Shown: positions 1-64,000 of the stretch, in pieces
Numbering within the stretch: position 1 is the first letter of the stretch
Layout of the letters: each line of letters begins with the position of its first letter
NCBI GenBank assembly: GCA_963709585.1
Contig: CAVPXI010000015.1
Coordinates: 160,001 to 224,000 of the forward strand
DNA: 64,000 nucleotides
Origin: Candidatus Dormiibacterota bacterium
Lineage (GTDB): Bacteria > Chloroflexota > Dormibacteria > Aeolococcales > Aeolococcaceae
Direction: 5' to 3'
Notes under the pieces: generated by a model
Databases searched by the model: none
What the model saw: only the letters and a program-made list of their open reading frames with translations
What the model was told of the DNA's origin: nothing
Program-made: the position numbers and the translations under genes

Positions 1-295
1 CCGGCGACGGAGTGAGGGAGCTCGCAGGGCCTGCAGTCGGTCGGTAGTTGGCCAGTTGAAAGAGGGCCGGGCCAAAGCCCTGCGGACGTACCAGCAGGAG
101 GTCGTCACTCCAGGGTTGAGAGGGATGTTTTTGCCTTTTGCCCGGCCCAGGCCACCAGCATAGGCGGATTGGCGAGACTTAATTTTGGGGCCAACTCGCG
201 TTCTGCCTAGACCACTGGTCGATGGTCGGTGAGCGCATCTGCTGCCGGCGCCACGCCAGCACCATCGTCGCGCTGGGTGCCCAGTCCAAGATCGG

Positions 296-330
296 CCTCT
301 GGTGTGTTAATTGCACGCTGGGGTGCGCGA
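296..330 (+). repeat. Dispersed ~33-bp repeat, copy R1
   Basis: CCTCTGGTGTGTTAATTGCACGCTGGGGTGCGCGA; similar to 1709, 2828, 9685. Confidence 0.8.
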
Positions 331-364
331 GGCTCTCGTAACACGACCCGATGACTGCCGGCGG

Positions 365-1534
365 TTAGCCCATTGTGATGGGAGCGCGCTCGACGGCCAG
401 GCGCTCGAGCAAGCTCACCGTGGGCGCTGGCCCGGGTTGGTCAGCGATCTCTGCTTGAAGTTCTTGCGCTACCTGTCTGTAACTCTGGTCGGCAAGCACC
501 GAGGCGACACTGTCGAGGACGTCGTTCGGGGTCAACCGCATCGGGTTCAGGCTGACACCGAATCTGAGTGCAGAGCAGCGCCGAGCGTTGGCGGGCTGAT
601 CGGCACCCATGGCGCAGAGCACCATCGGCAGGCCGTAGGCCAGTGCTCCGATCAAGGTCCCTGAACCACCGTGGGAAACCACCAACTGGCAGTGCGGCAG
701 GATCTCAGCTTGCGGTAGGTAGCGTTCGACATGGACGTTGGCAGGCTGTTCGCCGAGTTCCGAGGGATCGATCTGACGCCCAACAGTGACGAGTACGTTG
801 ACCGGTAGTTGACGCAGACCGGCCAATACTCGACTGAACAGGTCACCCGACTCCAGGTTGAACTCAGTGCCCAGTGTGAAGTAGACGCTGGGGGCGCCGG
901 CAAGGTGCAGCGGCCATGGGGCCGCGCTGTCGGCACGGCTTACCTCAACTGAGCGAAACATATGGGCTGTGGCGGGAAGCGGGAACGCGGGGTCGCGCAG
1001 CTTGAGCGGAAATGGGGACAGGACCAAATAGCGACTTGGGGCGGCGAGATCGGGATCGGAGGGAAGGCCATACTCACTCCGGACGCGGTCCAGGGTATCT
1101 GCCACCACGCTGGAGCGTACGAGGCTTCCCGCAGCGATGACCAGGACGGTGGCATATGGCACATCGAGCATCTCCGCGGCCAGCACGCTGCCGAAGTCCA
1201 CCTCGTCCGCCACGATGACGTCGGATCGCCATGCGCGGGCAAGCCTCAGCACACCCTCAGCCCTCACCCGTGCGGCCGTGTCGGCGAAGCGCTTACGCAG
1301 GTCACGCTCCTCCCGAGCCATGTCCACCTCCTTCAAGGGCATTCGCCGCGGCGGTCGAGCTGGCGGCAGCGGACCGATTCCGAAGGCGGCGAATCCTCCC
1401 GCCTCGACAATGGGCACCAGCGAGGGCTCGCATGCCACCCCCACGCTATGGCCCGCCGCCTGGGCGGCCCGAGCGATCGGAACCATCGGCTCAAAGTGCC
1501 CAACACCGCCGACGAAGCAGAAGAGGATCTGCAT
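365..1534 (-). CDS. GT1-family glycosyltransferase (EryCIII/MGT-like)
   Basis: GHFEPM N-terminal motif; YLPQAEILPHCQLVVSHGGSGT..ADQPANA sugar-nucleotide motif; GGAGG upstream of ATG 1534. Confidence 0.9.
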   Translation of the reverse strand: MQILFCFVGGVGHFEPMVPIARAAQAAGHSVGVACEPSLVPIVEAGGFAAFGIGPLPPARPPRRMPLKEVDMAREERDLRKRFADTAARVRAEGVLRLARAWRSDVIVADEVDFGSVLAAEMLDVPYATVLVIAAGSLVRSSVVADTLDRVRSEYGLPSDPDLAAPSRYLVLSPFPLKLRDPAFPLPATAHMFRSVEVSRADSAAPWPLHLAGAPSVYFTLGTEFNLESGDLFSRVLAGLRQLPVNVLVTVGRQIDPSELGEQPANVHVERYLPQAEILPHCQLVVSHGGSGTLIGALAYGLPMVLCAMGADQPANARRCSALRFGVSLNPMRLTPNDVLDSVASVLADQSYRQVAQELQAEIADQPGPAPTVSLLERLAVERAPITMG

Positions 1535-1708
1535 ACCGCCATCCTCCATGCATTCGCGCCGGCCGCGTCGCGGCAAACGACGGCAGAGGTGTGGGCTGAA
1601 CTTGTCGCGGTGACCCTGCGGTCAGCAGTTTTGGAGAACCTCGTGCTTCTCTGCCAAGGCTTACTCGTACGCCCGATTGAGCCCGGCAACGCCGCCGCCA
1701 TTCGATCG

Positions 1709-1741
1709 GCTCTGGTGTGCAAATTGCACGCTGGGGTGAGC
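1709..1741 (+). repeat. Dispersed repeat copy R2
   Basis: GCTCTGGTGTGCAAATTGCACGCTGGGGTGAGC. Confidence 0.8.
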
Positions 1742-1900
1742 ATGCCTTCTGGCATCTGATGCGTCGAACCTGTGAGCGAAAGCGATTAGCTCGCGTCGGC
1801 CAACCGTGAGCGTCCGTCGCCGCGGCCCGACCCGCAGCAGGCGCCCACTACATGTGTCCCGCCACATGGAGGCCGATGTCTGCGCTCGCAAGCTGCCGGA

Positions 1901-2656
1901 TCAGACGCGGTGAAGCATCCAGATGTTCGGTTCCCAATACGACCCCACACCGTCTCGGACACTGAGTGGCGCAAGCCCTGCGGGAAAGACGTAGTCCCCG
2001 TCCTCCGGGAACGTCATTCCCGTCCAGTCCTCCCAGTCATGTACGGGCGCCTCGATCTCTAGCGATCTCGTCTCCGTGCGCAGAATGGTCGCGCCTAGGC
2101 GTACGTGAACGCGCACCCACGGATCGAATGGCATACCGTCATTTCGTACCCACTGTGCATACCGATCGATCGGGGTCAACGGGTATCGGTCCTTCCAGCT
2201 CGGACGGACGGGTGCGACGAGCGGGGTCAGCCCGGCGCGTTGGGCGACTGCTGTCATCGACTTGATGATCAGCGCGCTTAGGCCCCTGCGTTGCTGGTCC
2301 TGGGTGACTTCGGCTGCAAGCGCCGAGAGGGCGGTGGGCGGCTCGGGATCATCGATCGCGCGGAGCCCCAGCGCATCGATTCCCGCCGGAAGATCTTCAA
2401 GGGTGCCGTCCCATCGAAACGGAATCGTTCTTCCCCGGCCTGCGATGCGATCCCTGCTGGCGTCGTAAAGCAGGACCTGGAGACGCGCGTGCTTCGGGTA
2501 GAGCGCGCCGAAATATTTCCACGTGTGGTTGCCATGCATGTTGTACTCCGGCCACACAGTCTCGAACAGCGAGCGTGAACGCTCCCACAGGTCGGGTCGC
2601 TGCTCTGCGGTGAACACCTCGATCGGATCAGCGGACGAGGACCTGGATACCCGCAT
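1901..2656 (-). CDS. GNAT-fold N-acetyltransferase-like protein
   Basis: QRRGLS acetyl-CoA-type motif; APVRP, DPWVRVH and EPNIW motifs; GAGGA upstream of ATG 2656. Confidence 0.75.
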   Translation of the reverse strand: MRVSRSSSADPIEVFTAEQRPDLWERSRSLFETVWPEYNMHGNHTWKYFGALYPKHARLQVLLYDASRDRIAGRGRTIPFRWDGTLEDLPAGIDALGLRAIDDPEPPTALSALAAEVTQDQQRRGLSALIIKSMTAVAQRAGLTPLVAPVRPSWKDRYPLTPIDRYAQWVRNDGMPFDPWVRVHVRLGATILRTETRSLEIEAPVHDWEDWTGMTFPEDGDYVFPAGLAPLSVRDGVGSYWEPNIWMLHRV

Positions 2657-2827
2657 TATTTCCTCTACTTCGTGGTGAGCCACGTTGGAAACATGTTGAT
2701 GCGGTGGCCACCACGACGCTCCCAAAGTATGAGAGCTAGGCGTGGACCCTAGGTGATCGCTACCGCCCCGTCCGCCTCACTCTTCCAAGCTCGCTCGGCG
2801 GGGCGCAAATTCGACTATGAAGACGTT

Positions 2828-2862
2828 CCTCAGGTGTGTTCGTTGCGCGATGGGATGCGCGA
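2828..2862 (+). repeat. Dispersed repeat copy R3
   Basis: CCTCAGGTGTGTTCGTTGCGCGATGGGATGCGCGA; 6 mismatches to R1 over 35 nt. Confidence 0.7.
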
Positions 2863-2947
2863 CGATGGTTCTTTCGGCTCACTCTAACTCGGCTAGAGCA
2901 CCGTTGCAACCGTTACGCCAGGACGCTGAATTCGAATACTGCGTCTG

Positions 2948-3562
2948 TCACCAGATCAAGGGCACCAGGCGTTTGTGGGCTGCCGCGTAGTCGCTATAGC
3001 CGTTACCGAGGTTCTGCATCAGTGCCCGCTCCTCTACTCGAATGCGGAACACAAGACCGCTTGCAACGACGACGGTGAGGACCACCAGCGAATACCAGTT
3101 GCCGATGAACAAGCCCACAGCCATGAAGACTAGGAGCAGCCCAGTATAGCTTGGGTGCCGGACCACCCTGTAAGGCCCGTCGGTGATCACCGGCTGATCA
3201 CTGCTCGTCTGCACGGTGAATGTGAAGTACCGACCCAATGTACGAAAGCTCCAGAGCCGCAGGGAGATGCCGCCCCAGAACAGCGCGAGCGCGATCCAGT
3301 CAGCGAGCGCGGCGGGCCGGATCGTCGCCGACTGTGCCACCCCCGGGAGCAAGCTCGCCACGAGTGCGCCGACCCCGACGATGAGCCGAAAGAGGACCTC
3401 GCTGCCCCAGTTGGCCTTCACTCCTTCGGGTCGGTGGGTGACGCTCTGGCGCAGTTCCAGCACCACCCAGATTGCCGCTGTGCCGAGCAGGATCCAGCGG
3501 AAGACCGGTGATGTCGCTGCCAACGGGTTCACAGGCAAGTCCCAGGTTCGGTGCTCCTGCAA
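2948..3562 (-). CDS. Isoprenylcysteine carboxylmethyltransferase-family membrane methyltransferase
   Basis: TM helices; GPYRVVRHPSYTG and RIRVEERAL motifs; start uncertain. Confidence 0.85.
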   Translation of the reverse strand: MQEHRTWDLPVNPLAATSPVFRWILLGTAAIWVVLELRQSVTHRPEGVKANWGSEVLFRLIVGVGALVASLLPGVAQSATIRPAALADWIALALFWGGISLRLWSFRTLGRYFTFTVQTSSDQPVITDGPYRVVRHPSYTGLLLVFMAVGLFIGNWYSLVVLTVVVASGLVFRIRVEERALMQNLGNGYSDYAAAHKRLVPLIW

Positions 3563-3792
3563 AACCGTCGCCTTCGTAGCGGTTGCCTCGGGACTAATGC
3601 CTGACCTTGCACCGCTGAGTCAGGTGCCGCCTCGACCAACGCGGCCCACGTTGTTCTCTGCTGATAAGCCGGGTATTCATTGGGAGGCTTCATCGCGACG
3701 TTGGCCGGCAGGTCGGTCGTGTCCGTCGTGGTTGCTGCGAAGACGCGGGTTCAGATGCGCCCGCGAAGCTTGCTGCTGCGTCGAACACGCCC

Positions 3793-3897
3793 TTACTCCG
3801 CGACCGCGCGCAGAACGTCGACGCGTGATGCCCGGATGGCGACAGCTGCGAGGAGGCCGAAGCACGCTGCGGCGGCGGCATAAAGGAGCATCAGCAC
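3793..3897 (-). pseudogene. C-terminal remnant of an FtsX-like ABC permease
   Basis: Translates VLMLLYAAAAACFGLLAAVAIRASRVDVLRAVAE*, resembling permease C-termini. Confidence 0.4.
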
Positions 3898-4377
3898 CTA
3901 CGACTCTCCCGTATTTCGTTCCAGCAGGACGAGAGGAATCACGCGCGTGATGTGCCGCTGGGACACGTCGTATCGACCCCGCGCGCCCGGGTGCATGATC
4001 GGAGCCAAACCCATGTTGTGGCGGTTGACGAGCGGCCACAGCCGTTCGCGCTCCTCAGCTGAGGCCACCCAGGCTCGCGCTGAGAATTTGTTTCGACGTA
4101 TTTGGACCCTCACCCCGGGATGGGCTTGAAGATTCAGCAGCCAGGACGGCGGATGATCGCTCCCTCCGTTGGAGGCCACCACGACCAACCGTTCGCCATC
4201 CTTGAGGTAGATAAGGGCGGTGGTTCGCGGTTTACCGCTTCTTCGCCCTGTGGTCGTCAGGAGCAAAGCCCGGCCAGCCACTATCCGCGAGCCGATGAGT
4301 TCTCCCGAGTGGCGGTAGACGAACTGATGGAGCTTGAGGTAGGGAACTTGCAGCGTGGCCGCGGGGGTATAACGCAC
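3898..4377 (-). CDS. Deazaflavin (F420)-dependent nitroreductase-family protein
   Basis: LLLTTTGRRSGKPRTT, VVASNGGSDHPPSWLLNL and IPLVLL motifs; GTG start inferred. Confidence 0.85.
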   Translation of the reverse strand: MRYTPAATLQVPYLKLHQFVYRHSGELIGSRIVAGRALLLTTTGRRSGKPRTTALIYLKDGERLVVVASNGGSDHPPSWLLNLQAHPGVRVQIRRNKFSARAWVASAEERERLWPLVNRHNMGLAPIMHPGARGRYDVSQRHITRVIPLVLLERNTGES

Positions 4378-4573
4378 TCGTCTGACTCTCTCTTGTCGAT
4401 GTCCGGCAGTCACCAATGATGATCGTGCCGCGAACGTCGCTGTCAGGGACTGCCTCGGCGGTCGTGCTCTTCGTCTCTCTGGAACACCGCGACTGCGTTC
4501 TCCAATCCAATCACGGTGGTCGGACCGGTCAAGGTCGCGATGTGGTTCCGACGCCGCGATCGGTACCACCGAG

Positions 4574-4608
4574 CCTCTGGTAACAATCTGTTACGCCATG
4601 GTGCGCGA
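4574..4608 (+). repeat. Dispersed repeat copy R4 (variant core)
   Basis: CCTCTGGT-AACAATCTGTT-ACGC-CATG-GTGCGCGA; same spacing as R1; internal palindrome GTAACA-N3-TGTTAC. Confidence 0.55.
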
Positions 4609-4812
4609 GAGATTCCTCACGCGGCCGCAGGGCGACGACCGTGAACGTCGGCCTGTCCACGTTCACGCCGCCGGAGGCGTCCCGAGTACGCAGGACGGCG
4701 GGCAGAAACATGTACTGGCTTCGCGGTCGGGGTACGGCTGGGCCGCGTCGCCTCGGCTCTCGGCCGACCTCGGCTCGACGTCAGCCTCAGCCGCTAATAC
4801 GACTTGCTTCGC

Positions 4813-5037
4813 TCAACGCGCCTGGGACGCACGAACCTTCTCGGCCAACTGTGCAAATCCATCGGCCGCTCCTTCCGAGGATCCGAAGTGATCGCTCCCA
4901 TACTTTCTTAGCTGGTTGTAAATGGTGGGCGAGACATAGCCACGCTTCGGGTTGGCGCGATAGAACGCCGCCAGCAGTACAAGAGATTCGCCGACGACTT
5001 CGCGTTCGTCCGAAGACAGGCCGTCCATCTGCCACAT
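4813..5037 (-). CDS. Small hypothetical protein
   Basis: 74-aa ORF with protein-like composition; no recognised motif. Confidence 0.3.
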   Translation of the reverse strand: MWQMDGLSSDEREVVGESLVLLAAFYRANPKRGYVSPTIYNQLRKYGSDHFGSSEGAADGFAQLAEKVRASQAR

Positions 5038-5189
5038 AGTAGGTTGGCGGCCCACGCTACGGCAAGCTCGGCGGGCCGGTCTTGAAGAGGTTGTGGCCGA
5101 GCACAAAGATCAATCTGACGGCCCTGGAGAGAATCCCGGCCTACCGCCGCTGACGTCGCGCCACGCTCCAACTGGCTTGGCGCGTGGCC

Positions 5190-5560
5190 TCGGGGTCTTC
5201 ACACTCTTTAACAGCCCTGTCTTCAGTGATTACGAGGACAACTGGATCGGCGGCAATGCGACGATCAGCGACATCACGTCGTGCTACCTCGGCATCGCCC
5301 GCAACCACGTCGTCGGTGACCTTCGCGTGCTCAACAACCAGTACGCCGACCCTGATGCAATCGAGATCACCTCGAACCACATCGCCGGCGACCTGGTGTG
5401 CCGAGAGAACAGCGCCGTTTGGGATAGCTCCGAAACCTCGTCGACGAGCAACTTCCCGCGCACGCCGAAGCCCAACTCGGTCGGCGGCGAGCGGGCCGGA
5501 CAGTGCGTGCTGGCCACCAAGACGACGTTGCACGGCCATAAGGGTCCTGGTCCCTTCTGA
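5190..5560 (+). pseudogene. C-terminal fragment of a probable secreted repeat protein
   Basis: Repeating N-x-(I/V)-x-G-(N/D) units, coding-like codon use, no plausible N-terminus. Confidence 0.45.
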
Positions 5561-5794
5561 GCCAAGGGACTTATGTCGAGCAGGGACGGACCGTCGCGTC
5601 CGTCCTTGCTTCGACGGCAGTGCGCTTCGAGGCAACTGATCGCTGGAACTTCGGGCGCCGCTCCGAGCATGTCGAAGCGCGGATAGTGAGCCCGCGCCCA
5701 CTTACTATTTCTCGATGTAGGCCGTCATCGGGGGAGGACGCCGTTGCCCTCCATCTGGGCAGCCGCTTCGGGTGAGGCCGGATGACAAGGTGGC

Positions 5795-5824
5795 TTGACA
5801 TCCACGTGGAAGACAAGCTAACTT
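5795..5824 (+). promoter_or_regulatory. Sigma70-type promoter, probably leaderless, for the XRE gene
   Basis: TTGACA-N18-TAACTT, 7 nt before ATG 5832. Confidence 0.6.
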
Positions 5825-5831
5825 TACATCG

Positions 5832-6038
5832 ATGCAGAACCGGGTACGCGACCTTCGCCTCGGCAGACGCCTAACCCAGGAGGAGTTGGCCACCCGCCTG
5901 GGGGTGTCGCGTCAGACCGTCAACTCCATCGAGGTGGGTCGCTACACCCCTTCCCTGCCCCTGGCCCTCGCGCTGGCACGCTATTTCACCACCACTGTTG
6001 AGGAGATGTTCTATGACAGCCGTGCATCACTACCGTAA
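5832..6038 (+). CDS. XRE/Cro-C1 helix-turn-helix regulator
   Basis: LTQEELATRLGVSRQTVNSIEVGRYTPSL. Confidence 0.9.
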   Translation: MQNRVRDLRLGRRLTQEELATRLGVSRQTVNSIEVGRYTPSLPLALALARYFTTTVEEMFYDSRASLP

Positions 6039-6399
6039 GTGGGCGGGGTCCGCCCTGATCCTCGCCTTCGGCCTAGCCGTGTTCGCGGCCTCGCTCGCTT
6101 GGGGGCACCCAGACGACGGAATCTGGGCGTTGGCGCTCTCTACTGTCTTCGCGGGCGCGCTCGCGGTCGGCGGTCGCAGCGAGTTGGTTCGCTCCATGCG
6201 TGGTGACGGTGACGAGCGCGCCGCCCACATCACCAACCTGACCAATCTCATCGTGCTCAATGTCGCCGGGCTGGCCGCCGTCGCAGGGGCGGTGGTCGAA
6301 CAGGCGAAGGGATTCCACTCCGGACCGTGGACCCTCGCATGCGTCATCGGTGGCGGCGTCTACTTCTTGGCCTTCATCGTGGTTCGCGCCATGGTATGA
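6013..6399 (+). CDS. Small 4-TM membrane protein coupled to the XRE gene
   Basis: AGGAG RBS, hydrophobic helices, DER motif; common XRE partner architecture. Confidence 0.75.
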   Translation: MTAVHHYRKWAGSALILAFGLAVFAASLAWGHPDDGIWALALSTVFAGALAVGGRSELVRSMRGDGDERAAHITNLTNLIVLNVAGLAAVAGAVVEQAKGFHSGPWTLACVIGGGVYFLAFIVVRAMV

Positions 6400-6543
6400 C
6401 GTGAGCCCTGCTTACTCGCGTTCGGAGGCTGCCTTCTCCTGGGCGGCCGGCTTGGTGACCTTCAGTCATCGCCGCCGCTTCGTCGCCGGCACGCGCTGTT
6501 CACCGTAGTCTGGCTGCGCCCCACCACCTTCCGGCACCTCCCG

Positions 6544-6576
6544 GCTCTGGTAACAATTTGGCGCACTCGTGTGTGC
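6544..6576 (+). repeat. Dispersed repeat copy R5 (variant core)
   Basis: GCTCTGGTAACAATTTGGCGCACTCGTGTGTGC; shares CTCTGGTAACAAT with R4. Confidence 0.5.
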
Positions 6577-6917
6577 CACGCCATTCACATTTGGTACCGG
6601 CGCGCGCGCCCAACGTTGGAAGGACATTTCGGGGATGCGGCAGAAGGGAGGACGTTCTTAAGACCCACAGGGTGGGGGCCCGCTCGGAGCGCCCCATCCC
6701 TGTAACGGAACGTCAGATCTTCGGCCGCGGAGCCCACGTCCTGTGACCACCGCAACCTCGAGCCAGCGGTACATGACGTCGGCTTCACGAAGTGGAGCGA
6801 TGACGTTGCTGTGGCGGGCAGGGACCCGTTGCAGCCGCCCCCCTACGGTCGTGATGCCCGCGACGACGTCAATCGCTTCGTCCCGCCGGGCTCATCGGCA
6901 TCATCGGGGGCTCGACA

Positions 6918-7523
6918 GTGAATCGACCGGAAGACCAGCGCAAGCGCAGAGACAGGAGGCCGCTCGGTCTCGTCGCCCTGATCGGCGGCACCATCGCGGC
7001 CGCCTGTCTCATCGGTTTCGGGGGCCTCGCCGCCTGGACCGTGACCACCCAGAACGCGGGCAACACCTTTGCTGCCGGCAGCGTTCACCACACCAACCTC
7101 GCCAAGCTCAACGGCGCCGGCGTGGGCACCTCCTGCACCGACCAGGCGGGCGTGTGCGGGGTCATCTTCACGCTCGCCAACGCCAAGCCGGGCAGCTCGG
7201 TCAGCGGCACCGTGCAGATCACCAACAACGCGGGCTCGCTGCCGAGCACCTTCTCGCTCAGCCTCTCGTCGTCCAGCGGCGCCCTCTGCGCCAGCCTCAA
7301 CGCCAGCATCACCGACAACGAGACCGTTGCCCAGAACTTCTACAACGGCACCCTCTCGGCGATGGGCGCGCAGAGCCTCAAGTCGAGCGCCGGCAACCTC
7401 AGCTGGCCCGCCAGCGACACCGGCACCTACACCTTCACGATCACGCTTCCCGCGAGCAGCGCCAACACCGACATGGGCCAGACCTGCACCGCGGCCTACA
7501 CCTGGACCCAGACCAACAGCTGA
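6918..7523 (+). CDS. TasA/CalY-like protein with SipW-type signal peptide
   Basis: Basic N-terminus, hydrophobic stretch, GGLAAWTVTTQNAGNTFAAG SipW-cognate motif; KPGSSVSGTVQITNNAGS; adjacent sipW. Confidence 0.75.
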   Translation: MNRPEDQRKRRDRRPLGLVALIGGTIAAACLIGFGGLAAWTVTTQNAGNTFAAGSVHHTNLAKLNGAGVGTSCTDQAGVCGVIFTLANAKPGSSVSGTVQITNNAGSLPSTFSLSLSSSSGALCASLNASITDNETVAQNFYNGTLSAMGAQSLKSSAGNLSWPASDTGTYTFTITLPASSANTDMGQTCTAAYTWTQTNS

Positions 7524-7541
7524 CCTAGATTCGCGAGGGGC

Positions 7542-7571
7542 AGGGAGGCCGGTCCGCCGACCGGTCTCCCT
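7542..7571 (+). terminator. Intra-operon stem-loop
   Basis: AGGGAGGCCGGT-N6-ACCGGTCTCCCT, no U-tract. Confidence 0.55.
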
Positions 7572-7599
7572 CGCCTGTCACCAGCTCAGGAGATCACCA

Positions 7600-8235
7600 A
7601 TGGCCATGAGCGCATCGAGCCTGCCGACCGGCGTCGCCGATGCCGGCTTGGGCTCGCTGGCGCGGCCCTCTGACGGTCCCGCCGGCGCCACACCCACAGC
7701 CACGATCCGCGCCCGACTGTGCGGCGCGCTGCGCCACGGCGGCAACCTCGCCCTGGCGGCGCTGGCCACAGTCCTGGTGGTGTTCACGTCGCTCATCGTC
7801 GCCGGAGCGGTGACCGGCCACCACTTCGAGCAGGTGATCACCGCCAGCATGGTGCCGACCATCCCGGTGGGCTCGCTGGTGGTCACCGAGCACGTGACCG
7901 CGAGCAGCCTGGTGGTTGGCAACGTGCTCGTCTTCACCAAGCCCGGCAACGTCAGTGAGGTGATCGTCCACCGCATCGCCAGCATCACCCGGGCCGATGA
8001 CGGCTCCATCCTGGTGCAGACCAAGGGCGACGCCAACCACGCGCCCGATCCCTGGCTGATCAAGCAGAGCGCCGGCGGCGCCGCCGACCGCGCCGTCTAC
8101 GTGATGCCGGGGCTGGGGACGGTCGCGTCCGAAGGGCGCAGCGTGCTCATCCTGGTGCTGCCCGCCCTGCTCATCACCTACCTGGTCAGCTGGTCGCGCC
8201 GTCGCTACCACGCCATGGTCGGGACGCAGGCCTGA
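7600..8235 (+). CDS. sipW: Signal peptidase I, SipW/S26B (ER-type)
   Basis: TASMVPTIPVGSLVV (Ser), VIVHRI (His), TKGDAN; AGGAG RBS before ATG 7600. Confidence 0.85.
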   Translation: MAMSASSLPTGVADAGLGSLARPSDGPAGATPTATIRARLCGALRHGGNLALAALATVLVVFTSLIVAGAVTGHHFEQVITASMVPTIPVGSLVVTEHVTASSLVVGNVLVFTKPGNVSEVIVHRIASITRADDGSILVQTKGDANHAPDPWLIKQSAGGAADRAVYVMPGLGTVASEGRSVLILVLPALLITYLVSWSRRRYHAMVGTQA

Positions 8236-8237
8236 CC

Positions 8238-9086
8238 GTGCGCGGCCGCCGCCGCTGGGCCGTCCTGCTCACCGTTGTGGTGGTGTCGCTGCTGTGCGCG
8301 CGCGGCGCGCAGGCGGCGTGGGGAGTGGTCACCAGGAACAGCGGCTCGTCGTTTGCAGCCGGGAACATCGCCGCCCCGACCGGGCTGACCGTCGCCGCGG
8401 TAGCGTCGCCGCCGTCCAACAAGCTGACCTGGACGCTGCCGCCGGCCGCCCAGCGGGGCAACGGCCAGACCGTCACCTCCAGCGTCGACGGCAGCGCCTA
8501 CTCCACCATCGCCACACTCTCCGGAGCTGCGGTCACCGCCACCGACAGCCCGGTTCTCGGCGACACGCTCTACTGCTACAAGGTCACCACCACATGGTCG
8601 CTGTGGACTGCGCCCACCGCCGCCTCGTGCCCGGCGCCGGCAGCGCCGCTCGCCGCCATCAACGCGGGAGGCGCCGCCTCAGGAACCTACGCCGCGGACA
8701 CGGGATTCTCGGCAGGGAGCACCTACAGCACGGGATCGGCCATCGACACCAGCCTGGTGCCCAACCCCGCGCCCCAGTCGGTGTACCAGACCGAGCGCTA
8801 CGGCAACTTCACGTACACCGTGTCTGGCCTGACCGCCAACGCCACCTACCACGTGCGCCTCCAGGAGGCGGAGAACTACTGGAGTGGGCCCGGCAAGCGC
8901 TCGTTCGATGTGAAGATCAATGGCGTCCAGGTGCTGTCCGGCTACGACATCTTCGCGGCCACCGGAGGGCAGTACCGGGCGATCGCGCTGACCTTCGCGA
9001 CCACCGCCGACGCCGGCGGCGCCATCGCCATCCAGTTCATCACCGTCAAGGACAACGCCAAGGTCGACGGCATCGAGATCCTCTAG
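8238..9086 (+). CDS. SipW-type secreted protein with Fn3-like and malectin domains
   Basis: AQAAWGVVTRNSGSSFAAG signal; AINAGG, VYQTERYG, AENYW, RSFDVKING, DIFAATGG, NAKVDGIEI malectin motifs. Confidence 0.8.
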   Translation: MRGRRRWAVLLTVVVVSLLCARGAQAAWGVVTRNSGSSFAAGNIAAPTGLTVAAVASPPSNKLTWTLPPAAQRGNGQTVTSSVDGSAYSTIATLSGAAVTATDSPVLGDTLYCYKVTTTWSLWTAPTAASCPAPAAPLAAINAGGAASGTYAADTGFSAGSTYSTGSAIDTSLVPNPAPQSVYQTERYGNFTYTVSGLTANATYHVRLQEAENYWSGPGKRSFDVKINGVQVLSGYDIFAATGGQYRAIALTFATTADAGGAIAIQFITVKDNAKVDGIEIL

Positions 9087-9334
9087 GCTCGACTGTGACC
9101 GGTCGTGCGGCTGCGCTCAGGCTACGCTGGGCGGCGGCTCGGATGCGCGCCTGGCGCCGCGCGGGGCGGCGGGCTTGGGAGCGGCGGCCTTGCGAGCGCG
9201 CGCAGGCTTGTTCGGCGCGGGCGTGAACGCGCAGGGGTGGGGGGCGCGGCTCGCGGTGCGCGAGGGCGTCGAGGTGCGGGCCGAGCAGGCGCTGCAGGTC
9301 GGCCGCGTTGCGGTCGACGATCCAGTGGCCGGCG

Positions 9335-9587
9335 CGACGCTCCCCTCAAGCACCATGGCGGCCCAGTCGTCCTCGAGGTGATGATGCAGCGTCGGGGGCG
9401 CCGCATAGAAGGGGGGCACAGTCCAGTCGATGACCGAGAACCGACCGGGAGCGGGGGCGTCCGCGGGCAACAAATAGCGCACACGAGCTCCCGTGACGGT
9501 GACCTCGCGGCCCCCATCGGCGGGGACGATGCGAGGTCCATCCGACGTTGGGGGGGCCCATGGCCGAGATGTTACAACCGCGGTCAT
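9335..9587 (-). pseudogene. Cupin-domain N-terminal fragment fused to unrelated sequence
   Basis: FSVIDWTVPP..PPTLHHHLEDDWAAMVLEG, then low-complexity tail. Confidence 0.45.
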
Positions 9588-9684
9588 GGGCGGGAACAGG
9601 TCGCTCTTTAGGGCATCCTCGTCGGCGATTCTCGTGTTGTCGCAGCGCACGAAACTCCGCTACCACTTCCAAAATGCGTTCTTG

Positions 9685-9714
9685 GCTCTGGTGTGTTAAT
9701 CGTACGCTGGCGGG
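9685..9714 (+). repeat. Dispersed repeat copy R6
   Basis: GCTCTGGTGTGTTAATCGTACGCTGGCGGG. Confidence 0.75.
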
Positions 9715-9737
9715 GAATCCTTCGCGGCGAGACCCCC

Positions 9738-10466
9738 ATGGCGATAGCGCCGCGCCTCGGCCGAAGGCTCTTTGCGCTCATTCCAAGTCCCTGGCGCTGC
9801 AAGTTCTGCAACGCTCCATTCTGTGGACCCTATGCCGGTACCTTTCGTCGCATTGGCTACGCGCCCTCGCGCAAGAACCCGAACATCTGCGCACGCTGTA
9901 TCGAATCCGCGCCTGAAGGTGGCGCGGTCGTACCGATCAGTGTGCTCTTCGCCGACGTCCGCGGCTACACGTCTCTCACCGAGCGGACATCGAGCGTCGA
10001 GGTGACCACGCTGCTCAATCGTTTCTATGCGGCCTCGTCGCGCGCTCTGCTCGCCCACGAGGCCGTCCTGGGCCAGATCGCCGGTGACGAGGTCATGGCG
10101 TTATTCGTCCCTGGGTTTGCCGGACCAGGGTATCCGCGCAAGGCCATAGACGGTGCGTGCTCGCTACTACACGCAATGGGCTACGGAACGCCAGAAGGCA
10201 ACTGGCTCGATGTCGGCGTGGGTATCTGTTCCGGTGAGGAGTACGTCGGCAACGTCGGCGGCGGCGGGTTCAAAGACTTCACCGCTCTCGGCGACGTGAC
10301 CAACACCGCCGCTCGCCTTCAAGCGCAAACCAAAGGTGGCGAGGTCCTGCTGTGCGCAGCTACGTACAATGCGGCAGCCGACGCCTGTGCTGGCGCTGAG
10401 CTCAGACAACTCTCTCTCAAGGGGAAGGCGGAGCCGGTTGCCGGATACCTGATCCGCGTCCCGTAG
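9738..10466 (+). CDS. Class III adenylate/guanylate cyclase with N-terminal Cys cluster
   Basis: VLFADVRGYT, IAGDEVM, LGDVTNTAARL, LKGK; CKFC...CARC. Confidence 0.9.
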   Translation: MAIAPRLGRRLFALIPSPWRCKFCNAPFCGPYAGTFRRIGYAPSRKNPNICARCIESAPEGGAVVPISVLFADVRGYTSLTERTSSVEVTTLLNRFYAASSRALLAHEAVLGQIAGDEVMALFVPGFAGPGYPRKAIDGACSLLHAMGYGTPEGNWLDVGVGICSGEEYVGNVGGGGFKDFTALGDVTNTAARLQAQTKGGEVLLCAATYNAAADACAGAELRQLSLKGKAEPVAGYLIRVP

Positions 10467-11039
10467 CCTGCACTGGGAGCGATATGACGGGCCAGTGGTC
10501 TCTTGCGACAACCTCCAGTCGCTCTACGGGTTGCCGTCGTCCTGGTTCGCGTTGACTAAACGGGCGCCGGACGACCTCCCTCTTGACTTGAATTGAGCAA
10601 CGAAACTTGGAGGACGCTCGCGGAGGGCGAGTATCTTGGATATCCGCGCGCGCTCTCCGCTCAAGGGCTAGTCGAAGAAAATGGGAGCTGCGCTCGCCAA
10701 CCAGGTCATGCCGCGTTAGGTTCACCAAACCTAGGCTGGAGCGTTGCGATTCACCGGTGATTGATCATGCGATTGCCTCCCTCGGCCTGACTCTCAAGTG
10801 AAAAGACACCTTCCCTGTCACCTACGCGCGGCGATCCTCGGCGGTCGAGTGAGAGGATGCTCGTGTGTAATAGAGCGATGTTCCGTGAGGACATATTGAC
10901 CTTGCGTCGACCGTAACGGGTGAGCGCCGAAGCAGATGTGGGGGTCCGTTCAGACCCGAGTTGGCTCGTTAATCTGGAGCGTGCCACCCCGGCTTAGGAA
11001 CGCGTGATCCGAGCGGATTTCAGCGACAGCCTCGGGGGT

Positions 11040-11520
11040 GTCGGCCTCGTCGGAGAGCGGTGCCGGTTGATCGTCTGGGCGTTGCGCAATCCGCCCGCCC
11101 AGGTCGGATGCGTCTCGTGGAGCTCGGGCCGAGCGGTGCAGAGCAGGAGCAGCGGCACCCCTGTGGACCAGTCGTCCAGGTGCTCGAGGAAGGCGAGCAT
11201 CGGCCGGCGGTGCAGCGCGGAGTCCTTCAACGCCTGGCGACGCTTCCTCGAGGGGCTGGCCGCGCAAAACCCCACCGTGCTCGTGGTCGACGATTTTCAC
11301 TGGGCGGATGCGATCGCCAGCTGCTGGCCGGCGCGCTCGAGGAGGTGCCCCCCCGAACTCAGTGCAGGCACTGATCGCCGCCCGCCTGGACACGCTCTCC
11401 GCGGACCGCAAGAGCCTGCTCCAGGACGCGGCGGTGATCGGCAAGGTGTTCTGGGCGGGGGCGCTCGCCCGCATGGGCGAGCGCGACCCGCGGGACGTCG
11501 AGCTCGCCCTCCACGAGGTG
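11040..11520. pseudogene. Scrambled fragments of a STAND-type AAA ATPase (cyclase/LuxR-associated type)
   Basis: + strand: LVVDDFHWAD and SVQALIAARLD..LLQDAAVIG; - strand: LLLLCTARPEL..WAGG. Confidence 0.7.
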
Positions 11521-11904
11521 GTACTCAGACTGTGGTCGCCCGGTCCGGTGTATTGGGATCGGCGCAGTGAGTTGAAATGGGTTCCCCGCCAGCGTCGCGT
11601 TGGACGGCCCTGCCGTTATCTGCAACATGTGGTCGTGACCCTGCGCGAAGGTCTCATAGGTCATGCTGGGCACCGATTGGATGAGCTCACCGGCCTCAGC
11701 CGCTAGTCCGGTCAGGGTGACGTTGATCGTCAATCGCGCGATGCCCGTGGCGGTTGAGGGAGTTGCGCGGGGTACCGTGGTACTGCCGCCGCATGCAGCG
11801 ATGCCGAGAGCGCTCCACGCCGAGACTGCTGCAACCAATGCACGCGATCGGATTAGTCGCCGGGCCACAGCGCGCACACCCCACAGCGGGCCCACCGGCG
11901 TCAT
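11518..11904 (-). pseudogene. Truncated, frameshifted paralogue of the adjacent lipoprotein
   Basis: GIAACGG lipobox; aligns with 11905-12443 product up to PGDHSL after a -1 shift near 11556. Confidence 0.65.
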
Positions 11905-12443
11905 TTAGCTGGGCAGAGACCTGCACGTCCACGCGAGCATCCCGTTTTCGTTCTCGGTTCCAAGTCCACCGATCCCATGCACCCAGTCGAGGAATGTGAA
12001 CGAACCCGACCCGTCGTCGTTGACCGTCGCGGCTTCTTCGGACTGGAGAAATATCTTGAAGGTCTCCGGCGCGCTCGCCGGGCCGACCGTGACCGCGGTC
12101 GTGAACTGATTTCCTCCAAAGCCTTCCGTGTCCAAGCTGTAATCCCCCGGCCCCGCGTATTGGGCTATCGGCGCCGTGAGGTGGAAGGGATTGCCCGCCA
12201 GCGTCGCATTGGCCGGTCCGGACGGTATCAGGAACGTGTGGCTCCGACCCTCCGCGAACGTCTCGCAGGTCGTGCCGACAACCGACTGGATCAGCTCGCC
12301 CGTTTCAGCTACTGCCCCAGTCAGGGTGACCTTGATCGCTAGCTGCGCGGTGCCCATGACAGCTGAGGGGGTTGGCGTGGGGGCGCTTGTACTTCCGCCG
12401 CACGCAGCGATGCCCACGGCGATCCACAATACGGCGGCCGTCA
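11905..12443 (-). CDS. Putative lipoprotein
   Basis: VGIAACGG lipobox, Thr/Pro linker; start uncertain (ORF extends to 12606). Confidence 0.65.
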
Positions 12444-12773
12444 TCGAGGCACCCGATGAGAATCGTCGCCAGGCCGAAGCGCAGACGCCGCAGCGGGATC
12501 CGTTCTCTTCGGCGCGACGGGCGTACCGCTCGACCATGAGCTTCCTAGACCTCCGTGAGACAGGATAATCGTCGTGAATCCAGCCAGTCACGACTATGCC
12601 TGCCATGCTCAGTAGGGGCTGTCAGCCAGTGGACAGTGAATGTGTCGGCAACTAGACTGACAATGGCGTCCTATTTCCCTGAGGATCCAGCCTATGACTA
12701 GACGATGCCCGTGGGGTCATCGTCAACCTGTGTCGCTGACACGGCTCGGGGATGGATGACGGTGGGAGGGCTT

Positions 12774-14445
12774 ATGGGACTCTCGGCTGTGCCCATCCTC
12801 TCGGACAACCCTCTCGTCCGCGCCGCCGCGCGCGTCCCTGCGACCGTCCAGCGCAAGCTCTTGGTGGCATTCGCAATCGTCGTTGCTCTACTCGTTACGG
12901 TCGGTGTTCTGGGTCTCAACGTCTTGAGTCAGTCCAACACTCGCGTCGACGCACTTGGGCAACTGCCACAACGGCTCGCTGCGTATCAGCAGCTCCTCGT
13001 GGACACCGGCAAACTTGGTGGGTTCATGACCGAGCGGGATTTCGTTGTCGGTTGTCTTCCGCCGGAGCCGACCCATTGTACGGCGACGCCGTATACGGAT
13101 GGCGTCCCTGCCCTTAACCGGACGGACGGGGAGATCACCGCAACGCTTGACCTGATGGCTCCGCTGACAAACGTCACCGAGCTGGGGTTCGTGCTCCCGG
13201 CTGACGAGAACGCCATCTTCGCAGCGATCCGCTCGGAATATATCTCGCTTGCTCCAGCCATGATGCAGTTGATCGTCGGCGACGATCACGGCAGCTACGT
13301 CAACAATCAGCCGCAGTCGGATCAGCTGAGCGACGGCTACGGCCACGGACTTTACCCAAATGCCAAACAACTGGTGATCCTGACTTCGAGCGTCTGAATC
13401 AACTCTAGTCGCGCAGGACCACGATTCGAACCTGGCCTCGCAACACCTCTTCATCGGTGTCGCAGCTGGAAGCGCGGCCCTGGCACTAATCCTCGGCGTC
13501 GTTCTTTCGTGGGCGATTGTGGGTCCGATCAAGAAGATGCGGTCTCGCCTTGCTGCGATCGGCTCTGGGGATTTCTCAGAACATGTCAACGTCGACAACC
13601 GCGATGAACTCGGAGCGCTCGCCGCCGATCTCAATCGAATGAACGACGAGGTGAGGCGGCTATATGAGGAGGTGGAAGCCGCGAGCAAGCATAAGTCGGA
13701 CTTCCTCGCCAACATGTCACACGAGCTGCGCACACCGCTCAATGCCGTGATCGGATTCTCCGAGGTGCTGGAAGGCCGCCTCTTCGGTGAACTCAACGAC
13801 AAGCAGGCCGAGTACGTGACCGACATCCACACCTCGGGGCGCCATCTGCTCACCCTGATCAACGACATCCTTGATCTCTCCAAGATCGAGGCGGGCCGGA
13901 TGGATTTGCAGGTCACCAGCTTTTCGTTGCCAGAGGTGCTGCAGAATGTGGAAGCGCTCTTGCGCGAACGCGCAACTCGCCAAGGCATCAGCCTTGGCCT
14001 CGAGGTCGACCCGAGCACCGGAGTCATCGAAGCCGACGAGCGGATGGTCAAGCAGGTGCTCTTCAACCTGCTCTCCAACGCATTGAAGTTCACACCGAAA
14101 GGCGGTCACGTCGACGTCGCGGCGCATACGGAGGGCAAGGAGGTGGTCGTCAGCGTGCACGATGACGGCGTTGGTGTCGATCCGGCGGATCAAGCACGGA
14201 TCTTTGAGGAGTTCCAACAGGTCGGGACTTCCAATCTTCAGGAGGGCACCGGTCTTGGCCTCGCGATCTCGCGGCGTTTCGTCGAGCTCCACGGCGGCAG
14301 CCTCCGAGTTGAGAGCGAGGCGGGCCAGGGCAGCACGTTCACCTTCACGATTCCGAGAACGCAGGGTTCCGCAGCGACAACAGAGAGTGCAGGATCACCT
14401 CCGGAAGTGGCTGGGGCGCCAGCGTCTACCGCGGCACTCTCGTGA
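12774..14445 (+). CDS. HAMP-HisKA-HATPase sensor kinase (apparent +1 frameshift at ~13385)
   Basis: TM-sensor-TM, NRDELG HAMP, SHELRTPL, NLLSNALKF, GTGLGL; removing one T from GACTTC joins both ORFs. Confidence 0.8.
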
Positions 14446-14838
14446 CCACCCTCGCCGAGGATCGGCTGGTCCTCATCATCGAAGACAACGAGAAGAATCT
14501 CAAGCTCGCCCCGCGATCTCCTGCGCTACCACGGTTTCCGCACGATCGAAGCATCGGATGCCGAGACCGGCCTCCAGCTGGCGTCAGATTCGACGCCCGA
14601 CATCATCCTCATGGATATCGAACTGCCGGGCATGGACGGCGTGACGGCGTTAGAACGGCTGCGGGCTGATCCAGCCACAGCCGCCATCGTCGTGGTCGCC
14701 TTCACCGCGTCAGTGATGCCGGTCGACGGCGACCGGTTCTCGCGCCGGTTTGCCGGGGTCATCGTCAAGCCGATCGAGGTCACCGCGCTCCCGAACCAGG
14801 TGCTTGCGTACTGCAATGGGTCGGCGAGAGGAGACTGA
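14442..14838 (+). CDS. Single-domain response regulator (apparent +1 frameshift in C-run 14509-14512)
   Basis: IIEDNEKNLKL and ILMDIELPGMDG..KPI in different frames. Confidence 0.75.
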
Positions 14839-15851
14839 TGGATCGCGCCGCCCGGTTGCTTGTCATCGACGACACCCCGCAGAATGGGCGGCTCCTCGAG
14901 GCCCTGCTGACACCGCACGGTTACACAGTCGCGCTGGCGTATTCGGGCGGCGAGGGACTGGAAAAGCTCCACTCTGAGCCGCCCGACCTGGTGCTCCTCG
15001 ACATCCTCATGCCTGACATGACGGGGTACGAGGTCTGCCGGCAACTCCGCGAGAATCCCGCGACCCGACTCCTCCCGGTCGTGATGCTGACGTCGAGCGG
15101 CGACCAGGACAAGGTCAACGCCATCGAAGCGGGTGCCGACGACTTCATCGCTCGACCGCTCAATCCGCAGGAGCTGCTGAGCCGCGTGCGCTCGCTGCTG
15201 CGGATCAAGGAGTATCACGACACCATTCAGGCGCAGGCCGCAGAGCTTGCCGAATGGAACCGCACCCTTGAGGCGCGCGTGCGCAGTCAGGTTGCACAGC
15301 TTGAGGGTCTCGATCGCCTTCGCCGCTACTTCTCGGCGCCGGTCGCCGACGTCATCATGTCCGGCGCCGCGCAGATGCTCGAGCCGCATCGACGCGAGGT
15401 CACCATCCTCTTCTGCGATCTGCGCGGCTTCACGGCCTTCGCTGCCGTCGCGGAGCCCGAAGACGTGATGTCGGCGCTCAGCCAGTTCTACGAAGCGGTT
15501 GGCGAATTGATCCTTCGTTTCGAGGCAACGCTCGAACAGTTCGCGGGCAACTCGATCATGGCCATCTTCAACGACCCAATGCCATGCACTGCGCACACCG
15601 CTACGGCGGTGGGCATGGCGCTCGAGGTTCGCCAAAGGATGCGAGTGCTGTCCGACGACTGGCGCCGTGCCGGCTTCGATCTTGACGCGAGGGTCGGCAT
15701 TGCGCAGGGGTACGCGACCCTCGGTCGGGTCGGATTCGAGGGACGGTTCGACCTTGCGGATGGGGCGCTCCTCGGGTGGAATCAACTCGGCCTGGTCAAA
15801 GTGCAGCGCGATGATCCGCTTGCTTCCGCAGGTCGCACACGTCATCGCTAG
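14838..15851 (+). pseudogene. REC-adenylate/guanylate cyclase, C-terminally truncated at ~15753
   Basis: REC domain, LFCDLRGFT; similarity stops after GFEGRFD; NxAARL motif absent. Confidence 0.75.
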
Positions 15852-16010
15852 CCGCCGAGGGCTACGAAGCGCCACAGTATCGCGAGGCTACACGCCGTCG
15901 GCTGACCTGTCCGTGCGCTGGCGCACCTAACTGCGTGGTGCGTCAAGTATGTCATTGCCCAAATCTGTGGTCTTATTGCGCTCGCAAGGTGCAGACTTGT
16001 ATTCAAATGG

Positions 16011-16086
16011 TGGTGCCGAGGGACAGAATCGAACTGTCGACACCAGGTTTTTCAGACCTGTGCTCTACCAACTGAGCTACCTCGGC
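16011..16086 (-). tRNA. tRNA-Phe (GAA)
   Basis: Cloverleaf GCCGAGGTAGCTCAGTTGG..CAGGT-CTGAAAA-ACCTG..GTTCGATTC..CACCA. Confidence 0.97.
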
Positions 16087-16166
16087 GATCCGCGACGCAG
16101 TGTACCGGCACCTCACGCCCTTCCCATGGCGCGTTTGGTCCACTGAAGCGCCCGTACAATCAAAGC

Positions 16167-16793
16167 ATGGCCCGGGTCATCCACGTTCGCGTGCGCGGGG
16201 TCGCAGCAGCCGACCGGGATCGATTACAGGACCGGTTCGCCGAGCTCATCAGCGGCCGGGAATGGCGCGACCAGCTTCCCTGGCTGGCCGATGCCGGATC
16301 GACCGACCTCTTCGCCCAACTCTTCTTCGATCAGGCGCTGGCGGCCGATCTCCGCGACGACCCGCCCGCGGACGACCTCGCCGCGGCGGGCTTCATCCGC
16401 GTCGCCGGCGACGAGACCGACGCGCTCGCCCTTGTGTTCGTCCTCCGCGACATCTCCGAGCGCTTTTCATGCCGGGTCGGTGTTCGCGACCCCGACAACC
16501 CGATCGCCAAGCTCCGTGTCGTCGACCTCGTCAGCGGCCGGCTTGCTGACCAGCGAGCCCTCGAATCGATTCTCGTCCGCAGGCCGATCTTCAAGCGGAT
16601 GCGGGACGGCAACCGGATCGAGATGTACCCACCGCGCGCGCTCGGCAGCGCCTTCGGCACGACCGAAGGGGCCGATGGCGAGCGCCGGGCCTGGAGCTTT
16701 CTCGTGCACGGCATGCGCGATTCCCGCCCCAACTTCCTCGAGGCCGAGGCGGAAGCCATCCGCATCTGGCGCGGGCTGCGCTTCCTCGAGTGA
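16167..16793 (+). CDS. Hypothetical protein
   Basis: Coding-like ORF; TACAAT 6 nt upstream; GTGA overlap with dtd. Confidence 0.75.
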   Translation: MARVIHVRVRGVAAADRDRLQDRFAELISGREWRDQLPWLADAGSTDLFAQLFFDQALAADLRDDPPADDLAAAGFIRVAGDETDALALVFVLRDISERFSCRVGVRDPDNPIAKLRVVDLVSGRLADQRALESILVRRPIFKRMRDGNRIEMYPPRALGSAFGTTEGADGERRAWSFLVHGMRDSRPNFLEAEAEAIRIWRGLRFLE

Positions 16794-17257
16794 GGGCGGT
16801 CGTCCAACGGGTCAACCGAGCCAAGGTCGACGTGGGGGCCGAGACCGTGAGCGCCATCGACGCAGGGCTGTGCGTCCTGCTGTCAGTCGGCCCACACGAC
16901 GACGAGGCGGTGGCGGAACGGCTCGCCGGCCGCATCGCGACCCTGCGGATCTTTCCGGACGCAGCCGGGCGCATGAACCTCGACCTGGCAGCCTCCGGCG
17001 GCGCGGTCCTGGTGGTGAGCCAGTTCACGCTCCACGCCGACACCTCGCGTGGGCATCGCCCCTCGTTCGTCCGCGCCGCAGCTCCCGACCGAGCGGCCGA
17101 GCTCTACGAGGCGTTCGTGGCCGCTCTCCGGCACCTCGGCCACCACGTCGAAACCGGCAGCTTCGGCGCGCACATGGCAGTGGACCTGGTGAACGATGGC
17201 CCGGTCACCCTGGTCCTCACCAGCGGCGAGCCGGACTGGCCCGCCGACGCAGGGTAG
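16790..17257 (+). CDS. dtd: D-aminoacyl-tRNA deacylase
   Basis: MRAVVQRV, VSQFTL, RPSF, NDGPVT. Confidence 0.95.
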   Translation: MRAVVQRVNRAKVDVGAETVSAIDAGLCVLLSVGPHDDEAVAERLAGRIATLRIFPDAAGRMNLDLAASGGAVLVVSQFTLHADTSRGHRPSFVRAAAPDRAAELYEAFVAALRHLGHHVETGSFGAHMAVDLVNDGPVTLVLTSGEPDWPADAG

Positions 17258-17266
17258 GGCGCGGGA

Positions 17267-18064
17267 TCAGCCGGCGCGGCGGGCCCGGAGCGCGGCGAGC
17301 TGCTCGTCCTCGCCGCCCGCGCCCGAGTAGCGGAGCAGCTCGGGGGGCCTGCCCCCGGTGCCCGCGGGCGATCGGAATCGGGGCACGCGGAGCCGCAGGG
17401 CGGCGACTTCGGTGTCCCGCACCGGACGGAGCACGCCGGAATCGCGCAGCTCCTGGATCCGCCGCCTGAAGGTCCGCTCGCTGCCCTCCGGGCCTCCGTG
17501 GAGGGCCACGTGAAGGCGCAGCAGGTCGTCCCCGGTGAATACGTCGCCGACCAGCGCAGCGGCACCGGCGAGCTGCCGGGTGTCGGCGCGAAGCCGGTCG
17601 AGGGCGGAGCGCAGCGCGGCGGCGCCCGGTGTGTCGAGGTGCAGCCCTCGTCCGGTCGCCGACCAGACCCCGGGGCCGGGAACCGGTCCGTATTGGGCCG
17701 CCGCGTAGTACCAGACCGTGACGCTCCGGGATCGTGCGGGATCGTCCTCGACGCCGACGAGATGGAGACGCTGGCCTCCCCGGGCTCCTCGACGGCCTCC
17801 CAGGTCGATGCCTGCCTCGGCCGCGGCGCGAAGTGCCGCTTCGGGGAACCGCTCCTTGGGGCCCAGATCGCCTGTGGGGAGGGTTCTCTTCAGGGTGAGC
17901 ACGTGCAACGCCCGGCTCGCCGGGGTTCCGGGCTCAGGATCGAACCCGAATACCGCAACCCCCGCGCTCAGCGCCGCCATAGCTCCCTTGGTCATGCTCC
18001 TGGCCTCCTCCAGAGTCGGTGTGGTTTCGGAAGATGATGGCACGAACTGGGCAAATTGTGCCAC
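17267..18064 (-). CDS. NrtR-like regulator (degenerate Nudix domain + winged helix)
   Basis: FTGDDL, RTFRRRI, GGRPPELLRY; start uncertain. Confidence 0.6.
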   Translation of the reverse strand: MAQFAQFVPSSSETTPTLEEARSMTKGAMAALSAGVAVFGFDPEPGTPASRALHVLTLKRTLPTGDLGPKERFPEAALRAAAEAGIDLGGRRGARGGQRLHLVGVEDDPARSRSVTVWYYAAAQYGPVPGPGVWSATGRGLHLDTPGAAALRSALDRLRADTRQLAGAAALVGDVFTGDDLLRLHVALHGGPEGSERTFRRRIQELRDSGVLRPVRDTEVAALRLRVPRFRSPAGTGGRPPELLRYSGAGGEDEQLAALRARRAG

Positions 18065-18111
18065 CTGGAGTTGCCTTTTCCGCCTCCCCGATCTCGCCGA
18101 GCGGTCCCGCC

Positions 18112-19479
18112 CTACGCCTCGCCGGGAGGCGGGCCGGGCGCCGGGACCGTCCAGCTGACGGGTGGCTCGGCCGCTGTCTGGTCTCGGGAGCCGCTCAGGA
18201 CCCGCGGCCAGCTGACCGCCATCCTAGCGCCGCCGAGCGCCGAGGTGTCCACCTCCCAGCGCCCGCTGCTATGGCGGACCACGGCATCGGCGATCGCCAG
18301 CCCAAGCCCCGACCCGTAGCCACCCTGGGCTTCAGCGCGATGGAAGCGATCGAAGATCTTGGGGCGCTCCTCAGCTGGGATGCCCGGGCCGGAGTCCTCG
18401 ACGGCCAGGCGCACCCGGTTGCCCTCGGCGCCGACCCGGACCGCGACGACGCCTCCGGGCGGCGCGTACTTGAAGCCGTTGTCGAGCAAGACGCCGAGCA
18501 GGCGATCCAGCCACTCGGACGAGCCCATGATCACCAGCGGACCGGGGCCGACCGACACCTGGAGCGTGATCCCGCGGCTCTCCGCGACCGCCGCGAAGCG
18601 TTCAGCGGCCTGATGGACGACGACCCCGACTTCGACCGGCTCTGCGGCGGGACGGCCCTGTGGGGTATCCACTCGAGCGAGCCAGAGCAAGTCGTCGACC
18701 AGCCGCCGGATCCGTTTGCTCTCGGACCCGACCCGCTGGAACGCGTTGCGGTACCAAGTCGGGTCACGGTCCAGGCTGAGCGCGAGGCTTGTCTGCGCCT
18801 CGATGACGGCAAGCGGGGTCCGCAGCTCGTGAGAGGCGTCTGCGGTGAACTCGAGCTGGCGCTGCCGGGCGAGCTCGATCGGGCCGCCGACCCTTCGGCC
18901 GACGATCAGGGATACCCCGAAGACGAGCAGCAGCAAAATCACGCCGGCAACGGCCTCGGTGACGGCCAGCGAGGAGCGGGCTTGAGAGATCGAGTCGACG
19001 TCGTAGCCCACCAGCAGCCGCGCGGGACCCTGGAAAACGCCGAAGTGCGTGTCCACCTGAACCTCGCCAAGCGACGTCCCGACGATCCGTACATCGACAC
19101 CCTTGACCTGGGTCGTGATCGGGTCGGTCACAAACGTGTCCGCAGGCGGCAGGGTGGTCCCATCGCCAATGCTGGTCATCTGGCTATTGATGAATGGCGG
19201 CGGCAGCACCCCAGGGGCGAACGCCAGCCAGATGAGTGGCGGCGAATCGATGCCCTGCCCGGTGTCGGCCAGTCCGCTGGTAGTCGTCCCCAGCGGTGGA
19301 TGGACTTTGTAGTGTGCCAGCGACGCCGACAGGCGGCTGTCGACCTGGGCCGTCAGGTTGTTCGTCACGACGACCACCACCACTACGGCCACGATCGCGT
19401 AGACCAACGCGACGAGCCCCGTGCTGATCAGGGCCACGCGCAGCGAGGCAACGTTGACCCGCTCGAGCCGGCGGTTCAC
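18112..19479 (-). CDS. Sensor histidine kinase
   Basis: ASHELRTPL, LLDNGFKY, DSGPGI, GSGLGL; GTGA overlap with regulator. Confidence 0.9.
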   Translation of the reverse strand: MNRRLERVNVASLRVALISTGLVALVYAIVAVVVVVVVTNNLTAQVDSRLSASLAHYKVHPPLGTTTSGLADTGQGIDSPPLIWLAFAPGVLPPPFINSQMTSIGDGTTLPPADTFVTDPITTQVKGVDVRIVGTSLGEVQVDTHFGVFQGPARLLVGYDVDSISQARSSLAVTEAVAGVILLLLVFGVSLIVGRRVGGPIELARQRQLEFTADASHELRTPLAVIEAQTSLALSLDRDPTWYRNAFQRVGSESKRIRRLVDDLLWLARVDTPQGRPAAEPVEVGVVVHQAAERFAAVAESRGITLQVSVGPGPLVIMGSSEWLDRLLGVLLDNGFKYAPPGGVVAVRVGAEGNRVRLAVEDSGPGIPAEERPKIFDRFHRAEAQGGYGSGLGLAIADAVVRHSSGRWEVDTSALGGARMAVSWPRVLSGSRDQTAAEPPVSWTVPAPGPPPGEA

Positions 19480-20144
19480 GCTTCCTCCAGTCGGTACCCC
19501 GAGCCCCGGACCGTCACGATCTGGATTCCGGTGTTGGGCAGCTTGGCGCGCAGCCGGCTCATCTGGACATCGATGGCGTTGGACCCGAGCGGCTGGGTCT
19601 CGTCGCGCCATGCGTGCTCGGCGATGGCCCTGCGATCGACGACGGCCGGCGACCGCCGCAGGAGCAGCTCGAGGATGTTGAACTCGGTCGACGTCAGGTT
19701 CACGGGAGCGCCGTGCACCTCGATCTCGCGTCGCGCCGGGTCGAGGGTGAGCGCGCCGCGGGTGATCGCCGGGCCGTCGACGTTGCGCGGGCGCCGCTGC
19801 AGCGCCCGGATCCGGGCGACGAGCTCGCCGAAATCGAACGGTTTGATCAGGTAGTCGTCGGCGCCGGCGTCGAGACCCTCGATGCGATCTGACGGAGTGT
19901 CCCGCGCGGTCAGCATGAGCATCGCGGTCGGTCGGTTGTTCCGGCGCGCCCAGGCCACGACCTCGAGCCCGCTGACGCGCGGCATTCGCCAGTCGATCAC
20001 GGCGACGTCGTATTCGTAGAAGCGCAGCTGCTCGATCGCCTCGTCGCCCGCGGCGACGGCGTCGACGAAGTAGCCGGCCTCCTCGAGGCCCTGGACGAGG
20101 ACCTCCCGGAGCCCGCGATCGTCCTCAGCGACGAGCACTCGCAT
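19476..20144 (-). CDS. OmpR-family response regulator
   Basis: AEDD, GADDYLIKPF, TVRGSGY. Confidence 0.95.
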   Translation of the reverse strand: MRVLVAEDDRGLREVLVQGLEEAGYFVDAVAAGDEAIEQLRFYEYDVAVIDWRMPRVSGLEVVAWARRNNRPTAMLMLTARDTPSDRIEGLDAGADDYLIKPFDFGELVARIRALQRRPRNVDGPAITRGALTLDPARREIEVHGAPVNLTSTEFNILELLLRRSPAVVDRRAIAEHAWRDETQPLGSNAIDVQMSRLRAKLPNTGIQIVTVRGSGYRLEEA

Positions 20145-20159
20145 CAGCTGATGATGGTG

Positions 20160-20954
20160 TCACGCACCGGTGGATGCGCTACCCCCGCCCCCGCCGAAGC
20201 CGCCACCCCCGCCAAAGCCGCCGCCTCCGCCGAACCCGCCGCCTCGGCCAAAGCCGGCAGTGCACCCGTTGGCCCCGGCGGGCGAGATCGTCAGGGCGCG
20301 CGCGGCGACCACCCCTGAGCTGGCCTTGGTACCGATGGCGGTGAGGCACTGCCCAGTCTGCAGCGCCGTCGCCGTGACCACCGTGGAGGTGGTCACCTTG
20401 ACTGTCGTTGGCACGTCAATCGTCGTTGTCGTGCCGGTCGCTCCCGTGATCGTGACCGAGGTGCCATTCACCGACTTGACCTGGCCGCGAGCCGCAGTGA
20501 ATCCCGCTGCTGCCGCCGGTGGAGAGAAGCTCGGCCGCGGGCTGAAGGTTCCCCCGCCGCCGCCACCACCGATGCCGGTCCTCGTGCAGGAGCCGTTGAC
20601 GGGAGAGCTCAGTGTCACCGTGGTCGCGGTGATGGTCCCGCCGGCGCCCTTGGTGCCGGTGGCGGTGATACAGCTCCCGGCGGCGATGTCCGCAACGGTC
20701 CCGGTGTTCGTCTGGGTGATCGTCGTGGTCGCTGCGTAGGTGACCGTCGAGTCGCCGTTTGTGCCGCTCAGGATGAGTGTCGATCCGTTGATCTGCACCA
20801 GTTGACCGAATGCGGCGTTGCCGGCGAGCCCGCGACGCGCGCCCGACGAGGGTGACGGCGCGCTCGTCGAGCCGCTGCTTGCGGCGGCACTCCCGCATGC
20901 GACGACAGCGAGACCGGCCATTACACCGGCGACGCCCAGGATGGCTCGATTCAT
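20160..20954 (-). CDS. Lipoprotein, DUF5666-like, Gly-rich tail
   Basis: VVACG lipobox; two repeated beta units; GGFGG repeats. Confidence 0.7.
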   Translation of the reverse strand: MNRAILGVAGVMAGLAVVACGSAAASSGSTSAPSPSSGARRGLAGNAAFGQLVQINGSTLILSGTNGDSTVTYAATTTITQTNTGTVADIAAGSCITATGTKGAGGTITATTVTLSSPVNGSCTRTGIGGGGGGGTFSPRPSFSPPAAAAGFTAARGQVKSVNGTSVTITGATGTTTTIDVPTTVKVTTSTVVTATALQTGQCLTAIGTKASSGVVAARALTISPAGANGCTAGFGRGGGFGGGGGFGGGGGFGGGGGSASTGA

Positions 20955-20991
20955 GAGGTGGTTTCTCCTAACGGGATGACAGCGGTGGGTT

Positions 20992-22205
<1,214 letters not shown>

Positions 22206-22209
<4 letters not shown>

Positions 22210-22886
22210 GCAGCGACCCGTTCTCGGAGCCGGCCGTCGGCCATTTCGACGACCCGCTCGGCCACACCGGCGACGTTGGGGTCATGGGTGATGAGCACGA
22301 TGGTGTGCCCCGACCTGTTGAGGCCGGTGAGGATGTCGAGAACCTCACGGCTTGCTTTCGAGTCGAGGTTTCCGGTGGGCTCGTCGGCGAGGATCATGGT
22401 CGGATCCGTGACCAGCGCTCGGGCGATCGCGACGCGTTGCTGCTGACCGCCGGAGAGCTGGTTGGGATGGTGCTGCACTCGACTGGTGAGCCCCACCTGC
22501 GCGAGCGCGTTCAACGCCGTCTGCTTGCGATCGCGGGTGCTGCGATACAGGAGCGGGAGCTCGACGTTGCGCCACGCCGACATCGAGGAGAGCAGATGAA
22601 ACTGCTGGAACACGAAGCCGATGCGGCGATTGCGGATGCTCGCGAGCTCGCGCTCGTTCATGCCGCTGACGTCCTCGCCGGCGAAGCGATATTCCCCGCT
22701 GGTGGGGACGTCGAGACAGCCGAGGATGTGCATCAGCGTCGACTTGCCGGAGCCCGAGGGTCCCATCACTGCGAGGAAGTCGCCATCCTTCACGGAGAGG
22801 TACACGCGATCAACGGCCCGCACCTCCGCGTCTCCGTCGCCGTATACCTTGCTCACATCGACAAGGCGGATGATCTCCGCTGCCAC
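22206..22886 (-). CDS. ABC ATP-binding protein (LolD/MacB-like)
   Basis: GPSGSGKST, LSGGQQQR, ADEPTGNLD. Confidence 0.95.
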
Positions 22887-22887
22887 G

Positions 22888-24387
22888 TCAGCCGCCGCCA
22901 CCACGGCCGGCGCCGCCGCCACCCAGGCCACCACCGCCGAATCCACCGCCTCCACCCGTGAGGCTGCGGCCCACACCGCTCGTGCTCGACGGAATCGTGC
23001 TGCTGATCGTGGCGATCACGACCACGTCACCGACCCTCACGCCGCTGAGGATCTGGGTGCGAGTCGCGTCCGCGGCGCCCACGGTGACCGCCACCGGGAC
23101 CGGCTTGCCGTTGACGAAGAGCGTCACCGTGCTTCCCGCTGCAGTTGTGTGCACCGCGCTGGTGGGAACGGTGATCACCTGCACCACCTGGTTGATGACG
23201 ACACTGACCGACGCGGACATCCCCGGACGGAGCGAAGGGCTCGCCCCGCTGAGCACCACGGTCACCGGGAACGTCGCAACACCCGAGGTGACCGTGGCCT
23301 GTTCGGCGACCTCGGTGACCTTTCCTGCGGTTGCGTTGCTCGACCCCGCCGCGACCACCTCGGCGGTCTGGCCGATCGCGATCTCGTTGACCAGCGCGTC
23401 ACTCACCGACCCGGTCACCTCGAAGACACCGGGCGTGATGATCACGACCGCATGGGTGGCGGCGCCGCTCGAGCCGGCCGATGCGCCGCCCGTGCCGGCA
23501 CTCGCGATCTGCGCACCGTCGGTGACATTGACGGCCTCGACAACGCCGCCCGTCGGCGCCTTGAGCGTCGCTGCGCTCACCGCCGCCTGCGCGTTGGCAA
23601 CGTTGACCTGGTCGATTTCGACCTGGCTCTGGTCCACTGCGATCTGCGCCGATGTCGTCGGCGATGCACTCTCGACCGCGGTGAGAGCGGACTTGGCATT
23701 CTCCCACTGCACCTTGTCGGTGTTGACCTGGCCCTGGGCCTGGTCGTCGCTCTGCGCCCCCTTGACCTGAGCCGCCTGCCACGCCTGGTAGTCCTGGCTC
23801 ACAGCTGCCTCGTCCGCAGGACACGGGGTCGTGGCGTCGCCGGGTGTGCAGCCGGCGGCAGCGGCCGTTGCCTGGGCCGCGGTGTACACGTTGTAGTCCT
23901 GCGCGACGATCTGGGTGTTCACCGCTCTGGTGTCGGCGAGGCTGGTCACCGCGTTCTGATAGGCGACGTACGCGCTGTTGACCTGGCCTTCGGCCTGGGT
24001 GATGCTGGACGCCGACGCTCCCGCCTTGGCCTGAGACAGATTCGCCTCTGCAGAAGCAAGGGTCGCCTCCGCCTGGGTGAGGCTGGCATCAACGGTGGTC
24101 GGGTCCTGGGTGGCGAGGACCTCGCCGGCGGTGACCGTCTGTCCCGGCTGGACGTTGACGGAAGTCACCTTCCCCGCGCCCTGGAAATCGAGATCGGTCT
24201 CGCCGTCAGCGGCGAGATTCCCCGACAGCGAGACCGTCTGCGTCACGGTCCCGAGCGTTGCGACCCCGAGTCTGTACGAGACGCTCGCCGCAGCACCGCG
24301 GGTGAGCATGAAAACGCCGGTTCCCGCGGCAATCACCACGACAACGATGCCGACGATGAACGGCTTGCTCAGCAAACGACGTCTCAC
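22888..24387 (-). CDS. Efflux adaptor (membrane fusion protein)
   Basis: N-terminal TM, lipoyl-like halves, coiled coil, LRPGMSA. Confidence 0.9.
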   Translation of the reverse strand: MRRRLLSKPFIVGIVVVVIAAGTGVFMLTRGAAASVSYRLGVATLGTVTQTVSLSGNLAADGETDLDFQGAGKVTSVNVQPGQTVTAGEVLATQDPTTVDASLTQAEATLASAEANLSQAKAGASASSITQAEGQVNSAYVAYQNAVTSLADTRAVNTQIVAQDYNVYTAAQATAAAAGCTPGDATTPCPADEAAVSQDYQAWQAAQVKGAQSDDQAQGQVNTDKVQWENAKSALTAVESASPTTSAQIAVDQSQVEIDQVNVANAQAAVSAATLKAPTGGVVEAVNVTDGAQIASAGTGGASAGSSGAATHAVVIITPGVFEVTGSVSDALVNEIAIGQTAEVVAAGSSNATAGKVTEVAEQATVTSGVATFPVTVVLSGASPSLRPGMSASVSVVINQVVQVITVPTSAVHTTAAGSTVTLFVNGKPVPVAVTVGAADATRTQILSGVRVGDVVVIATISSTIPSSTSGVGRSLTGGGGGFGGGGLGGGGAGRGGGG

Positions 24388-24510
24388 AAGGAATAACTCC
24401 CAAAACCGGCTCCGACCGCGACCATCGGCCGTGATCGTCGCCCGGGTCGCCTTTCAGGAGCGTGACGAGGCGCGGACATCTCGTAAACCGATGCCGCCTG
24501 CACGCTGGCG

Positions 24511-24574
<64 letters not shown>

Positions 24575-24584
<10 letters not shown>

Positions 24585-25279
24585 TGGGCGACTGTAGCTC
24601 CAGACGCGGTCAATTGCTCGACGCTGCCGTCACTGTGGCCCACCAACACGGTGTCTGCCAAACCCACGAACAACCCATGGCCGGCGACCCCCGGGATGGA
24701 GCCGATCAACGCCGCGAGCACGTCCGGTTCGTCGATGTCGGTGTACTCACTGTCGACGACCAGGTTGCCGTTGTCGGTGATGAAGGGCTGGCCGTCGCCG
24801 CCGACACGAACCGTGAAATCGATCGACGTTCGCTCGACCAGGGTGTGCAGCGTCCTGGCGATCCCGAATTGGACCACCTCGACGGGGATACGACCGCTGA
24901 GCTGGGACATGTATTTGCTGTCATCGACAATAACCACGAAGCGCGCCGCAGACGCGGCAACGATCTTCTCTCGAACCATCGCGCCACCCCTGCCCTTGAT
25001 CAGACGCAACGCGGGATCGACGCTGTCAGCGCCGTCGACGGCGAGGTCGAGACCGTCAGCCCCGAGCTCCTCCACAACCATGCCGTGCTCGATTGCCAGC
25101 GCGGTACTCGCCACCGAGGTTGCGACCGCGCGCACGGTCAGCCCCTGACGCACCCGCTCCGCGAGACCGAGGATGAACCAGCGCGCGGTCGTACCGGTGC
25201 CAAGACCGACGCGCATGCCGTCATCGACCAGCGGCACCGCGGCCTCCCCCGCCGCACGTCGGGCGGCATCGACGTCCAC
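24575..25279 (-). CDS. rpiA: Ribose-5-phosphate isomerase A
   Basis: GLGTGTT, DGAD, IKGRGGA..REK, TDNGN. Confidence 0.95.
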
Positions 25280-25295
25280 CCGTGCAGCGTAGCCG

Positions 25296-25628
25296 TCAGG
25301 AGGCCAGCCGTCTGCTCAGTTCGCCGGCGGTTGTGGACACGGCGTCACGATGCAGGCCGTCGGGCTGACGCATGAAGCGCTCCTGCACGACGAACACCGC
25401 TTCGATCAGCTCCGCCGCGGACGTGCGGGGGCGGAACGTGACCCCGCGACGGCGGAGCGAGACCAGCACCCGTGTGGGGATCAGGCCACCGCGAAGATTC
25501 ACCTCTTCGAGCTGGGTGAGCAATCCGTCGAGCTCACACAGCGTTTCGCGTCGATGGACCCGTTGTCGTTCCTCTTCTGCTGACCACACCAATTGATTGA
25601 GGACGCGGTTTCGGACGAAGGTGGCCAT
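25296..25628 (-). CDS. Hypothetical protein with upstream SOS-like box
   Basis: GAGGGAG RBS; helical 110-aa ORF. Confidence 0.65.
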   Translation of the reverse strand: MATFVRNRVLNQLVWSAEEERQRVHRRETLCELDGLLTQLEEVNLRGGLIPTRVLVSLRRRGVTFRPRTSAAELIEAVFVVQERFMRQPDGLHRDAVSTTAGELSRRLAS

Positions 25629-25747
25629 GACGCTCCCTCGGCGCGTCCACCGGGTTCGGGGGTTTGATGTGACGTAGGGTAGGTCGGACCGAACAGATGG
25701 ACGTCCTGTGGTCGCGATCCTACCGATTTGTCGGCCATTTGCATAGC

Positions 25748-25762
25748 GGAACACATGTTCGA
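25748..25762. promoter_or_regulatory. Putative LexA box (GAAC-N4-GTTC)
   Basis: Minus strand reads TCGAAC-ATGT-GTTCC; intergenic. Confidence 0.55.
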
Positions 25763-25821
25763 CGCTGTCGAGGGCAGCTCCACCATGGAGCCGCCCTCAC
25801 GAGCTGATCAGACGCGCGCTC

Positions 25822-26565
25822 TTACCCGCCGAGCAACTGAATGATGTGGTTCGCATCCGCACGGGCTCCGTCGAGATCTGCGCGCGCCGTCTTGATGTTC
25901 TCGGCGGCACTCTTCAAGACGACCTGGTTGCCCGGCCACCCCGCCGGCGTGAGATCGATCACCGATGAGGTCACCCCGGAGATCGACGTGTGCGCGGCGG
26001 CAACCTTGCTCGTCAGGTCGTTCAGATCCGTCTGCGCCTCGGCCTTGACCTTTGCCGACACCGACGAGTTGTTGATCAGGGATTGCAGCTCCGGGATGAG
26101 CGTCGAGAAACTCTGGTTGACCTTGGTCACGCCGTCCGCCGCGATCACCTCGTGGATTTTGGGATCCTCGAGCACGTACACCCGATACCCGGTGACGATG
26201 GTCTGGCAGTCGGCCAAGGTCTGCTTGTACGTGCTGTCGCTCTGAATCGTCGTGTCAAGCGCGATCAACCCCTGCTGGTCGGCGCCGATCTGCCCTTCGA
26301 GTGTCGCCCGGTCACCGCCTGACAGTGCCACCGAGTCCTTGACGAACGTGTCGTCGGCCGCGAGGGTGCCGAGCCGGCGCTGGATGGCGGCATTGCAATG
26401 CGCCTTGAGCGTCGCCAGCGTGAGAGTGTGCGGCGCCGGCGTCGCGCTTGCGACCGGCGAGGGCGAGGAAGTCGTGGCCGCGTCGACACCCACCGAGCCC
26501 GCCAGCCCGAGGCCGGCGGTCAGGGTCAGCGTCGCCATGCCACGCGCGAGAAGCGAGGTGTTCAT
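25822..26565 (-). CDS. Secreted alpha-helical hypothetical protein
   Basis: Signal peptide ending VDA; amphipathic helices. Confidence 0.75.
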   Translation of the reverse strand: MNTSLLARGMATLTLTAGLGLAGSVGVDAATTSSPSPVASATPAPHTLTLATLKAHCNAAIQRRLGTLAADDTFVKDSVALSGGDRATLEGQIGADQQGLIALDTTIQSDSTYKQTLADCQTIVTGYRVYVLEDPKIHEVIAADGVTKVNQSFSTLIPELQSLINNSSVSAKVKAEAQTDLNDLTSKVAAAHTSISGVTSSVIDLTPAGWPGNQVVLKSAAENIKTARADLDGARADANHIIQLLGG

Positions 26566-26867
26566 TGGGATGGGTCTCCTTCGCTGGTGCTCAGCCCGGC
26601 GTTGGCGGCGTTGAGCTGCCCGCCGATGGTGCTGAGCTGGTTGTCGATGCTGCTGATCTGCCGGGTGACGCCGCTTCTATCCGGCGTCGCGGTCGCTGCT
26701 GCAGTCGCCGTCGCGACGGGTGCCGCCACCGTCACCCCGACGGGCGCGGTTGCGCCGGAAGCTCGGGGACTGCTGACGCCGCTCGCACGAACGGCGCCGC
26801 ATCCCGCGACCGCCACGGCTACGATGCCGCACAGGACGCTGTTCCTCAGCGCCGTGACATGAGTCAT
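26562..26867 (-). CDS. Small putative lipoprotein
   Basis: VAGC lipobox; AAGGAG RBS; ATGA overlap with downstream gene. Confidence 0.65.
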   Translation of the reverse strand: MTHVTALRNSVLCGIVAVAVAGCGAVRASGVSSPRASGATAPVGVTVAAPVATATAAATATPDRSGVTRQISSIDNQLSTIGGQLNAANAGLSTSEGDPSQ

Positions 26868-27011
26868 CCGATGTCTCCTTTGGAATGTCCGGAGGGATCT
26901 GGTTCATCCAACCAGAGCTCCGAGCCCGGCTCCTGAGACCATGCGGAGACGCCGCTGAGAAATCGCGAAGAGGTTGCCCAACCTGGTGCCGCCCGAGAGA
27001 GCGGCGTCAAC

Positions 27012-27758
27012 TCAGGCCGCCGTCGCCTCGCGTGCCAGTCGACCGACAAGCGCGTCGAGTGGACCGGCTTCCAGCAGCCTCCGCCCGAAGGCGGACGCCA
27101 GTGCCCCGGCCAGCACCGGAGCGACCACGGCGGGAACGTGCCCGCCGGCGCCGAGCGTCTCCAGTGACGCGACTCCGGCTCCATCGATGCCGCACGGGGT
27201 GATGCGATCGAACCAGCCCAGGTCGGTGGCCACGTTCAGTGCGACCCCGTGGGTGGTGACGCCGCCCGCGAGCTTCACCCCGATTGCGCCGAGCTTCCGA
27301 TCCCCCGACCACACTCCCGTGAACGGCGGGCGGCGGGTCACCTCGACTCCGTAGTTGGCTGCCGTGGCGATCAGGCCGGCCTCGAGCGCCCGGAGATAAC
27401 GATCGACGTCGCCGTGAGCTGGGTGACCCGGGATCGGGAAGATCCCGGCCAGACGCACGATCGGATAGGCGACGAGCTGGCCGGGACCGTGGAAGGTCAC
27501 CGACCCTCCGCGATCGACCTCGAGGAACTCAGCGCCTGCGGCAACGAGCGCGTCGGGCCCCTTGCCGAGGTGGCGAGCCTCACCCTGGCGGCCCATCGTG
27601 TACACGGGCGGGTGCTCCAGCAGGAGCACGGCGTCGTCGGCCAGTTCGCCGGACCTGCGCGCCAGGGCGACCTCTCGCTGCAACACCCAGGCGTCCTGGT
27701 AGCCGACCGTCCCCAGCCACGTCCAGCGAAGCGCCGGTTCCTCGCCCACGTCGCTCAT
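27012..27758 (-). CDS. lipB: Octanoyltransferase
   Basis: [39 protein letters not shown]. Confidence 0.95.
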
Positions 27759-28693
27759 CCGGCGTGGGCAGCGACCGCCTGCTCGTGCGCGTGATAGCTG
27801 GAGCGGACCAGTGGTCCCGATTCGACGTGCTTGAAGCCGAGCGACTTGCCGTATGCCTTCAGCTCGGCGAACTCGTCGGGATGCCAGTAGCGGATCAGCG
27901 GATGGTGCTTGAGCGACGGGCGCAGGTACTGACCGATCGTGATGATCTCGATGTCATGGGCGCGCATCTTGTCGAGGAGCTCCTTGACCTCGTGCATCTC
28001 CTCGCCGAGCCCGACCATGAGGCCCGACTTGGTCCGGCTCCGCGGCTCGATTCGCTTGGCAGCCCGGAGCAGCTCGAGACTGCGGTCGAGCTCGGACTTC
28101 GGGCGGACCCGCCGGTAGAGTCGGCCGACGGTCTCGACGTTGTGATTGAAGATCTCGGGCACCTCGTCCATGACCGTCCCCAGCGCGTCGCGGTCGCCCT
28201 GGAAGTCGGGTGTCAGCACCTCGATCGTGGTCCCGGGTGCGAGCGCCCGGATGGATCGGATCGTCGCGGCGAACACACCGGCGCCGCCGTCGGCGAGATC
28301 GTCGCGGTCGACGGACGTGACCACGGCGTGGCGCAGGCCCATGGTCGCAACCGCCTCTCCGACCCGGCGTGGCTCATCCCAGTCGATGTCGCCACCACGC
28401 TTGCCGCTCTTGACCGCGCAGAACGCGCAGGCCCGTGTGCACACGTCGCCGAGGATCATGAAGGTGGCGGTCCCGTGCCCCCAGCACTCGGCGATGTTCG
28501 GGCAGCGAGCCTCCTCGCACACAGTGTTGAGACGCTGCCCGCGCATGATCCCTTTGATCTGTGCGTACCCGTCGCCGGCGGGCAGCTTGACGGTCAGCCA
28601 CGCGGGTCGCCGATCAACACCGTCGGGAAGGAGCCGCTGATGCAGCGGCCGGGGATCGGCCACCGGAACGGGCCGCAGGCTGATCTGGTCCAT
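27755..28693 (-). CDS. lipA: Lipoyl synthase
   Basis: [24 protein letters not shown]. Confidence 0.97.
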
Positions 28694-28737
28694 GGCGCTC
28701 TCTCACTCTACACACTCGCTGCGCCACAATCGCCGAG

Positions 28738-30360
28738 ATGAGTTCTCAGCCACCGCTCAACGAGCCGGTTCACCTCTACGCGCCGGGGTCGGCGGAGCGC
28801 GCCCACCTGCGCACCGCGGTCCGCGACATGCAGGCAACCGCGCCGCACACCGTGCCGCTCCACGTTGGCGGACGCACCTACGACGGGCACGGGGAGCGCA
28901 TCTCGGTCAGCGCGCCGCACCGCCGCTCCCTGGCGCTCGTCGAGGCGGCGACCGCCACGACCGATGACGTCCGCGCTGCGGTCGATGCCGCGCTCGCCGC
29001 CCACCACGACTGGTCGACCGCGCCGTGGGAGACGAGGGCCTCGGTCTTCCTCCGCGCCGCTGACCTTCTGAGTGGCCCGTTCCGCGACCGCCTCAATGCG
29101 GCCACGATCCTGGGGCAGAGCAAGAGTGTCCAGCAGGCGGAGATCGACGCCGCGTGCGAGCTGATCGACTTCTGGCGCTGGAACGTCCACTTCGCGGAGC
29201 AGCTCCGGGAGATGCAGCCGGTGTCACCGGCCGGGGTGTGGAATCGCATGGACCACCGGCCGCTCGAGGGCTTCGTGCTGGCGATCAGCCCGTTCAACTT
29301 CACCTCGATCGGGGGAAACCTCGCGGTCACGCCGGCGATCGTCGGCAACACCGTCGTCTGGAAGCCGGCGACCACCGCGCTGCTCGCCGCCCAGGTGATC
29401 ATGGAGATCCTCGAGGCCGCCGGCCTGCCGCCGGGTGTCATCAACATGATCGCCGGGCCCGGGGCGGCGGTCTCGGAGGCCGCGGTCAAGCATCCGTCGC
29501 TCGCGGGCATTCACTTCACCGGCTCGACCGACACGTTCCAGCACCTCTGGACCACTGTTGCCGCCAATCTCGGCAATTACAGGACGTATCCGCGCCTGGT
29601 CGGCGAGACCGGCGGCAAGGACTTCGTGCTCGCGCACCCTTCGGCGTCCACCGACGCACTGCTCGTCGGGCTCCTGCGCGGGTCCTTCGAGTACCAGGGC
29701 CAGAAATGCTCCGCCGCATCGCGCGCGTACATCCCTCACTCGGTGTGGGAACGGCTGCGCGATCCGCTCGCGGTGGCGACCGAGGCGATTCCCGTGGGCG
29801 ATCCCGCGGAGTTCAGCACCTTCATGGGAGCGGTCATCGACGAGCCGAGCTTCCGCAAGCACGAGGCCGTGCTCGCCTCGGCGCGCACCGATCCGGATCT
29901 CACCCTGGTCGCCGGCGGCGAGTGCGACGGCGACGTCGGATGGTTCGTCCATCCCACCATCCTCGAGACCTCGAACCCCCGGCACGAGCTGCTCCAGCGC
30001 GAGCTGTTCGGCCCGATCCTCACCGTGTTCCCGTACCCGGACTCGGACTGGCACTCGGTGCTCGACCTCGTGGATCACACCTCGCCCTATGCGCTCACCG
30101 GCGCCGTGTTCGCCGATGACCGGGCCGCCATCGACGAGGCCGCCGCCCACCTGCGCTACGCCGCCGGCAACTTCTACATCAACGACAAACCAACCGGCGC
30201 GGTCGTCGGTCAGCAGCCGTTCGGCGGCGCGAGAATGAGCGGGACCAACGACAAGGCAGGGTCGGCGCTGAACATGATGCGCTGGGTGTCACCTCGCGTC
30301 ATCAAGGAGACCTTCGTTCCGCCGAGCGAGTGGCGGTACCCGCACCAGGATCCCGACTGA
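28738..30360 (+). CDS. pruA: L-glutamate gamma-semialdehyde (P5C) dehydrogenase
   Basis: SPFNFTSI, GETGGKDF, EYQGQKCSA, NDKPTGAVVGQQPFGG. Confidence 0.95.
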   Translation: MSSQPPLNEPVHLYAPGSAERAHLRTAVRDMQATAPHTVPLHVGGRTYDGHGERISVSAPHRRSLALVEAATATTDDVRAAVDAALAAHHDWSTAPWETRASVFLRAADLLSGPFRDRLNAATILGQSKSVQQAEIDAACELIDFWRWNVHFAEQLREMQPVSPAGVWNRMDHRPLEGFVLAISPFNFTSIGGNLAVTPAIVGNTVVWKPATTALLAAQVIMEILEAAGLPPGVINMIAGPGAAVSEAAVKHPSLAGIHFTGSTDTFQHLWTTVAANLGNYRTYPRLVGETGGKDFVLAHPSASTDALLVGLLRGSFEYQGQKCSAASRAYIPHSVWERLRDPLAVATEAIPVGDPAEFSTFMGAVIDEPSFRKHEAVLASARTDPDLTLVAGGECDGDVGWFVHPTILETSNPRHELLQRELFGPILTVFPYPDSDWHSVLDLVDHTSPYALTGAVFADDRAAIDEAAAHLRYAAGNFYINDKPTGAVVGQQPFGGARMSGTNDKAGSALNMMRWVSPRVIKETFVPPSEWRYPHQDPD

Positions 30361-30417
30361 CCCGACCGCCAGGGCGCTGAATCGCTTCGCCGACCCGGTC
30401 TGATTTTCGGTCGGGTG

Positions 30418-30636
30418 CTAGGCCCGCCAGCGGGTGCAGGAGCGGGTGGGCCGGCGTCTGCAGGAGCAGCTCCCCGGGTGGCGCGGAGTTCGCCTCGTGA
30501 TCGGCGGATCCTCGGAGGCGACCCGGATCAGGGCATGAAACCTGCTCTCGTCGATGATGCCCTTCTCCAGAGCGCGCCGCGCCCATGCCGGCGGGGTCCG
30601 AAGTCCCCACGCATCGAAAGCGCCTTGCTCGATCAT
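30418..30636 (-). CDS. Small hypothetical protein
   Basis: TATCAT and AGGAGG directly upstream of ATG. Confidence 0.5.
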   Translation of the reverse strand: MIEQGAFDAWGLRTPPAWARRALEKGIIDESRFHALIRVASEDPPITRRTPRHPGSCSCRRRPTRSCTRWRA

Positions 30637-30664
30637 CGTTCCTCCTGATGATAGCCAGGACGGG

Positions 30665-32176
30665 CTAAACGAGGGTACCCGACGGGTCCAGCCCTTCGAG
30701 GAGCTTCTGGACCGAGGTGACGAAGCGGGTTGCCTGGAGGCCGTCGTTGATGCGGTGGTCGAACGACAGACCCAGGTTCATGATCGGCCGGATCGCGATC
30801 GCGTCACCGACGACCACCGGCCGCTTGACCACCAGATCCATGGTCATGATCGCCGCCTGCGGCTGGTTGATGATCGCCTGGGTCATCACCGCTCCGAGAG
30901 CGCCCGTGTTGTTGAGCGTGAACGTTCCGCCCTGGATCTCATCGAGCTTCAGGTGGTTGGTCCGCGCCCGCGCACCGAGGTCGGCCATGGTGGTCGCGAG
31001 CCCGGTGATGCTCAGCCGGTCCGCGTCGCGCACCACCGGCACGATGAGGTTGTCCTCCAGCGCCACGGCGATGCCGAGGTTGATGGCCCGCTTGACGACG
31101 ATCCCCGCGTCACTCCACGACGCGTTGAGGGTGGGATGGCGTTGCAGCGCCTCGACGACCGCCCGCGCGACAAAGGGCAGGAAGGTGAGCTTGACGCCGT
31201 GCCGCTCCTCGAACGCGGCTTTCTCACGATCGCGAATCCGCCACACCGCGGACATGTCGACCTCCACCATGACGTACGCGTGCGGCGACGTGTGCCGGCT
31301 CCGAACCATGTGCTCCGCAATCGCCCTCCGCACCTGCGTCAGCGGAACAACCGTCTCCCCCTCCCCGGCCTGAGTGAAGGAGGCCGGACCAGCAGACGCC
31401 GAAGCCGCCGTTGGCGCCGTCGAAGCCGGCTGCGGTGCCTGCGTAGGCGACATAGCCGGTGGAGTCGCCGGAGCGGGCGCCGTGGCCGGCGGCCGCGAGG
31501 GCACCGACGAGCCGGCGTCCCTCTGCTGCACGTACTCAAGAACGTCCTTCTTCGTGATCCGCCCGCCGATCCCGCTGCCGGTGATCTGCGACAGATCCAC
31601 CCCGTGCTCGCGCACCAGCATCCGTACCGCCGGGGTCACGTGATAGTCGCCGGCCTGCCCGTTCCCACCGGCTGCCGCATCAGACGCCGGAGCCGCCGCC
31701 GCGGATTCGCTGAAGGCATCCTGAATCGGCCCGACCGCGGTCTCCCCTCCCGCCTGCGCCCGCGCGGGTGGTGCCTGCGGCGCGGTCGGCACAGCTTGCG
31801 GCTCGGAGGGCGCAGTCTGCGGCTCCGCCGGCTCCGTATTCCGCTCCGCGGGTGCCGCTTGCGCGCTCTGCGCCGCCGGCACGCCGACGGCAGCGACCTC
31901 CTTGACATCCGGCTCGACCGCGGCATCCGAAGCCGCGACGCCGGTGTCGATGGAGCAGATCGGCTGTCCCACCGGCACCACGGTGCCTTCCGCGGCGATC
32001 AACTCGGCCATCACGCCGTCAGCCGGGGCAGGGATCTCGGCGTTGACCTTGTCGGTGATCACCTCGGCGATCAACTCGTATTTTGCGATCGAGTCGCCGG
32101 GATGTTTGAGCCATTTGGCGATGGTTCCCTCGGTGACGCTCTCACCGAGCTGCGGCATCGTGACGGTCAGTGCCAT
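30665..32176 (-). CDS. bkdB: 2-oxoacid dehydrogenase E2 dihydrolipoamide acyltransferase
   Basis: MPQLGESVTEG, TDKV lipoyl site, E3-binding domain, FDHR; substrate class inferred from E1. Confidence 0.9.
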   Translation of the reverse strand: MALTVTMPQLGESVTEGTIAKWLKHPGDSIAKYELIAEVITDKVNAEIPAPADGVMAELIAAEGTVVPVGQPICSIDTGVAASDAAVEPDVKEVAAVGVPAAQSAQAAPAERNTEPAEPQTAPSEPQAVPTAPQAPPARAQAGGETAVGPIQDAFSESAAAAPASDAAAGGNGQAGDYHVTPAVRMLVREHGVDLSQITGSGIGGRITKKDVLEYVQQRDAGSSVPSRPPATAPAPATPPAMSPTQAPQPASTAPTAASASAGPASFTQAGEGETVVPLTQVRRAIAEHMVRSRHTSPHAYVMVEVDMSAVWRIRDREKAAFEERHGVKLTFLPFVARAVVEALQRHPTLNASWSDAGIVVKRAINLGIAVALEDNLIVPVVRDADRLSITGLATTMADLGARARTNHLKLDEIQGGTFTLNNTGALGAVMTQAIINQPQAAIMTMDLVVKRPVVVGDAIAIRPIMNLGLSFDHRINDGLQATRFVTSVQKLLEGLDPSGTLV

Positions 32177-32201
32177 TTCGCGAGGTTCCTTGTGTTCGAG
32201 T

Positions 32202-33186
32202 TCAGTACGCGGCGAGCTCGCGGAGCTTCGCCTCGACCTTGTTTGGGGTGACCAGATAGAACTGCTCCAGCGGCGGCGAGAACGGCATCGCCGGAATCTC
32301 GGGACCGCCGAGCCGCATCACCGGCGCGTCGAGACTGTCAAAGCAGTCCTCCGCGATGATCGCCGCAACCTCCGACGCGACGCTGACTGCGAGGTTCGCC
32401 TCCTGCACGATCAACACCTTGCCGCACTTGCTCGCACTTGCGACGATCGCCGCACGATCGAAGGGGCGCAGCGACCGGAGGTCGACGACCTCGCAGGAAA
32501 ACCCATCTGCAGCAAGGCGATCGACCGCTTCGAGCGAGGTGTGCACCATCATGCCGTAACTGAACACAGCGATGTCCCTACCCTCACGCACCACTCTCGC
32601 GCGATCGAGTGGCACGGTGTACTCGCCGTCCGGCACCTCGCCCTTGACCGCACGGTAGGCACGTTTGTGCTCGAAATAGAGCACCGGGTCCGGGTCGCGC
32701 AGCGCCGAGATGATCATGCCCTTCGCGTCGTACGGAGTTGACGGCACGACCACGCGAAGTCCCGGGATGTGGGCGAAGATCGCTTCGATCGACTGGGAGT
32801 GGTACAGCGCGCCGTGCACTCCCCCGCCAAAGGGTGAGCGCACCACCATCGGCACGTTCCAGTCACCGTTGCTCCGGTAGCTGATTTTCGCCGCCTCGCT
32901 GATGATCTGATCGACCGCCGGCATGATGAAGTCCTGGAACTGGATCTCGGCGATCGGACGGAGTTCCGTTCATCGCCGCACCGATTGCGACGCCGACGAT
33001 CAGTGATTCGGCGAGCGGGCTGTCGAGCACCCGCCATTCCCCGAACTCCTTCTGCAGCCCCTCGGTGACCCCGAACACGCCGCCCTTGGCTCCCACATCC
33101 TCGCCGAGGATCATGACGCGCTCGTCGCGCTGCATCTCCTCGCGGATGCCATCGCGGATCGCCTGGATGTACGTCTTCTCGGGCAC
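32202..33186 (-). CDS. bkdAB: 2-oxoacid dehydrogenase E1 beta (apparent +1 frameshift at ~32964)
   Basis: GEDVG..GGVF and HSQS, FEHK in two frames; removing one base restores GLRPIAEIQF. Confidence 0.9.
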
Positions 33187-33188
33187 GA

Positions 33189-34199
33189 TCAGTCCGCCAT
33201 CTCCGTATACACGTGCAGCATCGCTGTTTCGGGCGATGGCAGAGGCGACAGCTCCGCCTCGTCGGTGGCGCGGTCGAGCTCGAGGACCAGTTCGGCGCGC
33301 ATCTCCTCGGCGTCACCCGGGTGCAGGACGCCGATCTCCTCGAGGGTCGCCTTGAAGCGGTGCAGGGAGTCCCGCTCCTTGTCCGCCTCGAGGTCCTCGG
33401 CGGTGCGGTAGCGACGCTGATCGTCGTCCGAGCTGTGCGACGTCAGGCGCAGAACCTTCGCCTCGATGAGCGTCGGGCCGTCGCCGCGACGCGCGCGCTT
33501 CACCGCCTCGCGCGCGGTTCGGTAGCAGGCGATGGCATCGCAGCCGTCGACGATGACGCCGGGAATGCCGTATCCCTTCGCGCGATCGGCGACGTCCTCG
33601 GTGGGCATCTGCTTCTGCCACGGCACGCTGATCGCGAAACCGTTGTTCTCGACGAGGAAGATCACCGCGAGCTTGTGAATCGCCGCGAAGTTCAGGGCCT
33701 CGTGAAAGTCACCCTCGCTGGTGCCACCCTCACCGATGGACGTGAAGGTCACCGCGTCCTCGCCGCGCATCCGCGACGCGAGCGCGATACCCGCTGCGTG
33801 GAGGAGTTGCGTCCCCACCGCCGATCCGGTGCTGATGATGTTCAGGCGCCGGCAGCCGTAGTGCGCCGGCATCTGCCGGCCGCCGCTGTTGGGATCGGCG
33901 GCCCGCTGGAGCACCGACAGGATGTGATCCTTGGGGGTCATCCCGAGCACCAGCGTCAAGGCGAGATCGCGATAGTACGGGGCGATCCAGTCATAGGTGG
34001 GACGCAGGTTCATGCCAAAGGCGACTTGAACCGCTTCGTGGCCCTCTGCGGAGATCCAGAACGGCGCGCGTCCCTGGCGGTTCAGGACCCAGAGCCGCTC
34101 GTCGAGCAGCCGCGAGCGGAGCATGTGCCGGTACATGAGCCGGAGCGTCTCCGCGTCGAGGCCGGCGCGCGCCTTGGTTTCGGTCCGTGTCATCGCCAT
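33189..34199 (-). CDS. bkdAA: 2-oxoacid (probably branched-chain) dehydrogenase E1 alpha
   Basis: DPNSGGRQMPAH, GEGGTSEGDFHE..ENN TPP motif, HSSDDD. Confidence 0.9.
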   Translation of the reverse strand: MAMTRTETKARAGLDAETLRLMYRHMLRSRLLDERLWVLNRQGRAPFWISAEGHEAVQVAFGMNLRPTYDWIAPYYRDLALTLVLGMTPKDHILSVLQRAADPNSGGRQMPAHYGCRRLNIISTGSAVGTQLLHAAGIALASRMRGEDAVTFTSIGEGGTSEGDFHEALNFAAIHKLAVIFLVENNGFAISVPWQKQMPTEDVADRAKGYGIPGVIVDGCDAIACYRTAREAVKRARRGDGPTLIEAKVLRLTSHSSDDDQRRYRTAEDLEADKERDSLHRFKATLEEIGVLHPGDAEEMRAELVLELDRATDEAELSPLPSPETAMLHVYTEMAD

Positions 34200-34262
34200 G
34201 TGCCGTTCATCCCTCCGAACGAAGCTGACGCCGCCACCCCTGCGTCGGCGCTCCGCCGCCGC

Positions 34263-35666
34263 TCAAATGTGGATCGCCTCGCCGCTGACAGCAAGGGCAG
34301 CTTCAGAGAGCACTTCACTGAGTGTAGGGTGCGGCGCGACCGCGTGGCCCATCTCGAAAGCAGTGGTCTCGAGGAGGCCCCCCAGCGCTGGGCCCCAGAT
34401 GAGCTCGGTCACCTCGTGGCCGATGATGTGGACGCCGAGGACGGTGCCGTCTGCCTTGTCGGCAACCACCTTGCAGAATCCGTCGCTCTCTCCCCAGATC
34501 ACCGCCCTGCCGTTGCCACGGAACGGCATGACCCCGATCGCGACCTCGTGCCCGGCGGCCTGTGCCTCGGTTTCGCTGAGGCCCATGGAGCCGATCTGCG
34601 GGGTGCAGTACGTCGTGCGAGTGACGAGCCGGGGATCGAGCGGATGCGGATGGCGCCCGGCGATCGCCTCGACGGCGAGCACGCCCTCGTGGAGCGCCTT
34701 GTGCGCGAGTTGGAATCCTCCCACCACGTCGCCCACGGCGCTGATCCCGTGCTCACCGGTGCGGAGCATCGCGTCGACGGCGATGACACCACGTTCGACC
34801 ACGACCCCGGTCCCCTCGATGCCGATGTTCTCGACATTGGCCGCTCTGCCGACCGCGACCAGGAGCACTTCGGCCTGGAGCCGCTGTTCCTTGCCGTCCT
34901 CGCCCGCCACGGTCACGGCGACGCCACCCTCGTTGCGCTCGATGGAGCCGAGGTCGAGACGGTGCCCGGTCAGGCATGTGATCCCACGTGCCTCGAACTG
35001 GCGTCGAAGCTCGGTGCCAACGGCGGTGTCCTCGAGGGGCACCAGGTTCGGCAGCATCTCGACGACGGTCACCTCGGCGCCGCAGCTGCGATACAGCGAG
35101 GCGAACTCGACGCCCACGGCGCCCGCGCCGAGGACGATCGCCGACGCCGGCAGTCGATCCATCCGGAGCGCCTCGTCGCTGGTGAGGATGACGTTCCCGT
35201 CGGCGGGAGCGCCGGGAAGCTGCTTGGGCCGCGATCCCGTGGCGATGACCACCGAGCCGGCCTCCATCTCCAGCGCCTCGCCCCCCGGCGGGGTGACGAC
35301 GAGGCGACCGGCACCGTCGACGCGACCGCGCCCACTGATCACATTCACCTTGTTCTTGCGCAGCAGGAACTGCACGCCCTTGTGCAGCTGGCTGACCACC
35401 TGGTCGCGACGGCGCCCGGCGACCGAGTAGTCGAAGTGGACGTCGCCGGTGGTGACCCCGAACGACTCCGCGTGACGCAGCTCGTCGAGCAGCGCCGCAC
35501 TCTGAAGCAGTGCCTTGGCCGGGATGCAGCCGCGGTGCAGGCAGGTGCCGCCGACCTTGTCCTCCTCCACCAGCACCACGCTCAGCCCCAGCTGGGCCGC
35601 GCGGATCGCCGCCGGGTAGCCGCCCATCCCGCCCCCGAGAATGGCGATGTCAAATCGTTCGGCCAC
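34263..35666 (-). CDS. lpdA: Dihydrolipoyl dehydrogenase
   Basis: GGTCLHRGCIP, HPTLSE; TATACT 9 nt before GTG. Confidence 0.95.
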   Translation of the reverse strand: MAERFDIAILGGGMGGYPAAIRAAQLGLSVVLVEEDKVGGTCLHRGCIPAKALLQSAALLDELRHAESFGVTTGDVHFDYSVAGRRRDQVVSQLHKGVQFLLRKNKVNVISGRGRVDGAGRLVVTPPGGEALEMEAGSVVIATGSRPKQLPGAPADGNVILTSDEALRMDRLPASAIVLGAGAVGVEFASLYRSCGAEVTVVEMLPNLVPLEDTAVGTELRRQFEARGITCLTGHRLDLGSIERNEGGVAVTVAGEDGKEQRLQAEVLLVAVGRAANVENIGIEGTGVVVERGVIAVDAMLRTGEHGISAVGDVVGGFQLAHKALHEGVLAVEAIAGRHPHPLDPRLVTRTTYCTPQIGSMGLSETEAQAAGHEVAIGVMPFRGNGRAVIWGESDGFCKVVADKADGTVLGVHIIGHEVTELIWGPALGGLLETTAFEMGHAVAPHPTLSEVLSEAALAVSGEAIHI

Positions 35667-35742
35667 TGGATCCTGAGTATATCGGCGGGGTCCCTCGACC
35701 AAACTCCGATGCGGTCGGCTCCCTGAAGCCGGCGCCGTCGAT

Positions 35743-36636
35743 TTAGGCCGACAGGAAGCGGCGAACTCCGAGGAAGCTGCCCAATGCGCCGACGGCGACC
35801 CCGCCGATCAGCAGCACGACGAGCAGGGTGATCGTGTAGCGGGCGTCGAACGGCACGCTCAGCAGGTTGCCCTGCGCCGCCTGCACGAACAGATGGTACG
35901 CGCCGAACACCACAGCCCCCGAGAAGACCGCAGCGAGCAATCCCCCGAGCATGCCCTCGAGGATGAACGGCCAGCGGACGAACCAGTCGGTTGCACCCAC
36001 GAGCTTCATGATCTCGATCTCAGTTCGCCGCGAGTACACGGCCGTCCGGATCGTATTCATGATGATGACGATGCTGATGGTCAGCAGAATGATCGCGATG
36101 ATCGCCCCGACCCACTGGATGACCGTGATCACCGTGTTCAGCTTGCCGATGACGTCGGAGTTGTAGTCGGTAGGGGTCGTACTGTCGACGATCGGCGTGG
36201 CCTTGGCCTCGGCGTTGAACTGGCTGAGGTCGACGAGCTTGCGGACATTGAGGTTCAGCGACGCCGGCAGCGGATTGCTGCCGAGGACGTCGAGGGCGCT
36301 CCTGATCGAAGGGTTCTGCGAGGCCTGCTCCGCCGCTTGATCCTTGGTTTCGAACGTAACCGAGATAACCCGCGGGTCATGCTTGAGCCGGCTCTCGAAA
36401 TTCGTGATCGCCGGCAGCGACGCGTTGTCCGACAGGTAGATCTTCAGATGGCTCGCGTTCTGCTCCTGCCCCTGGAGGACCGTGTTCACGGAATGGGTGA
36501 AGAGCAGGGATCCGCCGACGAGAAAGATGATCAACCCCATGGTGAACACACCCGCCAGCGAGACACCAAGGTTGCGCCGGAAATTCTGGCCGGCGCTGTG
36601 GAGTGCGAACCACAGCGACGCGAGGACCTGCCTCAC
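35743..36636 (-). CDS. ftsX: Cell division permease FtsX
   Basis: NPLPAS, EIEIMKLVGAT..PFILEG. Confidence 0.93.
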   Translation of the reverse strand: MRQVLASLWFALHSAGQNFRRNLGVSLAGVFTMGLIIFLVGGSLLFTHSVNTVLQGQEQNASHLKIYLSDNASLPAITNFESRLKHDPRVISVTFETKDQAAEQASQNPSIRSALDVLGSNPLPASLNLNVRKLVDLSQFNAEAKATPIVDSTTPTDYNSDVIGKLNTVITVIQWVGAIIAIILLTISIVIIMNTIRTAVYSRRTEIEIMKLVGATDWFVRWPFILEGMLGGLLAAVFSGAVVFGAYHLFVQAAQGNLLSVPFDARYTITLLVVLLIGGVAVGALGSFLGVRRFLSA

Positions 36637-37388
36637 AGGGTTGCGGTTCCTTCGCGCAGATAGCTTCCCTCGGCCTCGTCTCTGACCACGCGGCCGTTGT
36701 CGATGGCGATCACCCGGCGGCGGACGAGGTCGACCACCTCGCGGTTATGCGTCGCCATCAGGACGGTCGTACCCCGGTGGTTGATCTGCAACAGCAGCTG
36801 CACGATGCCCCACGACGTGTCGGGGTCGAGGTTTCCGGTGGGCTCATCGGCGAGGAAGATGCGCGGCCGGTGCACGAGCGCACGCGCGATCGCCACGCGC
36901 TGCTGCTCACCACCGCTCAACTCGTCGGGAAACTTGTCGAGCTTGTCCTCGAGGCCGACGATCCAGAGGACCTCCTCGACCTTCTCGCGCAGATGGCGCT
37001 GACCCGGGCGGGTCACCTGCAGCGCGAACGCAACGTTCTGCGCGACCGTGCGCCGCGCGAGCAGCTTGTAGTCCTGGAAGACGATGCCGAACTTGCGGCG
37101 CAGCTTGGGGAGCTTGCGATGCGACATCCGGCTGATCTCCTGCCCGTCGATGAAGATCCGCCCCGTCGAGGGAGCCTCGTCGCGGATGAGCAGGCGCACG
37201 AGCGTCGACTTGCCGGCACCGCTCGGTCCAACCAGGAAGCAGAAGTCGCCTTGATGGATCGCCAGATCAACGTCGCGCAGGGCCTCCGTTCCGTTCGGAT
37301 AGACCTTGCTCACGCCGTGAAACGAGATGACCGGGCGGAGCGCGTGCTGAGGGGGGGCCGCAGATCGCTCCGCAACCGCCACGCTCAC
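36633..37388 (-). CDS. ftsE: Cell division ATP-binding protein FtsE
   Basis: GPSGAGKST, VFQDYKLL, LSGGEQQR, DEPTGNLDP. Confidence 0.95.
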   Translation of the reverse strand: MSVAVAERSAAPPQHALRPVISFHGVSKVYPNGTEALRDVDLAIHQGDFCFLVGPSGAGKSTLVRLLIRDEAPSTGRIFIDGQEISRMSHRKLPKLRRKFGIVFQDYKLLARRTVAQNVAFALQVTRPGQRHLREKVEEVLWIVGLEDKLDKFPDELSGGEQQRVAIARALVHRPRIFLADEPTGNLDPDTSWGIVQLLLQINHRGTTVLMATHNREVVDLVRRRVIAIDNGRVVRDEAEGSYLREGTATL

Positions 37389-37538
37389 CAGGCTGCCCCC
37401 TGGGGCGATGTCTTCATAGGATGCTTTCTGGGATCGCTACTAAGTCGGCGGCCAGTATAGACCGGGGTTTCGGCGGACTTCCGCGATATTTCACAGATTG
37501 GTCACTTCCGTATGGGGATTGTCCCCGCGGCGGTCCGA

Positions 37539-38658
37539 TCAGGATGCCTTCGATTCTGCACCCTCGCGCGCCGCCCAGTGCAGGTATCCCTCGATGAACG
37601 GGTCGATGTCGCCGTCGAGAACGCCCTGGGCGTTGCCCACCTCGACCCCGGTCCGGTGGTCCTTGACCATCGTGTATGGGTTGAGCACGTAGGAGCGGAT
37701 CTGGCTCCCCCATTCGGCGGCGATCAGTTCGCCCTTGAGATCGGCGATCTTCTGGGCATGAGCGGCCTGCTGTAGCGCGAGCAGCCGGGAGCGGAGCACT
37801 CGCCAGGCGACGTCCCGGTTCTGCTGCTGCGATCGCTCGTTCTGGCAGGTGACCACGACGCCTGTCGGGATGTGGGTCAGCCGGACCGCGGACGAGGTCT
37901 TGTTCACGTGCTGGCCCCCGGCGCCGCTCGAGCGGAACACGTCGGTGCGGACGTCGTCCGGATCGATCTCGACGGTGACGGTGTCCTCGATCTCCGGGGT
38001 CACCTCGACCAGCACGAAGGACGTGTGGCGGCGATGGGCGGCGTCGAACGGACTGATCCGGACCAGCCGGTGGACCCCATGCTCGCCCTTGAGCAGGCCG
38101 TAGGCCCGGGAGCCGGACACACGGATGGTCGCCGACTTGATCCCCGCCTCGTCGCCCACCGATTCCTCGAGGAACTCGACGGGCATCCGATGCTGCTCAG
38201 CCCAGAGGAGGTACATGCGCAGGAGCATCTGCGCCCAGTCCTGGGAATCCGTCCCGCCGGCGCCGGCGTGGATCCCGATCAGGGCCACGTGGTCGGTGTA
38301 GGGGTCGGTGAACAGGAGATCGATCTGGCGCCGTCCGACCTCCTTCTCGAGGGAGCGGAGCTCCTTCTCGACGTCGGCGGTGACCGCCTCGTCCGGCTCC
38401 GCGTCGACCATCGCCGCCAGCTCGCGGGCGTCACTGGCGCGCTGCGTCAAGGATTCCCAGGTGCTCAGGTCGTCACGAATACGCGCCGCTTCCTGGTTGA
38501 GCGATGCCGCACGCTTTGGATCGTCCCAGAGGTCCGGCGCCGCGATCTCCTGGTCGAGTTCGATCAGGCGGACTCGTTTCCCGTCGAGGTCAAAGATGCC
38601 CCTGGAGCTCGGCAATGCGGGCGGCGACGTCGTTGGCGCGTTCTGCAAGCTCGCTCAT
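37539..38658 (-). CDS. prfB: Peptide chain release factor 2 (programmed +1 frameshift at 38590-38595)
   Basis: SPF and GGQ motifs; 22-codon first frame ending AGGGGCAT-CTT-TGA-C. Confidence 0.97.
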
Positions 38659-38683
38659 GTGGCGAGTATTCCACAATGAAGTG

Positions 38684-39706
38684 ATGCAAACCGTCGCGGC
38701 CGTCTCGTCTGACGCGATCGGCGACCTGTTCCCCGATATGCCGCGGGCCTTCGATTTCGACGACGTGTCGCTGGTGCCGCGCATCCCGTCGACGCTCGCG
38801 CACCGGACCGAAGCCCTCCCGGCCATGGACTTCGGGCCGGTGCGGCTGACCGTCCCGTTGATCGGGTCGCCGATGCCGGACGTCTGCGGCGTCGACATGT
38901 GCCGCGCTCTCGGCGAGCACGGCGCCCTCGGGATCCTGCCTCGCTTCCAGCCCATCGATGAGCAGGCCGCCGAGCTTCGCGACGTCGCGGCCGCGGGCGG
39001 CCCCGTCGCTGCCGCGCTCGGCGTCACCGGCGATTACCGCGACCGTTTCGCACGCATCGTCGAGTCCGGCTGCAGGATCGTGTGCCTTGACACGGCCAAC
39101 GGCGCGCACGAGCAGGTCGGCCATGCGGTGCGATGGGTGCACGACCAGGATGCCGCGGTATTCCTCATCGCCGGCAACGTCGCGACCGCCGAGACATTCC
39201 GGTGGCTCGAGGACCAGGGGGTGGACGCGATCCGGGTGGGGATCGCCGGCGGGTCGGTGTGCGAGACCCGCACCGAGACAGGCGTGCACGCCCCGACGCC
39301 CTACAGCGTCTCCGAATGTGCCCGGGTCCGCCGGCACGCTCTGATCATCGCTGATGGAGGGATCCGCAGCCCAGCCGACATGTGCAAGCTCCTCGCGCTG
39401 GGCGCGGACTGCGTCATGGTCGGCTCCGCGCTCGCCGGGACCTACGAAGCCCCGGGACGCGTGATCGTCGTCGACGGGAAGAAGTTCAAGATCATGCGCG
39501 GCGCCGCCTCGTTCTCGGTGCAGCAGGAATTCGCCGGCGAGGATCCCGAGTACATCGAGGGAGCCAAGTCGATCGTGGCGTACAAGGGCAGGGTCGCCGA
39601 TGTGATCCAGCGCTACGTGGCCGGACTGCGCAGCTCGATGTCGTACATGGACGCGCGCACCCTCGACGAATACCGGAGCAACGCGAGCTTCATCCGGATG
39701 CGCTAG
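38684..39706 (+). CDS. IMP dehydrogenase/GMP reductase family, no CBS domains
   Basis: FDDVSLVP, AGNVAT, GIAGGSVCETR, IADGGI, GLRSSMSY. Confidence 0.9.
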   Translation: MQTVAAVSSDAIGDLFPDMPRAFDFDDVSLVPRIPSTLAHRTEALPAMDFGPVRLTVPLIGSPMPDVCGVDMCRALGEHGALGILPRFQPIDEQAAELRDVAAAGGPVAAALGVTGDYRDRFARIVESGCRIVCLDTANGAHEQVGHAVRWVHDQDAAVFLIAGNVATAETFRWLEDQGVDAIRVGIAGGSVCETRTETGVHAPTPYSVSECARVRRHALIIADGGIRSPADMCKLLALGADCVMVGSALAGTYEAPGRVIVVDGKKFKIMRGAASFSVQQEFAGEDPEYIEGAKSIVAYKGRVADVIQRYVAGLRSSMSYMDARTLDEYRSNASFIRMR

Positions 39707-39740
39707 CGGCGCCGTTCGGGGCGTACATGGCGAGAACGGG

Positions 39741-40712
39741 ATGAAGGCGATCGTCCGTTACGAGTACGGTTCTCCCGAGGTTCTCGAACTCCGAGAGCTC
39801 GACATCCCGGTCGTGGATGACAAGACCGTGCTGGTGCGGGTTCGCGCCGCGTCCTTGAATTCAGGCGACCTGGAATCGCTGTACGGCAGGCCACTGATTG
39901 CGCGGGGCACCGGGCTGCGCAAGCCGCGCAACCGCGGGCTGGGAGTCGATGTGGCAGGCGTAGTCGAGGCTGTAGGCAAAGCTGTGACTGAGTTTCACCC
40001 AGGCGACGAGGTGTTCGGGGATCTGACCCAGCATGGCTTGGGCGCATTTGCCGAATACGTCTGTGCCCCACCGCGTGCCTTCGCCGTGAAACCAGGCCAG
40101 ATGACCTTCGAGGAAGCAGCGACCGTCCCGCAATCGGCAATCCTCGCTCTCCAGGGTTTTCGCGGCAAGCGACCGATCCAGCCCGGGGAGCGGGTCTTGA
40201 TCAACGGCGCAGGCGGGAACGTGGGTCCCTTCGCGGTGCAGATCGCCAAGTCGTTCGGAGCCGAGGTGACCGGAGTGGACCGTACAAGCAAATTGGAGAT
40301 GCTGCGCTCGATCGGCGCAGACCATGTCATCGACTTCACCCGAGAGGACTTCACGCGAAGCGGGCAGCGCTATGACCGGATCCTCGATCTCGTGGCCCGT
40401 CGTTCGATGTTCGACTGCAAGCGCGCGCTACGTCCAAAGGGGATCTACGTACTACAGGGAGCCTCCACGGCTCGCCTGCTCGAAGGTGCGGTTCTGGGAC
40501 CGCTGATTTCGATGAGCAGAAGCACGACGATGAGGGTGATGTGGTGGTGGAAGCCATTCAAGAAGGAAGACGTGCTGGCCTTGAAGGAGCTGATCGAAGC
40601 TGGGAGCGTGGCCCCGGTCATTGACCGACGCTACCCGCTGAGTGAAGTCCCTGCAGCTCTCGAATACCTGCGGGAAGGCAACTCTCGAGGAAAAGTCGTC
40701 ATCACCATGTGA
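39741..40712 (+). CDS. NAD(P)-dependent MDR-family oxidoreductase
   Basis: INGAGGNVG, GADHVID, PVIDRRYPL, GKVVI. Confidence 0.9.
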   Translation: MKAIVRYEYGSPEVLELRELDIPVVDDKTVLVRVRAASLNSGDLESLYGRPLIARGTGLRKPRNRGLGVDVAGVVEAVGKAVTEFHPGDEVFGDLTQHGLGAFAEYVCAPPRAFAVKPGQMTFEEAATVPQSAILALQGFRGKRPIQPGERVLINGAGGNVGPFAVQIAKSFGAEVTGVDRTSKLEMLRSIGADHVIDFTREDFTRSGQRYDRILDLVARRSMFDCKRALRPKGIYVLQGASTARLLEGAVLGPLISMSRSTTMRVMWWWKPFKKEDVLALKELIEAGSVAPVIDRRYPLSEVPAALEYLREGNSRGKVVITM

Positions 40713-40761
40713 GGCGTCGATCGCCACCCGGCCAACCTCTGGCGCCTCGTGAAATAGAGGG

Positions 40762-40791
40762 AGCCCGGCCGGGGCGAGGCCCGACCGGGCT
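40762..40791. terminator. Hairpin between convergent genes
   Basis: AGCCCGGCCGGG-N6-CCCGACCGGGCT. Confidence 0.5.
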
Positions 40792-40845
40792 GGTCCAGTG
40801 CGCCGGAGACCATTTCAGGGCCACGGCAGCAAGTCGTGAGCCGTG

Positions 40846-41565
40846 CTAGCTCGCCAGTCGGGCGGCGAGGATGCGCTTCGCGGGCTTTGCCGCCCTCACG
40901 CCGATAACGAGTAGGTACACCACCATCCAGGGCTCGGCGATTGCCGGCACGATGCTCGTGAAGGCGTGAATCCGCTTGTCAAGGTCGGGGATCAGGAAGG
41001 CGGCCAGCATGTCCACCAGGTAGGAGACGCTGGCGACAACCAGCACGATCCCCAGCGGCTTGGGGAAACACCCTGACTTGTAGGCGAGATACCCGAGCGG
41101 CGCCAGCCACAGGCCGAAGAAGATCTGCGCGGTGAGCAGCCCGTAGTGCTGAGCATCGAGCAGGAGCAACACGAGGGCATTCGAACCGCCGATACCGAGG
41201 GTGGCCGCGTTGACCCCACCGGTTGCGACCCGCAAGCCCTCGAACTCGAAGACGGCACTGACGCAGGTGATGGCAGCAGCGAGTGCGACAAAGACGAGCA
41301 TCGCCCTGGCCGCGCTCTTGTGCACGTCTTTGAGGAGCATGTAGAGGGCGAGGGCCGTGAAGACAAAGAACGTCCCGTCGAGCAGGTCGGAGACGATGCC
41401 CATACGAAGCAGACCGGCGTTGGCGACCACGTTCCCGGCGGTGGCCGCCGCGTTGCCGGCGACGTACATCTTGGGCTCCACGAATCCTTCGGCAAAGCCG
41501 CCGAAGATGCCGACGAGCAGGTAGAGGCCGCCGGCGATTCTCGCGAGGCGCTTGGGTGGGGTCAT
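40846..41565 (-). CDS. DUF4386-like membrane protein
   Basis: ARIAGGLYL, IFFGLWL.PLGYL, YLLVIG; AAGGGAG RBS. Confidence 0.8.
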   Translation of the reverse strand: MTPPKRLARIAGGLYLLVGIFGGFAEGFVEPKMYVAGNAAATAGNVVANAGLLRMGIVSDLLDGTFFVFTALALYMLLKDVHKSAARAMLVFVALAAAITCVSAVFEFEGLRVATGGVNAATLGIGGSNALVLLLLDAQHYGLLTAQIFFGLWLAPLGYLAYKSGCFPKPLGIVLVVASVSYLVDMLAAFLIPDLDKRIHAFTSIVPAIAEPWMVVYLLVIGVRAAKPAKRILAARLAS

Positions 41566-41581
41566 CGAGGGTCTCCCTTGA

Positions 41582-41667
41582 ACATACGCTGTAAGCTTAG
41601 GTTGTAAGTTACACTTACGCAGTAAGTTTGTCAAGGGCGGCTTTCGGGCAGAACTTACCTTGTACGT
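41582..41667. promoter_or_regulatory. Four TetR-type operators overlapping divergent promoters
   Basis: ACTTAC-N3-GTAAGT at 41613 (perfect), variants at 41582, 41595, 41653; minus-strand TTGACA-N17-TAACTT. Confidence 0.75.
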
Positions 41668-41691
41668 TAAAGTCAGCCGCGGAGGATGCAG

Positions 41692-42366
41692 GTGGCCACC
41701 CAAACCGCCCGAAGCGCCAAGCCCCGAGCCCCATTGAGCCGGGAGCGGGTACTGCGCGCCGCCCTCTTTCTCGCCGACGACGGCGGGATCGAGTCCCTCA
41801 CCATGCGTCGGCTCGGACAGGAGCTCCAGGTCGAGGCGATGTCCCTCTACAACCACATCGCCGGCAAGGACGACATCCTCGATGGCATCGTGGACCTCGT
41901 TTTCAGCGAGATTGCCCTGCCGCCGGACTCCGGCGACTGGAAGACGGCGATGCGTCAGCGAGCGATCTCTGCACGCAACGCCCTGATGCGCCACCCCTGG
42001 GCGACCAGCCTGATGCAGTCGCGGACCAAACCCGGCCCCGCGACCCTCCGGCACCACGACTCGGTGATCGGCAGCCTTCGGAGGGCGGGATTCACCATCG
42101 ACATGGCCGCCCACGCCTTCTCCGTTATGGACGGCTACATCTACGGCTTTTCACTGCAGCAGGTGAACCTGCCATCCCACACCACGGAGGAGAGTGCAGT
42201 GCTCGCAGAGAGCATTCTCCGTGAGCTGCCCGCTCACGAGTACCCGTATCTGGCGGAGATGATCGTCGAGCACGCGCTCAAGCCCGGCTACGACTACGGT
42301 GAGGAGTTCGAGTTCGGGCTGGATCTGATCCTCGCCGGCCTCGAAGGGCTCCGAAGCGCCGCCTGA
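41692..42366 (+). CDS. TetR-family regulator (TetR_C)
   Basis: LTMRRLG..VEAMSLYNH, EFEFGLDLIL; GGAGG RBS. Confidence 0.93.
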   Translation: MATQTARSAKPRAPLSRERVLRAALFLADDGGIESLTMRRLGQELQVEAMSLYNHIAGKDDILDGIVDLVFSEIALPPDSGDWKTAMRQRAISARNALMRHPWATSLMQSRTKPGPATLRHHDSVIGSLRRAGFTIDMAAHAFSVMDGYIYGFSLQQVNLPSHTTEESAVLAESILRELPAHEYPYLAEMIVEHALKPGYDYGEEFEFGLDLILAGLEGLRSAA

Positions 42367-42474
42367 TGCCGAACGTAGCCATGCACGCGGCCCATATGAA
42401 AGCAGTTGTCCACGAACAGGCACGGCCCCGCGGAGGTACCGCGACCCGACAACGCCGATCGGCCGGTCCTTGCG

Positions 42475-43080
42475 TCAGCTCAATTCGGCGATCAACTCCT
42501 CAGACGTCATCGGCTTGGAGAACATCGGGTAGTCGTACTTGATGGCGTTGTCGTGCTCTTCCACCGAGGTTGCTGCGACGCAATCGCTCAGGGTGATGAC
42601 CTCGTAGCCGTTCTCGTAGCCGCTGCGCATGGTGGACTCAACGCAACAGTTGGTGAGGAACCCACCCAGCACGATCGTCGAGATTCCCTTGCTGCGCAGG
42701 ATGAAGTCCAGGTTCGTGCTCGCGAATGTGTCGAGCCCGCGCTTGCCCTCGATGACGATGTCCCCGTCCTGCGGATCGAGCTCCTCGGTGATCGCCGCTC
42801 CCCAGGTGCCCTTGACGAACGCGTTGCCGTCGACGACTCCTTTGAGGATGCCGTAGGGGTGCGAGCTGATCTCGTTGTACCCCTTCGCAAACATGATCGG
42901 CGCGTGCATGATGGTCGCGCCAGCTGACCGGGCCGCCTCGACCACGCGCTCGGTGTTGGCGAGCATGTCGGTCTTCTCCATCACCGCCTCGACGGCACCG
43001 TGAAGAACGCCACCCTCTGAGGTGAAGTCGTTCTGATACTCGATGAGCACGACAGCAGTCGTGGCCGGGTCGATCGCCAT
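42475..43080 (-). CDS. Isochorismatase-family cysteine hydrolase
   Basis: IEYQNDF, GKRGL, FLTNCCVEST. Confidence 0.9.
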   Translation of the reverse strand: MAIDPATTAVVLIEYQNDFTSEGGVLHGAVEAVMEKTDMLANTERVVEAARSAGATIMHAPIMFAKGYNEISSHPYGILKGVVDGNAFVKGTWGAAITEELDPQDGDIVIEGKRGLDTFASTNLDFILRSKGISTIVLGGFLTNCCVESTMRSGYENGYEVITLSDCVAATSVEEHDNAIKYDYPMFSKPMTSEELIAELS

Positions 43081-43125
43081 CTCGAGATCCTCCTCAAGCC
43101 GGTCCGTCACCGTTTACCCGTCAGG

Positions 43126-45789
43126 CTAGAGTGCCGGAAGCAAGGGCGCAAGCGGCGTGCCACCCCCACCGATGCTGCTTGGACCGTTGTTGGTGACGAT
43201 GTCGAGGTGGGCAAAGATCGTGGCGATGTCCTGCGACCACGGATCGGTGCCGTTGACCGAAGCGGTCTCGAACGGGAATCCCCAGACGGTCTGGAACTCG
43301 CCGGGGGCCACGGGAGCGCCGCTGCCGTCGACGATCGGGAGGATGCTCCCGCTGGGACTGAACTCAGTAACGATGTTGTTGACCGATCGAGTGCCGTTGG
43401 TATTGGCGATGTACGCCCCGTAGTCCTGGAAAGCCGTGGCCAGGATCAGGCCGGCCGGGCTCAGGTTGAGGGTGCTGAGGTCCAATGTCGAAGGCAGAGC
43501 CAGCAGCGCGCCCATCACCAGCTTTGGGTTGCTCCCCGTATAGGTCGTTGAAGCATTCGTATCGCACTTCGTTGTTGCGGGCCAGGTGTGGCAGGTCGTC
43601 GTGCTGCCGAAATAGAGGTTGGCCGCATCGACGTCGATCTGCAGCGCATGCGTGATTGCGCCACCCTTCACGAGCTCGCCGAGCCGGATCGCGCCACCGA
43701 GAGAGGACAGATCGCTGCCGCCATCGACGCCGACCCGCCCATCTCCGTAGAGATCGCCGGGCGTGGGCTCGTCGAACCAAACCGTTCCCGGGCCACCGGC
43801 GATGCAGCGCGCGAACGGCTCACCCTCGATCAAGGTGTGTCCATCGGCTAGGACGGCGGCGATGGGGTTGTTGTGAAGCGACGAGTAAACGATGAAATCC
43901 GCCGCCATGGGAATGGGGGTCCACAGCTTAGGTGTAGCTTGGATGCATCGGTTTGAGACCTGGCCTCCGTTGGTCTCGATCTCGGTGAGGGGTGCCGTCG
44001 GCGTCATCACGATGATGTGCTGATCGCTCACGAGGGTCTTCGTCTGCGCCGGTATCAGGTTGGCCGGCTCGTACTGCGCGCCGGAACCAATCGGCATGTT
44101 CCATATCGATCCGCTCGTGAACGGTTGAAGGAATGGATCGCGGATCACCAATGACGCCGACGCAAGGCTCCCCGAGGCGACCGTTACCGTCTGCGTGGAC
44201 GGCGCGGTGTAGCCGTAGTCGCTCACGCTGAGCGTGTAAGTTCCCGGCGGCAGATTGCCAAAAGTGAAATCTCCGTTGTTGTTAGTAGTTGTCGATCCGC
44301 CACCGACGGTTCCAGCGTAGACCACAGTGGCCCCGATGACTGGTTGCGCGGGAGTGCGGCTGTCCAGGACGGTGCCACTGATGCCGTATGTGAACTGGAA
44401 CCAGCCCTCGATGTCGATGGCCACGTTGACCCTCCCGGCGGCGTTGAACACGTCCACGTCACCGTTGCCGGCGTCGCCGGCCGTGTCCACCTGTACCACC
44501 GCGAGGTTGGGCAGCACTTCGCCGGCCTTCAGGTTGATGTCCGACACCGAATGGCTGGTCTGGCTTGCCGGGTAGAGCGTCAGATAGGTTGCCTGCGTCG
44601 GCGCGATCGCGGTCAGGTTGGCGATCACTGCAACCGCCGGTGTGCTCGCAGTGGTAGCCGGGAGTCCGGCTTTCCCAGCCACCACGACCGTATCGACACC
44701 GAGGGCGTTCAACGTCTGGCCGGTGCAGGGCAGTCCCGATCCCGTCCTCGTGTCGCAGATCCGGGTGGGCGTGATGGCCTGGTATTGAGCACCCTGTGTC
44801 GCCGCAGCACTGCCGAACCATCCGTTCGCGTCAAGGACGACGTTGATCGTGCCGGCTGCGTTGTACACGCACACCGACGTGTCCGCACTGCCCGTCACGG
44901 CAGGACCCAGTTTCACCATCACTCTGTTCGCCTCGACCTCACCGGCGGTGAGGTTGAGCGTCGAAAAAGGCGGCGGATGGGTCGCGTTGTACAAACAGGT
45001 TCCGCTCGAGGTGGTCGGAAACACGCTCAAGAAGGTCGGCTTGGTCCCTGCCACACCGGTCAGGTTCAGAACCGCCGCATCTGCAGGCCCGGAGATGACA
45101 TCGCCTCCGGTCCCGGCCACATCGACAATCAGCGGTGTCGCACCCACTGCGCCAGCCTTGCATCCAGGCGACGGCGGGTTGCTGCGCGTGTCGCAGACGC
45201 GGACTGGCGCGATCGCATGGAACTCTCCGGTCATGTCCGTCGGAGCCTTGGGCTCGAAGTACCCCTCCACGTCCGCAACCACATTGACCGTTCCCAGCGC
45301 ATTGTAGATGTTCACCGCACCACCCGCACCCATGGTCGCAGTGACCAGGTTGGGGATGACAGTGCCTGGCCCGAAGTTCAGGTTCGAGACGTGCGGCATC
45401 GGGGCGCCATATGGAAAGACCGTCAGCAGGCTTGGCGCCGTCCCCGCCACCTCAGTCACGTTGAGCACCACGGCCGTTGCATCTGCGGGAATCGGGTCGC
45501 CGACCTTCAGCCCGGTCACGCCGGTGAGCTGTAGTTTCCGGACCACTCCTGGTCCGAGCGCTAGAGCGCCGCACTGGACGCAAGTTCCCGCCCTCGTGTC
45601 CAGGATCCGGAACGGGTCGAGCGGAACATAGTTGGCCAGATTCGGCGCGCTGGCAATGCGCGGCGTGACGGCGTGGGACGAGGCCACAGCCGAGGTTGGT
45701 GCGACGACCCACCCCACCGAACCAACGGCAATGCCAATGAGTTCGATCCCCTTCCAGCCCCTCATCGGTCGAAGTGTACTGCCGGACAT
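43126..45789 (-). CDS. Large secreted multidomain protein (three PxRxxDTR repeats, carboxypeptidase-regulatory-like domain, unknown C-terminal domain)
   Basis: Signal-like N-terminus; repeats ending DVEGYF/DANGWF/DIEGWF; GTYTLSVS. Confidence 0.8.
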   Translation of the reverse strand: MSGSTLRPMRGWKGIELIGIAVGSVGWVVAPTSAVASSHAVTPRIASAPNLANYVPLDPFRILDTRAGTCVQCGALALGPGVVRKLQLTGVTGLKVGDPIPADATAVVLNVTEVAGTAPSLLTVFPYGAPMPHVSNLNFGPGTVIPNLVTATMGAGGAVNIYNALGTVNVVADVEGYFEPKAPTDMTGEFHAIAPVRVCDTRSNPPSPGCKAGAVGATPLIVDVAGTGGDVISGPADAAVLNLTGVAGTKPTFLSVFPTTSSGTCLYNATHPPPFSTLNLTAGEVEANRVMVKLGPAVTGSADTSVCVYNAAGTINVVLDANGWFGSAAATQGAQYQAITPTRICDTRTGSGLPCTGQTLNALGVDTVVVAGKAGLPATTASTPAVAVIANLTAIAPTQATYLTLYPASQTSHSVSDINLKAGEVLPNLAVVQVDTAGDAGNGDVDVFNAAGRVNVAIDIEGWFQFTYGISGTVLDSRTPAQPVIGATVVYAGTVGGGSTTTNNNGDFTFGNLPPGTYTLSVSDYGYTAPSTQTVTVASGSLASASLVIRDPFLQPFTSGSIWNMPIGSGAQYEPANLIPAQTKTLVSDQHIIVMTPTAPLTEIETNGGQVSNRCIQATPKLWTPIPMAADFIVYSSLHNNPIAAVLADGHTLIEGEPFARCIAGGPGTVWFDEPTPGDLYGDGRVGVDGGSDLSSLGGAIRLGELVKGGAITHALQIDVDAANLYFGSTTTCHTWPATTKCDTNASTTYTGSNPKLVMGALLALPSTLDLSTLNLSPAGLILATAFQDYGAYIANTNGTRSVNNIVTEFSPSGSILPIVDGSGAPVAPGEFQTVWGFPFETASVNGTDPWSQDIATIFAHLDIVTNNGPSSIGGGGTPLAPLLPAL

Positions 45790-45997
45790 GCCGGGCCGTC
45801 GCGACGATCGCTGCTCGAGGCATCGGCCCCGAAACCGCGGTGACCCCGGTCACCAGTCTGTGAGGATCCGCACCCTTCCTTTCAATTCCGTAACTCGACT
45901 CGCCGGATTGTCGGCGAGGTGACCGATAGGCTGGATCCACGGCCATGCGGCGGCTTGTTGCTACCGCGAGGATCACATCAGGCAGTGCTCACCAGGG

Positions 45998-48395
45998 TTG
46001 CATGTGCTGCTGGAGGGCTCAGCCTTGCGCCGACTCGCCTCGCGCACTCGGATCGAGGGAACGGGCGTGCCCCGAAGCGTTCGCGTCCTTCAGGGCGTGA
46101 CCGGCGCGATAGTGCTGGTGTATCTGGCATCGACCATTCTCCGTTCGCCCGGGACTTACAGCACCTTTTATGACGTCTGGGTCGCCAACCTTGGATATGC
46201 CGGCTGCACGGCGCTGTGCATATGGCGCGCGATTGCCCGACGCTCAGCTCGCTGGGGATGGGGGGCACTCGCGGCTGGCCTCCTCCTCTTTACCGCGGGA
46301 TCCGTGCTGTGGACCAGCTGGGTTCAATTCTTCAACCCTGTCCCGTACCCCTCGATAGCGGACGCCTGTTTCCTGGCCTTCTTTTTCTTGGCGTTCCTCG
46401 GGATCGGCCTGCTGGTGCGCGAGACGCTCCCCAAGACATCGAGAACCATCTGGGTGGACGCCCTGATCGCCGCACTCGGTGTCGCGGCCCTGGAGGCCAT
46501 GCTCGTCATCGGCCCGATCTGGAAGGCCAGCTCAGGGGACTTCGGAACTGTCGCGACGAACATCGCATATCCGATCGGCGACCTCGTCCTGGTCACCATG
46601 ATCGTCGCGGTCTTCGCGGTACGAGGCTGGCGTCCCGGCCTCCTCTGGTGGACGTTGGGGATAGGCCTCGTGATCTTCGCCGCGGCCGACAGCGTCTACG
46701 TCCTGCGGGTGACCGAGGGTACCTATGTGACGGGGACGCCGCTGGACAGCCTGTGGCTGATCGGCGCGTTTTTCATGGTGATTGCTGCGTGGCAGGGTCT
46801 GAGCTCCCAGATCAAACATTCCCCGAAGATTCAGGCGTCGAACATCGTTCCGGTGCTGTTCGTCTTGAGTTCGCTCGGCATCGTGGTGTATGCGACTGCA
46901 TTTCCGGGGCAGTTCTTCCTGGGAGTCGCTCTCGCCACCACAACGCTCGTCATCGCCCTCGCTCGTTCCGCGTATGCGTTTCGACAGTTGCGGGCCCTCG
47001 CGGACAGCAAGCGCGAGGCGCGTACAGACGAGCTCACGGGTTTGCCAAACCGCAGGCTGTTTTTCGAGCGGCTTCTCGTGTGCTTCGAGCCAAGCCCGAC
47101 GCCGCACCGCCTGGCCGTGCTCATGATCGACCTCGATCGCTTCAAGGAGATCAACGACAGCCTCGGACACCATGTCGGGGATGACGTGTTGCGCGAGCTC
47201 GGCCCCCGCCTCACCGCCGCAGCGGGGAGCACGGGAACGGTCGCGCGGCTCGGCGGAGACGAGTTCGGGTTGGTGCTGTCACCACTCGTCGATATGAACG
47301 AGGCAACCGAGATGGCGGAACGTGTGCGCGAGGTTCTGCGCGCGCCGTTTGAGCTCGAGGGCATGAGTTTTCGAGTTCGACGCCAGCATCGGGATTGCGC
47401 TCGCGCCTGACCACGGCACGACTCCCGAGACCGTGCTGCAGAAAGCCGATGTGGCGATGTTCGCCGCCAAACGCGCGCATGCCCCGTGGCAGATCTATTC
47501 GTCGGACCACGACCAGAACGCGCTGGATCGGCTCGAGCTGATGGAAGACCTGCGCGACGCCATCCATCACGGGGAGATCGTCCCGTTCTACCAGCCGATC
47601 CTCGACCTGCGCACGGGCAGTGTCATGGGTGCCGAGGCCCTGGCTCGCTGGCTACACCCGTCACGCGGAATCCTTGCGCCGGCGGCGTTCCTGAACCTGG
47701 TGTCGGACGCCGGCTTGATGGGCCCCTTCACAATGGCGATGTTGGATCAGGCGTTCGTCCAGCAGGCGAGATGGTCCAAACAGGGATACGACCTTGGCGT
47801 CTCGGTCAACATATCGGCCGCAAGTCTGCGCGACGAAGAGCTGCCCGAAAAAATTGCCACGCTCATGTCGACGCGCGGCGTCCATCCGGCGAGGGTCACG
47901 CTGGAGATCACCGAGGACTGCTTCATCGCCAACCCCGAGGAGGCCGTGCTCGTACTCGAGCGGCTGCGCGATCTGGGCGCGAAACTCTCGATCGACGATT
48001 TCGGCACCGGCTTCTCGTCACTGACGTACATGCGCCGGCTTCCGGTCAGTGAACTGAAGCTCGATCGAACGTTTCTCAGCGGCGCGCCTCGGGACGAGCG
48101 CGCTGTGTCGGTCATCCGCTCCACGGTCGACCTGGCGCACTCGCTCGGCCTGCGCATCGTCGCCGAGGGGATAGAAAACCTCGATGCCCTGGCGCTGGTG
48201 GACGACCTGGGCTGCGACGCCGCGCAGGGGTACCTCATGGGCCGACCAGTGCCCGCCGAGGAATTCGACCTCGGACCCGTCGCCGTGCAGCAACCTCGAG
48301 TAGGGAAACATCTGAAACCGTTGGTCGGGACGCCGCGCCGTCGATCGACAGGTCAACCGAACTACCCGGCGAGGACCCTCACCCGAACAGGCTGA
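45998..48395 (+). CDS. Membrane GGDEF-EAL protein (apparent +1 frameshift at ~47376)
   Basis: Multiple TMs, GGDEF, EAL, DDFGTG; removing one T from GAGTTC restores VDASIGIA. Confidence 0.85.
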
Positions 48396-49455
48396 CGATG
48401 CCTGGCGCGGTCGAGGCGCCGCCGATCAGGCCGAGCCCGTAGGATTCCTCGATCGCGCGCAGGACCGCGTAGTGGTTGATCGACGTGGTCACTCCACCCT
48501 TGCCGCTGGCGGCGTTGGAGATCACGACGGTGGGGACCTGGTTGCTGCCCCCGGAGTCGCCCTCGTCCATCGTGACGATCACGGTGCTCTTGAACTTCGT
48601 GAACCAAGGCGACGCCAGGATGGGGGCGAGGTTGGCGCTGAGCCACGCATCGCCCTGCTGGACCGTGCCGTCGTGCATGTCGTCGTTTAGATTCGGCGTG
48701 ATCCACGCGAAGTCGGGCGGGTTCGCGCCGTCGAGGGTTGACACCGCCGCCGACACGCCGGGATAGGGCTGAATATGGCACGTCCCGGTCACGTTGTCCT
48801 TGAAGATGACGAACGGGTTGTGCTTCAGTACGTATCCACCCGAACCGGTCCCGGTGTAGCAGGGACTTGGCATCGACTCCATCCACCCCACCCACGGCGT
48901 CGCGGAGGCCGTGAGCTGACCCCCGAGGTTGGTGTTGCCATATGCCCCCGCGCCGACGCAGTTGTCTGCGGTGCAACCAAGCGTCGAGCCAGCCGCGAAT
49001 GCCGTGTAGTTCGGCTGGCTCGGATGCGACACGCCGTGGCTGTTCGTGAAGCTCGCGTATCTGGCAGCCAGCGAGCAGAAGTACGGGTCGGCGGAGCACG
49101 TTCCCAGGGTCGCCCCATAGCCCTTGTTCTCCAGCATGATGACCAGCACATGCGGGCGAGCCGAGGCTGGAGCCTTGTGGTGAGTTGGGGCAGTCGGCCG
49201 CGGGGTGCGTCGAGCCGCCACAGGCGTGGGAGTGGGCGTTGCCGTCGGTGACGGTGTCGGGGCGACGGTGGACGTCGAGGTGGTCGTCGGCGCGGGCGTC
49301 GGAGTCGCTCTGGTGGTTCGGGCACTGGGTCCGCCGCAGGCAGCAAGCAACCACCCAATTACGAGCGGCGTCAGTAGCTTGCTCGTCTTGGCAGCCCGCC
49401 GCCTCCTCTCGCGGCGCATGGCCATCGGTGGCACTGGATTAGAGACCCTCCGCAT
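48379..49455 (-). CDS. Phosphoesterase/acid phosphatase-family lipoprotein
   Basis: LAAC lipobox, IMLEN, HPSQPNY, KHNPF, DMHDG, NHY; start uncertain. Confidence 0.85.
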   Translation of the reverse strand: MRRVSNPVPPMAMRRERRRRAAKTSKLLTPLVIGWLLAACGGPSARTTRATPTPAPTTTSTSTVAPTPSPTATPTPTPVAARRTPRPTAPTHHKAPASARPHVLVIMLENKGYGATLGTCSADPYFCSLAARYASFTNSHGVSHPSQPNYTAFAAGSTLGCTADNCVGAGAYGNTNLGGQLTASATPWVGWMESMPSPCYTGTGSGGYVLKHNPFVIFKDNVTGTCHIQPYPGVSAAVSTLDGANPPDFAWITPNLNDDMHDGTVQQGDAWLSANLAPILASPWFTKFKSTVIVTMDEGDSGGSNQVPTVVISNAASGKGGVTTSINHYAVLRAIEESYGLGLIGGASTAPGIVSLFG

Positions 49456-49726
49456 GGCACCGAGTCCCGATGGGCGACCCGTGACATCGGACGCAGAGTA
49501 GCGGTTCAGCCTTGCGGAACGGTGAAGGTCGCGCTCCTGAAGAGTCACCGGCGTGGACCCCATAACAAGCATCGGGTGCTGGGCCGAGACGCCGCCACTC
49601 GGACCCGGCCTTCGGCGAGGCCACCCCAGCCGTCACCTTGGGACCGTTGCACAGTCTGACGCGTTTTGCTTACGATAGCTACCGAACAGCTGCACGACCC
49701 TGATCACGGCGTGCCTCACCCTCGCG

Positions 49727-50023
49727 GTGCTGGTTCCGGCGACTGGGACTGCCAAATACACGATCGTCGAAGTGGTGGAACCGGTCGGTTTCGTGAACTG
49801 CATCGAGAACTTCAACCACGACAACCCTGTCAGCCAGTGCTCGAAGCAATGGGGGACGGTGACCGTCGATTCCAGCGGGGCGCTGAAGGTCACGTTCACG
49901 TCGGTGAGCCTCACCGGCCAAACCCTGACCCTGCCCACCGACGACACCAATACCGGGAACGCGTTTTGGCTCGGAACCCAGGCTGATCCCGCGCTCTTCT
50001 ACGACGACAGTCAGAGGGGCTAG
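49727..50023 (+). CDS. Hypothetical protein or fragment
   Basis: Coding-like beta-rich ORF, no clear start. Confidence 0.35.
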   Translation: MLVPATGTAKYTIVEVVEPVGFVNCIENFNHDNPVSQCSKQWGTVTVDSSGALKVTFTSVSLTGQTLTLPTDDTNTGNAFWLGTQADPALFYDDSQRG

Positions 50024-50042
50024 CTCGCTGACGGAACTCTGA

Positions 50043-50073
50043 AGAGGCCGTGCCACCCGCGGCACCGGCCTCT
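50043..50073. terminator. Hairpin downstream of secA
   Basis: AGAGGCCGTGCC-N6-GGCACCGGCCTCT. Confidence 0.55.
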
Positions 50074-50097
50074 CCGTCTGCCCGCGCTTATGGCGCG

Positions 50098-53061
50098 TCA
50101 GCGCCCGTGGCAGTACTTGTACTTCTTGCCGGACCCGCAGGGACACGCCTGGTTGCGCCCGACCTTGCCCTGCGGCGCCCCGTTCGCGCCGCCGCTTGCA
50201 CCGGCGCCGTTGCCGTTGCCGTCCGCGCGGCGCGTGCCCGAGGCTGACGACTCGACGAGGTTGCGCACGATCGGTTTGGCGATGAGTGGCGCCGACACGC
50301 GTGGCCCGGTCGCCCGCGCCAGCGCACCGCTTGCGAGCGCGGCCGCGGGCCGCGCCGGCGGCACCTGCGCTCCATCGGTCGCGCCGCCAGGTCGGTCGGC
50401 GCGAGGCGACGGCGGCGCGGTCGCCCCGGCGGCGCCGGCAGTCGGGGCTGGGATCGCCGCCGCCGTCTCCGGGTCCGCCGCGTCCGCGCCAGGACTGGCT
50501 TCGTTGGGATCGACGCGACGGATCTGCACGTTGAGCAGCGCGCGCACGATCTCGCGCTGGATGTCCTCGGTCAGATCCTGGAACGCCGTGAAGGCCGCCG
50601 CCTTGTACTCCACCAGCGGATCCATCTGACCGTACGCCTGGAAGCCCATCCCCTCGCGGAGATGATCCATCTGGGTCAGGTACATGAGCCATCGAGAATC
50701 GATCACCTGGAGCATCACGCTCTGCTCGACCTCGCGGAGCAACTCAGTGCCGTATTCCTGCTCCTTCTCCTCGTACAGGCCGATCAGCTCGCCGCTGAGC
50801 GTCTCCGAAACCTCCTCGACGGAGTCACCCAGGCTGTCCGTGCTGACTTCCGACAACTGCGGCAGCCCCGCGGCGAACTGGCGCATCTGCGTCCAGAGCC
50901 CCTCGAAGTCCCAGGCCTCGCGGTGCCGTCCTTCGCAGTATGTCGGCACCTCGGTCGCGACCACGTGCTCCACCATCGAGATGAAGTTCGAACGCGTGTC
51001 GGTTCCCTCGAGGATCTTGCGGCGTTCGCCGTAGATGATCTCGCGCTGCTTGTTCATGACGTCGTCGTACTCGACGACGTGACGGCGGCTGTCGAAGTTC
51101 TGTCCCTCGACCCGCGCCTGCGCCCCTTCGATCTGCCGCGACACCATCTTCGACTCGAGCGGCGTGTCCTCGTCCACGCCGAGCTTGCCCATGACGCCCT
51201 GCATGCGCTCACCACCGAAGACGCGCATCAGGTCGTCCTCGAAGGACAGGAAGAATCGTGACTTACCCGGGTCGCCCTGGCGGCCCGCACGACCGCGGAG
51301 CTGGTTGTCGATGCGCCGCGATTCGTGACGCTCGGTGCCGATGATGTACAGGCCGCCGGCATCGGCGACACCATCACCGAGCACGATGTCGGTGCCACGC
51401 CCGGCCATGTTGGTCGCGATGGTGACGCTGCTGCGCTGACCCGCGTTGGCGATGACGTCGGCCTCTTTCTCGTGCAGCTTGGCGTTGAGGACGGAGTGCT
51501 GAACGCCGATCTTGTCGAGCATGCGGCTCAATCGCTCGCTCTTCTCGATGCTCGTCGTGCCGACGAGGATGGGCTGTCCCTTCTTGTACCGGTCGGCGAT
51601 CTCCTCGACCACCGCCCGGTATTTGCCCTCCTCACCTTTGTAGATCAGGTCGGGCTCGTCCAGACGCACCATCGGCCGGTGCGTCGGGATAGGGACCACC
51701 TCGAGCTTGTAGATCTTGTGGAACTCCTCGGCCTCGGTGAGCGCGGTGCCGGTCATGCCCGCAAGCTTGTCGTAGAGGCGGAAGAAGTTCTGGAACGTGA
51801 TCGTCGCGAGGGTGACCGTCTCCTGCTGGACGGTCACGCCCTCCTTGGCTTCGATCGCCTGGTGGAGGCCGTCCGACCAACGCCGTCCCGGCATGGTTCG
51901 CCCGGTGAACTCGTCGACGATGATCACCTCGCCGTCGCGCACGATGTAGTCGCGATCGCGGAGCCACAACGCGTGTGCGCGGAGCGCCTGGTTGATCTGG
52001 TGCGCCTCCGCGGCGTGCTCCATCTCGTAGACGTTGGAGATTCCCGTCCACTTCTCGATCTTGTCGACGCCCTCCTCGGTGAGCGTCGCCGACTTGGTCT
52101 TCTCGTCGATCGTGTAGTCGTCTTCGGCCACGAGCCGCGGGATCAAGCGTGCGTACGTGTAGAACTTGTCGGTTGCCTCGCTGGCCTGACCGCTGATGAT
52201 CAGCGGCGTGCGCGCCTCGTCGATGAGGATCGAGTTGACCTCGTCGACGATCGCGTAGCGCAGTCGCCGCTGCACGCACCGATCGAGCTTCTGGGCCATG
52301 TTGTCGCGCAGGTAGTCGAAGCCGAGCTCATTGTTGGTCGAGTACGTGATGTCCGCGGCGTATGCCTCGCGCCGCGTGCACGGGCGCAGATGCTGCAGAC
52401 GCGGATCCGGATGGGTGTCGTCGACGAACTCCGGGTCGTAGATGAAGGACAGGTCCTGTCCGGCGATGACCCCGACCGACATCCCGAGGAAGTGGTAGAG
52501 CGATGCGTTCCAGCCGGCGTCGCGTCGTGCCAGGTAGTCGTTGACGGTCACGAGGTGCGCCCCGCGTCCCTCGAGGGCATTCAGGTACAGCGCCAGGGTC
52601 GCGACCAGCGTCTTGCCTTCGCCGGTCTTCATCTCGGCGATGCGTCCCTGGTGGAGCACGATGCCGCCGATGAGTTGCACATCGAAGTGGCGCATGCCGA
52701 GGCTGCGCTTCGACGCCTCGCGGACCACCGCGAACGCCTCGGGCAGGAGGTCGTCGAGTGCCTGGCGACGTCCCGCCTCGCGCTCCTGCTCCTCGGCCCG
52801 CTCCATGGCCATGTCCTCGGTCTCCTCACCGAGGCCGGCCACGAACGACTGGCCGTGGGTCATGTCGACTCCCTCGACGCCGAGGCGCTCCCGGAACTCG
52901 CGGGTCTTGTCGCGAAGCTCCGCGTCGGTGAGCGCGGACATCTCCGCTTCGAGTTCGTTGATGAGGTCCACGACCCCCTGATAGCGCTTGATCTCGCGCT
53001 TGACGGGGTCACCCAGGACCTTGCTGATCGGCTTTCCAAAGAGAGGCATATTCTTCTTCAT
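50098..53061 (-). CDS. secA: Preprotein translocase SecA
   Basis: [45 protein letters not shown]; DEVD reads DEVN. Confidence 0.98.
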
Positions 53062-53079
53062 TCTGGCAGCCCTCGCCGT

Positions 53080-53718
53080 TCACGGCACCGCGGCCACCAC
53101 CACGACGTCGATGAGCGAAGCCCCCGCCTGGCTGAGCACCGATGCCGCGGCCTCCACGGTGGCGCCGGTGGTGAGCACGTCGTCGACAAGCCAGAGGTAC
53201 TCTCCGTCCAGGGCGCTGCCGGTCCACCCGAAGGCACCCGCCACGTTTTTGCGGCGTGTCGCCTCATCGCGGGCGCTCTGCGGCGGGGTGTCGCGGATCC
53301 GCTCGAGGTCATCAAATACGAGGACATCCCGGGCGTCGGCGATGACCGCGGCGAGGATCTCGGATTGGTTGTAGCCGCGTTGTCTGCGCCGGCGAGGGCC
53401 GAGCGGAACCGCGACGACAGCGTCGGGCGTGAAGAGCCGGGGTCCCTGGAGGCGGCTCGAGGTCATGGCCGCAAGTTCGCGCAGCGCCCGACGATCGCCG
53501 GCGTACTTGCCCCGGTGAAGCGCGGCCCGGATCGGCTCGACGAATTCGAAGCCGGCGAACGCGCTGCCATGGCGCATCCGGCGTACCGCCGGGATCGGCA
53601 TCGCGCGCATGCCCGCTGCGCAGTGTGGGCAGATCGGCGGCTCCGACACGGCCTCGCAACCCGCGCACCGTCGCGGGGCGACCGCGTCGAGGAGCAGCCT
53701 CGCGAGCGCTGCAAGCAT
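53080..53718 (-). CDS. comF: ComF-family phosphoribosyltransferase
   Basis: CAGC..CPHC, RGYNQS, LVDDVLTTGAT. Confidence 0.9.
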   Translation of the reverse strand: MLAALARLLLDAVAPRRCAGCEAVSEPPICPHCAAGMRAMPIPAVRRMRHGSAFAGFEFVEPIRAALHRGKYAGDRRALRELAAMTSSRLQGPRLFTPDAVVAVPLGPRRRRQRGYNQSEILAAVIADARDVLVFDDLERIRDTPPQSARDEATRRKNVAGAFGWTGSALDGEYLWLVDDVLTTGATVEAAASVLSQAGASLIDVVVVAAVP

Positions 53719-53790
53719 GCACGCAGGTATGCGCCCTTCCAGGAGACGCGGCCGGGACAACGCATGTGCAGGCGCTGCCGCGGCCTGGGT

Positions 53791-54048
53791 CTACACGCTC
53801 TCGCCGAATGCGTCCAGCGCCGCCTGCATGCAGGAGATCAGCTCGCGCGCAGAGGCGACGCTCAGCTCCAACGCGACGCGCTCGCTCACCGGGCGTCCCG
53901 CGTTGACGAAGTCGACGATCAGCGCGTGATCGAGGGGTGCGTGGGATGGATGGTCGACCGACACGACCGCAGTCGTGATCGGGGTCCAGCTGCCGGCCGC
54001 CTTGGCGCTCCCGGTCACCGCCGTCTTCTCAACGATGTACGAGCACAT
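53791..54048 (-). CDS. DUF6295-like small protein
   Basis: MCSY, DHPSHAPLDHAL..DF, RVALEL; AGGAG RBS. Confidence 0.75.
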   Translation of the reverse strand: MCSYIVEKTAVTGSAKAAGSWTPITTAVVSVDHPSHAPLDHALIVDFVNAGRPVSERVALELSVASARELISCMQAALDAFGESV

Positions 54049-54057
54049 GGGATCCTC

Positions 54058-54798
54058 CTAGCTCAGGTGGCGACCGTAAAAATCGAGGATCAGCCGCCAG
54101 CCCTCCACAGCGGCCTCCACCCGGTACATGGGTCGATCGACCGCGAAGAAGCCGTGTCCTGCGTTCTCGAACGTGTGGAACTCGTGCTCCTTGCCGAGCC
54201 GGGTGAGCTCGGCGTCGATCTGCGCGACCTCGGCGGGTGCCGGGTTCTTGTCCTCCGCCCCGAACAGCCCGAGGATCGGGCATGAGATCTTCGACGCGCG
54301 ATCGATCACAGGCTCCATCCTGTACGGCAGCTCCGGCGGCGAACCGCTGACCACGAAGGCCCCGTAGCAGTCGACTGCGGCGTCGACAGGCAGCTCGCAG
54401 GCGGCGAGGAACGACTGCCGCCCCCCCGAGCAGTACCCGATGGAGCCGACCCTGGCGTTGCTCACCGGCAGGCCCCGGACGAAGCGAAGCGCGCCACCGG
54501 CGTCGCCGAGGAATTGCTCGGTGCTAATCCAGCCGGCGGCGCGCGCGGCAGCGGCGGCATCATCCGGCGCGAGGTCGGGTCCGTAACGGTGGTACAGGTT
54601 CGGACAGATCGCGAGGTACCCCTGGTACGCGAACCTCCGTGCGATCTCTTTTGTGGCCGTGTCCCAGCCAGGTGCGTGGTGGATCACCAGCACGCCCGGG
54701 AACGGGCCCGCGCCGAGCGGCCGGGCGAGGTAGGCGCCGATCTCTTCGTCGCCGTGACCGGTGATCGTCACCGTCTCGGCGAGCAGTCCTTGGTACAC
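54058..54798 (-). CDS. Dienelactone hydrolase family
   Basis: GYCSGG, FGAED, AGHGF. Confidence 0.92.
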   Translation of the reverse strand: MYQGLLAETVTITGHGDEEIGAYLARPLGAGPFPGVLVIHHAPGWDTATKEIARRFAYQGYLAICPNLYHRYGPDLAPDDAAAAARAAGWISTEQFLGDAGGALRFVRGLPVSNARVGSIGYCSGGRQSFLAACELPVDAAVDCYGAFVVSGSPPELPYRMEPVIDRASKISCPILGLFGAEDKNPAPAEVAQIDAELTRLGKEHEFHTFENAGHGFFAVDRPMYRVEAAVEGWRLILDFYGRHLS

Positions 54799-54854
54799 GT
54801 CGTTCCTCCAGTCACTGGCTGTGGCGACGGCGACCGTACCGAATCAGGACATCG

Positions 54855-55253
54855 TCAGGAGAGTTCCGCGAGGCCTCGAACGACCCACGCCTTGAGATCC
54901 TCGAAGCCGTAGAAGGGCGCGTTGTCGGCTTCGGCTCGTGCCAGCACATCCTCGGGCGACGCGCCGGCCCGTAGCCCGGCGTAGAGATAGACGAGAGCGG
55001 ATGAACGCGGCCCGGTGCGACATGTGACCAGGGTCGGCCGGGACAACTGGTCGAGCGCTGCGACCTGCCGCCGAGCCAGGTCCATGTCGAGCACTCGAGG
55101 TGGATCGGATACGACATTGGCCGATTCTTGGACCGCCGCTTCCACGTCGGCGTACGACATGCCTCCCTCCATCGAAGCGAACTCGATGCCGCACAGGTAC
55201 AACCACGACGCGGCATTCGCTTCGCGGGCGAAGGCTTTGGGATCGGCGATCAT
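54855..55253 (-). CDS. DUF442/PTP-like sulfur-transferase-type protein
   Basis: PTLVTCRTGPRS (CX4R loop); start uncertain. Confidence 0.6.
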   Translation of the reverse strand: MIADPKAFAREANAASWLYLCGIEFASMEGGMSYADVEAAVQESANVVSDPPRVLDMDLARRQVAALDQLSRPTLVTCRTGPRSSALVYLYAGLRAGASPEDVLARAEADNAPFYGFEDLKAWVVRGLAELS

Positions 55254-55320
55254 CCCGCGGTTGAAGGTCAGATCGGTGGGGCTTTGAAAATCGTTCACCA
55301 CCGCAGTCTATATTTCGTCG

Positions 55321-56712
55321 ATGATCTTCGAGCAGTACTACCTCGAGTGCCTCTCGCAGGCCTCATATCTCATCGGCGATGAGACGACGGGGCGCGCGGT
55401 GGTGGTTGACCCTCGCCGCGACATCGAGCAATACCTCCACTCGGCGAGGGAACACGGAGTCGCGATCGAGTTGGTCATCGAGACACATTTTCACGCCGAC
55501 TTTCTCTCGGGTCATCTCGAGCTGGCCACCGCGACCGGCGCGCAGATCGGCTTCGGGGCGAGCGCCAAACCAGAGTTCGCGGCGCGGGCCCTGCACGATG
55601 GCGAGCGCATCTCGCTCGGCCAGGTCACCTTCGAGATCCTCGAAACGCCCGGGCATACGCCCGAGTTGATCAGCATCGCCGTCTACGAGCATCCCGACGA
55701 CGCGGTCCCGTACGGCGTGCTCACCGGCGACACGCTCTTCATCGGTGATGTCGGGCGACCGGACCTGCTGTCATCGTTGGGGTCAACGTCCGAAGAGCTC
55801 GCGAACATGCTCCATCACTCGCTCGGCGCCAAGCTCCTGACGCTTCCTGACGCGACCCGCGTGTTCCCGGGTCACGGCGCCGGTTCAGCGTGCGGCAAGA
55901 ACCTCTCCACCGACCTGTCATCGACCATCGGCGAGCAACGCCTTTCGAACTACGCGCTGCAGCCGATGACGCGTGCCGAGTTCGTCCGGGTCGTGACCGA
56001 GGGTCAAGTCGCCGCACCGAGTTACTTCGCGTTCGACGCGATGCGCAACCGCGAGGGCCACGAGCTCCTCCACGAGCTCGAGCAGCCGATGCCGCTGACA
56101 CTCGACGGCGCCCTCGCGCACCAGCGCGAGGGTGCGATCCTGCTCGACACCCGGGATGCCGGCGAATTCGCGACCGGACACCTGGTCGGCTCGGTGGGCG
56201 TCGGCCTCGAGGGTCGCTACGCAGAGTACGTCGGCAGTTTGGTGCACCCGGACGAGCGGATCGTGCTCCTGACAGAGCCGGGCACCGAGCTCGAGGCCAA
56301 GGTGCGGCTCGGCCGCATCGGTTACGACCACGTCGCCGGGTACGTCGAGAACCTCTATGAGGCGTTCCTGAACCGCCCAGATCTCGTCCGGTCCGCTTCT
56401 CGACTCACGGTTCCGGCCTTCGAAGAACGTCAACGCACGATCCCCGCTCTCCAGGTCGTCGACGTGCGGAATCCGGGCGAGACCGAGAATGCCTCGATGC
56501 CGGGCGCCGCCAACATCCCGCTGCCGCGCCTGCGCGATGGATGGAGGGCGCTTGACCCGGACCGGCCCACGGTCGTGTTTTGCGCGGGTGGCTACCGTTC
56601 TTCGATCGCCGCGAGCTTGTTGCGCAGCGTCGGTTTCAATGACGTATCGGACATCCTGGGCGGATACCACGCCTGGGCGGCAGTGCAGGCGCGTAAGGGC
56701 GCATCAAGCTGA
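55321..56712 (+). CDS. MBL-fold hydrolase with two rhodanese domains (persulfide dioxygenase-like)
   Basis: THFHADF, PGHTPE, GDVGRPDL, PGHGAGSACG, CAGGYRS. Confidence 0.92.
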   Translation: MIFEQYYLECLSQASYLIGDETTGRAVVVDPRRDIEQYLHSAREHGVAIELVIETHFHADFLSGHLELATATGAQIGFGASAKPEFAARALHDGERISLGQVTFEILETPGHTPELISIAVYEHPDDAVPYGVLTGDTLFIGDVGRPDLLSSLGSTSEELANMLHHSLGAKLLTLPDATRVFPGHGAGSACGKNLSTDLSSTIGEQRLSNYALQPMTRAEFVRVVTEGQVAAPSYFAFDAMRNREGHELLHELEQPMPLTLDGALAHQREGAILLDTRDAGEFATGHLVGSVGVGLEGRYAEYVGSLVHPDERIVLLTEPGTELEAKVRLGRIGYDHVAGYVENLYEAFLNRPDLVRSASRLTVPAFEERQRTIPALQVVDVRNPGETENASMPGAANIPLPRLRDGWRALDPDRPTVVFCAGGYRSSIAASLLRSVGFNDVSDILGGYHAWAAVQARKGASS

Positions 56713-56740
56713 ACGCGGCAAGCCGCGCGCGCTGATTCGC

Positions 56741-57103
56741 CTAGGACGGGAGTGTCAGGCGGTCGCCAACGTTGACCCCGGCGGCGGCCACACTACCGGC
56801 GGGAAGTTCTATACAGGCCTTGGCTTTTCTGACCACCCGGGTGACGCGCCAGGGACGCAGCGATGGGTAGATCCTGACGACCACACCGTCCCTGTCGACG
56901 AAGACGGCATCGACCGCAATCCGCATGAAGAACATGTGGATGGAGCTGCACGGACGCAGGCAGAGGCCCGTGTCGGCGGCGAGCTCGCGGCGGCCCATCA
57001 GGCCCACGAATCGTTGCCAGGGCGTCTCGGCCATCGCGACCGCTCCGGCAACGGTGGTGCCGGTGGACGTGGTCAGACGGAAGCTCCGCTGCGTCGAGGA
57101 CAT
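56741..57103 (-). CDS. DUF192 protein
   Basis: GLMGR, SIHMFFM, IELPAG. Confidence 0.88.
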   Translation of the reverse strand: MSSTQRSFRLTTSTGTTVAGAVAMAETPWQRFVGLMGRRELAADTGLCLRPCSSIHMFFMRIAVDAVFVDRDGVVVRIYPSLRPWRVTRVVRKAKACIELPAGSVAAAGVNVGDRLTLPS

Positions 57104-57147
57104 GACCGCGATCCTACCCGGCGAATCCGGGCGCACCGCCACCGTCG

Positions 57148-58251
57148 CTAGGTCGTCGCTCGGCTGTCAGGGATGGTGACGCGGACCTCGGTTCCAAGCC
57201 CGAGACCGCTGCGAACCTGCACGCGCCCCCCGACCAGTGCGGCCCGTTCGCGCATCTGGATCAGACCGAGCCCGGCGGTGCGCCCCATTCGCGCGTCGGT
57301 GGCGTTGACGTCGAACCCGTCGCCGTCGTCCTTCACCACGCCGACGACCATGCGCGGGAGGAAGGAGATGATCGCGTCGACCCGCTCGGGACTTCCATGC
57401 GCCAGTGCGTTGTCGAGCGCCTGCTCGAGGATCCGGTACATGGTGATCTCCGCGAGCGCGGGCATGCGGCGTTCGCTGCCGAGGACGTGGAGGAGCACCG
57501 TTCCCCGCCCGGTCCATGCTGCCAGGAGCTCGCGGATCGCCCCCAGCAGTCCTCGATCCTCGGTCAGCGGCAGGAGTCCGGCGATGACCTCCCCAAGCTG
57601 CTCCGACGCCTCTGAGGCAGCGGCCCGGCAGCGGGTGCTGGCGCCGGCTGCCATCACGGGTTCGCTCGCAATGCTCCTGCCGATCAACTCCGCCTCGAGG
57701 GCGGCGTCGGCGAGCCGCTGCATCGGGCCTTCGAGGATGAGCCGCGCGGTCTCGGCGTGCTCGACGTCGGCGATCTCATAGATCTGGCGAGACGCCTGGC
57801 TGTACCGGCTCGCACGCTGGTGTGGATCGGCGACTGACTGCGGAGGGACGGTGGAAAGCCCGCGGCTCATGGAGCGCAGCAGGTTCTGCTCGGCCATGAC
57901 GTCCGCGAGGCGGGTCCGGAGCCCCTTGGCGCGTGTCTCGAGGCGGGTCAGCTCCGTGCTCATCTCGAGGCCTTCGTTGAAGATCACCGCGATCTCGGAA
58001 AGGATCGCATTCGACGTCACCCTCGAGACCACCTCCAAAGCCGTGTGGCGCGCCTCCTCCACCCGATGAAGCCGGACGAGCACATTGGCACGCCGCGCGC
58101 CGACGTCGATCAGCTGGCGCTCGATGTCGTCGGCGACCTCCTCGAGATCCGAGGCTCGCGAATCCAGGTGAAACCGCAGTCCCACCAGGGGCGCCTCGGC
58201 GACCCGGACATCAATGTGGCCCGACCCCGTGGCTCGCTGCGCGGTTCTCAC
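57148..58251 (-). CDS. DegS/NarX-like soluble kinase lacking the phospho-His
   Basis: Coiled-coil N-terminus; N, G1 (DDGDGF) and G2 (GLGL) boxes; H-box reads ARLILEGPMQ. Confidence 0.8.
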   Translation of the reverse strand: MRTAQRATGSGHIDVRVAEAPLVGLRFHLDSRASDLEEVADDIERQLIDVGARRANVLVRLHRVEEARHTALEVVSRVTSNAILSEIAVIFNEGLEMSTELTRLETRAKGLRTRLADVMAEQNLLRSMSRGLSTVPPQSVADPHQRASRYSQASRQIYEIADVEHAETARLILEGPMQRLADAALEAELIGRSIASEPVMAAGASTRCRAAASEASEQLGEVIAGLLPLTEDRGLLGAIRELLAAWTGRGTVLLHVLGSERRMPALAEITMYRILEQALDNALAHGSPERVDAIISFLPRMVVGVVKDDGDGFDVNATDARMGRTAGLGLIQMRERAALVGGRVQVRSGLGLGTEVRVTIPDSRATT

Positions 58252-58258
58252 ACCGCGA

Positions 58259-58963
58259 TTATCGCCGGACGATGAACCGGAGTCGCACGAGGTCGTAGAG
58301 CACGCCAAACGAATCGCGCATGGCGCTGACCCGGGAATCCTCTTTGTGCTCCCAGCGCACCGGTACTTCCTCGACGGTCCAGCCAAGCCGGCGAGCGCGC
58401 AGGAGCACCTCGGCATCGAACCCGAAGCGGAGCGTGCGCAGCGGCGTGAAGCAGGCCACCGCCGCCTCGGCCGTGAATGCCTTGAACCCGCACTGGGTGT
58501 CGTGGAGACCACGCAGCGCCGCCACGCGCAGCAACCGGTTGTAGGTGCGGCCCATCACCTCGCGTCTCCCCGGCTGGTGGACGTCGATCCGCGAGTCCGG
58601 CAGCGCGCGCGATGCGATCGCCACGGCGCAATTGCCCTGCAGACGAGCACGCAGCCGTTCGACCTCCTCGATCGGCGTGCTGAGATCCGCGTCGCTGAAC
58701 ACACGATGCTCACCCGTTGCGCTCAACATCCCGAGGCGGACCGCGGCGCCCTTGCCGGTGTTGTGCTCGATCGCCAGCACCTGCAGCTGCGGCCACCCCT
58801 CGGCGATCGCGCGTGACATCGCCAGGGTGCCGTCGCTGCTGCCGTCGTCGACGATAAGAACCTCGTAGCGCTCGTCGCGGCCGTCCAGGTACGCGCGCAT
58901 CCGCTCGAGCGTCGCGGGCAGGCGCTGCTCCTCGTTGTAGGCCGGAACGATGATGCTGAGCAC
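58259..58963 (-). CDS. GT2 glycosyltransferase (dolichyl-phosphate glucosyltransferase-like)
   Basis: IVPAYNEE, VDDGS, DADLS, DTQCGFK. Confidence 0.92.
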   Translation of the reverse strand: MLSIIVPAYNEEQRLPATLERMRAYLDGRDERYEVLIVDDGSSDGTLAMSRAIAEGWPQLQVLAIEHNTGKGAAVRLGMLSATGEHRVFSDADLSTPIEEVERLRARLQGNCAVAIASRALPDSRIDVHQPGRREVMGRTYNRLLRVAALRGLHDTQCGFKAFTAEAAVACFTPLRTLRFGFDAEVLLRARRLGWTVEEVPVRWEHKEDSRVSAMRDSFGVLYDLVRLRFIVRR

Positions 58964-58974
58964 GGACAGGCTGG

Positions 58975-59748
58975 TCAGCGTCCGGCGCGGAGCGCGGCCG
59001 CCTCGCGGCGCTCGAGCCACCAGAAGACGGGGAGCACCGACTGACGCCGAAGACGCCACGGCTGGTTCGCCAGCCGCCAGGCCCATTCGAGGCCGGCACC
59101 ACGGACGGCGGCGGGTGCGCGGCGGACGCGGCCGGCGAGGAAGTCAAGCGAGCCACCCACGCCGATTCCCGAGGCGGCCCCGATGGGGCCGAGGTAACGG
59201 TCGAGGAAGAGCTCCTGACGGCCGGCACCGAACGCGGCCAGGACCATCTCCGGCTGCGCTGTCTCGAGCTCGGCTGCTGTCGCCTTTCCGGGAGGGCCGT
59301 CACTCACCGCCACGACCTGGAGTTCCGGGTGCGTCCCGAGCATGTGGTCGCGCGCCGCGACCGCGACGCCCGGCGCCCCGCCGACCAGCGCGATCCGGTG
59401 AGCGTGGCGTACCGCCTCCGGGAGGTATGCGGCGAGCAGGTCGGCGCCACCGACACGCTCGACCTCGGGATGACCGCGACGGCGGAGCGCGCGTACCACG
59501 CCGATGCCGTCGGGCACCACGAGCGCGGCCGAGTCGAGCACCGAGCTGAACGCCGGGCTGCGCCGCGCCATCATCACCATCTCGGGATTGAGGGTGATGA
59601 CCACCGCGGGATGCGAGGTCCTGTCGGTACGACCACGTTCCACCAAGTCCACAAGCGTCGCTACGGCCGTCGCCATGTCGACGATGTCGACGGGGCACCC
59701 GAGCACACGAGCTCGCTCCGTCGTTCGCGCGACGGGCGGCGCCACCAC
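58975..59748 (-). CDS. WecG/TagA/CpsF glycosyltransferase
   Basis: TLNPE, PDGIG, GVGGSLDF, GLEWAWRL. Confidence 0.92.
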   Translation of the reverse strand: MVAPPVARTTERARVLGCPVDIVDMATAVATLVDLVERGRTDRTSHPAVVITLNPEMVMMARRSPAFSSVLDSAALVVPDGIGVVRALRRRGHPEVERVGGADLLAAYLPEAVRHAHRIALVGGAPGVAVAARDHMLGTHPELQVVAVSDGPPGKATAAELETAQPEMVLAAFGAGRQELFLDRYLGPIGAASGIGVGGSLDFLAGRVRRAPAAVRGAGLEWAWRLANQPWRLRRQSVLPVFWWLERREAAALRAGR

Positions 59749-60149
59749 TACCGCTTGGTGTACTGCGGCGCCTTCCGTGCTCGCTTCAGACCGTATTTCT
59801 TCCGCTCTTTCTCGCGCGAGTTGCGGGTGAGCAGGCCCGCCGCCTTGAGCACCGGGCGCAGCTCGGGATCGGCAGCGATCAGCGCGCGCGCGATCCCGTG
59901 GCACACGGCGCCGGCCTGGCCCGCGATGCCGCCACCGAAGACCTTGACCGAGACTTCGAAACGGCCGGTCGTGTCGGTGACCCGGAGTGGCTGCGTGACC
60001 ACCGTCTCGAGGTCGCGGCGCCCGAAGTATTCGCTCGGCGGACGGTTGTTGACGACGATGACGCCGTCGCCGGGGACGATGCGCACGCGCGCGACCGCCG
60101 TCTTGCGGCGGCCGGTGGCCTGCTTGTATGCCTCAACTGCTGCGGGCAA
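59748..60149 (-). CDS. rpsI: 30S ribosomal protein S9
   Basis: [23 protein letters not shown]. Confidence 0.97.
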
Positions 60150-60606
60150 CGATGATCTCCCCTAGCTCGCCGAAGGTGATCGGCTGCGGTCGCTGGGCCT
60201 CGTGTTTGTGCTCCGACCCCGCGTAGACGCGAAGGTGGGTCAGCTGCTCGGCACCGAGGGTGTTGTGCTGCAGCATGCCGCGGACCGCATGCATGATCGG
60301 AAACGTCGCGTCGACGGCCATCGCCTCATCGAAGGTGCGGACGCGCCGCCCGCTGGGATACCCGGAGTAGCGGTCGTACTGCTTGAGCGTGCGCTTGCGA
60401 CCGGTGACCACGATGTCACGCGCATTGATGACGATGACGTGCTCGCCGGTGTTGATGTGCTGGGTGAACTGGGGACGGTGCTTGCCGCGCAGGACGCGGG
60501 CGATGTTGGCCGCCAGACGGCCGAGCGTCTGCCCGCGAGCGTCGACGAGGAACCAGCGCTGCTCGAGCTCCGCCGGCTTTGCCTGGTAGGTCAGCATTGC
60601 GCTCAT
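60133..60606 (-). CDS. rplM: 50S ribosomal protein L13
   Basis: LGRLA, GKHRP, SGYPSG, AVRGML. Confidence 0.96.
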
Positions 60607-61415
60607 GCTGCGAGCACCTGCTCTGCGAGGGTGGCCTCGTAGCGCACCGACCACTGGTGCAGGCCGCGTGCGGGAGCGACCGCCACCGACGGATCGCGCG
60701 CGGTCGCAGTGTCGACGAGTGACCCGAGCCACTCCGGCGTCGCGCGTCCCTGACCGATTTTCACGAGGGCGCCCGAGAACGATCGCATCATGCCGCGGAG
60801 GAACGCATCGGCATGCACGGTGATCGCAATCGTCTCGAGGATCGGTCCTTGTTGGTCGGCCGCGGCGGTTTCTCCGAGGTCGTGGCGGTCGATGCTGACC
60901 GACGCAACGTGGCGCACGGTGCCGCCACCCGGACGCGGCGAGGTCCCGAACGCTGCGAAATCATGCCTGCCGACCAGGTGCGCTGCCGCCGTCCGCATCG
61001 CGTCGATGTCGAGCGGACCGCGAACCGTCCAGGCGTTGCGGCGCATCACCGGCGCGCGGCCGTCCCTGCACACGATGAGGTAGCGGTAGGTTCGCTCCAC
61101 GGCATCGCGACGTGCATCGAAGCGCTCCTGCCGGATCGCGACGCTGCGCACCGCAAGATCCGCGGGGAGCGTCGCGTTGAGCGCGTTGCGCAGCTCGTCG
61201 GGCGCCCAGCCACGCTCGAGCGTGCATCCGACGACCTGCCCGTGCGCGTGCGCGCCGGAGTTGGTCCGCCCTGCCGCGGTGAGCGCGGGCGTCTCGGACG
61301 TGACGGTCCGGAGCGCGTCATTGAACACGCCCATTGCGGTCCGCACGCTCGGCTGGATCTGCCAGCCGGCGAAATCGGTGCCGTCGTACTCGAGGGTCAG
61401 GCCGTAGGTGGGCAC
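60603..61415 (-). CDS. truA: tRNA pseudouridine(38-40) synthase
   Basis: YDGTDFAGWQ, GRT(N)SGAHA, FDAR, FLRGMMR; catalytic Asp reads Asn. Confidence 0.93.
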   Translation of the reverse strand: MPTYGLTLEYDGTDFAGWQIQPSVRTAMGVFNDALRTVTSETPALTAAGRTNSGAHAHGQVVGCTLERGWAPDELRNALNATLPADLAVRSVAIRQERFDARRDAVERTYRYLIVCRDGRAPVMRRNAWTVRGPLDIDAMRTAAAHLVGRHDFAAFGTSPRPGGGTVRHVASVSIDRHDLGETAAADQQGPILETIAITVHADAFLRGMMRSFSGALVKIGQGRATPEWLGSLVDTATARDPSVAVAPARGLHQWSVRYEATLAEQVLAA

Positions 61416-61428
61416 GAGTGACTCGTTC

Positions 61429-61782
61429 CTACTCGACCAGCTCGATGATCGCCATCGGCGCGGCATCACTACGCCGCGGTGGCAGCTTGACGACCCGCGT
61501 GTAACCCCCCGGCCGCTCCTTGTAGCGCTCGAGGTACGTGGAGAAGAGCTTGTTCGAGACCTCGCGGTCGTTGACGTACAACGCGACCTTGCGGCGCGCG
61601 TTGAGGTCGTCGGGCTTGGCGTCGGTGATCACCCGCTCGACCCATCGACGCAGCTCCTTGGCCTTCGCCTCGGTGGTCGTGATGCGACCGTAGCGCAGCA
61701 ATGAGGTCACCTGGTTGCGCGTCATCGACTGGCGATGCGCCGCGCTGCGCCCAAACTTCCGACCGGCGATCCGATGCCGCAT
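61429..61782 (-). CDS. rplQ: 50S ribosomal protein L17
   Basis: MRHR, ITTTEAKAKE, GGYTR. Confidence 0.98.
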   Translation of the reverse strand: MRHRIAGRKFGRSAAHRQSMTRNQVTSLLRYGRITTTEAKAKELRRWVERVITDAKPDDLNARRKVALYVNDREVSNKLFSTYLERYKERPGGYTRVVKLPPRRSDAAPMAIIELVE

Positions 61783-61794
61783 GAGGGGTTCCGG

Positions 61795-62769
61795 TTACCG
61801 CGCCATCGGCTGGAACAGCGTTTCCAGCTCTTCCGGGGTCACCAGCTCGCGCTGCACCAGCTTCTCGCGAATCTCGTCGAGCGACTTCTGCCCGAAGTTG
61901 CGCAGGGTGAGCAGCTCTTCCTGCTTCATCGCAACCAGCTGACCGACCTTGGTGATGTCGTTCGCCTTGAGGCAGTTGAGCGCGCGGACGCTGAGCTCGA
62001 GGTCCTCGATCGGAACGTCGGCGAGGCGGCTGGGGAGGTCATTGCCCCGGGCCTGACGCTGCTGCGGCGCCGCCAGGTTGTCGCCGAACCGAACGAAGAG
62101 TCCGAGGTGATCGGTGAAGAGCCCGGCGGCGCGGCTGACCGCTTCTACCGGCGCGAGAGTCCCGTCCGTCCACACCTCGACGACCAGCTTGTCCCACTCC
62201 GTCTCCTGACCGACGCGGGTCTTCTCGACGAAGAAGTTGGCCTTGCGCACCGGGGTGAAGATGGCGTCGATCGGGATCACCCCGATCGCCTGGCCCTCCT
62301 TCTTGTTGCGCTCGGCGGTCACGTATCCCTTGCCGCGCTCGACCATTAGGTCCATGCGCAGCTGCGCCTTGGGCGAGTCCAGGGTGGCGATGTGCTGACC
62401 CGGGTTGCGGATCTCGATGTCACTCGTCAGCTCGATGTCGCCGGCGGTCACATCGCGAGGGCCGTGCTGGTCCAGGCTGATGCGCACCGGGTCGTCGCTG
62501 TGCGAAAGGACGTTGATCTCCTTGATGTTGAGCAGGATCTCGGTCACGTCTTCCTTGACGTTCTCGATCGAGCTGAACTCGTGGGCGATGCCCTCGATCG
62601 ACACCGAGGTGATCGCGGCGCCTGGGAGCGAGGACAGGAGCACGCGGCGAAGCGAGTTGCCGAGCGTGACGCCGAATCCGGGCTCGAGCGGCTCGATCTC
62701 GAACTTGCCGTAGTCGGCACTGCTCTCGATCTCCTTGACGGCGGGGGTGGTCATCATGTCAATTGCCAT
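61795..62769 (-). CDS. rpoA: RNA polymerase alpha subunit
   Basis: PLEPGFGVTLGNSLRR, SVRALNCL, NFGQKS. Confidence 0.98.
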   Translation of the reverse strand: MAIDMMTTPAVKEIESSADYGKFEIEPLEPGFGVTLGNSLRRVLLSSLPGAAITSVSIEGIAHEFSSIENVKEDVTEILLNIKEINVLSHSDDPVRISLDQHGPRDVTAGDIELTSDIEIRNPGQHIATLDSPKAQLRMDLMVERGKGYVTAERNKKEGQAIGVIPIDAIFTPVRKANFFVEKTRVGQETEWDKLVVEVWTDGTLAPVEAVSRAAGLFTDHLGLFVRFGDNLAAPQQRQARGNDLPSRLADVPIEDLELSVRALNCLKANDITKVGQLVAMKQEELLTLRNFGQKSLDEIREKLVQRELVTPEELETLFQPMAR

Positions 62770-62825
62770 TCAGGACTCCTCTAGAGGGAACAGGGGTGTT
62801 GCGCCGATCCCGGCGCGGAGCATGG

Positions 62826-63455
62826 TCATCTCGAGTAGTACTCCACGATGAGCTGCTCTTCGATTTGTTGTTCCATCTCATGGCGCTCGGGTAAACGTGT
62901 GACCGTGCCCCGCAGCGCCGCGGCGTCCAGCGTCAGCCACTCCGGGACCGACCGGCCGGACACGAGCTGCTGCGCGTTCTCGAGCACCAGCATCTTCCGG
63001 CTGCGCTCGCGAACCTCGACGATGTCGCCGGGGCGCAACTGCGCGGAGGCGATGTTCAGCGCCCGGCCGTTGACCTTGAAGTGGCGGTGGCTCACCAGTT
63101 GGCGTGCCTCGCGACGCGAGCTGGCGAGCCCGAGCCGGTAGACGATGTTGTCCAGCCGGCGCTCGAGCTGCTGGAGCAGGACGGTGCCGGTGACCCCCTC
63201 GGCACCCTCGGCGCGCTCGAAGTAGCGCCGGAACTGGGTCTCGAGAACCCCATAGATGCGCCGCGCCTTCTGCTTGGCGCGCAGCTGGATGCCGTAGTCA
63301 CTCGCCTTGCGCCGGCGCGCGAGCCCGTGCTGTCCGGGGAGCAGCCCGCTGCGCTTGTCGAACGTGCAGTTGGTCACGCATTTGGCGCCCTTGAGATAGA
63401 GCTTTGCACCCTCGCGGCGACAGAGGCGGCAGACCGGACCCGCTTGATTGGCCAT
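62826..63455 (-). CDS. rpsD: 30S ribosomal protein S4 (Cys-containing type)
   Basis: CRLCRREG, LERRLDN, VEYYSR. Confidence 0.98.
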   Translation of the reverse strand: MANQAGPVCRLCRREGAKLYLKGAKCVTNCTFDKRSGLLPGQHGLARRRKASDYGIQLRAKQKARRIYGVLETQFRRYFERAEGAEGVTGTVLLQQLERRLDNIVYRLGLASSRREARQLVSHRHFKVNGRALNIASAQLRPGDIVEVRERSRKMLVLENAQQLVSGRSVPEWLTLDAAALRGTVTRLPERHEMEQQIEEQLIVEYYSR

Positions 63456-63463
63456 CGAATCCC

Positions 63464-63859
63464 CTAGACCCGGCGCCGCTTGGGGGGGCGGCAGCCGTTG
63501 TGCGGGATGGGGGTGACATCGGAGATGGCGCTGACGTCGAGCCCGCTCGCCTGGAGGCTGCGGATCGCCGCCTCGCGGCCGGCGCCCGGGCCTTTGACGA
63601 AGATCTCGATCGACTTCAGACCGTGCTCCATCGCCCGCCGGGCCGCCGCCTCGGCGGTGACCTGCGCGGCGAATGGGGTGCTCTTGCGCGAACCCTTGAA
63701 GCCCTGCGCACCCGCCGATCCCCAGGCGATGACGTTGCCGTCAGGGTCGGTGAGGCTGACGATGGTGTTGTTGAATGTCGCCAGGACATGCGCCTGACCG
63801 ACGGCGATGTTCTTGCGCTCGCGCCGGCGGGTCCGGACGACCTTCTTCTTCTTGGCCAT
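63464..63859 (-). CDS. rpsK: 30S ribosomal protein S11
   Basis: [20 protein letters not shown]. Confidence 0.98.
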
Positions 63860-63862
63860 GGG

Positions 63863-64000
63863 TTACTTGGTTGCCTTCTTGCGGCGCACGCCCACGGTTT
63901 TCTTGGGTCCGCGACGGGTGCGAGCGTTGGTGCGGGTGCGCTGCCCGCGAACCGGGAGTCCGCGGCGGTGGCGCAGGCCGCGATACGTGCCGATCTCGGT
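63863..64000 (-). CDS. rpsM: 30S ribosomal protein S13, 3' part (runs off window)
   Basis: [24 protein letters not shown]. Confidence 0.95.

Follow-up and report, generated by a model that had tools for sequence, protein, structure and literature searches.

Does this stretch of DNA belong to a bacterium in which essential genes have lost conserved residues, or has it been misread at one short motif? The window, by which we mean the whole stretch of 64,000 nucleotides analysed (positions 160,001 to 224,000 of contig CAVPXI010000015.1), comes from the Candidatus Dormiibacterota assembly GCA_963709585.1 (G000), a soil MAG with a completeness estimate of 88.8%. An earlier note had listed nine single-base anomalies in it that all revert to GASTC. 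The letters described are present at all nine coordinates: each is either a G>A change at the first position of GASTC (C>T at the fifth when seen from the opposite strand), the site reading AASTC or GASTT, or an extra base that gives GASTTC. Six further altered sites (32739, 37442, 37480, 45743/4, 47369 and 51264) bring the number to 15 of the 76 GASTC sites in the window, about one in five; those at 849, 18392 and 22360, cited as unaltered, are indeed intact.

The six substitutions among the nine are all visible at the residue level in the translations (motifs are given throughout as they read on the + strand). In SecA, GAGTT at 52232 to 52236 turns DEVD into DEVN at residue 276; in ribosomal protein S9, GAGTT at 59818 to 59822 turns LTRD into LTRN at residue 110; and in TruA, GAGTT at 61258 to 61262 turns GRTD into GRTN at residue 70, replacing an Asp described in the note as catalytic. 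AAGTC at 39566 to 39570 changes Glu to Lys at residue 355 of an IMPDH-family protein with an IMPDH domain (EGAE>EGAK), GAGTT at 55663 to 55667 changes Ser to Leu at residue 116 of an MBL-rhodanese protein (HTPES>HTPEL), and AACTC at 15549 to 15553 changes Asp to Asn at residue 238 (FAGD>FAGN) of a protein with Response_reg and Guanylate_cyc domains. The relatives carry the unmutated base in five of five cases at 39566 (a G), 52236, 59822 and 61262, and in up to 12 of 12 in a larger genome set: C is found in 10 of the 10 covering relatives at both 59822 and 61262, and in 11 of 12 at 52236, the remaining one having a gap. At 55667 both genus homologues (2/2) read GAGTC, and at 15549 six of seven paralogues or orthologues have GAC or GAT, the G008 copy also having AAC.

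The additional sites include a second change in SecA, where GACTT at 51260 to 51264 replaces Glu with Lys at residue 600 in the GDPGES motif and 12 of 12 relatives have C. GAGTT at 47365 to 47369 replaces Leu with Phe in a GGDEF-EAL protein, whose frameshift follows four bases later; C is present in three of three and then six of six covering relatives. Two changes are synonymous, GAGTT at 32735 to 32739 in a third codon position of the E1-beta gene and AAGTC at 37442 to 37446 near a gene end, where Leu stays Leu, and GACTT at 37476 to 37480 is intergenic, lying between open reading frames; five of five relatives have C at 32739, G at 37442 and C at 37480. The remaining site, GAGTTC at 45739 to 45744, lies in an 887-aa reading frame on the - strand and is discussed with the reads below.

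The three frameshifts are all of the +1 type. In the E1-beta subunit, encoded on the - strand, the reading frame switches at GAGTTC (32961 to 32966) between GAAMNG and RPIAEIQF, a place that is also flagged by a GC3 codon-phase test and at which five of five relatives call for a one-base gap. In the GGDEF-EAL protein it switches at GAGTTC (47373 to 47378) between MSFRV and DASIGIAL, and three of three relatives show a one-base gap at this place. The histidine kinase frameshift at GACTTC (13382 to 13387; presumably GACTC in truth) was borne out as a switch from frame 1 to frame 2 within the 15 nt of 13383 to 13397, starting inside the motif, with HAMP, HisKA and HATPase_c on the downstream piece; the exact base claimed cannot be pinned, the syntenic relatives and read contigs used below leave this place uncovered, and the one paralogue aligned, from G011, places its single gap a few bases downstream.

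To examine motif specificity we called changes private to G000 against syntenic relatives over about 258 kb on four contigs, the window together with C14, C4 and C6. In the window, private G>A changes were found at 9 of 61 G|ASTC positions, compared with 249 of 17115 for all G (OR 12, p=2e-7), and at none of the 82 G|AWTC positions. The other three contigs gave 41/343 at G|ASTC, 5/501 at G|AWTC and 1933/101522 overall, and the pooled values were 50/404, 5/583 and 2182/118637, so the excess at GASTC over GAWTC that the note had proposed as a check holds in these data. It holds too in a codon-matched control: Asp/Glu-like GAS triplets were changed in 15 of 110 cases when TC came next and in 16 of 4548 otherwise (OR 45, p=3e-17). 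The direction is equally marked: G>A at position 1 accounts for 50 of the 69 private substitutions by which an ancestral GASTC was lost, and only two A>G changes create the motif. The changes are mainly transitions (G>A, C>T) tied to one short motif, the pattern expected of modification-induced consensus errors. The unaffected state of GAWTC would suit an enzyme specific for GASTC and would equally suit an error set by the central base.

Extra bases gather at the same motif. Under a strict definition there are 14 private one-base insertions, of which seven fall at GASTTC/GAASTC (291 such sites in 258,216 covered positions), the insertions at 32961 and 47373 being additional to these seven. Across the genome, the GC3 codon-phase test detected a +1 jump at 90 of 1061 scorable GASTTC/GAASTC sites and a -1 jump at 39; at any TT/AA doublet the +1 figure was 954 of 24178 (p=6e-12 for the excess). 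A frameshift test based on overlapping reading frames was weak: 152 were observed and 111.9 expected, and zones no longer than 120 nt showed no excess at all.

Public reads offer an independent view of these positions. We compared the window with Logan contigs, rather than raw reads, of four public runs, X1, X2 and X5 among them. The closest, X1 (0.86 of sampled words matched, depth 12-17), is near-identical to the G000 assembly with some differences, and may represent the same population. Among the differences listed, X1 has intact GASTC at 45743/4, at 47369, at 47376 (no extra base), at 51264, at 52236 and at 55667, and none of its contigs has the window's letter at any of these six GASTC-related places; 59822 and 61262 are not among the differences listed. 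X5 agrees in having C at 47369, 51264 and 55667 and in lacking the extra base at 47376 (depth 17.1/17.1 in X1), X2 has C at 55667 (6/6, against 16.2/16.2 in X1), and at 52236 every contig of all four runs (17, 15, 19 and 33 contigs, many of which belong to other organisms) has C. At 45739 to 45744, which none of the relatives covers, X1 contributes a reading of GAGTCT in place of GAGTTC with depth 15.8/15.8 at both of the adjacent differences; the codon specifies Glu in the window and Arg with both X1 differences, and G and K if these are taken singly. Outside GASTC, X1 also departs from the window at four positions covered by relatives (54175, 54631, 56861 and 58508); each is polymorphic among those relatives, so these differences look like ordinary strain variation.

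Further genomes of the genus show the same signal according to how they were assembled, the contig count of an assembly serving here as a proxy for long reads. Six few-contig relatives (2-20 contigs) have their own private G>A changes at 121 of 2003 G|ASTC positions and, in the codon test, at 41 of 601 GAS|TC sites against 100 of 18134; the 20-contig relative G010 gave 0/17 at GAS|TC, where it supplies little data. Seven fragmented relatives (110-270 contigs) gave 9/861 and 2/239 (p=6e-11 and 9e-5, respectively, for the two groups compared). These data support the view that the signal follows contiguity (2-24 versus 110-270 contigs) and follows neither phylogeny nor gene content.

These observations bear on the possibility that the variants are real and present in the cells, the product of motif-directed hypermutation such as deamination of methylcytosine at GASTC position 5. 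Methylcytosine deamination is classically recognised by C>T at one fixed place in a motif, and G000 encodes a C5 methyltransferase on contig C4. This enzyme, however, has an orthologue in only one of five relatives with the signature, the signal is lacking in fragmented assemblies from within the genus, the variants are missing from the X1 contigs at the six places listed, and deamination leaves the one-base insertions at the same motif unexplained. Moreover, the altered residues lie in conserved motifs of essential genes (DEVD and GDPGES of SecA, S9, and GRTD of TruA), and the private change rate is higher at non-synonymous GASTC positions (13.6%) than for G>A at third codon positions (4.3%). 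We therefore share the note's preference against targeted mutation and regard it as extremely improbable.

The anomalies are instead very probably long-read consensus errors at modified GASTC, most likely from native-DNA nanopore sequencing, and the affected genes are then most likely intact. The X1 reads, the excess on the three other contigs, the direction of the changes and the link to assembly contiguity all support this reading, which was also that of the note. The GASTC motif would carry a modified base on both strands, the likeliest chemistry being N6-methyladenine at the A. At some sites reads of the modified strand would have the G before that A called as A, or GA called with an extra A, and a consensus that retained the wrong call would read AASTC, GASTT or GASTTC on the + strand.

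Could the sequence itself confuse the long-read model, with a context-specific basecalling or polishing error arising at GASTC in unmodified DNA? The dependence of the signal on assembly type would fit such an error, and all of the genomes tested carry both of the candidate methyltransferases described below, so enzyme presence does not discriminate and the comparison includes no long-read genome without the pair. Yet GAWTC, which differs in a single base, stays clean (0/82 in the window and 5/501 on the other contigs). In the excerpts of PMC11610573 that bear on the point, the ambiguous A/G and C/T positions of R10.4.1 Kit 14 data share the minimal motif RA/TY, vary between strains and vanish with PCR-amplified DNA (2357 falling to 44); those of PMC11610603 describe C>T and G>A as the dominant, strand-specific errors of R10.4.1 assemblies and ascribe them to modification. 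Neither set of excerpts mentions GASTC as a context that is generally prone to error. We consider an error of this kind very unlikely.

If GASTC is modified, which enzyme might write the mark? The window holds no methyltransferase, as had been stated, but contig C7 of the same genome encodes two candidates 2 kb apart, both conserved and putatively beta-class N6/N4 DNA methyltransferases: MT1 (583009-584196), with a DPPF motif at residue 145 and a match to N6_N4_Mtase (PF01555) of 144 bits, and MT2 (586185-586979), with DPAY near residue 50, FCGSG at 209 and a match of 95.5 bits (cut-off 26.7 in both cases). A D-type motif IV is characteristic of adenine methyltransferases and an S-type of cytosine-N4 enzymes. 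Both proteins are remotely similar to CcrM (PDB 6pbd; E 2e-17 for MT1 and 7e-17 for MT2). The pair is present in 18 of 18 genomes of the genus, and no other methyltransferase identified in G000 is conserved in the five relatives with the signature, the type I HsdM being found in none of the five. Their neighbours encode an acyl-CoA dehydrogenase, a small-molecule methyltransferase and an MMPL transporter, with no adjoining restriction enzyme seen, and relatives of MT1 at about 60% identity occur in many genomes of Solirubrobacterales, Microbacteriaceae and Chloroflexota. We regard MT1 and MT2 as candidate writers of the GASTC mark.

A modification other than methylation at the G-A step, either phosphorothioate (Dnd/Ssp) or 7-deazaguanine (Dpd), might also cause miscalls; such modifications are motif-specific, and the error does affect either the G itself or the junction between it and the A. 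A search of the 88.8% complete G000 with the TIGR03183 profile found no DndC, however, and a PF01702 search found no second TGT-family gene that might be DpdA, the sole match (C23:233546-234595) being that expected for the tRNA enzyme. The two conserved adenine-type methyltransferases are a simpler source, and we judge a non-methyl mark to be highly improbable.

It is possible, if rather doubtful, that GASTC methylation is an epigenetic mark of the whole genus, and possibly of a wider group, written by MT1 and MT2 as two conserved beta-class adenine methyltransferases that have no restriction partner. An uncultured phylum would then have an orphan system of the CcrM kind, and the error footprint in long-read MAGs could be used to trace the mark through public assemblies at no extra cost. 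The biological claim is an ordinary one and the practical consequences are larger. With the false calls in place the public genome seems to have a SecA, a TruA and an S9 stripped of conserved residues and three genes that seem to be pseudogenes. By extrapolation it would contain several hundred false substitutions and amino-acid changes, together with some 100-200 false frameshifts, which may contribute to its completeness estimate, and six further few-contig genomes of the genus carry private error sets of their own. Comparative, selection and pseudogene analyses of such MAGs would give biased results wherever the codon pairs Asp-Ser and Glu-Ser occur. What remains is a lead, a probable GASTC modification for which two orphan methyltransferases are candidates, in a phylum that has no cultured representative in which to test it.

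That modification induces motif-specific errors in nanopore assemblies is already known. As far as the excerpts of PMC11610573 and PMC11610603 go, the R10.4.1 methylation errors resemble those described here in being G>A/C>T miscalls at a fixed motif, in placing the ambiguous R directly before A (RA/TY), in affecting only some of the motif sites in an assembly and in being missing from independent reads; the present case differs in its GASTC motif, in concerning a MAG from an uncultured phylum, in the accompanying one-base insertions and in a modification that is inferred. The beta-class N6-adenine methyltransferases CcrM and M.HinfI, specific for GANTC in the portion of PMC8919816 concerned, share the PF01555 domain with MT1 and MT2, which are likewise conserved throughout a genus with no visible restriction partner. 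The proposed GASTC motif is a subset of GANTC, and a footprint at GASTC but not GAWTC is the reverse of what is described there for variants restricted to GAWTC. The type IIS systems PleI, MlyI and BstNBI, which in the part of PMC9799307 that treats them have two methyltransferases, one per GAGTC/GACTC strand, act on the same five bases; in contrast to these systems, neither MT1 nor MT2 was seen to have an AlwI-family endonuclease as a neighbour. In common with them, MT1 and MT2 are two separate methyltransferase genes lying close together, and perhaps they too divide the labour, one acting on GAGTC and the other on GACTC.

The DNA of this window, positions 160001-224000 of contig C15 in genome G000, carries a concentrated set of single-base anomalies at the motif GASTC, where S is C or G. 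The observation is real and is stronger than first reported: all nine anomalies described in the earlier note are present, with the residues read from the translated window. Six are substitutions, each reading AASTC on one strand and each falling in a conserved motif. They replace Asp by Asn in SecA (DEVN, 52236), TruA (GRTN, 61262), ribosomal protein S9 (LTRN, 59822) and a cyclase (FAGN, 15549), Ser by Leu in an MBL-rhodanese protein (HTPEL, 55667) and Glu by Lys in an IMPDH-family protein (EGAK, 39566). Two are +1 frameshifts at GASTTC, in E1-beta (32961, where the frame switches between GAAMNG and RPIAEIQF) and in a GGDEF-EAL protein (47373, between MSFRV and DASIGIAL). For the remaining +1 frameshift, in a histidine kinase, the location holds to within a 15-nt stretch beginning inside GACTTC, but the exact base cannot be fixed. 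The identities of the genes used agree with Pfam. Outgroup alignment added five sites that had gone unreported (32739, 37442, 37480, 47369 and 51264, the last being SecA E600K within GDPGES) and comparison with reads added a sixth at 45743/4, giving a window total of 15 GASTC sites hit and 61 intact.

The kinase and its response-regulator/cyclase partner (12705-15851) belong to a paralogous family with copies elsewhere in the source genome (G000), at C14:424196-426522 and C7:285327-290333. The best matches in the genus (about 79%) begin just after the frameshift site, and the N-terminal sensor part is divergent and has no Pfam match.

The genus offers at least 18 further species genomes, the closest being about 90% identical to G000 in secA; three genomes that are unpublished (G021, G026 and G030) underlie none of the claims. 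The syntenic region was aligned from five relatives and further genomes were added later. All five relatives have the unmutated base at 39566, 52236, 59822 and 61262, a count that rises to as many as 12/12 with the added genomes. There is a one-base gap opposite 32961 in 5/5 relatives and opposite 47373 in all three that cover it. The site at 55667 is GAGTC in both homologues, and that at 15549 is GAC or GAT in 6/7 homologous copies.

Changes private to G000, that is, those in which it differs from its syntenic relatives, are specific to the motif. Private G>A affects the first G of GASTC in 9/61 cases in the window against 249/17115 overall (OR 12, p=2e-7), and that of the control motif GAWTC in 0/82. 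The enrichment of GASTC over GAWTC extends beyond the window: in three 124-kb regions of contigs C14, C4 and C6 the counts are 41/343 and 5/501, with 1933/101522 overall. Asp>Asn and Glu>Lys are possibly well tolerated, so a codon-matched control was applied, in which GAS triplets with S in the third codon phase had private G>A in 15/110 cases before TC and in 16/4548 otherwise (OR 45, p=3e-17). The process has a direction: G>A at position 1 makes up 50 of the 69 private substitutions by which an ancestral GASTC is lost, and only two A>G changes create the motif. The bases flanking hit sites revealed no extended motif; the hit rate was 17% where C precedes and 6% where G does.

A requirement for a unanimous five-base ancestral context left only eight GASTC positions (2/8 hit) and was too strict, so the focal genome's own context was used. 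Raw context enrichment in the absence of codon control was ambiguous, in that the relatives seemed enriched too and contexts of the Val>Ile type (G+TCGA, 57/1005) ranked high; the codon-phase and triplet controls settled this. The region C7:300001-304000, which matched none of the 18 genus genomes, and the loci L041 and L042 (on C13 and C23) were left out of the outgroup tests. Private G>A in the window is also enriched before TGGG (6/44: 22284, 27956, 36493, 37713, 38034 and 52411) and before CCCA (6/53: 21019, 23916, 24673, 30770, 42664 and 59155). No common longer motif is visible in these contexts and they are not among the top contexts on the other three contigs, except for G+TGGA at third codon positions (11/67); natural codon-context variation may account for them. 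G000 (3.52 Mb, 24 contigs, 66% G+C) has 4327 GASTC and 5375 GAWTC sites, and on these raw counts GASTC looks under-represented relative to GAWTC, despite the high G+C content.

Insertions concentrate at the same motif. Half of the strict private one-base insertions (7/14) are at GASTTC/GAASTC, which accounts for 291 sites in 258,216 covered positions; those at 32961 and 47373 are additional to the seven. An enrichment of frameshifts at GASTC was also found genome-wide. At 90 of 1061 GASTTC/GAASTC sites that could be scored, the GC3 codon phase shifts by +1, as compared with a -1 shift at 39 sites and a +1 shift at 954/24178 TT/AA doublets generally (p=6e-12). This test took the place of one based on zones of ORF overlap, which was too noisy; a stricter first version of it detected one of three known frameshifts in the window. 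In the overlap zones genome-wide, GAGTTC/GAACTC ranked fourth among all 6-mers (102 observed, 62.8 expected), and zones of up to 300 nt were weakly positive for GASTTC/GAASTC (152 observed against 111.9 expected, p=2e-4), with no excess in those of up to 120 nt (42 against 36.5) or 60 nt (13 against 11.2). Two private insertions in the window lie away from GASTC and are absent from all covering relatives: four bases (TATT) at 31837-31840 and one (T) at 18001, just upstream of an ORF start.

Are these changes mutations in the bacterium or errors in its published sequence? Three lines of evidence settle the question in favour of error, and they support the earlier note, which had read the anomalies as a modification footprint in the consensus. 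First, the best-matching public run, X1, which holds 0.86 of the sampled words of the window at a depth of 12-17, reads the motif intact. Among the differences listed, its contigs have GASTC at 45743/4, 47369, 51264, 52236 and 55667 and lack the extra base at 47376; the window's letter at these six places is in no X1 contig. The other differences from X1 with cover from relatives (54175, 54631, 56861 and 58508) are at positions polymorphic among those relatives and look like ordinary strain variation; five further ones fall where relatives give no cover. Three other runs (X2, X4 and X5), with thin cover or from more distant strains, were used only for agreement at 47376, 51264, 52236 and 55667. 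Second, the hits show no regard for selection: conserved motifs in essential genes are affected, and 13.6% of non-synonymous GASTC positions are hit, a higher rate than that of private G>A at third codon positions (4.3%). Third, it is the type of assembly, not ancestry, that the signal tracks, contig number being our proxy for long-read sequencing. Six relatives with 2-20 contigs have private hits of their own (121/2003 at the first G of GASTC; 41/601 at GAS before TC as compared with 100/18134), whereas seven with 110-270 contigs have no signal (9/861 and 2/239; p=6e-11 and p=9e-5 between the two groups). Within the window region by itself, signal in these few-contig relatives is slight, with 1-3 hits each, and it becomes clear only with more sequence. 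Three assemblies of about 3 Mb in 2-5 contigs (G003, G006 and G008) have a completeness of only 72-91%, which would fit the breakage of marker genes by like frameshift errors.

The search for methyltransferase genes suggested in the earlier note yielded four in G000. Two are N6_N4_Mtase genes on contig C7 (covered by loci L013, L014, L104 and L110): MT1 (C7:583009-584196), with a DPPF motif, and MT2 (C7:586185-586979), with DPAY and FCGSG. Both are beta-class, and they stand 2 kb apart among housekeeping genes. The adjacent genes encode an acyl-CoA dehydrogenase, a small-molecule methyltransferase and an MMPL transporter, and none was seen that encodes an endonuclease. The others are a C5 cytosine methyltransferase (C4:347709-348704; L015:1486-2481) and a type I HsdM on C10. 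All 18 genus genomes contain MT1 and MT2, at 69-90% identity. Of five signature-bearing relatives, one has an orthologue of the C5 enzyme and none has one of HsdM; the C5 orthologue (80%) is in G006 only and the ORF failed the GC3/GC1 filter for a host-like gene, the enzyme being probably strain-specific or mobile. Searches of G000 gave no match to the Dam-type family, no DndC, a single TGT-family gene and one sub-threshold match to the Eco57I family, while the MT-A70 search was uninformative, with no match in any control genome. Given the pattern of conservation, the lack of DndC and the single TGT gene, MT1 and/or MT2 would be the best candidate source of the footprint, and adenine methylation of GASTC its simplest reading.

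The nearest solved relatives of these two enzymes are M.RsrI and CcrM. The record titles of the loci closest to MT1 name Candidatus Dormibacteraeota/Dormiibacterota MAGs, and more distant relatives, at about 60% identity, are frequent among Solirubrobacterales, Microbacteriaceae and Chloroflexota. The first 90 or so codons of the MT1 ORF (C7:583009-583270) are extremely Arg-rich and correspond in relatives to sequence with 1-3 TGA codons or to no match; translation probably begins at a point close to residue 90. MT2 orthologues are split into two overlapping pieces in different frames in two few-contig genomes (G008:C1:969756-970524 and G006:C1:105962-106694), which looks like an assembly frameshift there too.

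Artefacts of this kind are known, and there is little new in the phenomenon as such. What it offers is of practical use: at Asp-Ser and Glu-Ser codon pairs, the public G000 MAG and its few-contig sister MAGs contain false substitutions and frameshifts in large numbers. It also provides a lead to what is probably a GASTC mark, and to a pair of orphan candidate methyltransferases, in an uncultured phylum. A literature search on Dormibacterota with methylation and nanopore found no paper. Elsewhere, BstNBI and a two-methyltransferase type IIS system from Caldicellulosiruptor are described as recognising GASTC (PMC9799307), REBASE predicted it wrongly for one Moorella enzyme (PMC6700114), and it is the half of GANTC lost by some CcrM relatives (PMC8919816). 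In R10.4.1 Kit 14 assemblies, ambiguous A/G and C/T positions are reported to share the minimal motif RA/TY and to fall from 2357 to 44 with PCR (PMC11610573), and the dominant errors of R10.4.1 assemblies are described as strand-specific C>T and G>A caused by modification (PMC11610603). The pattern is the same as that in G000, where G is read as A before a presumably methylated A.
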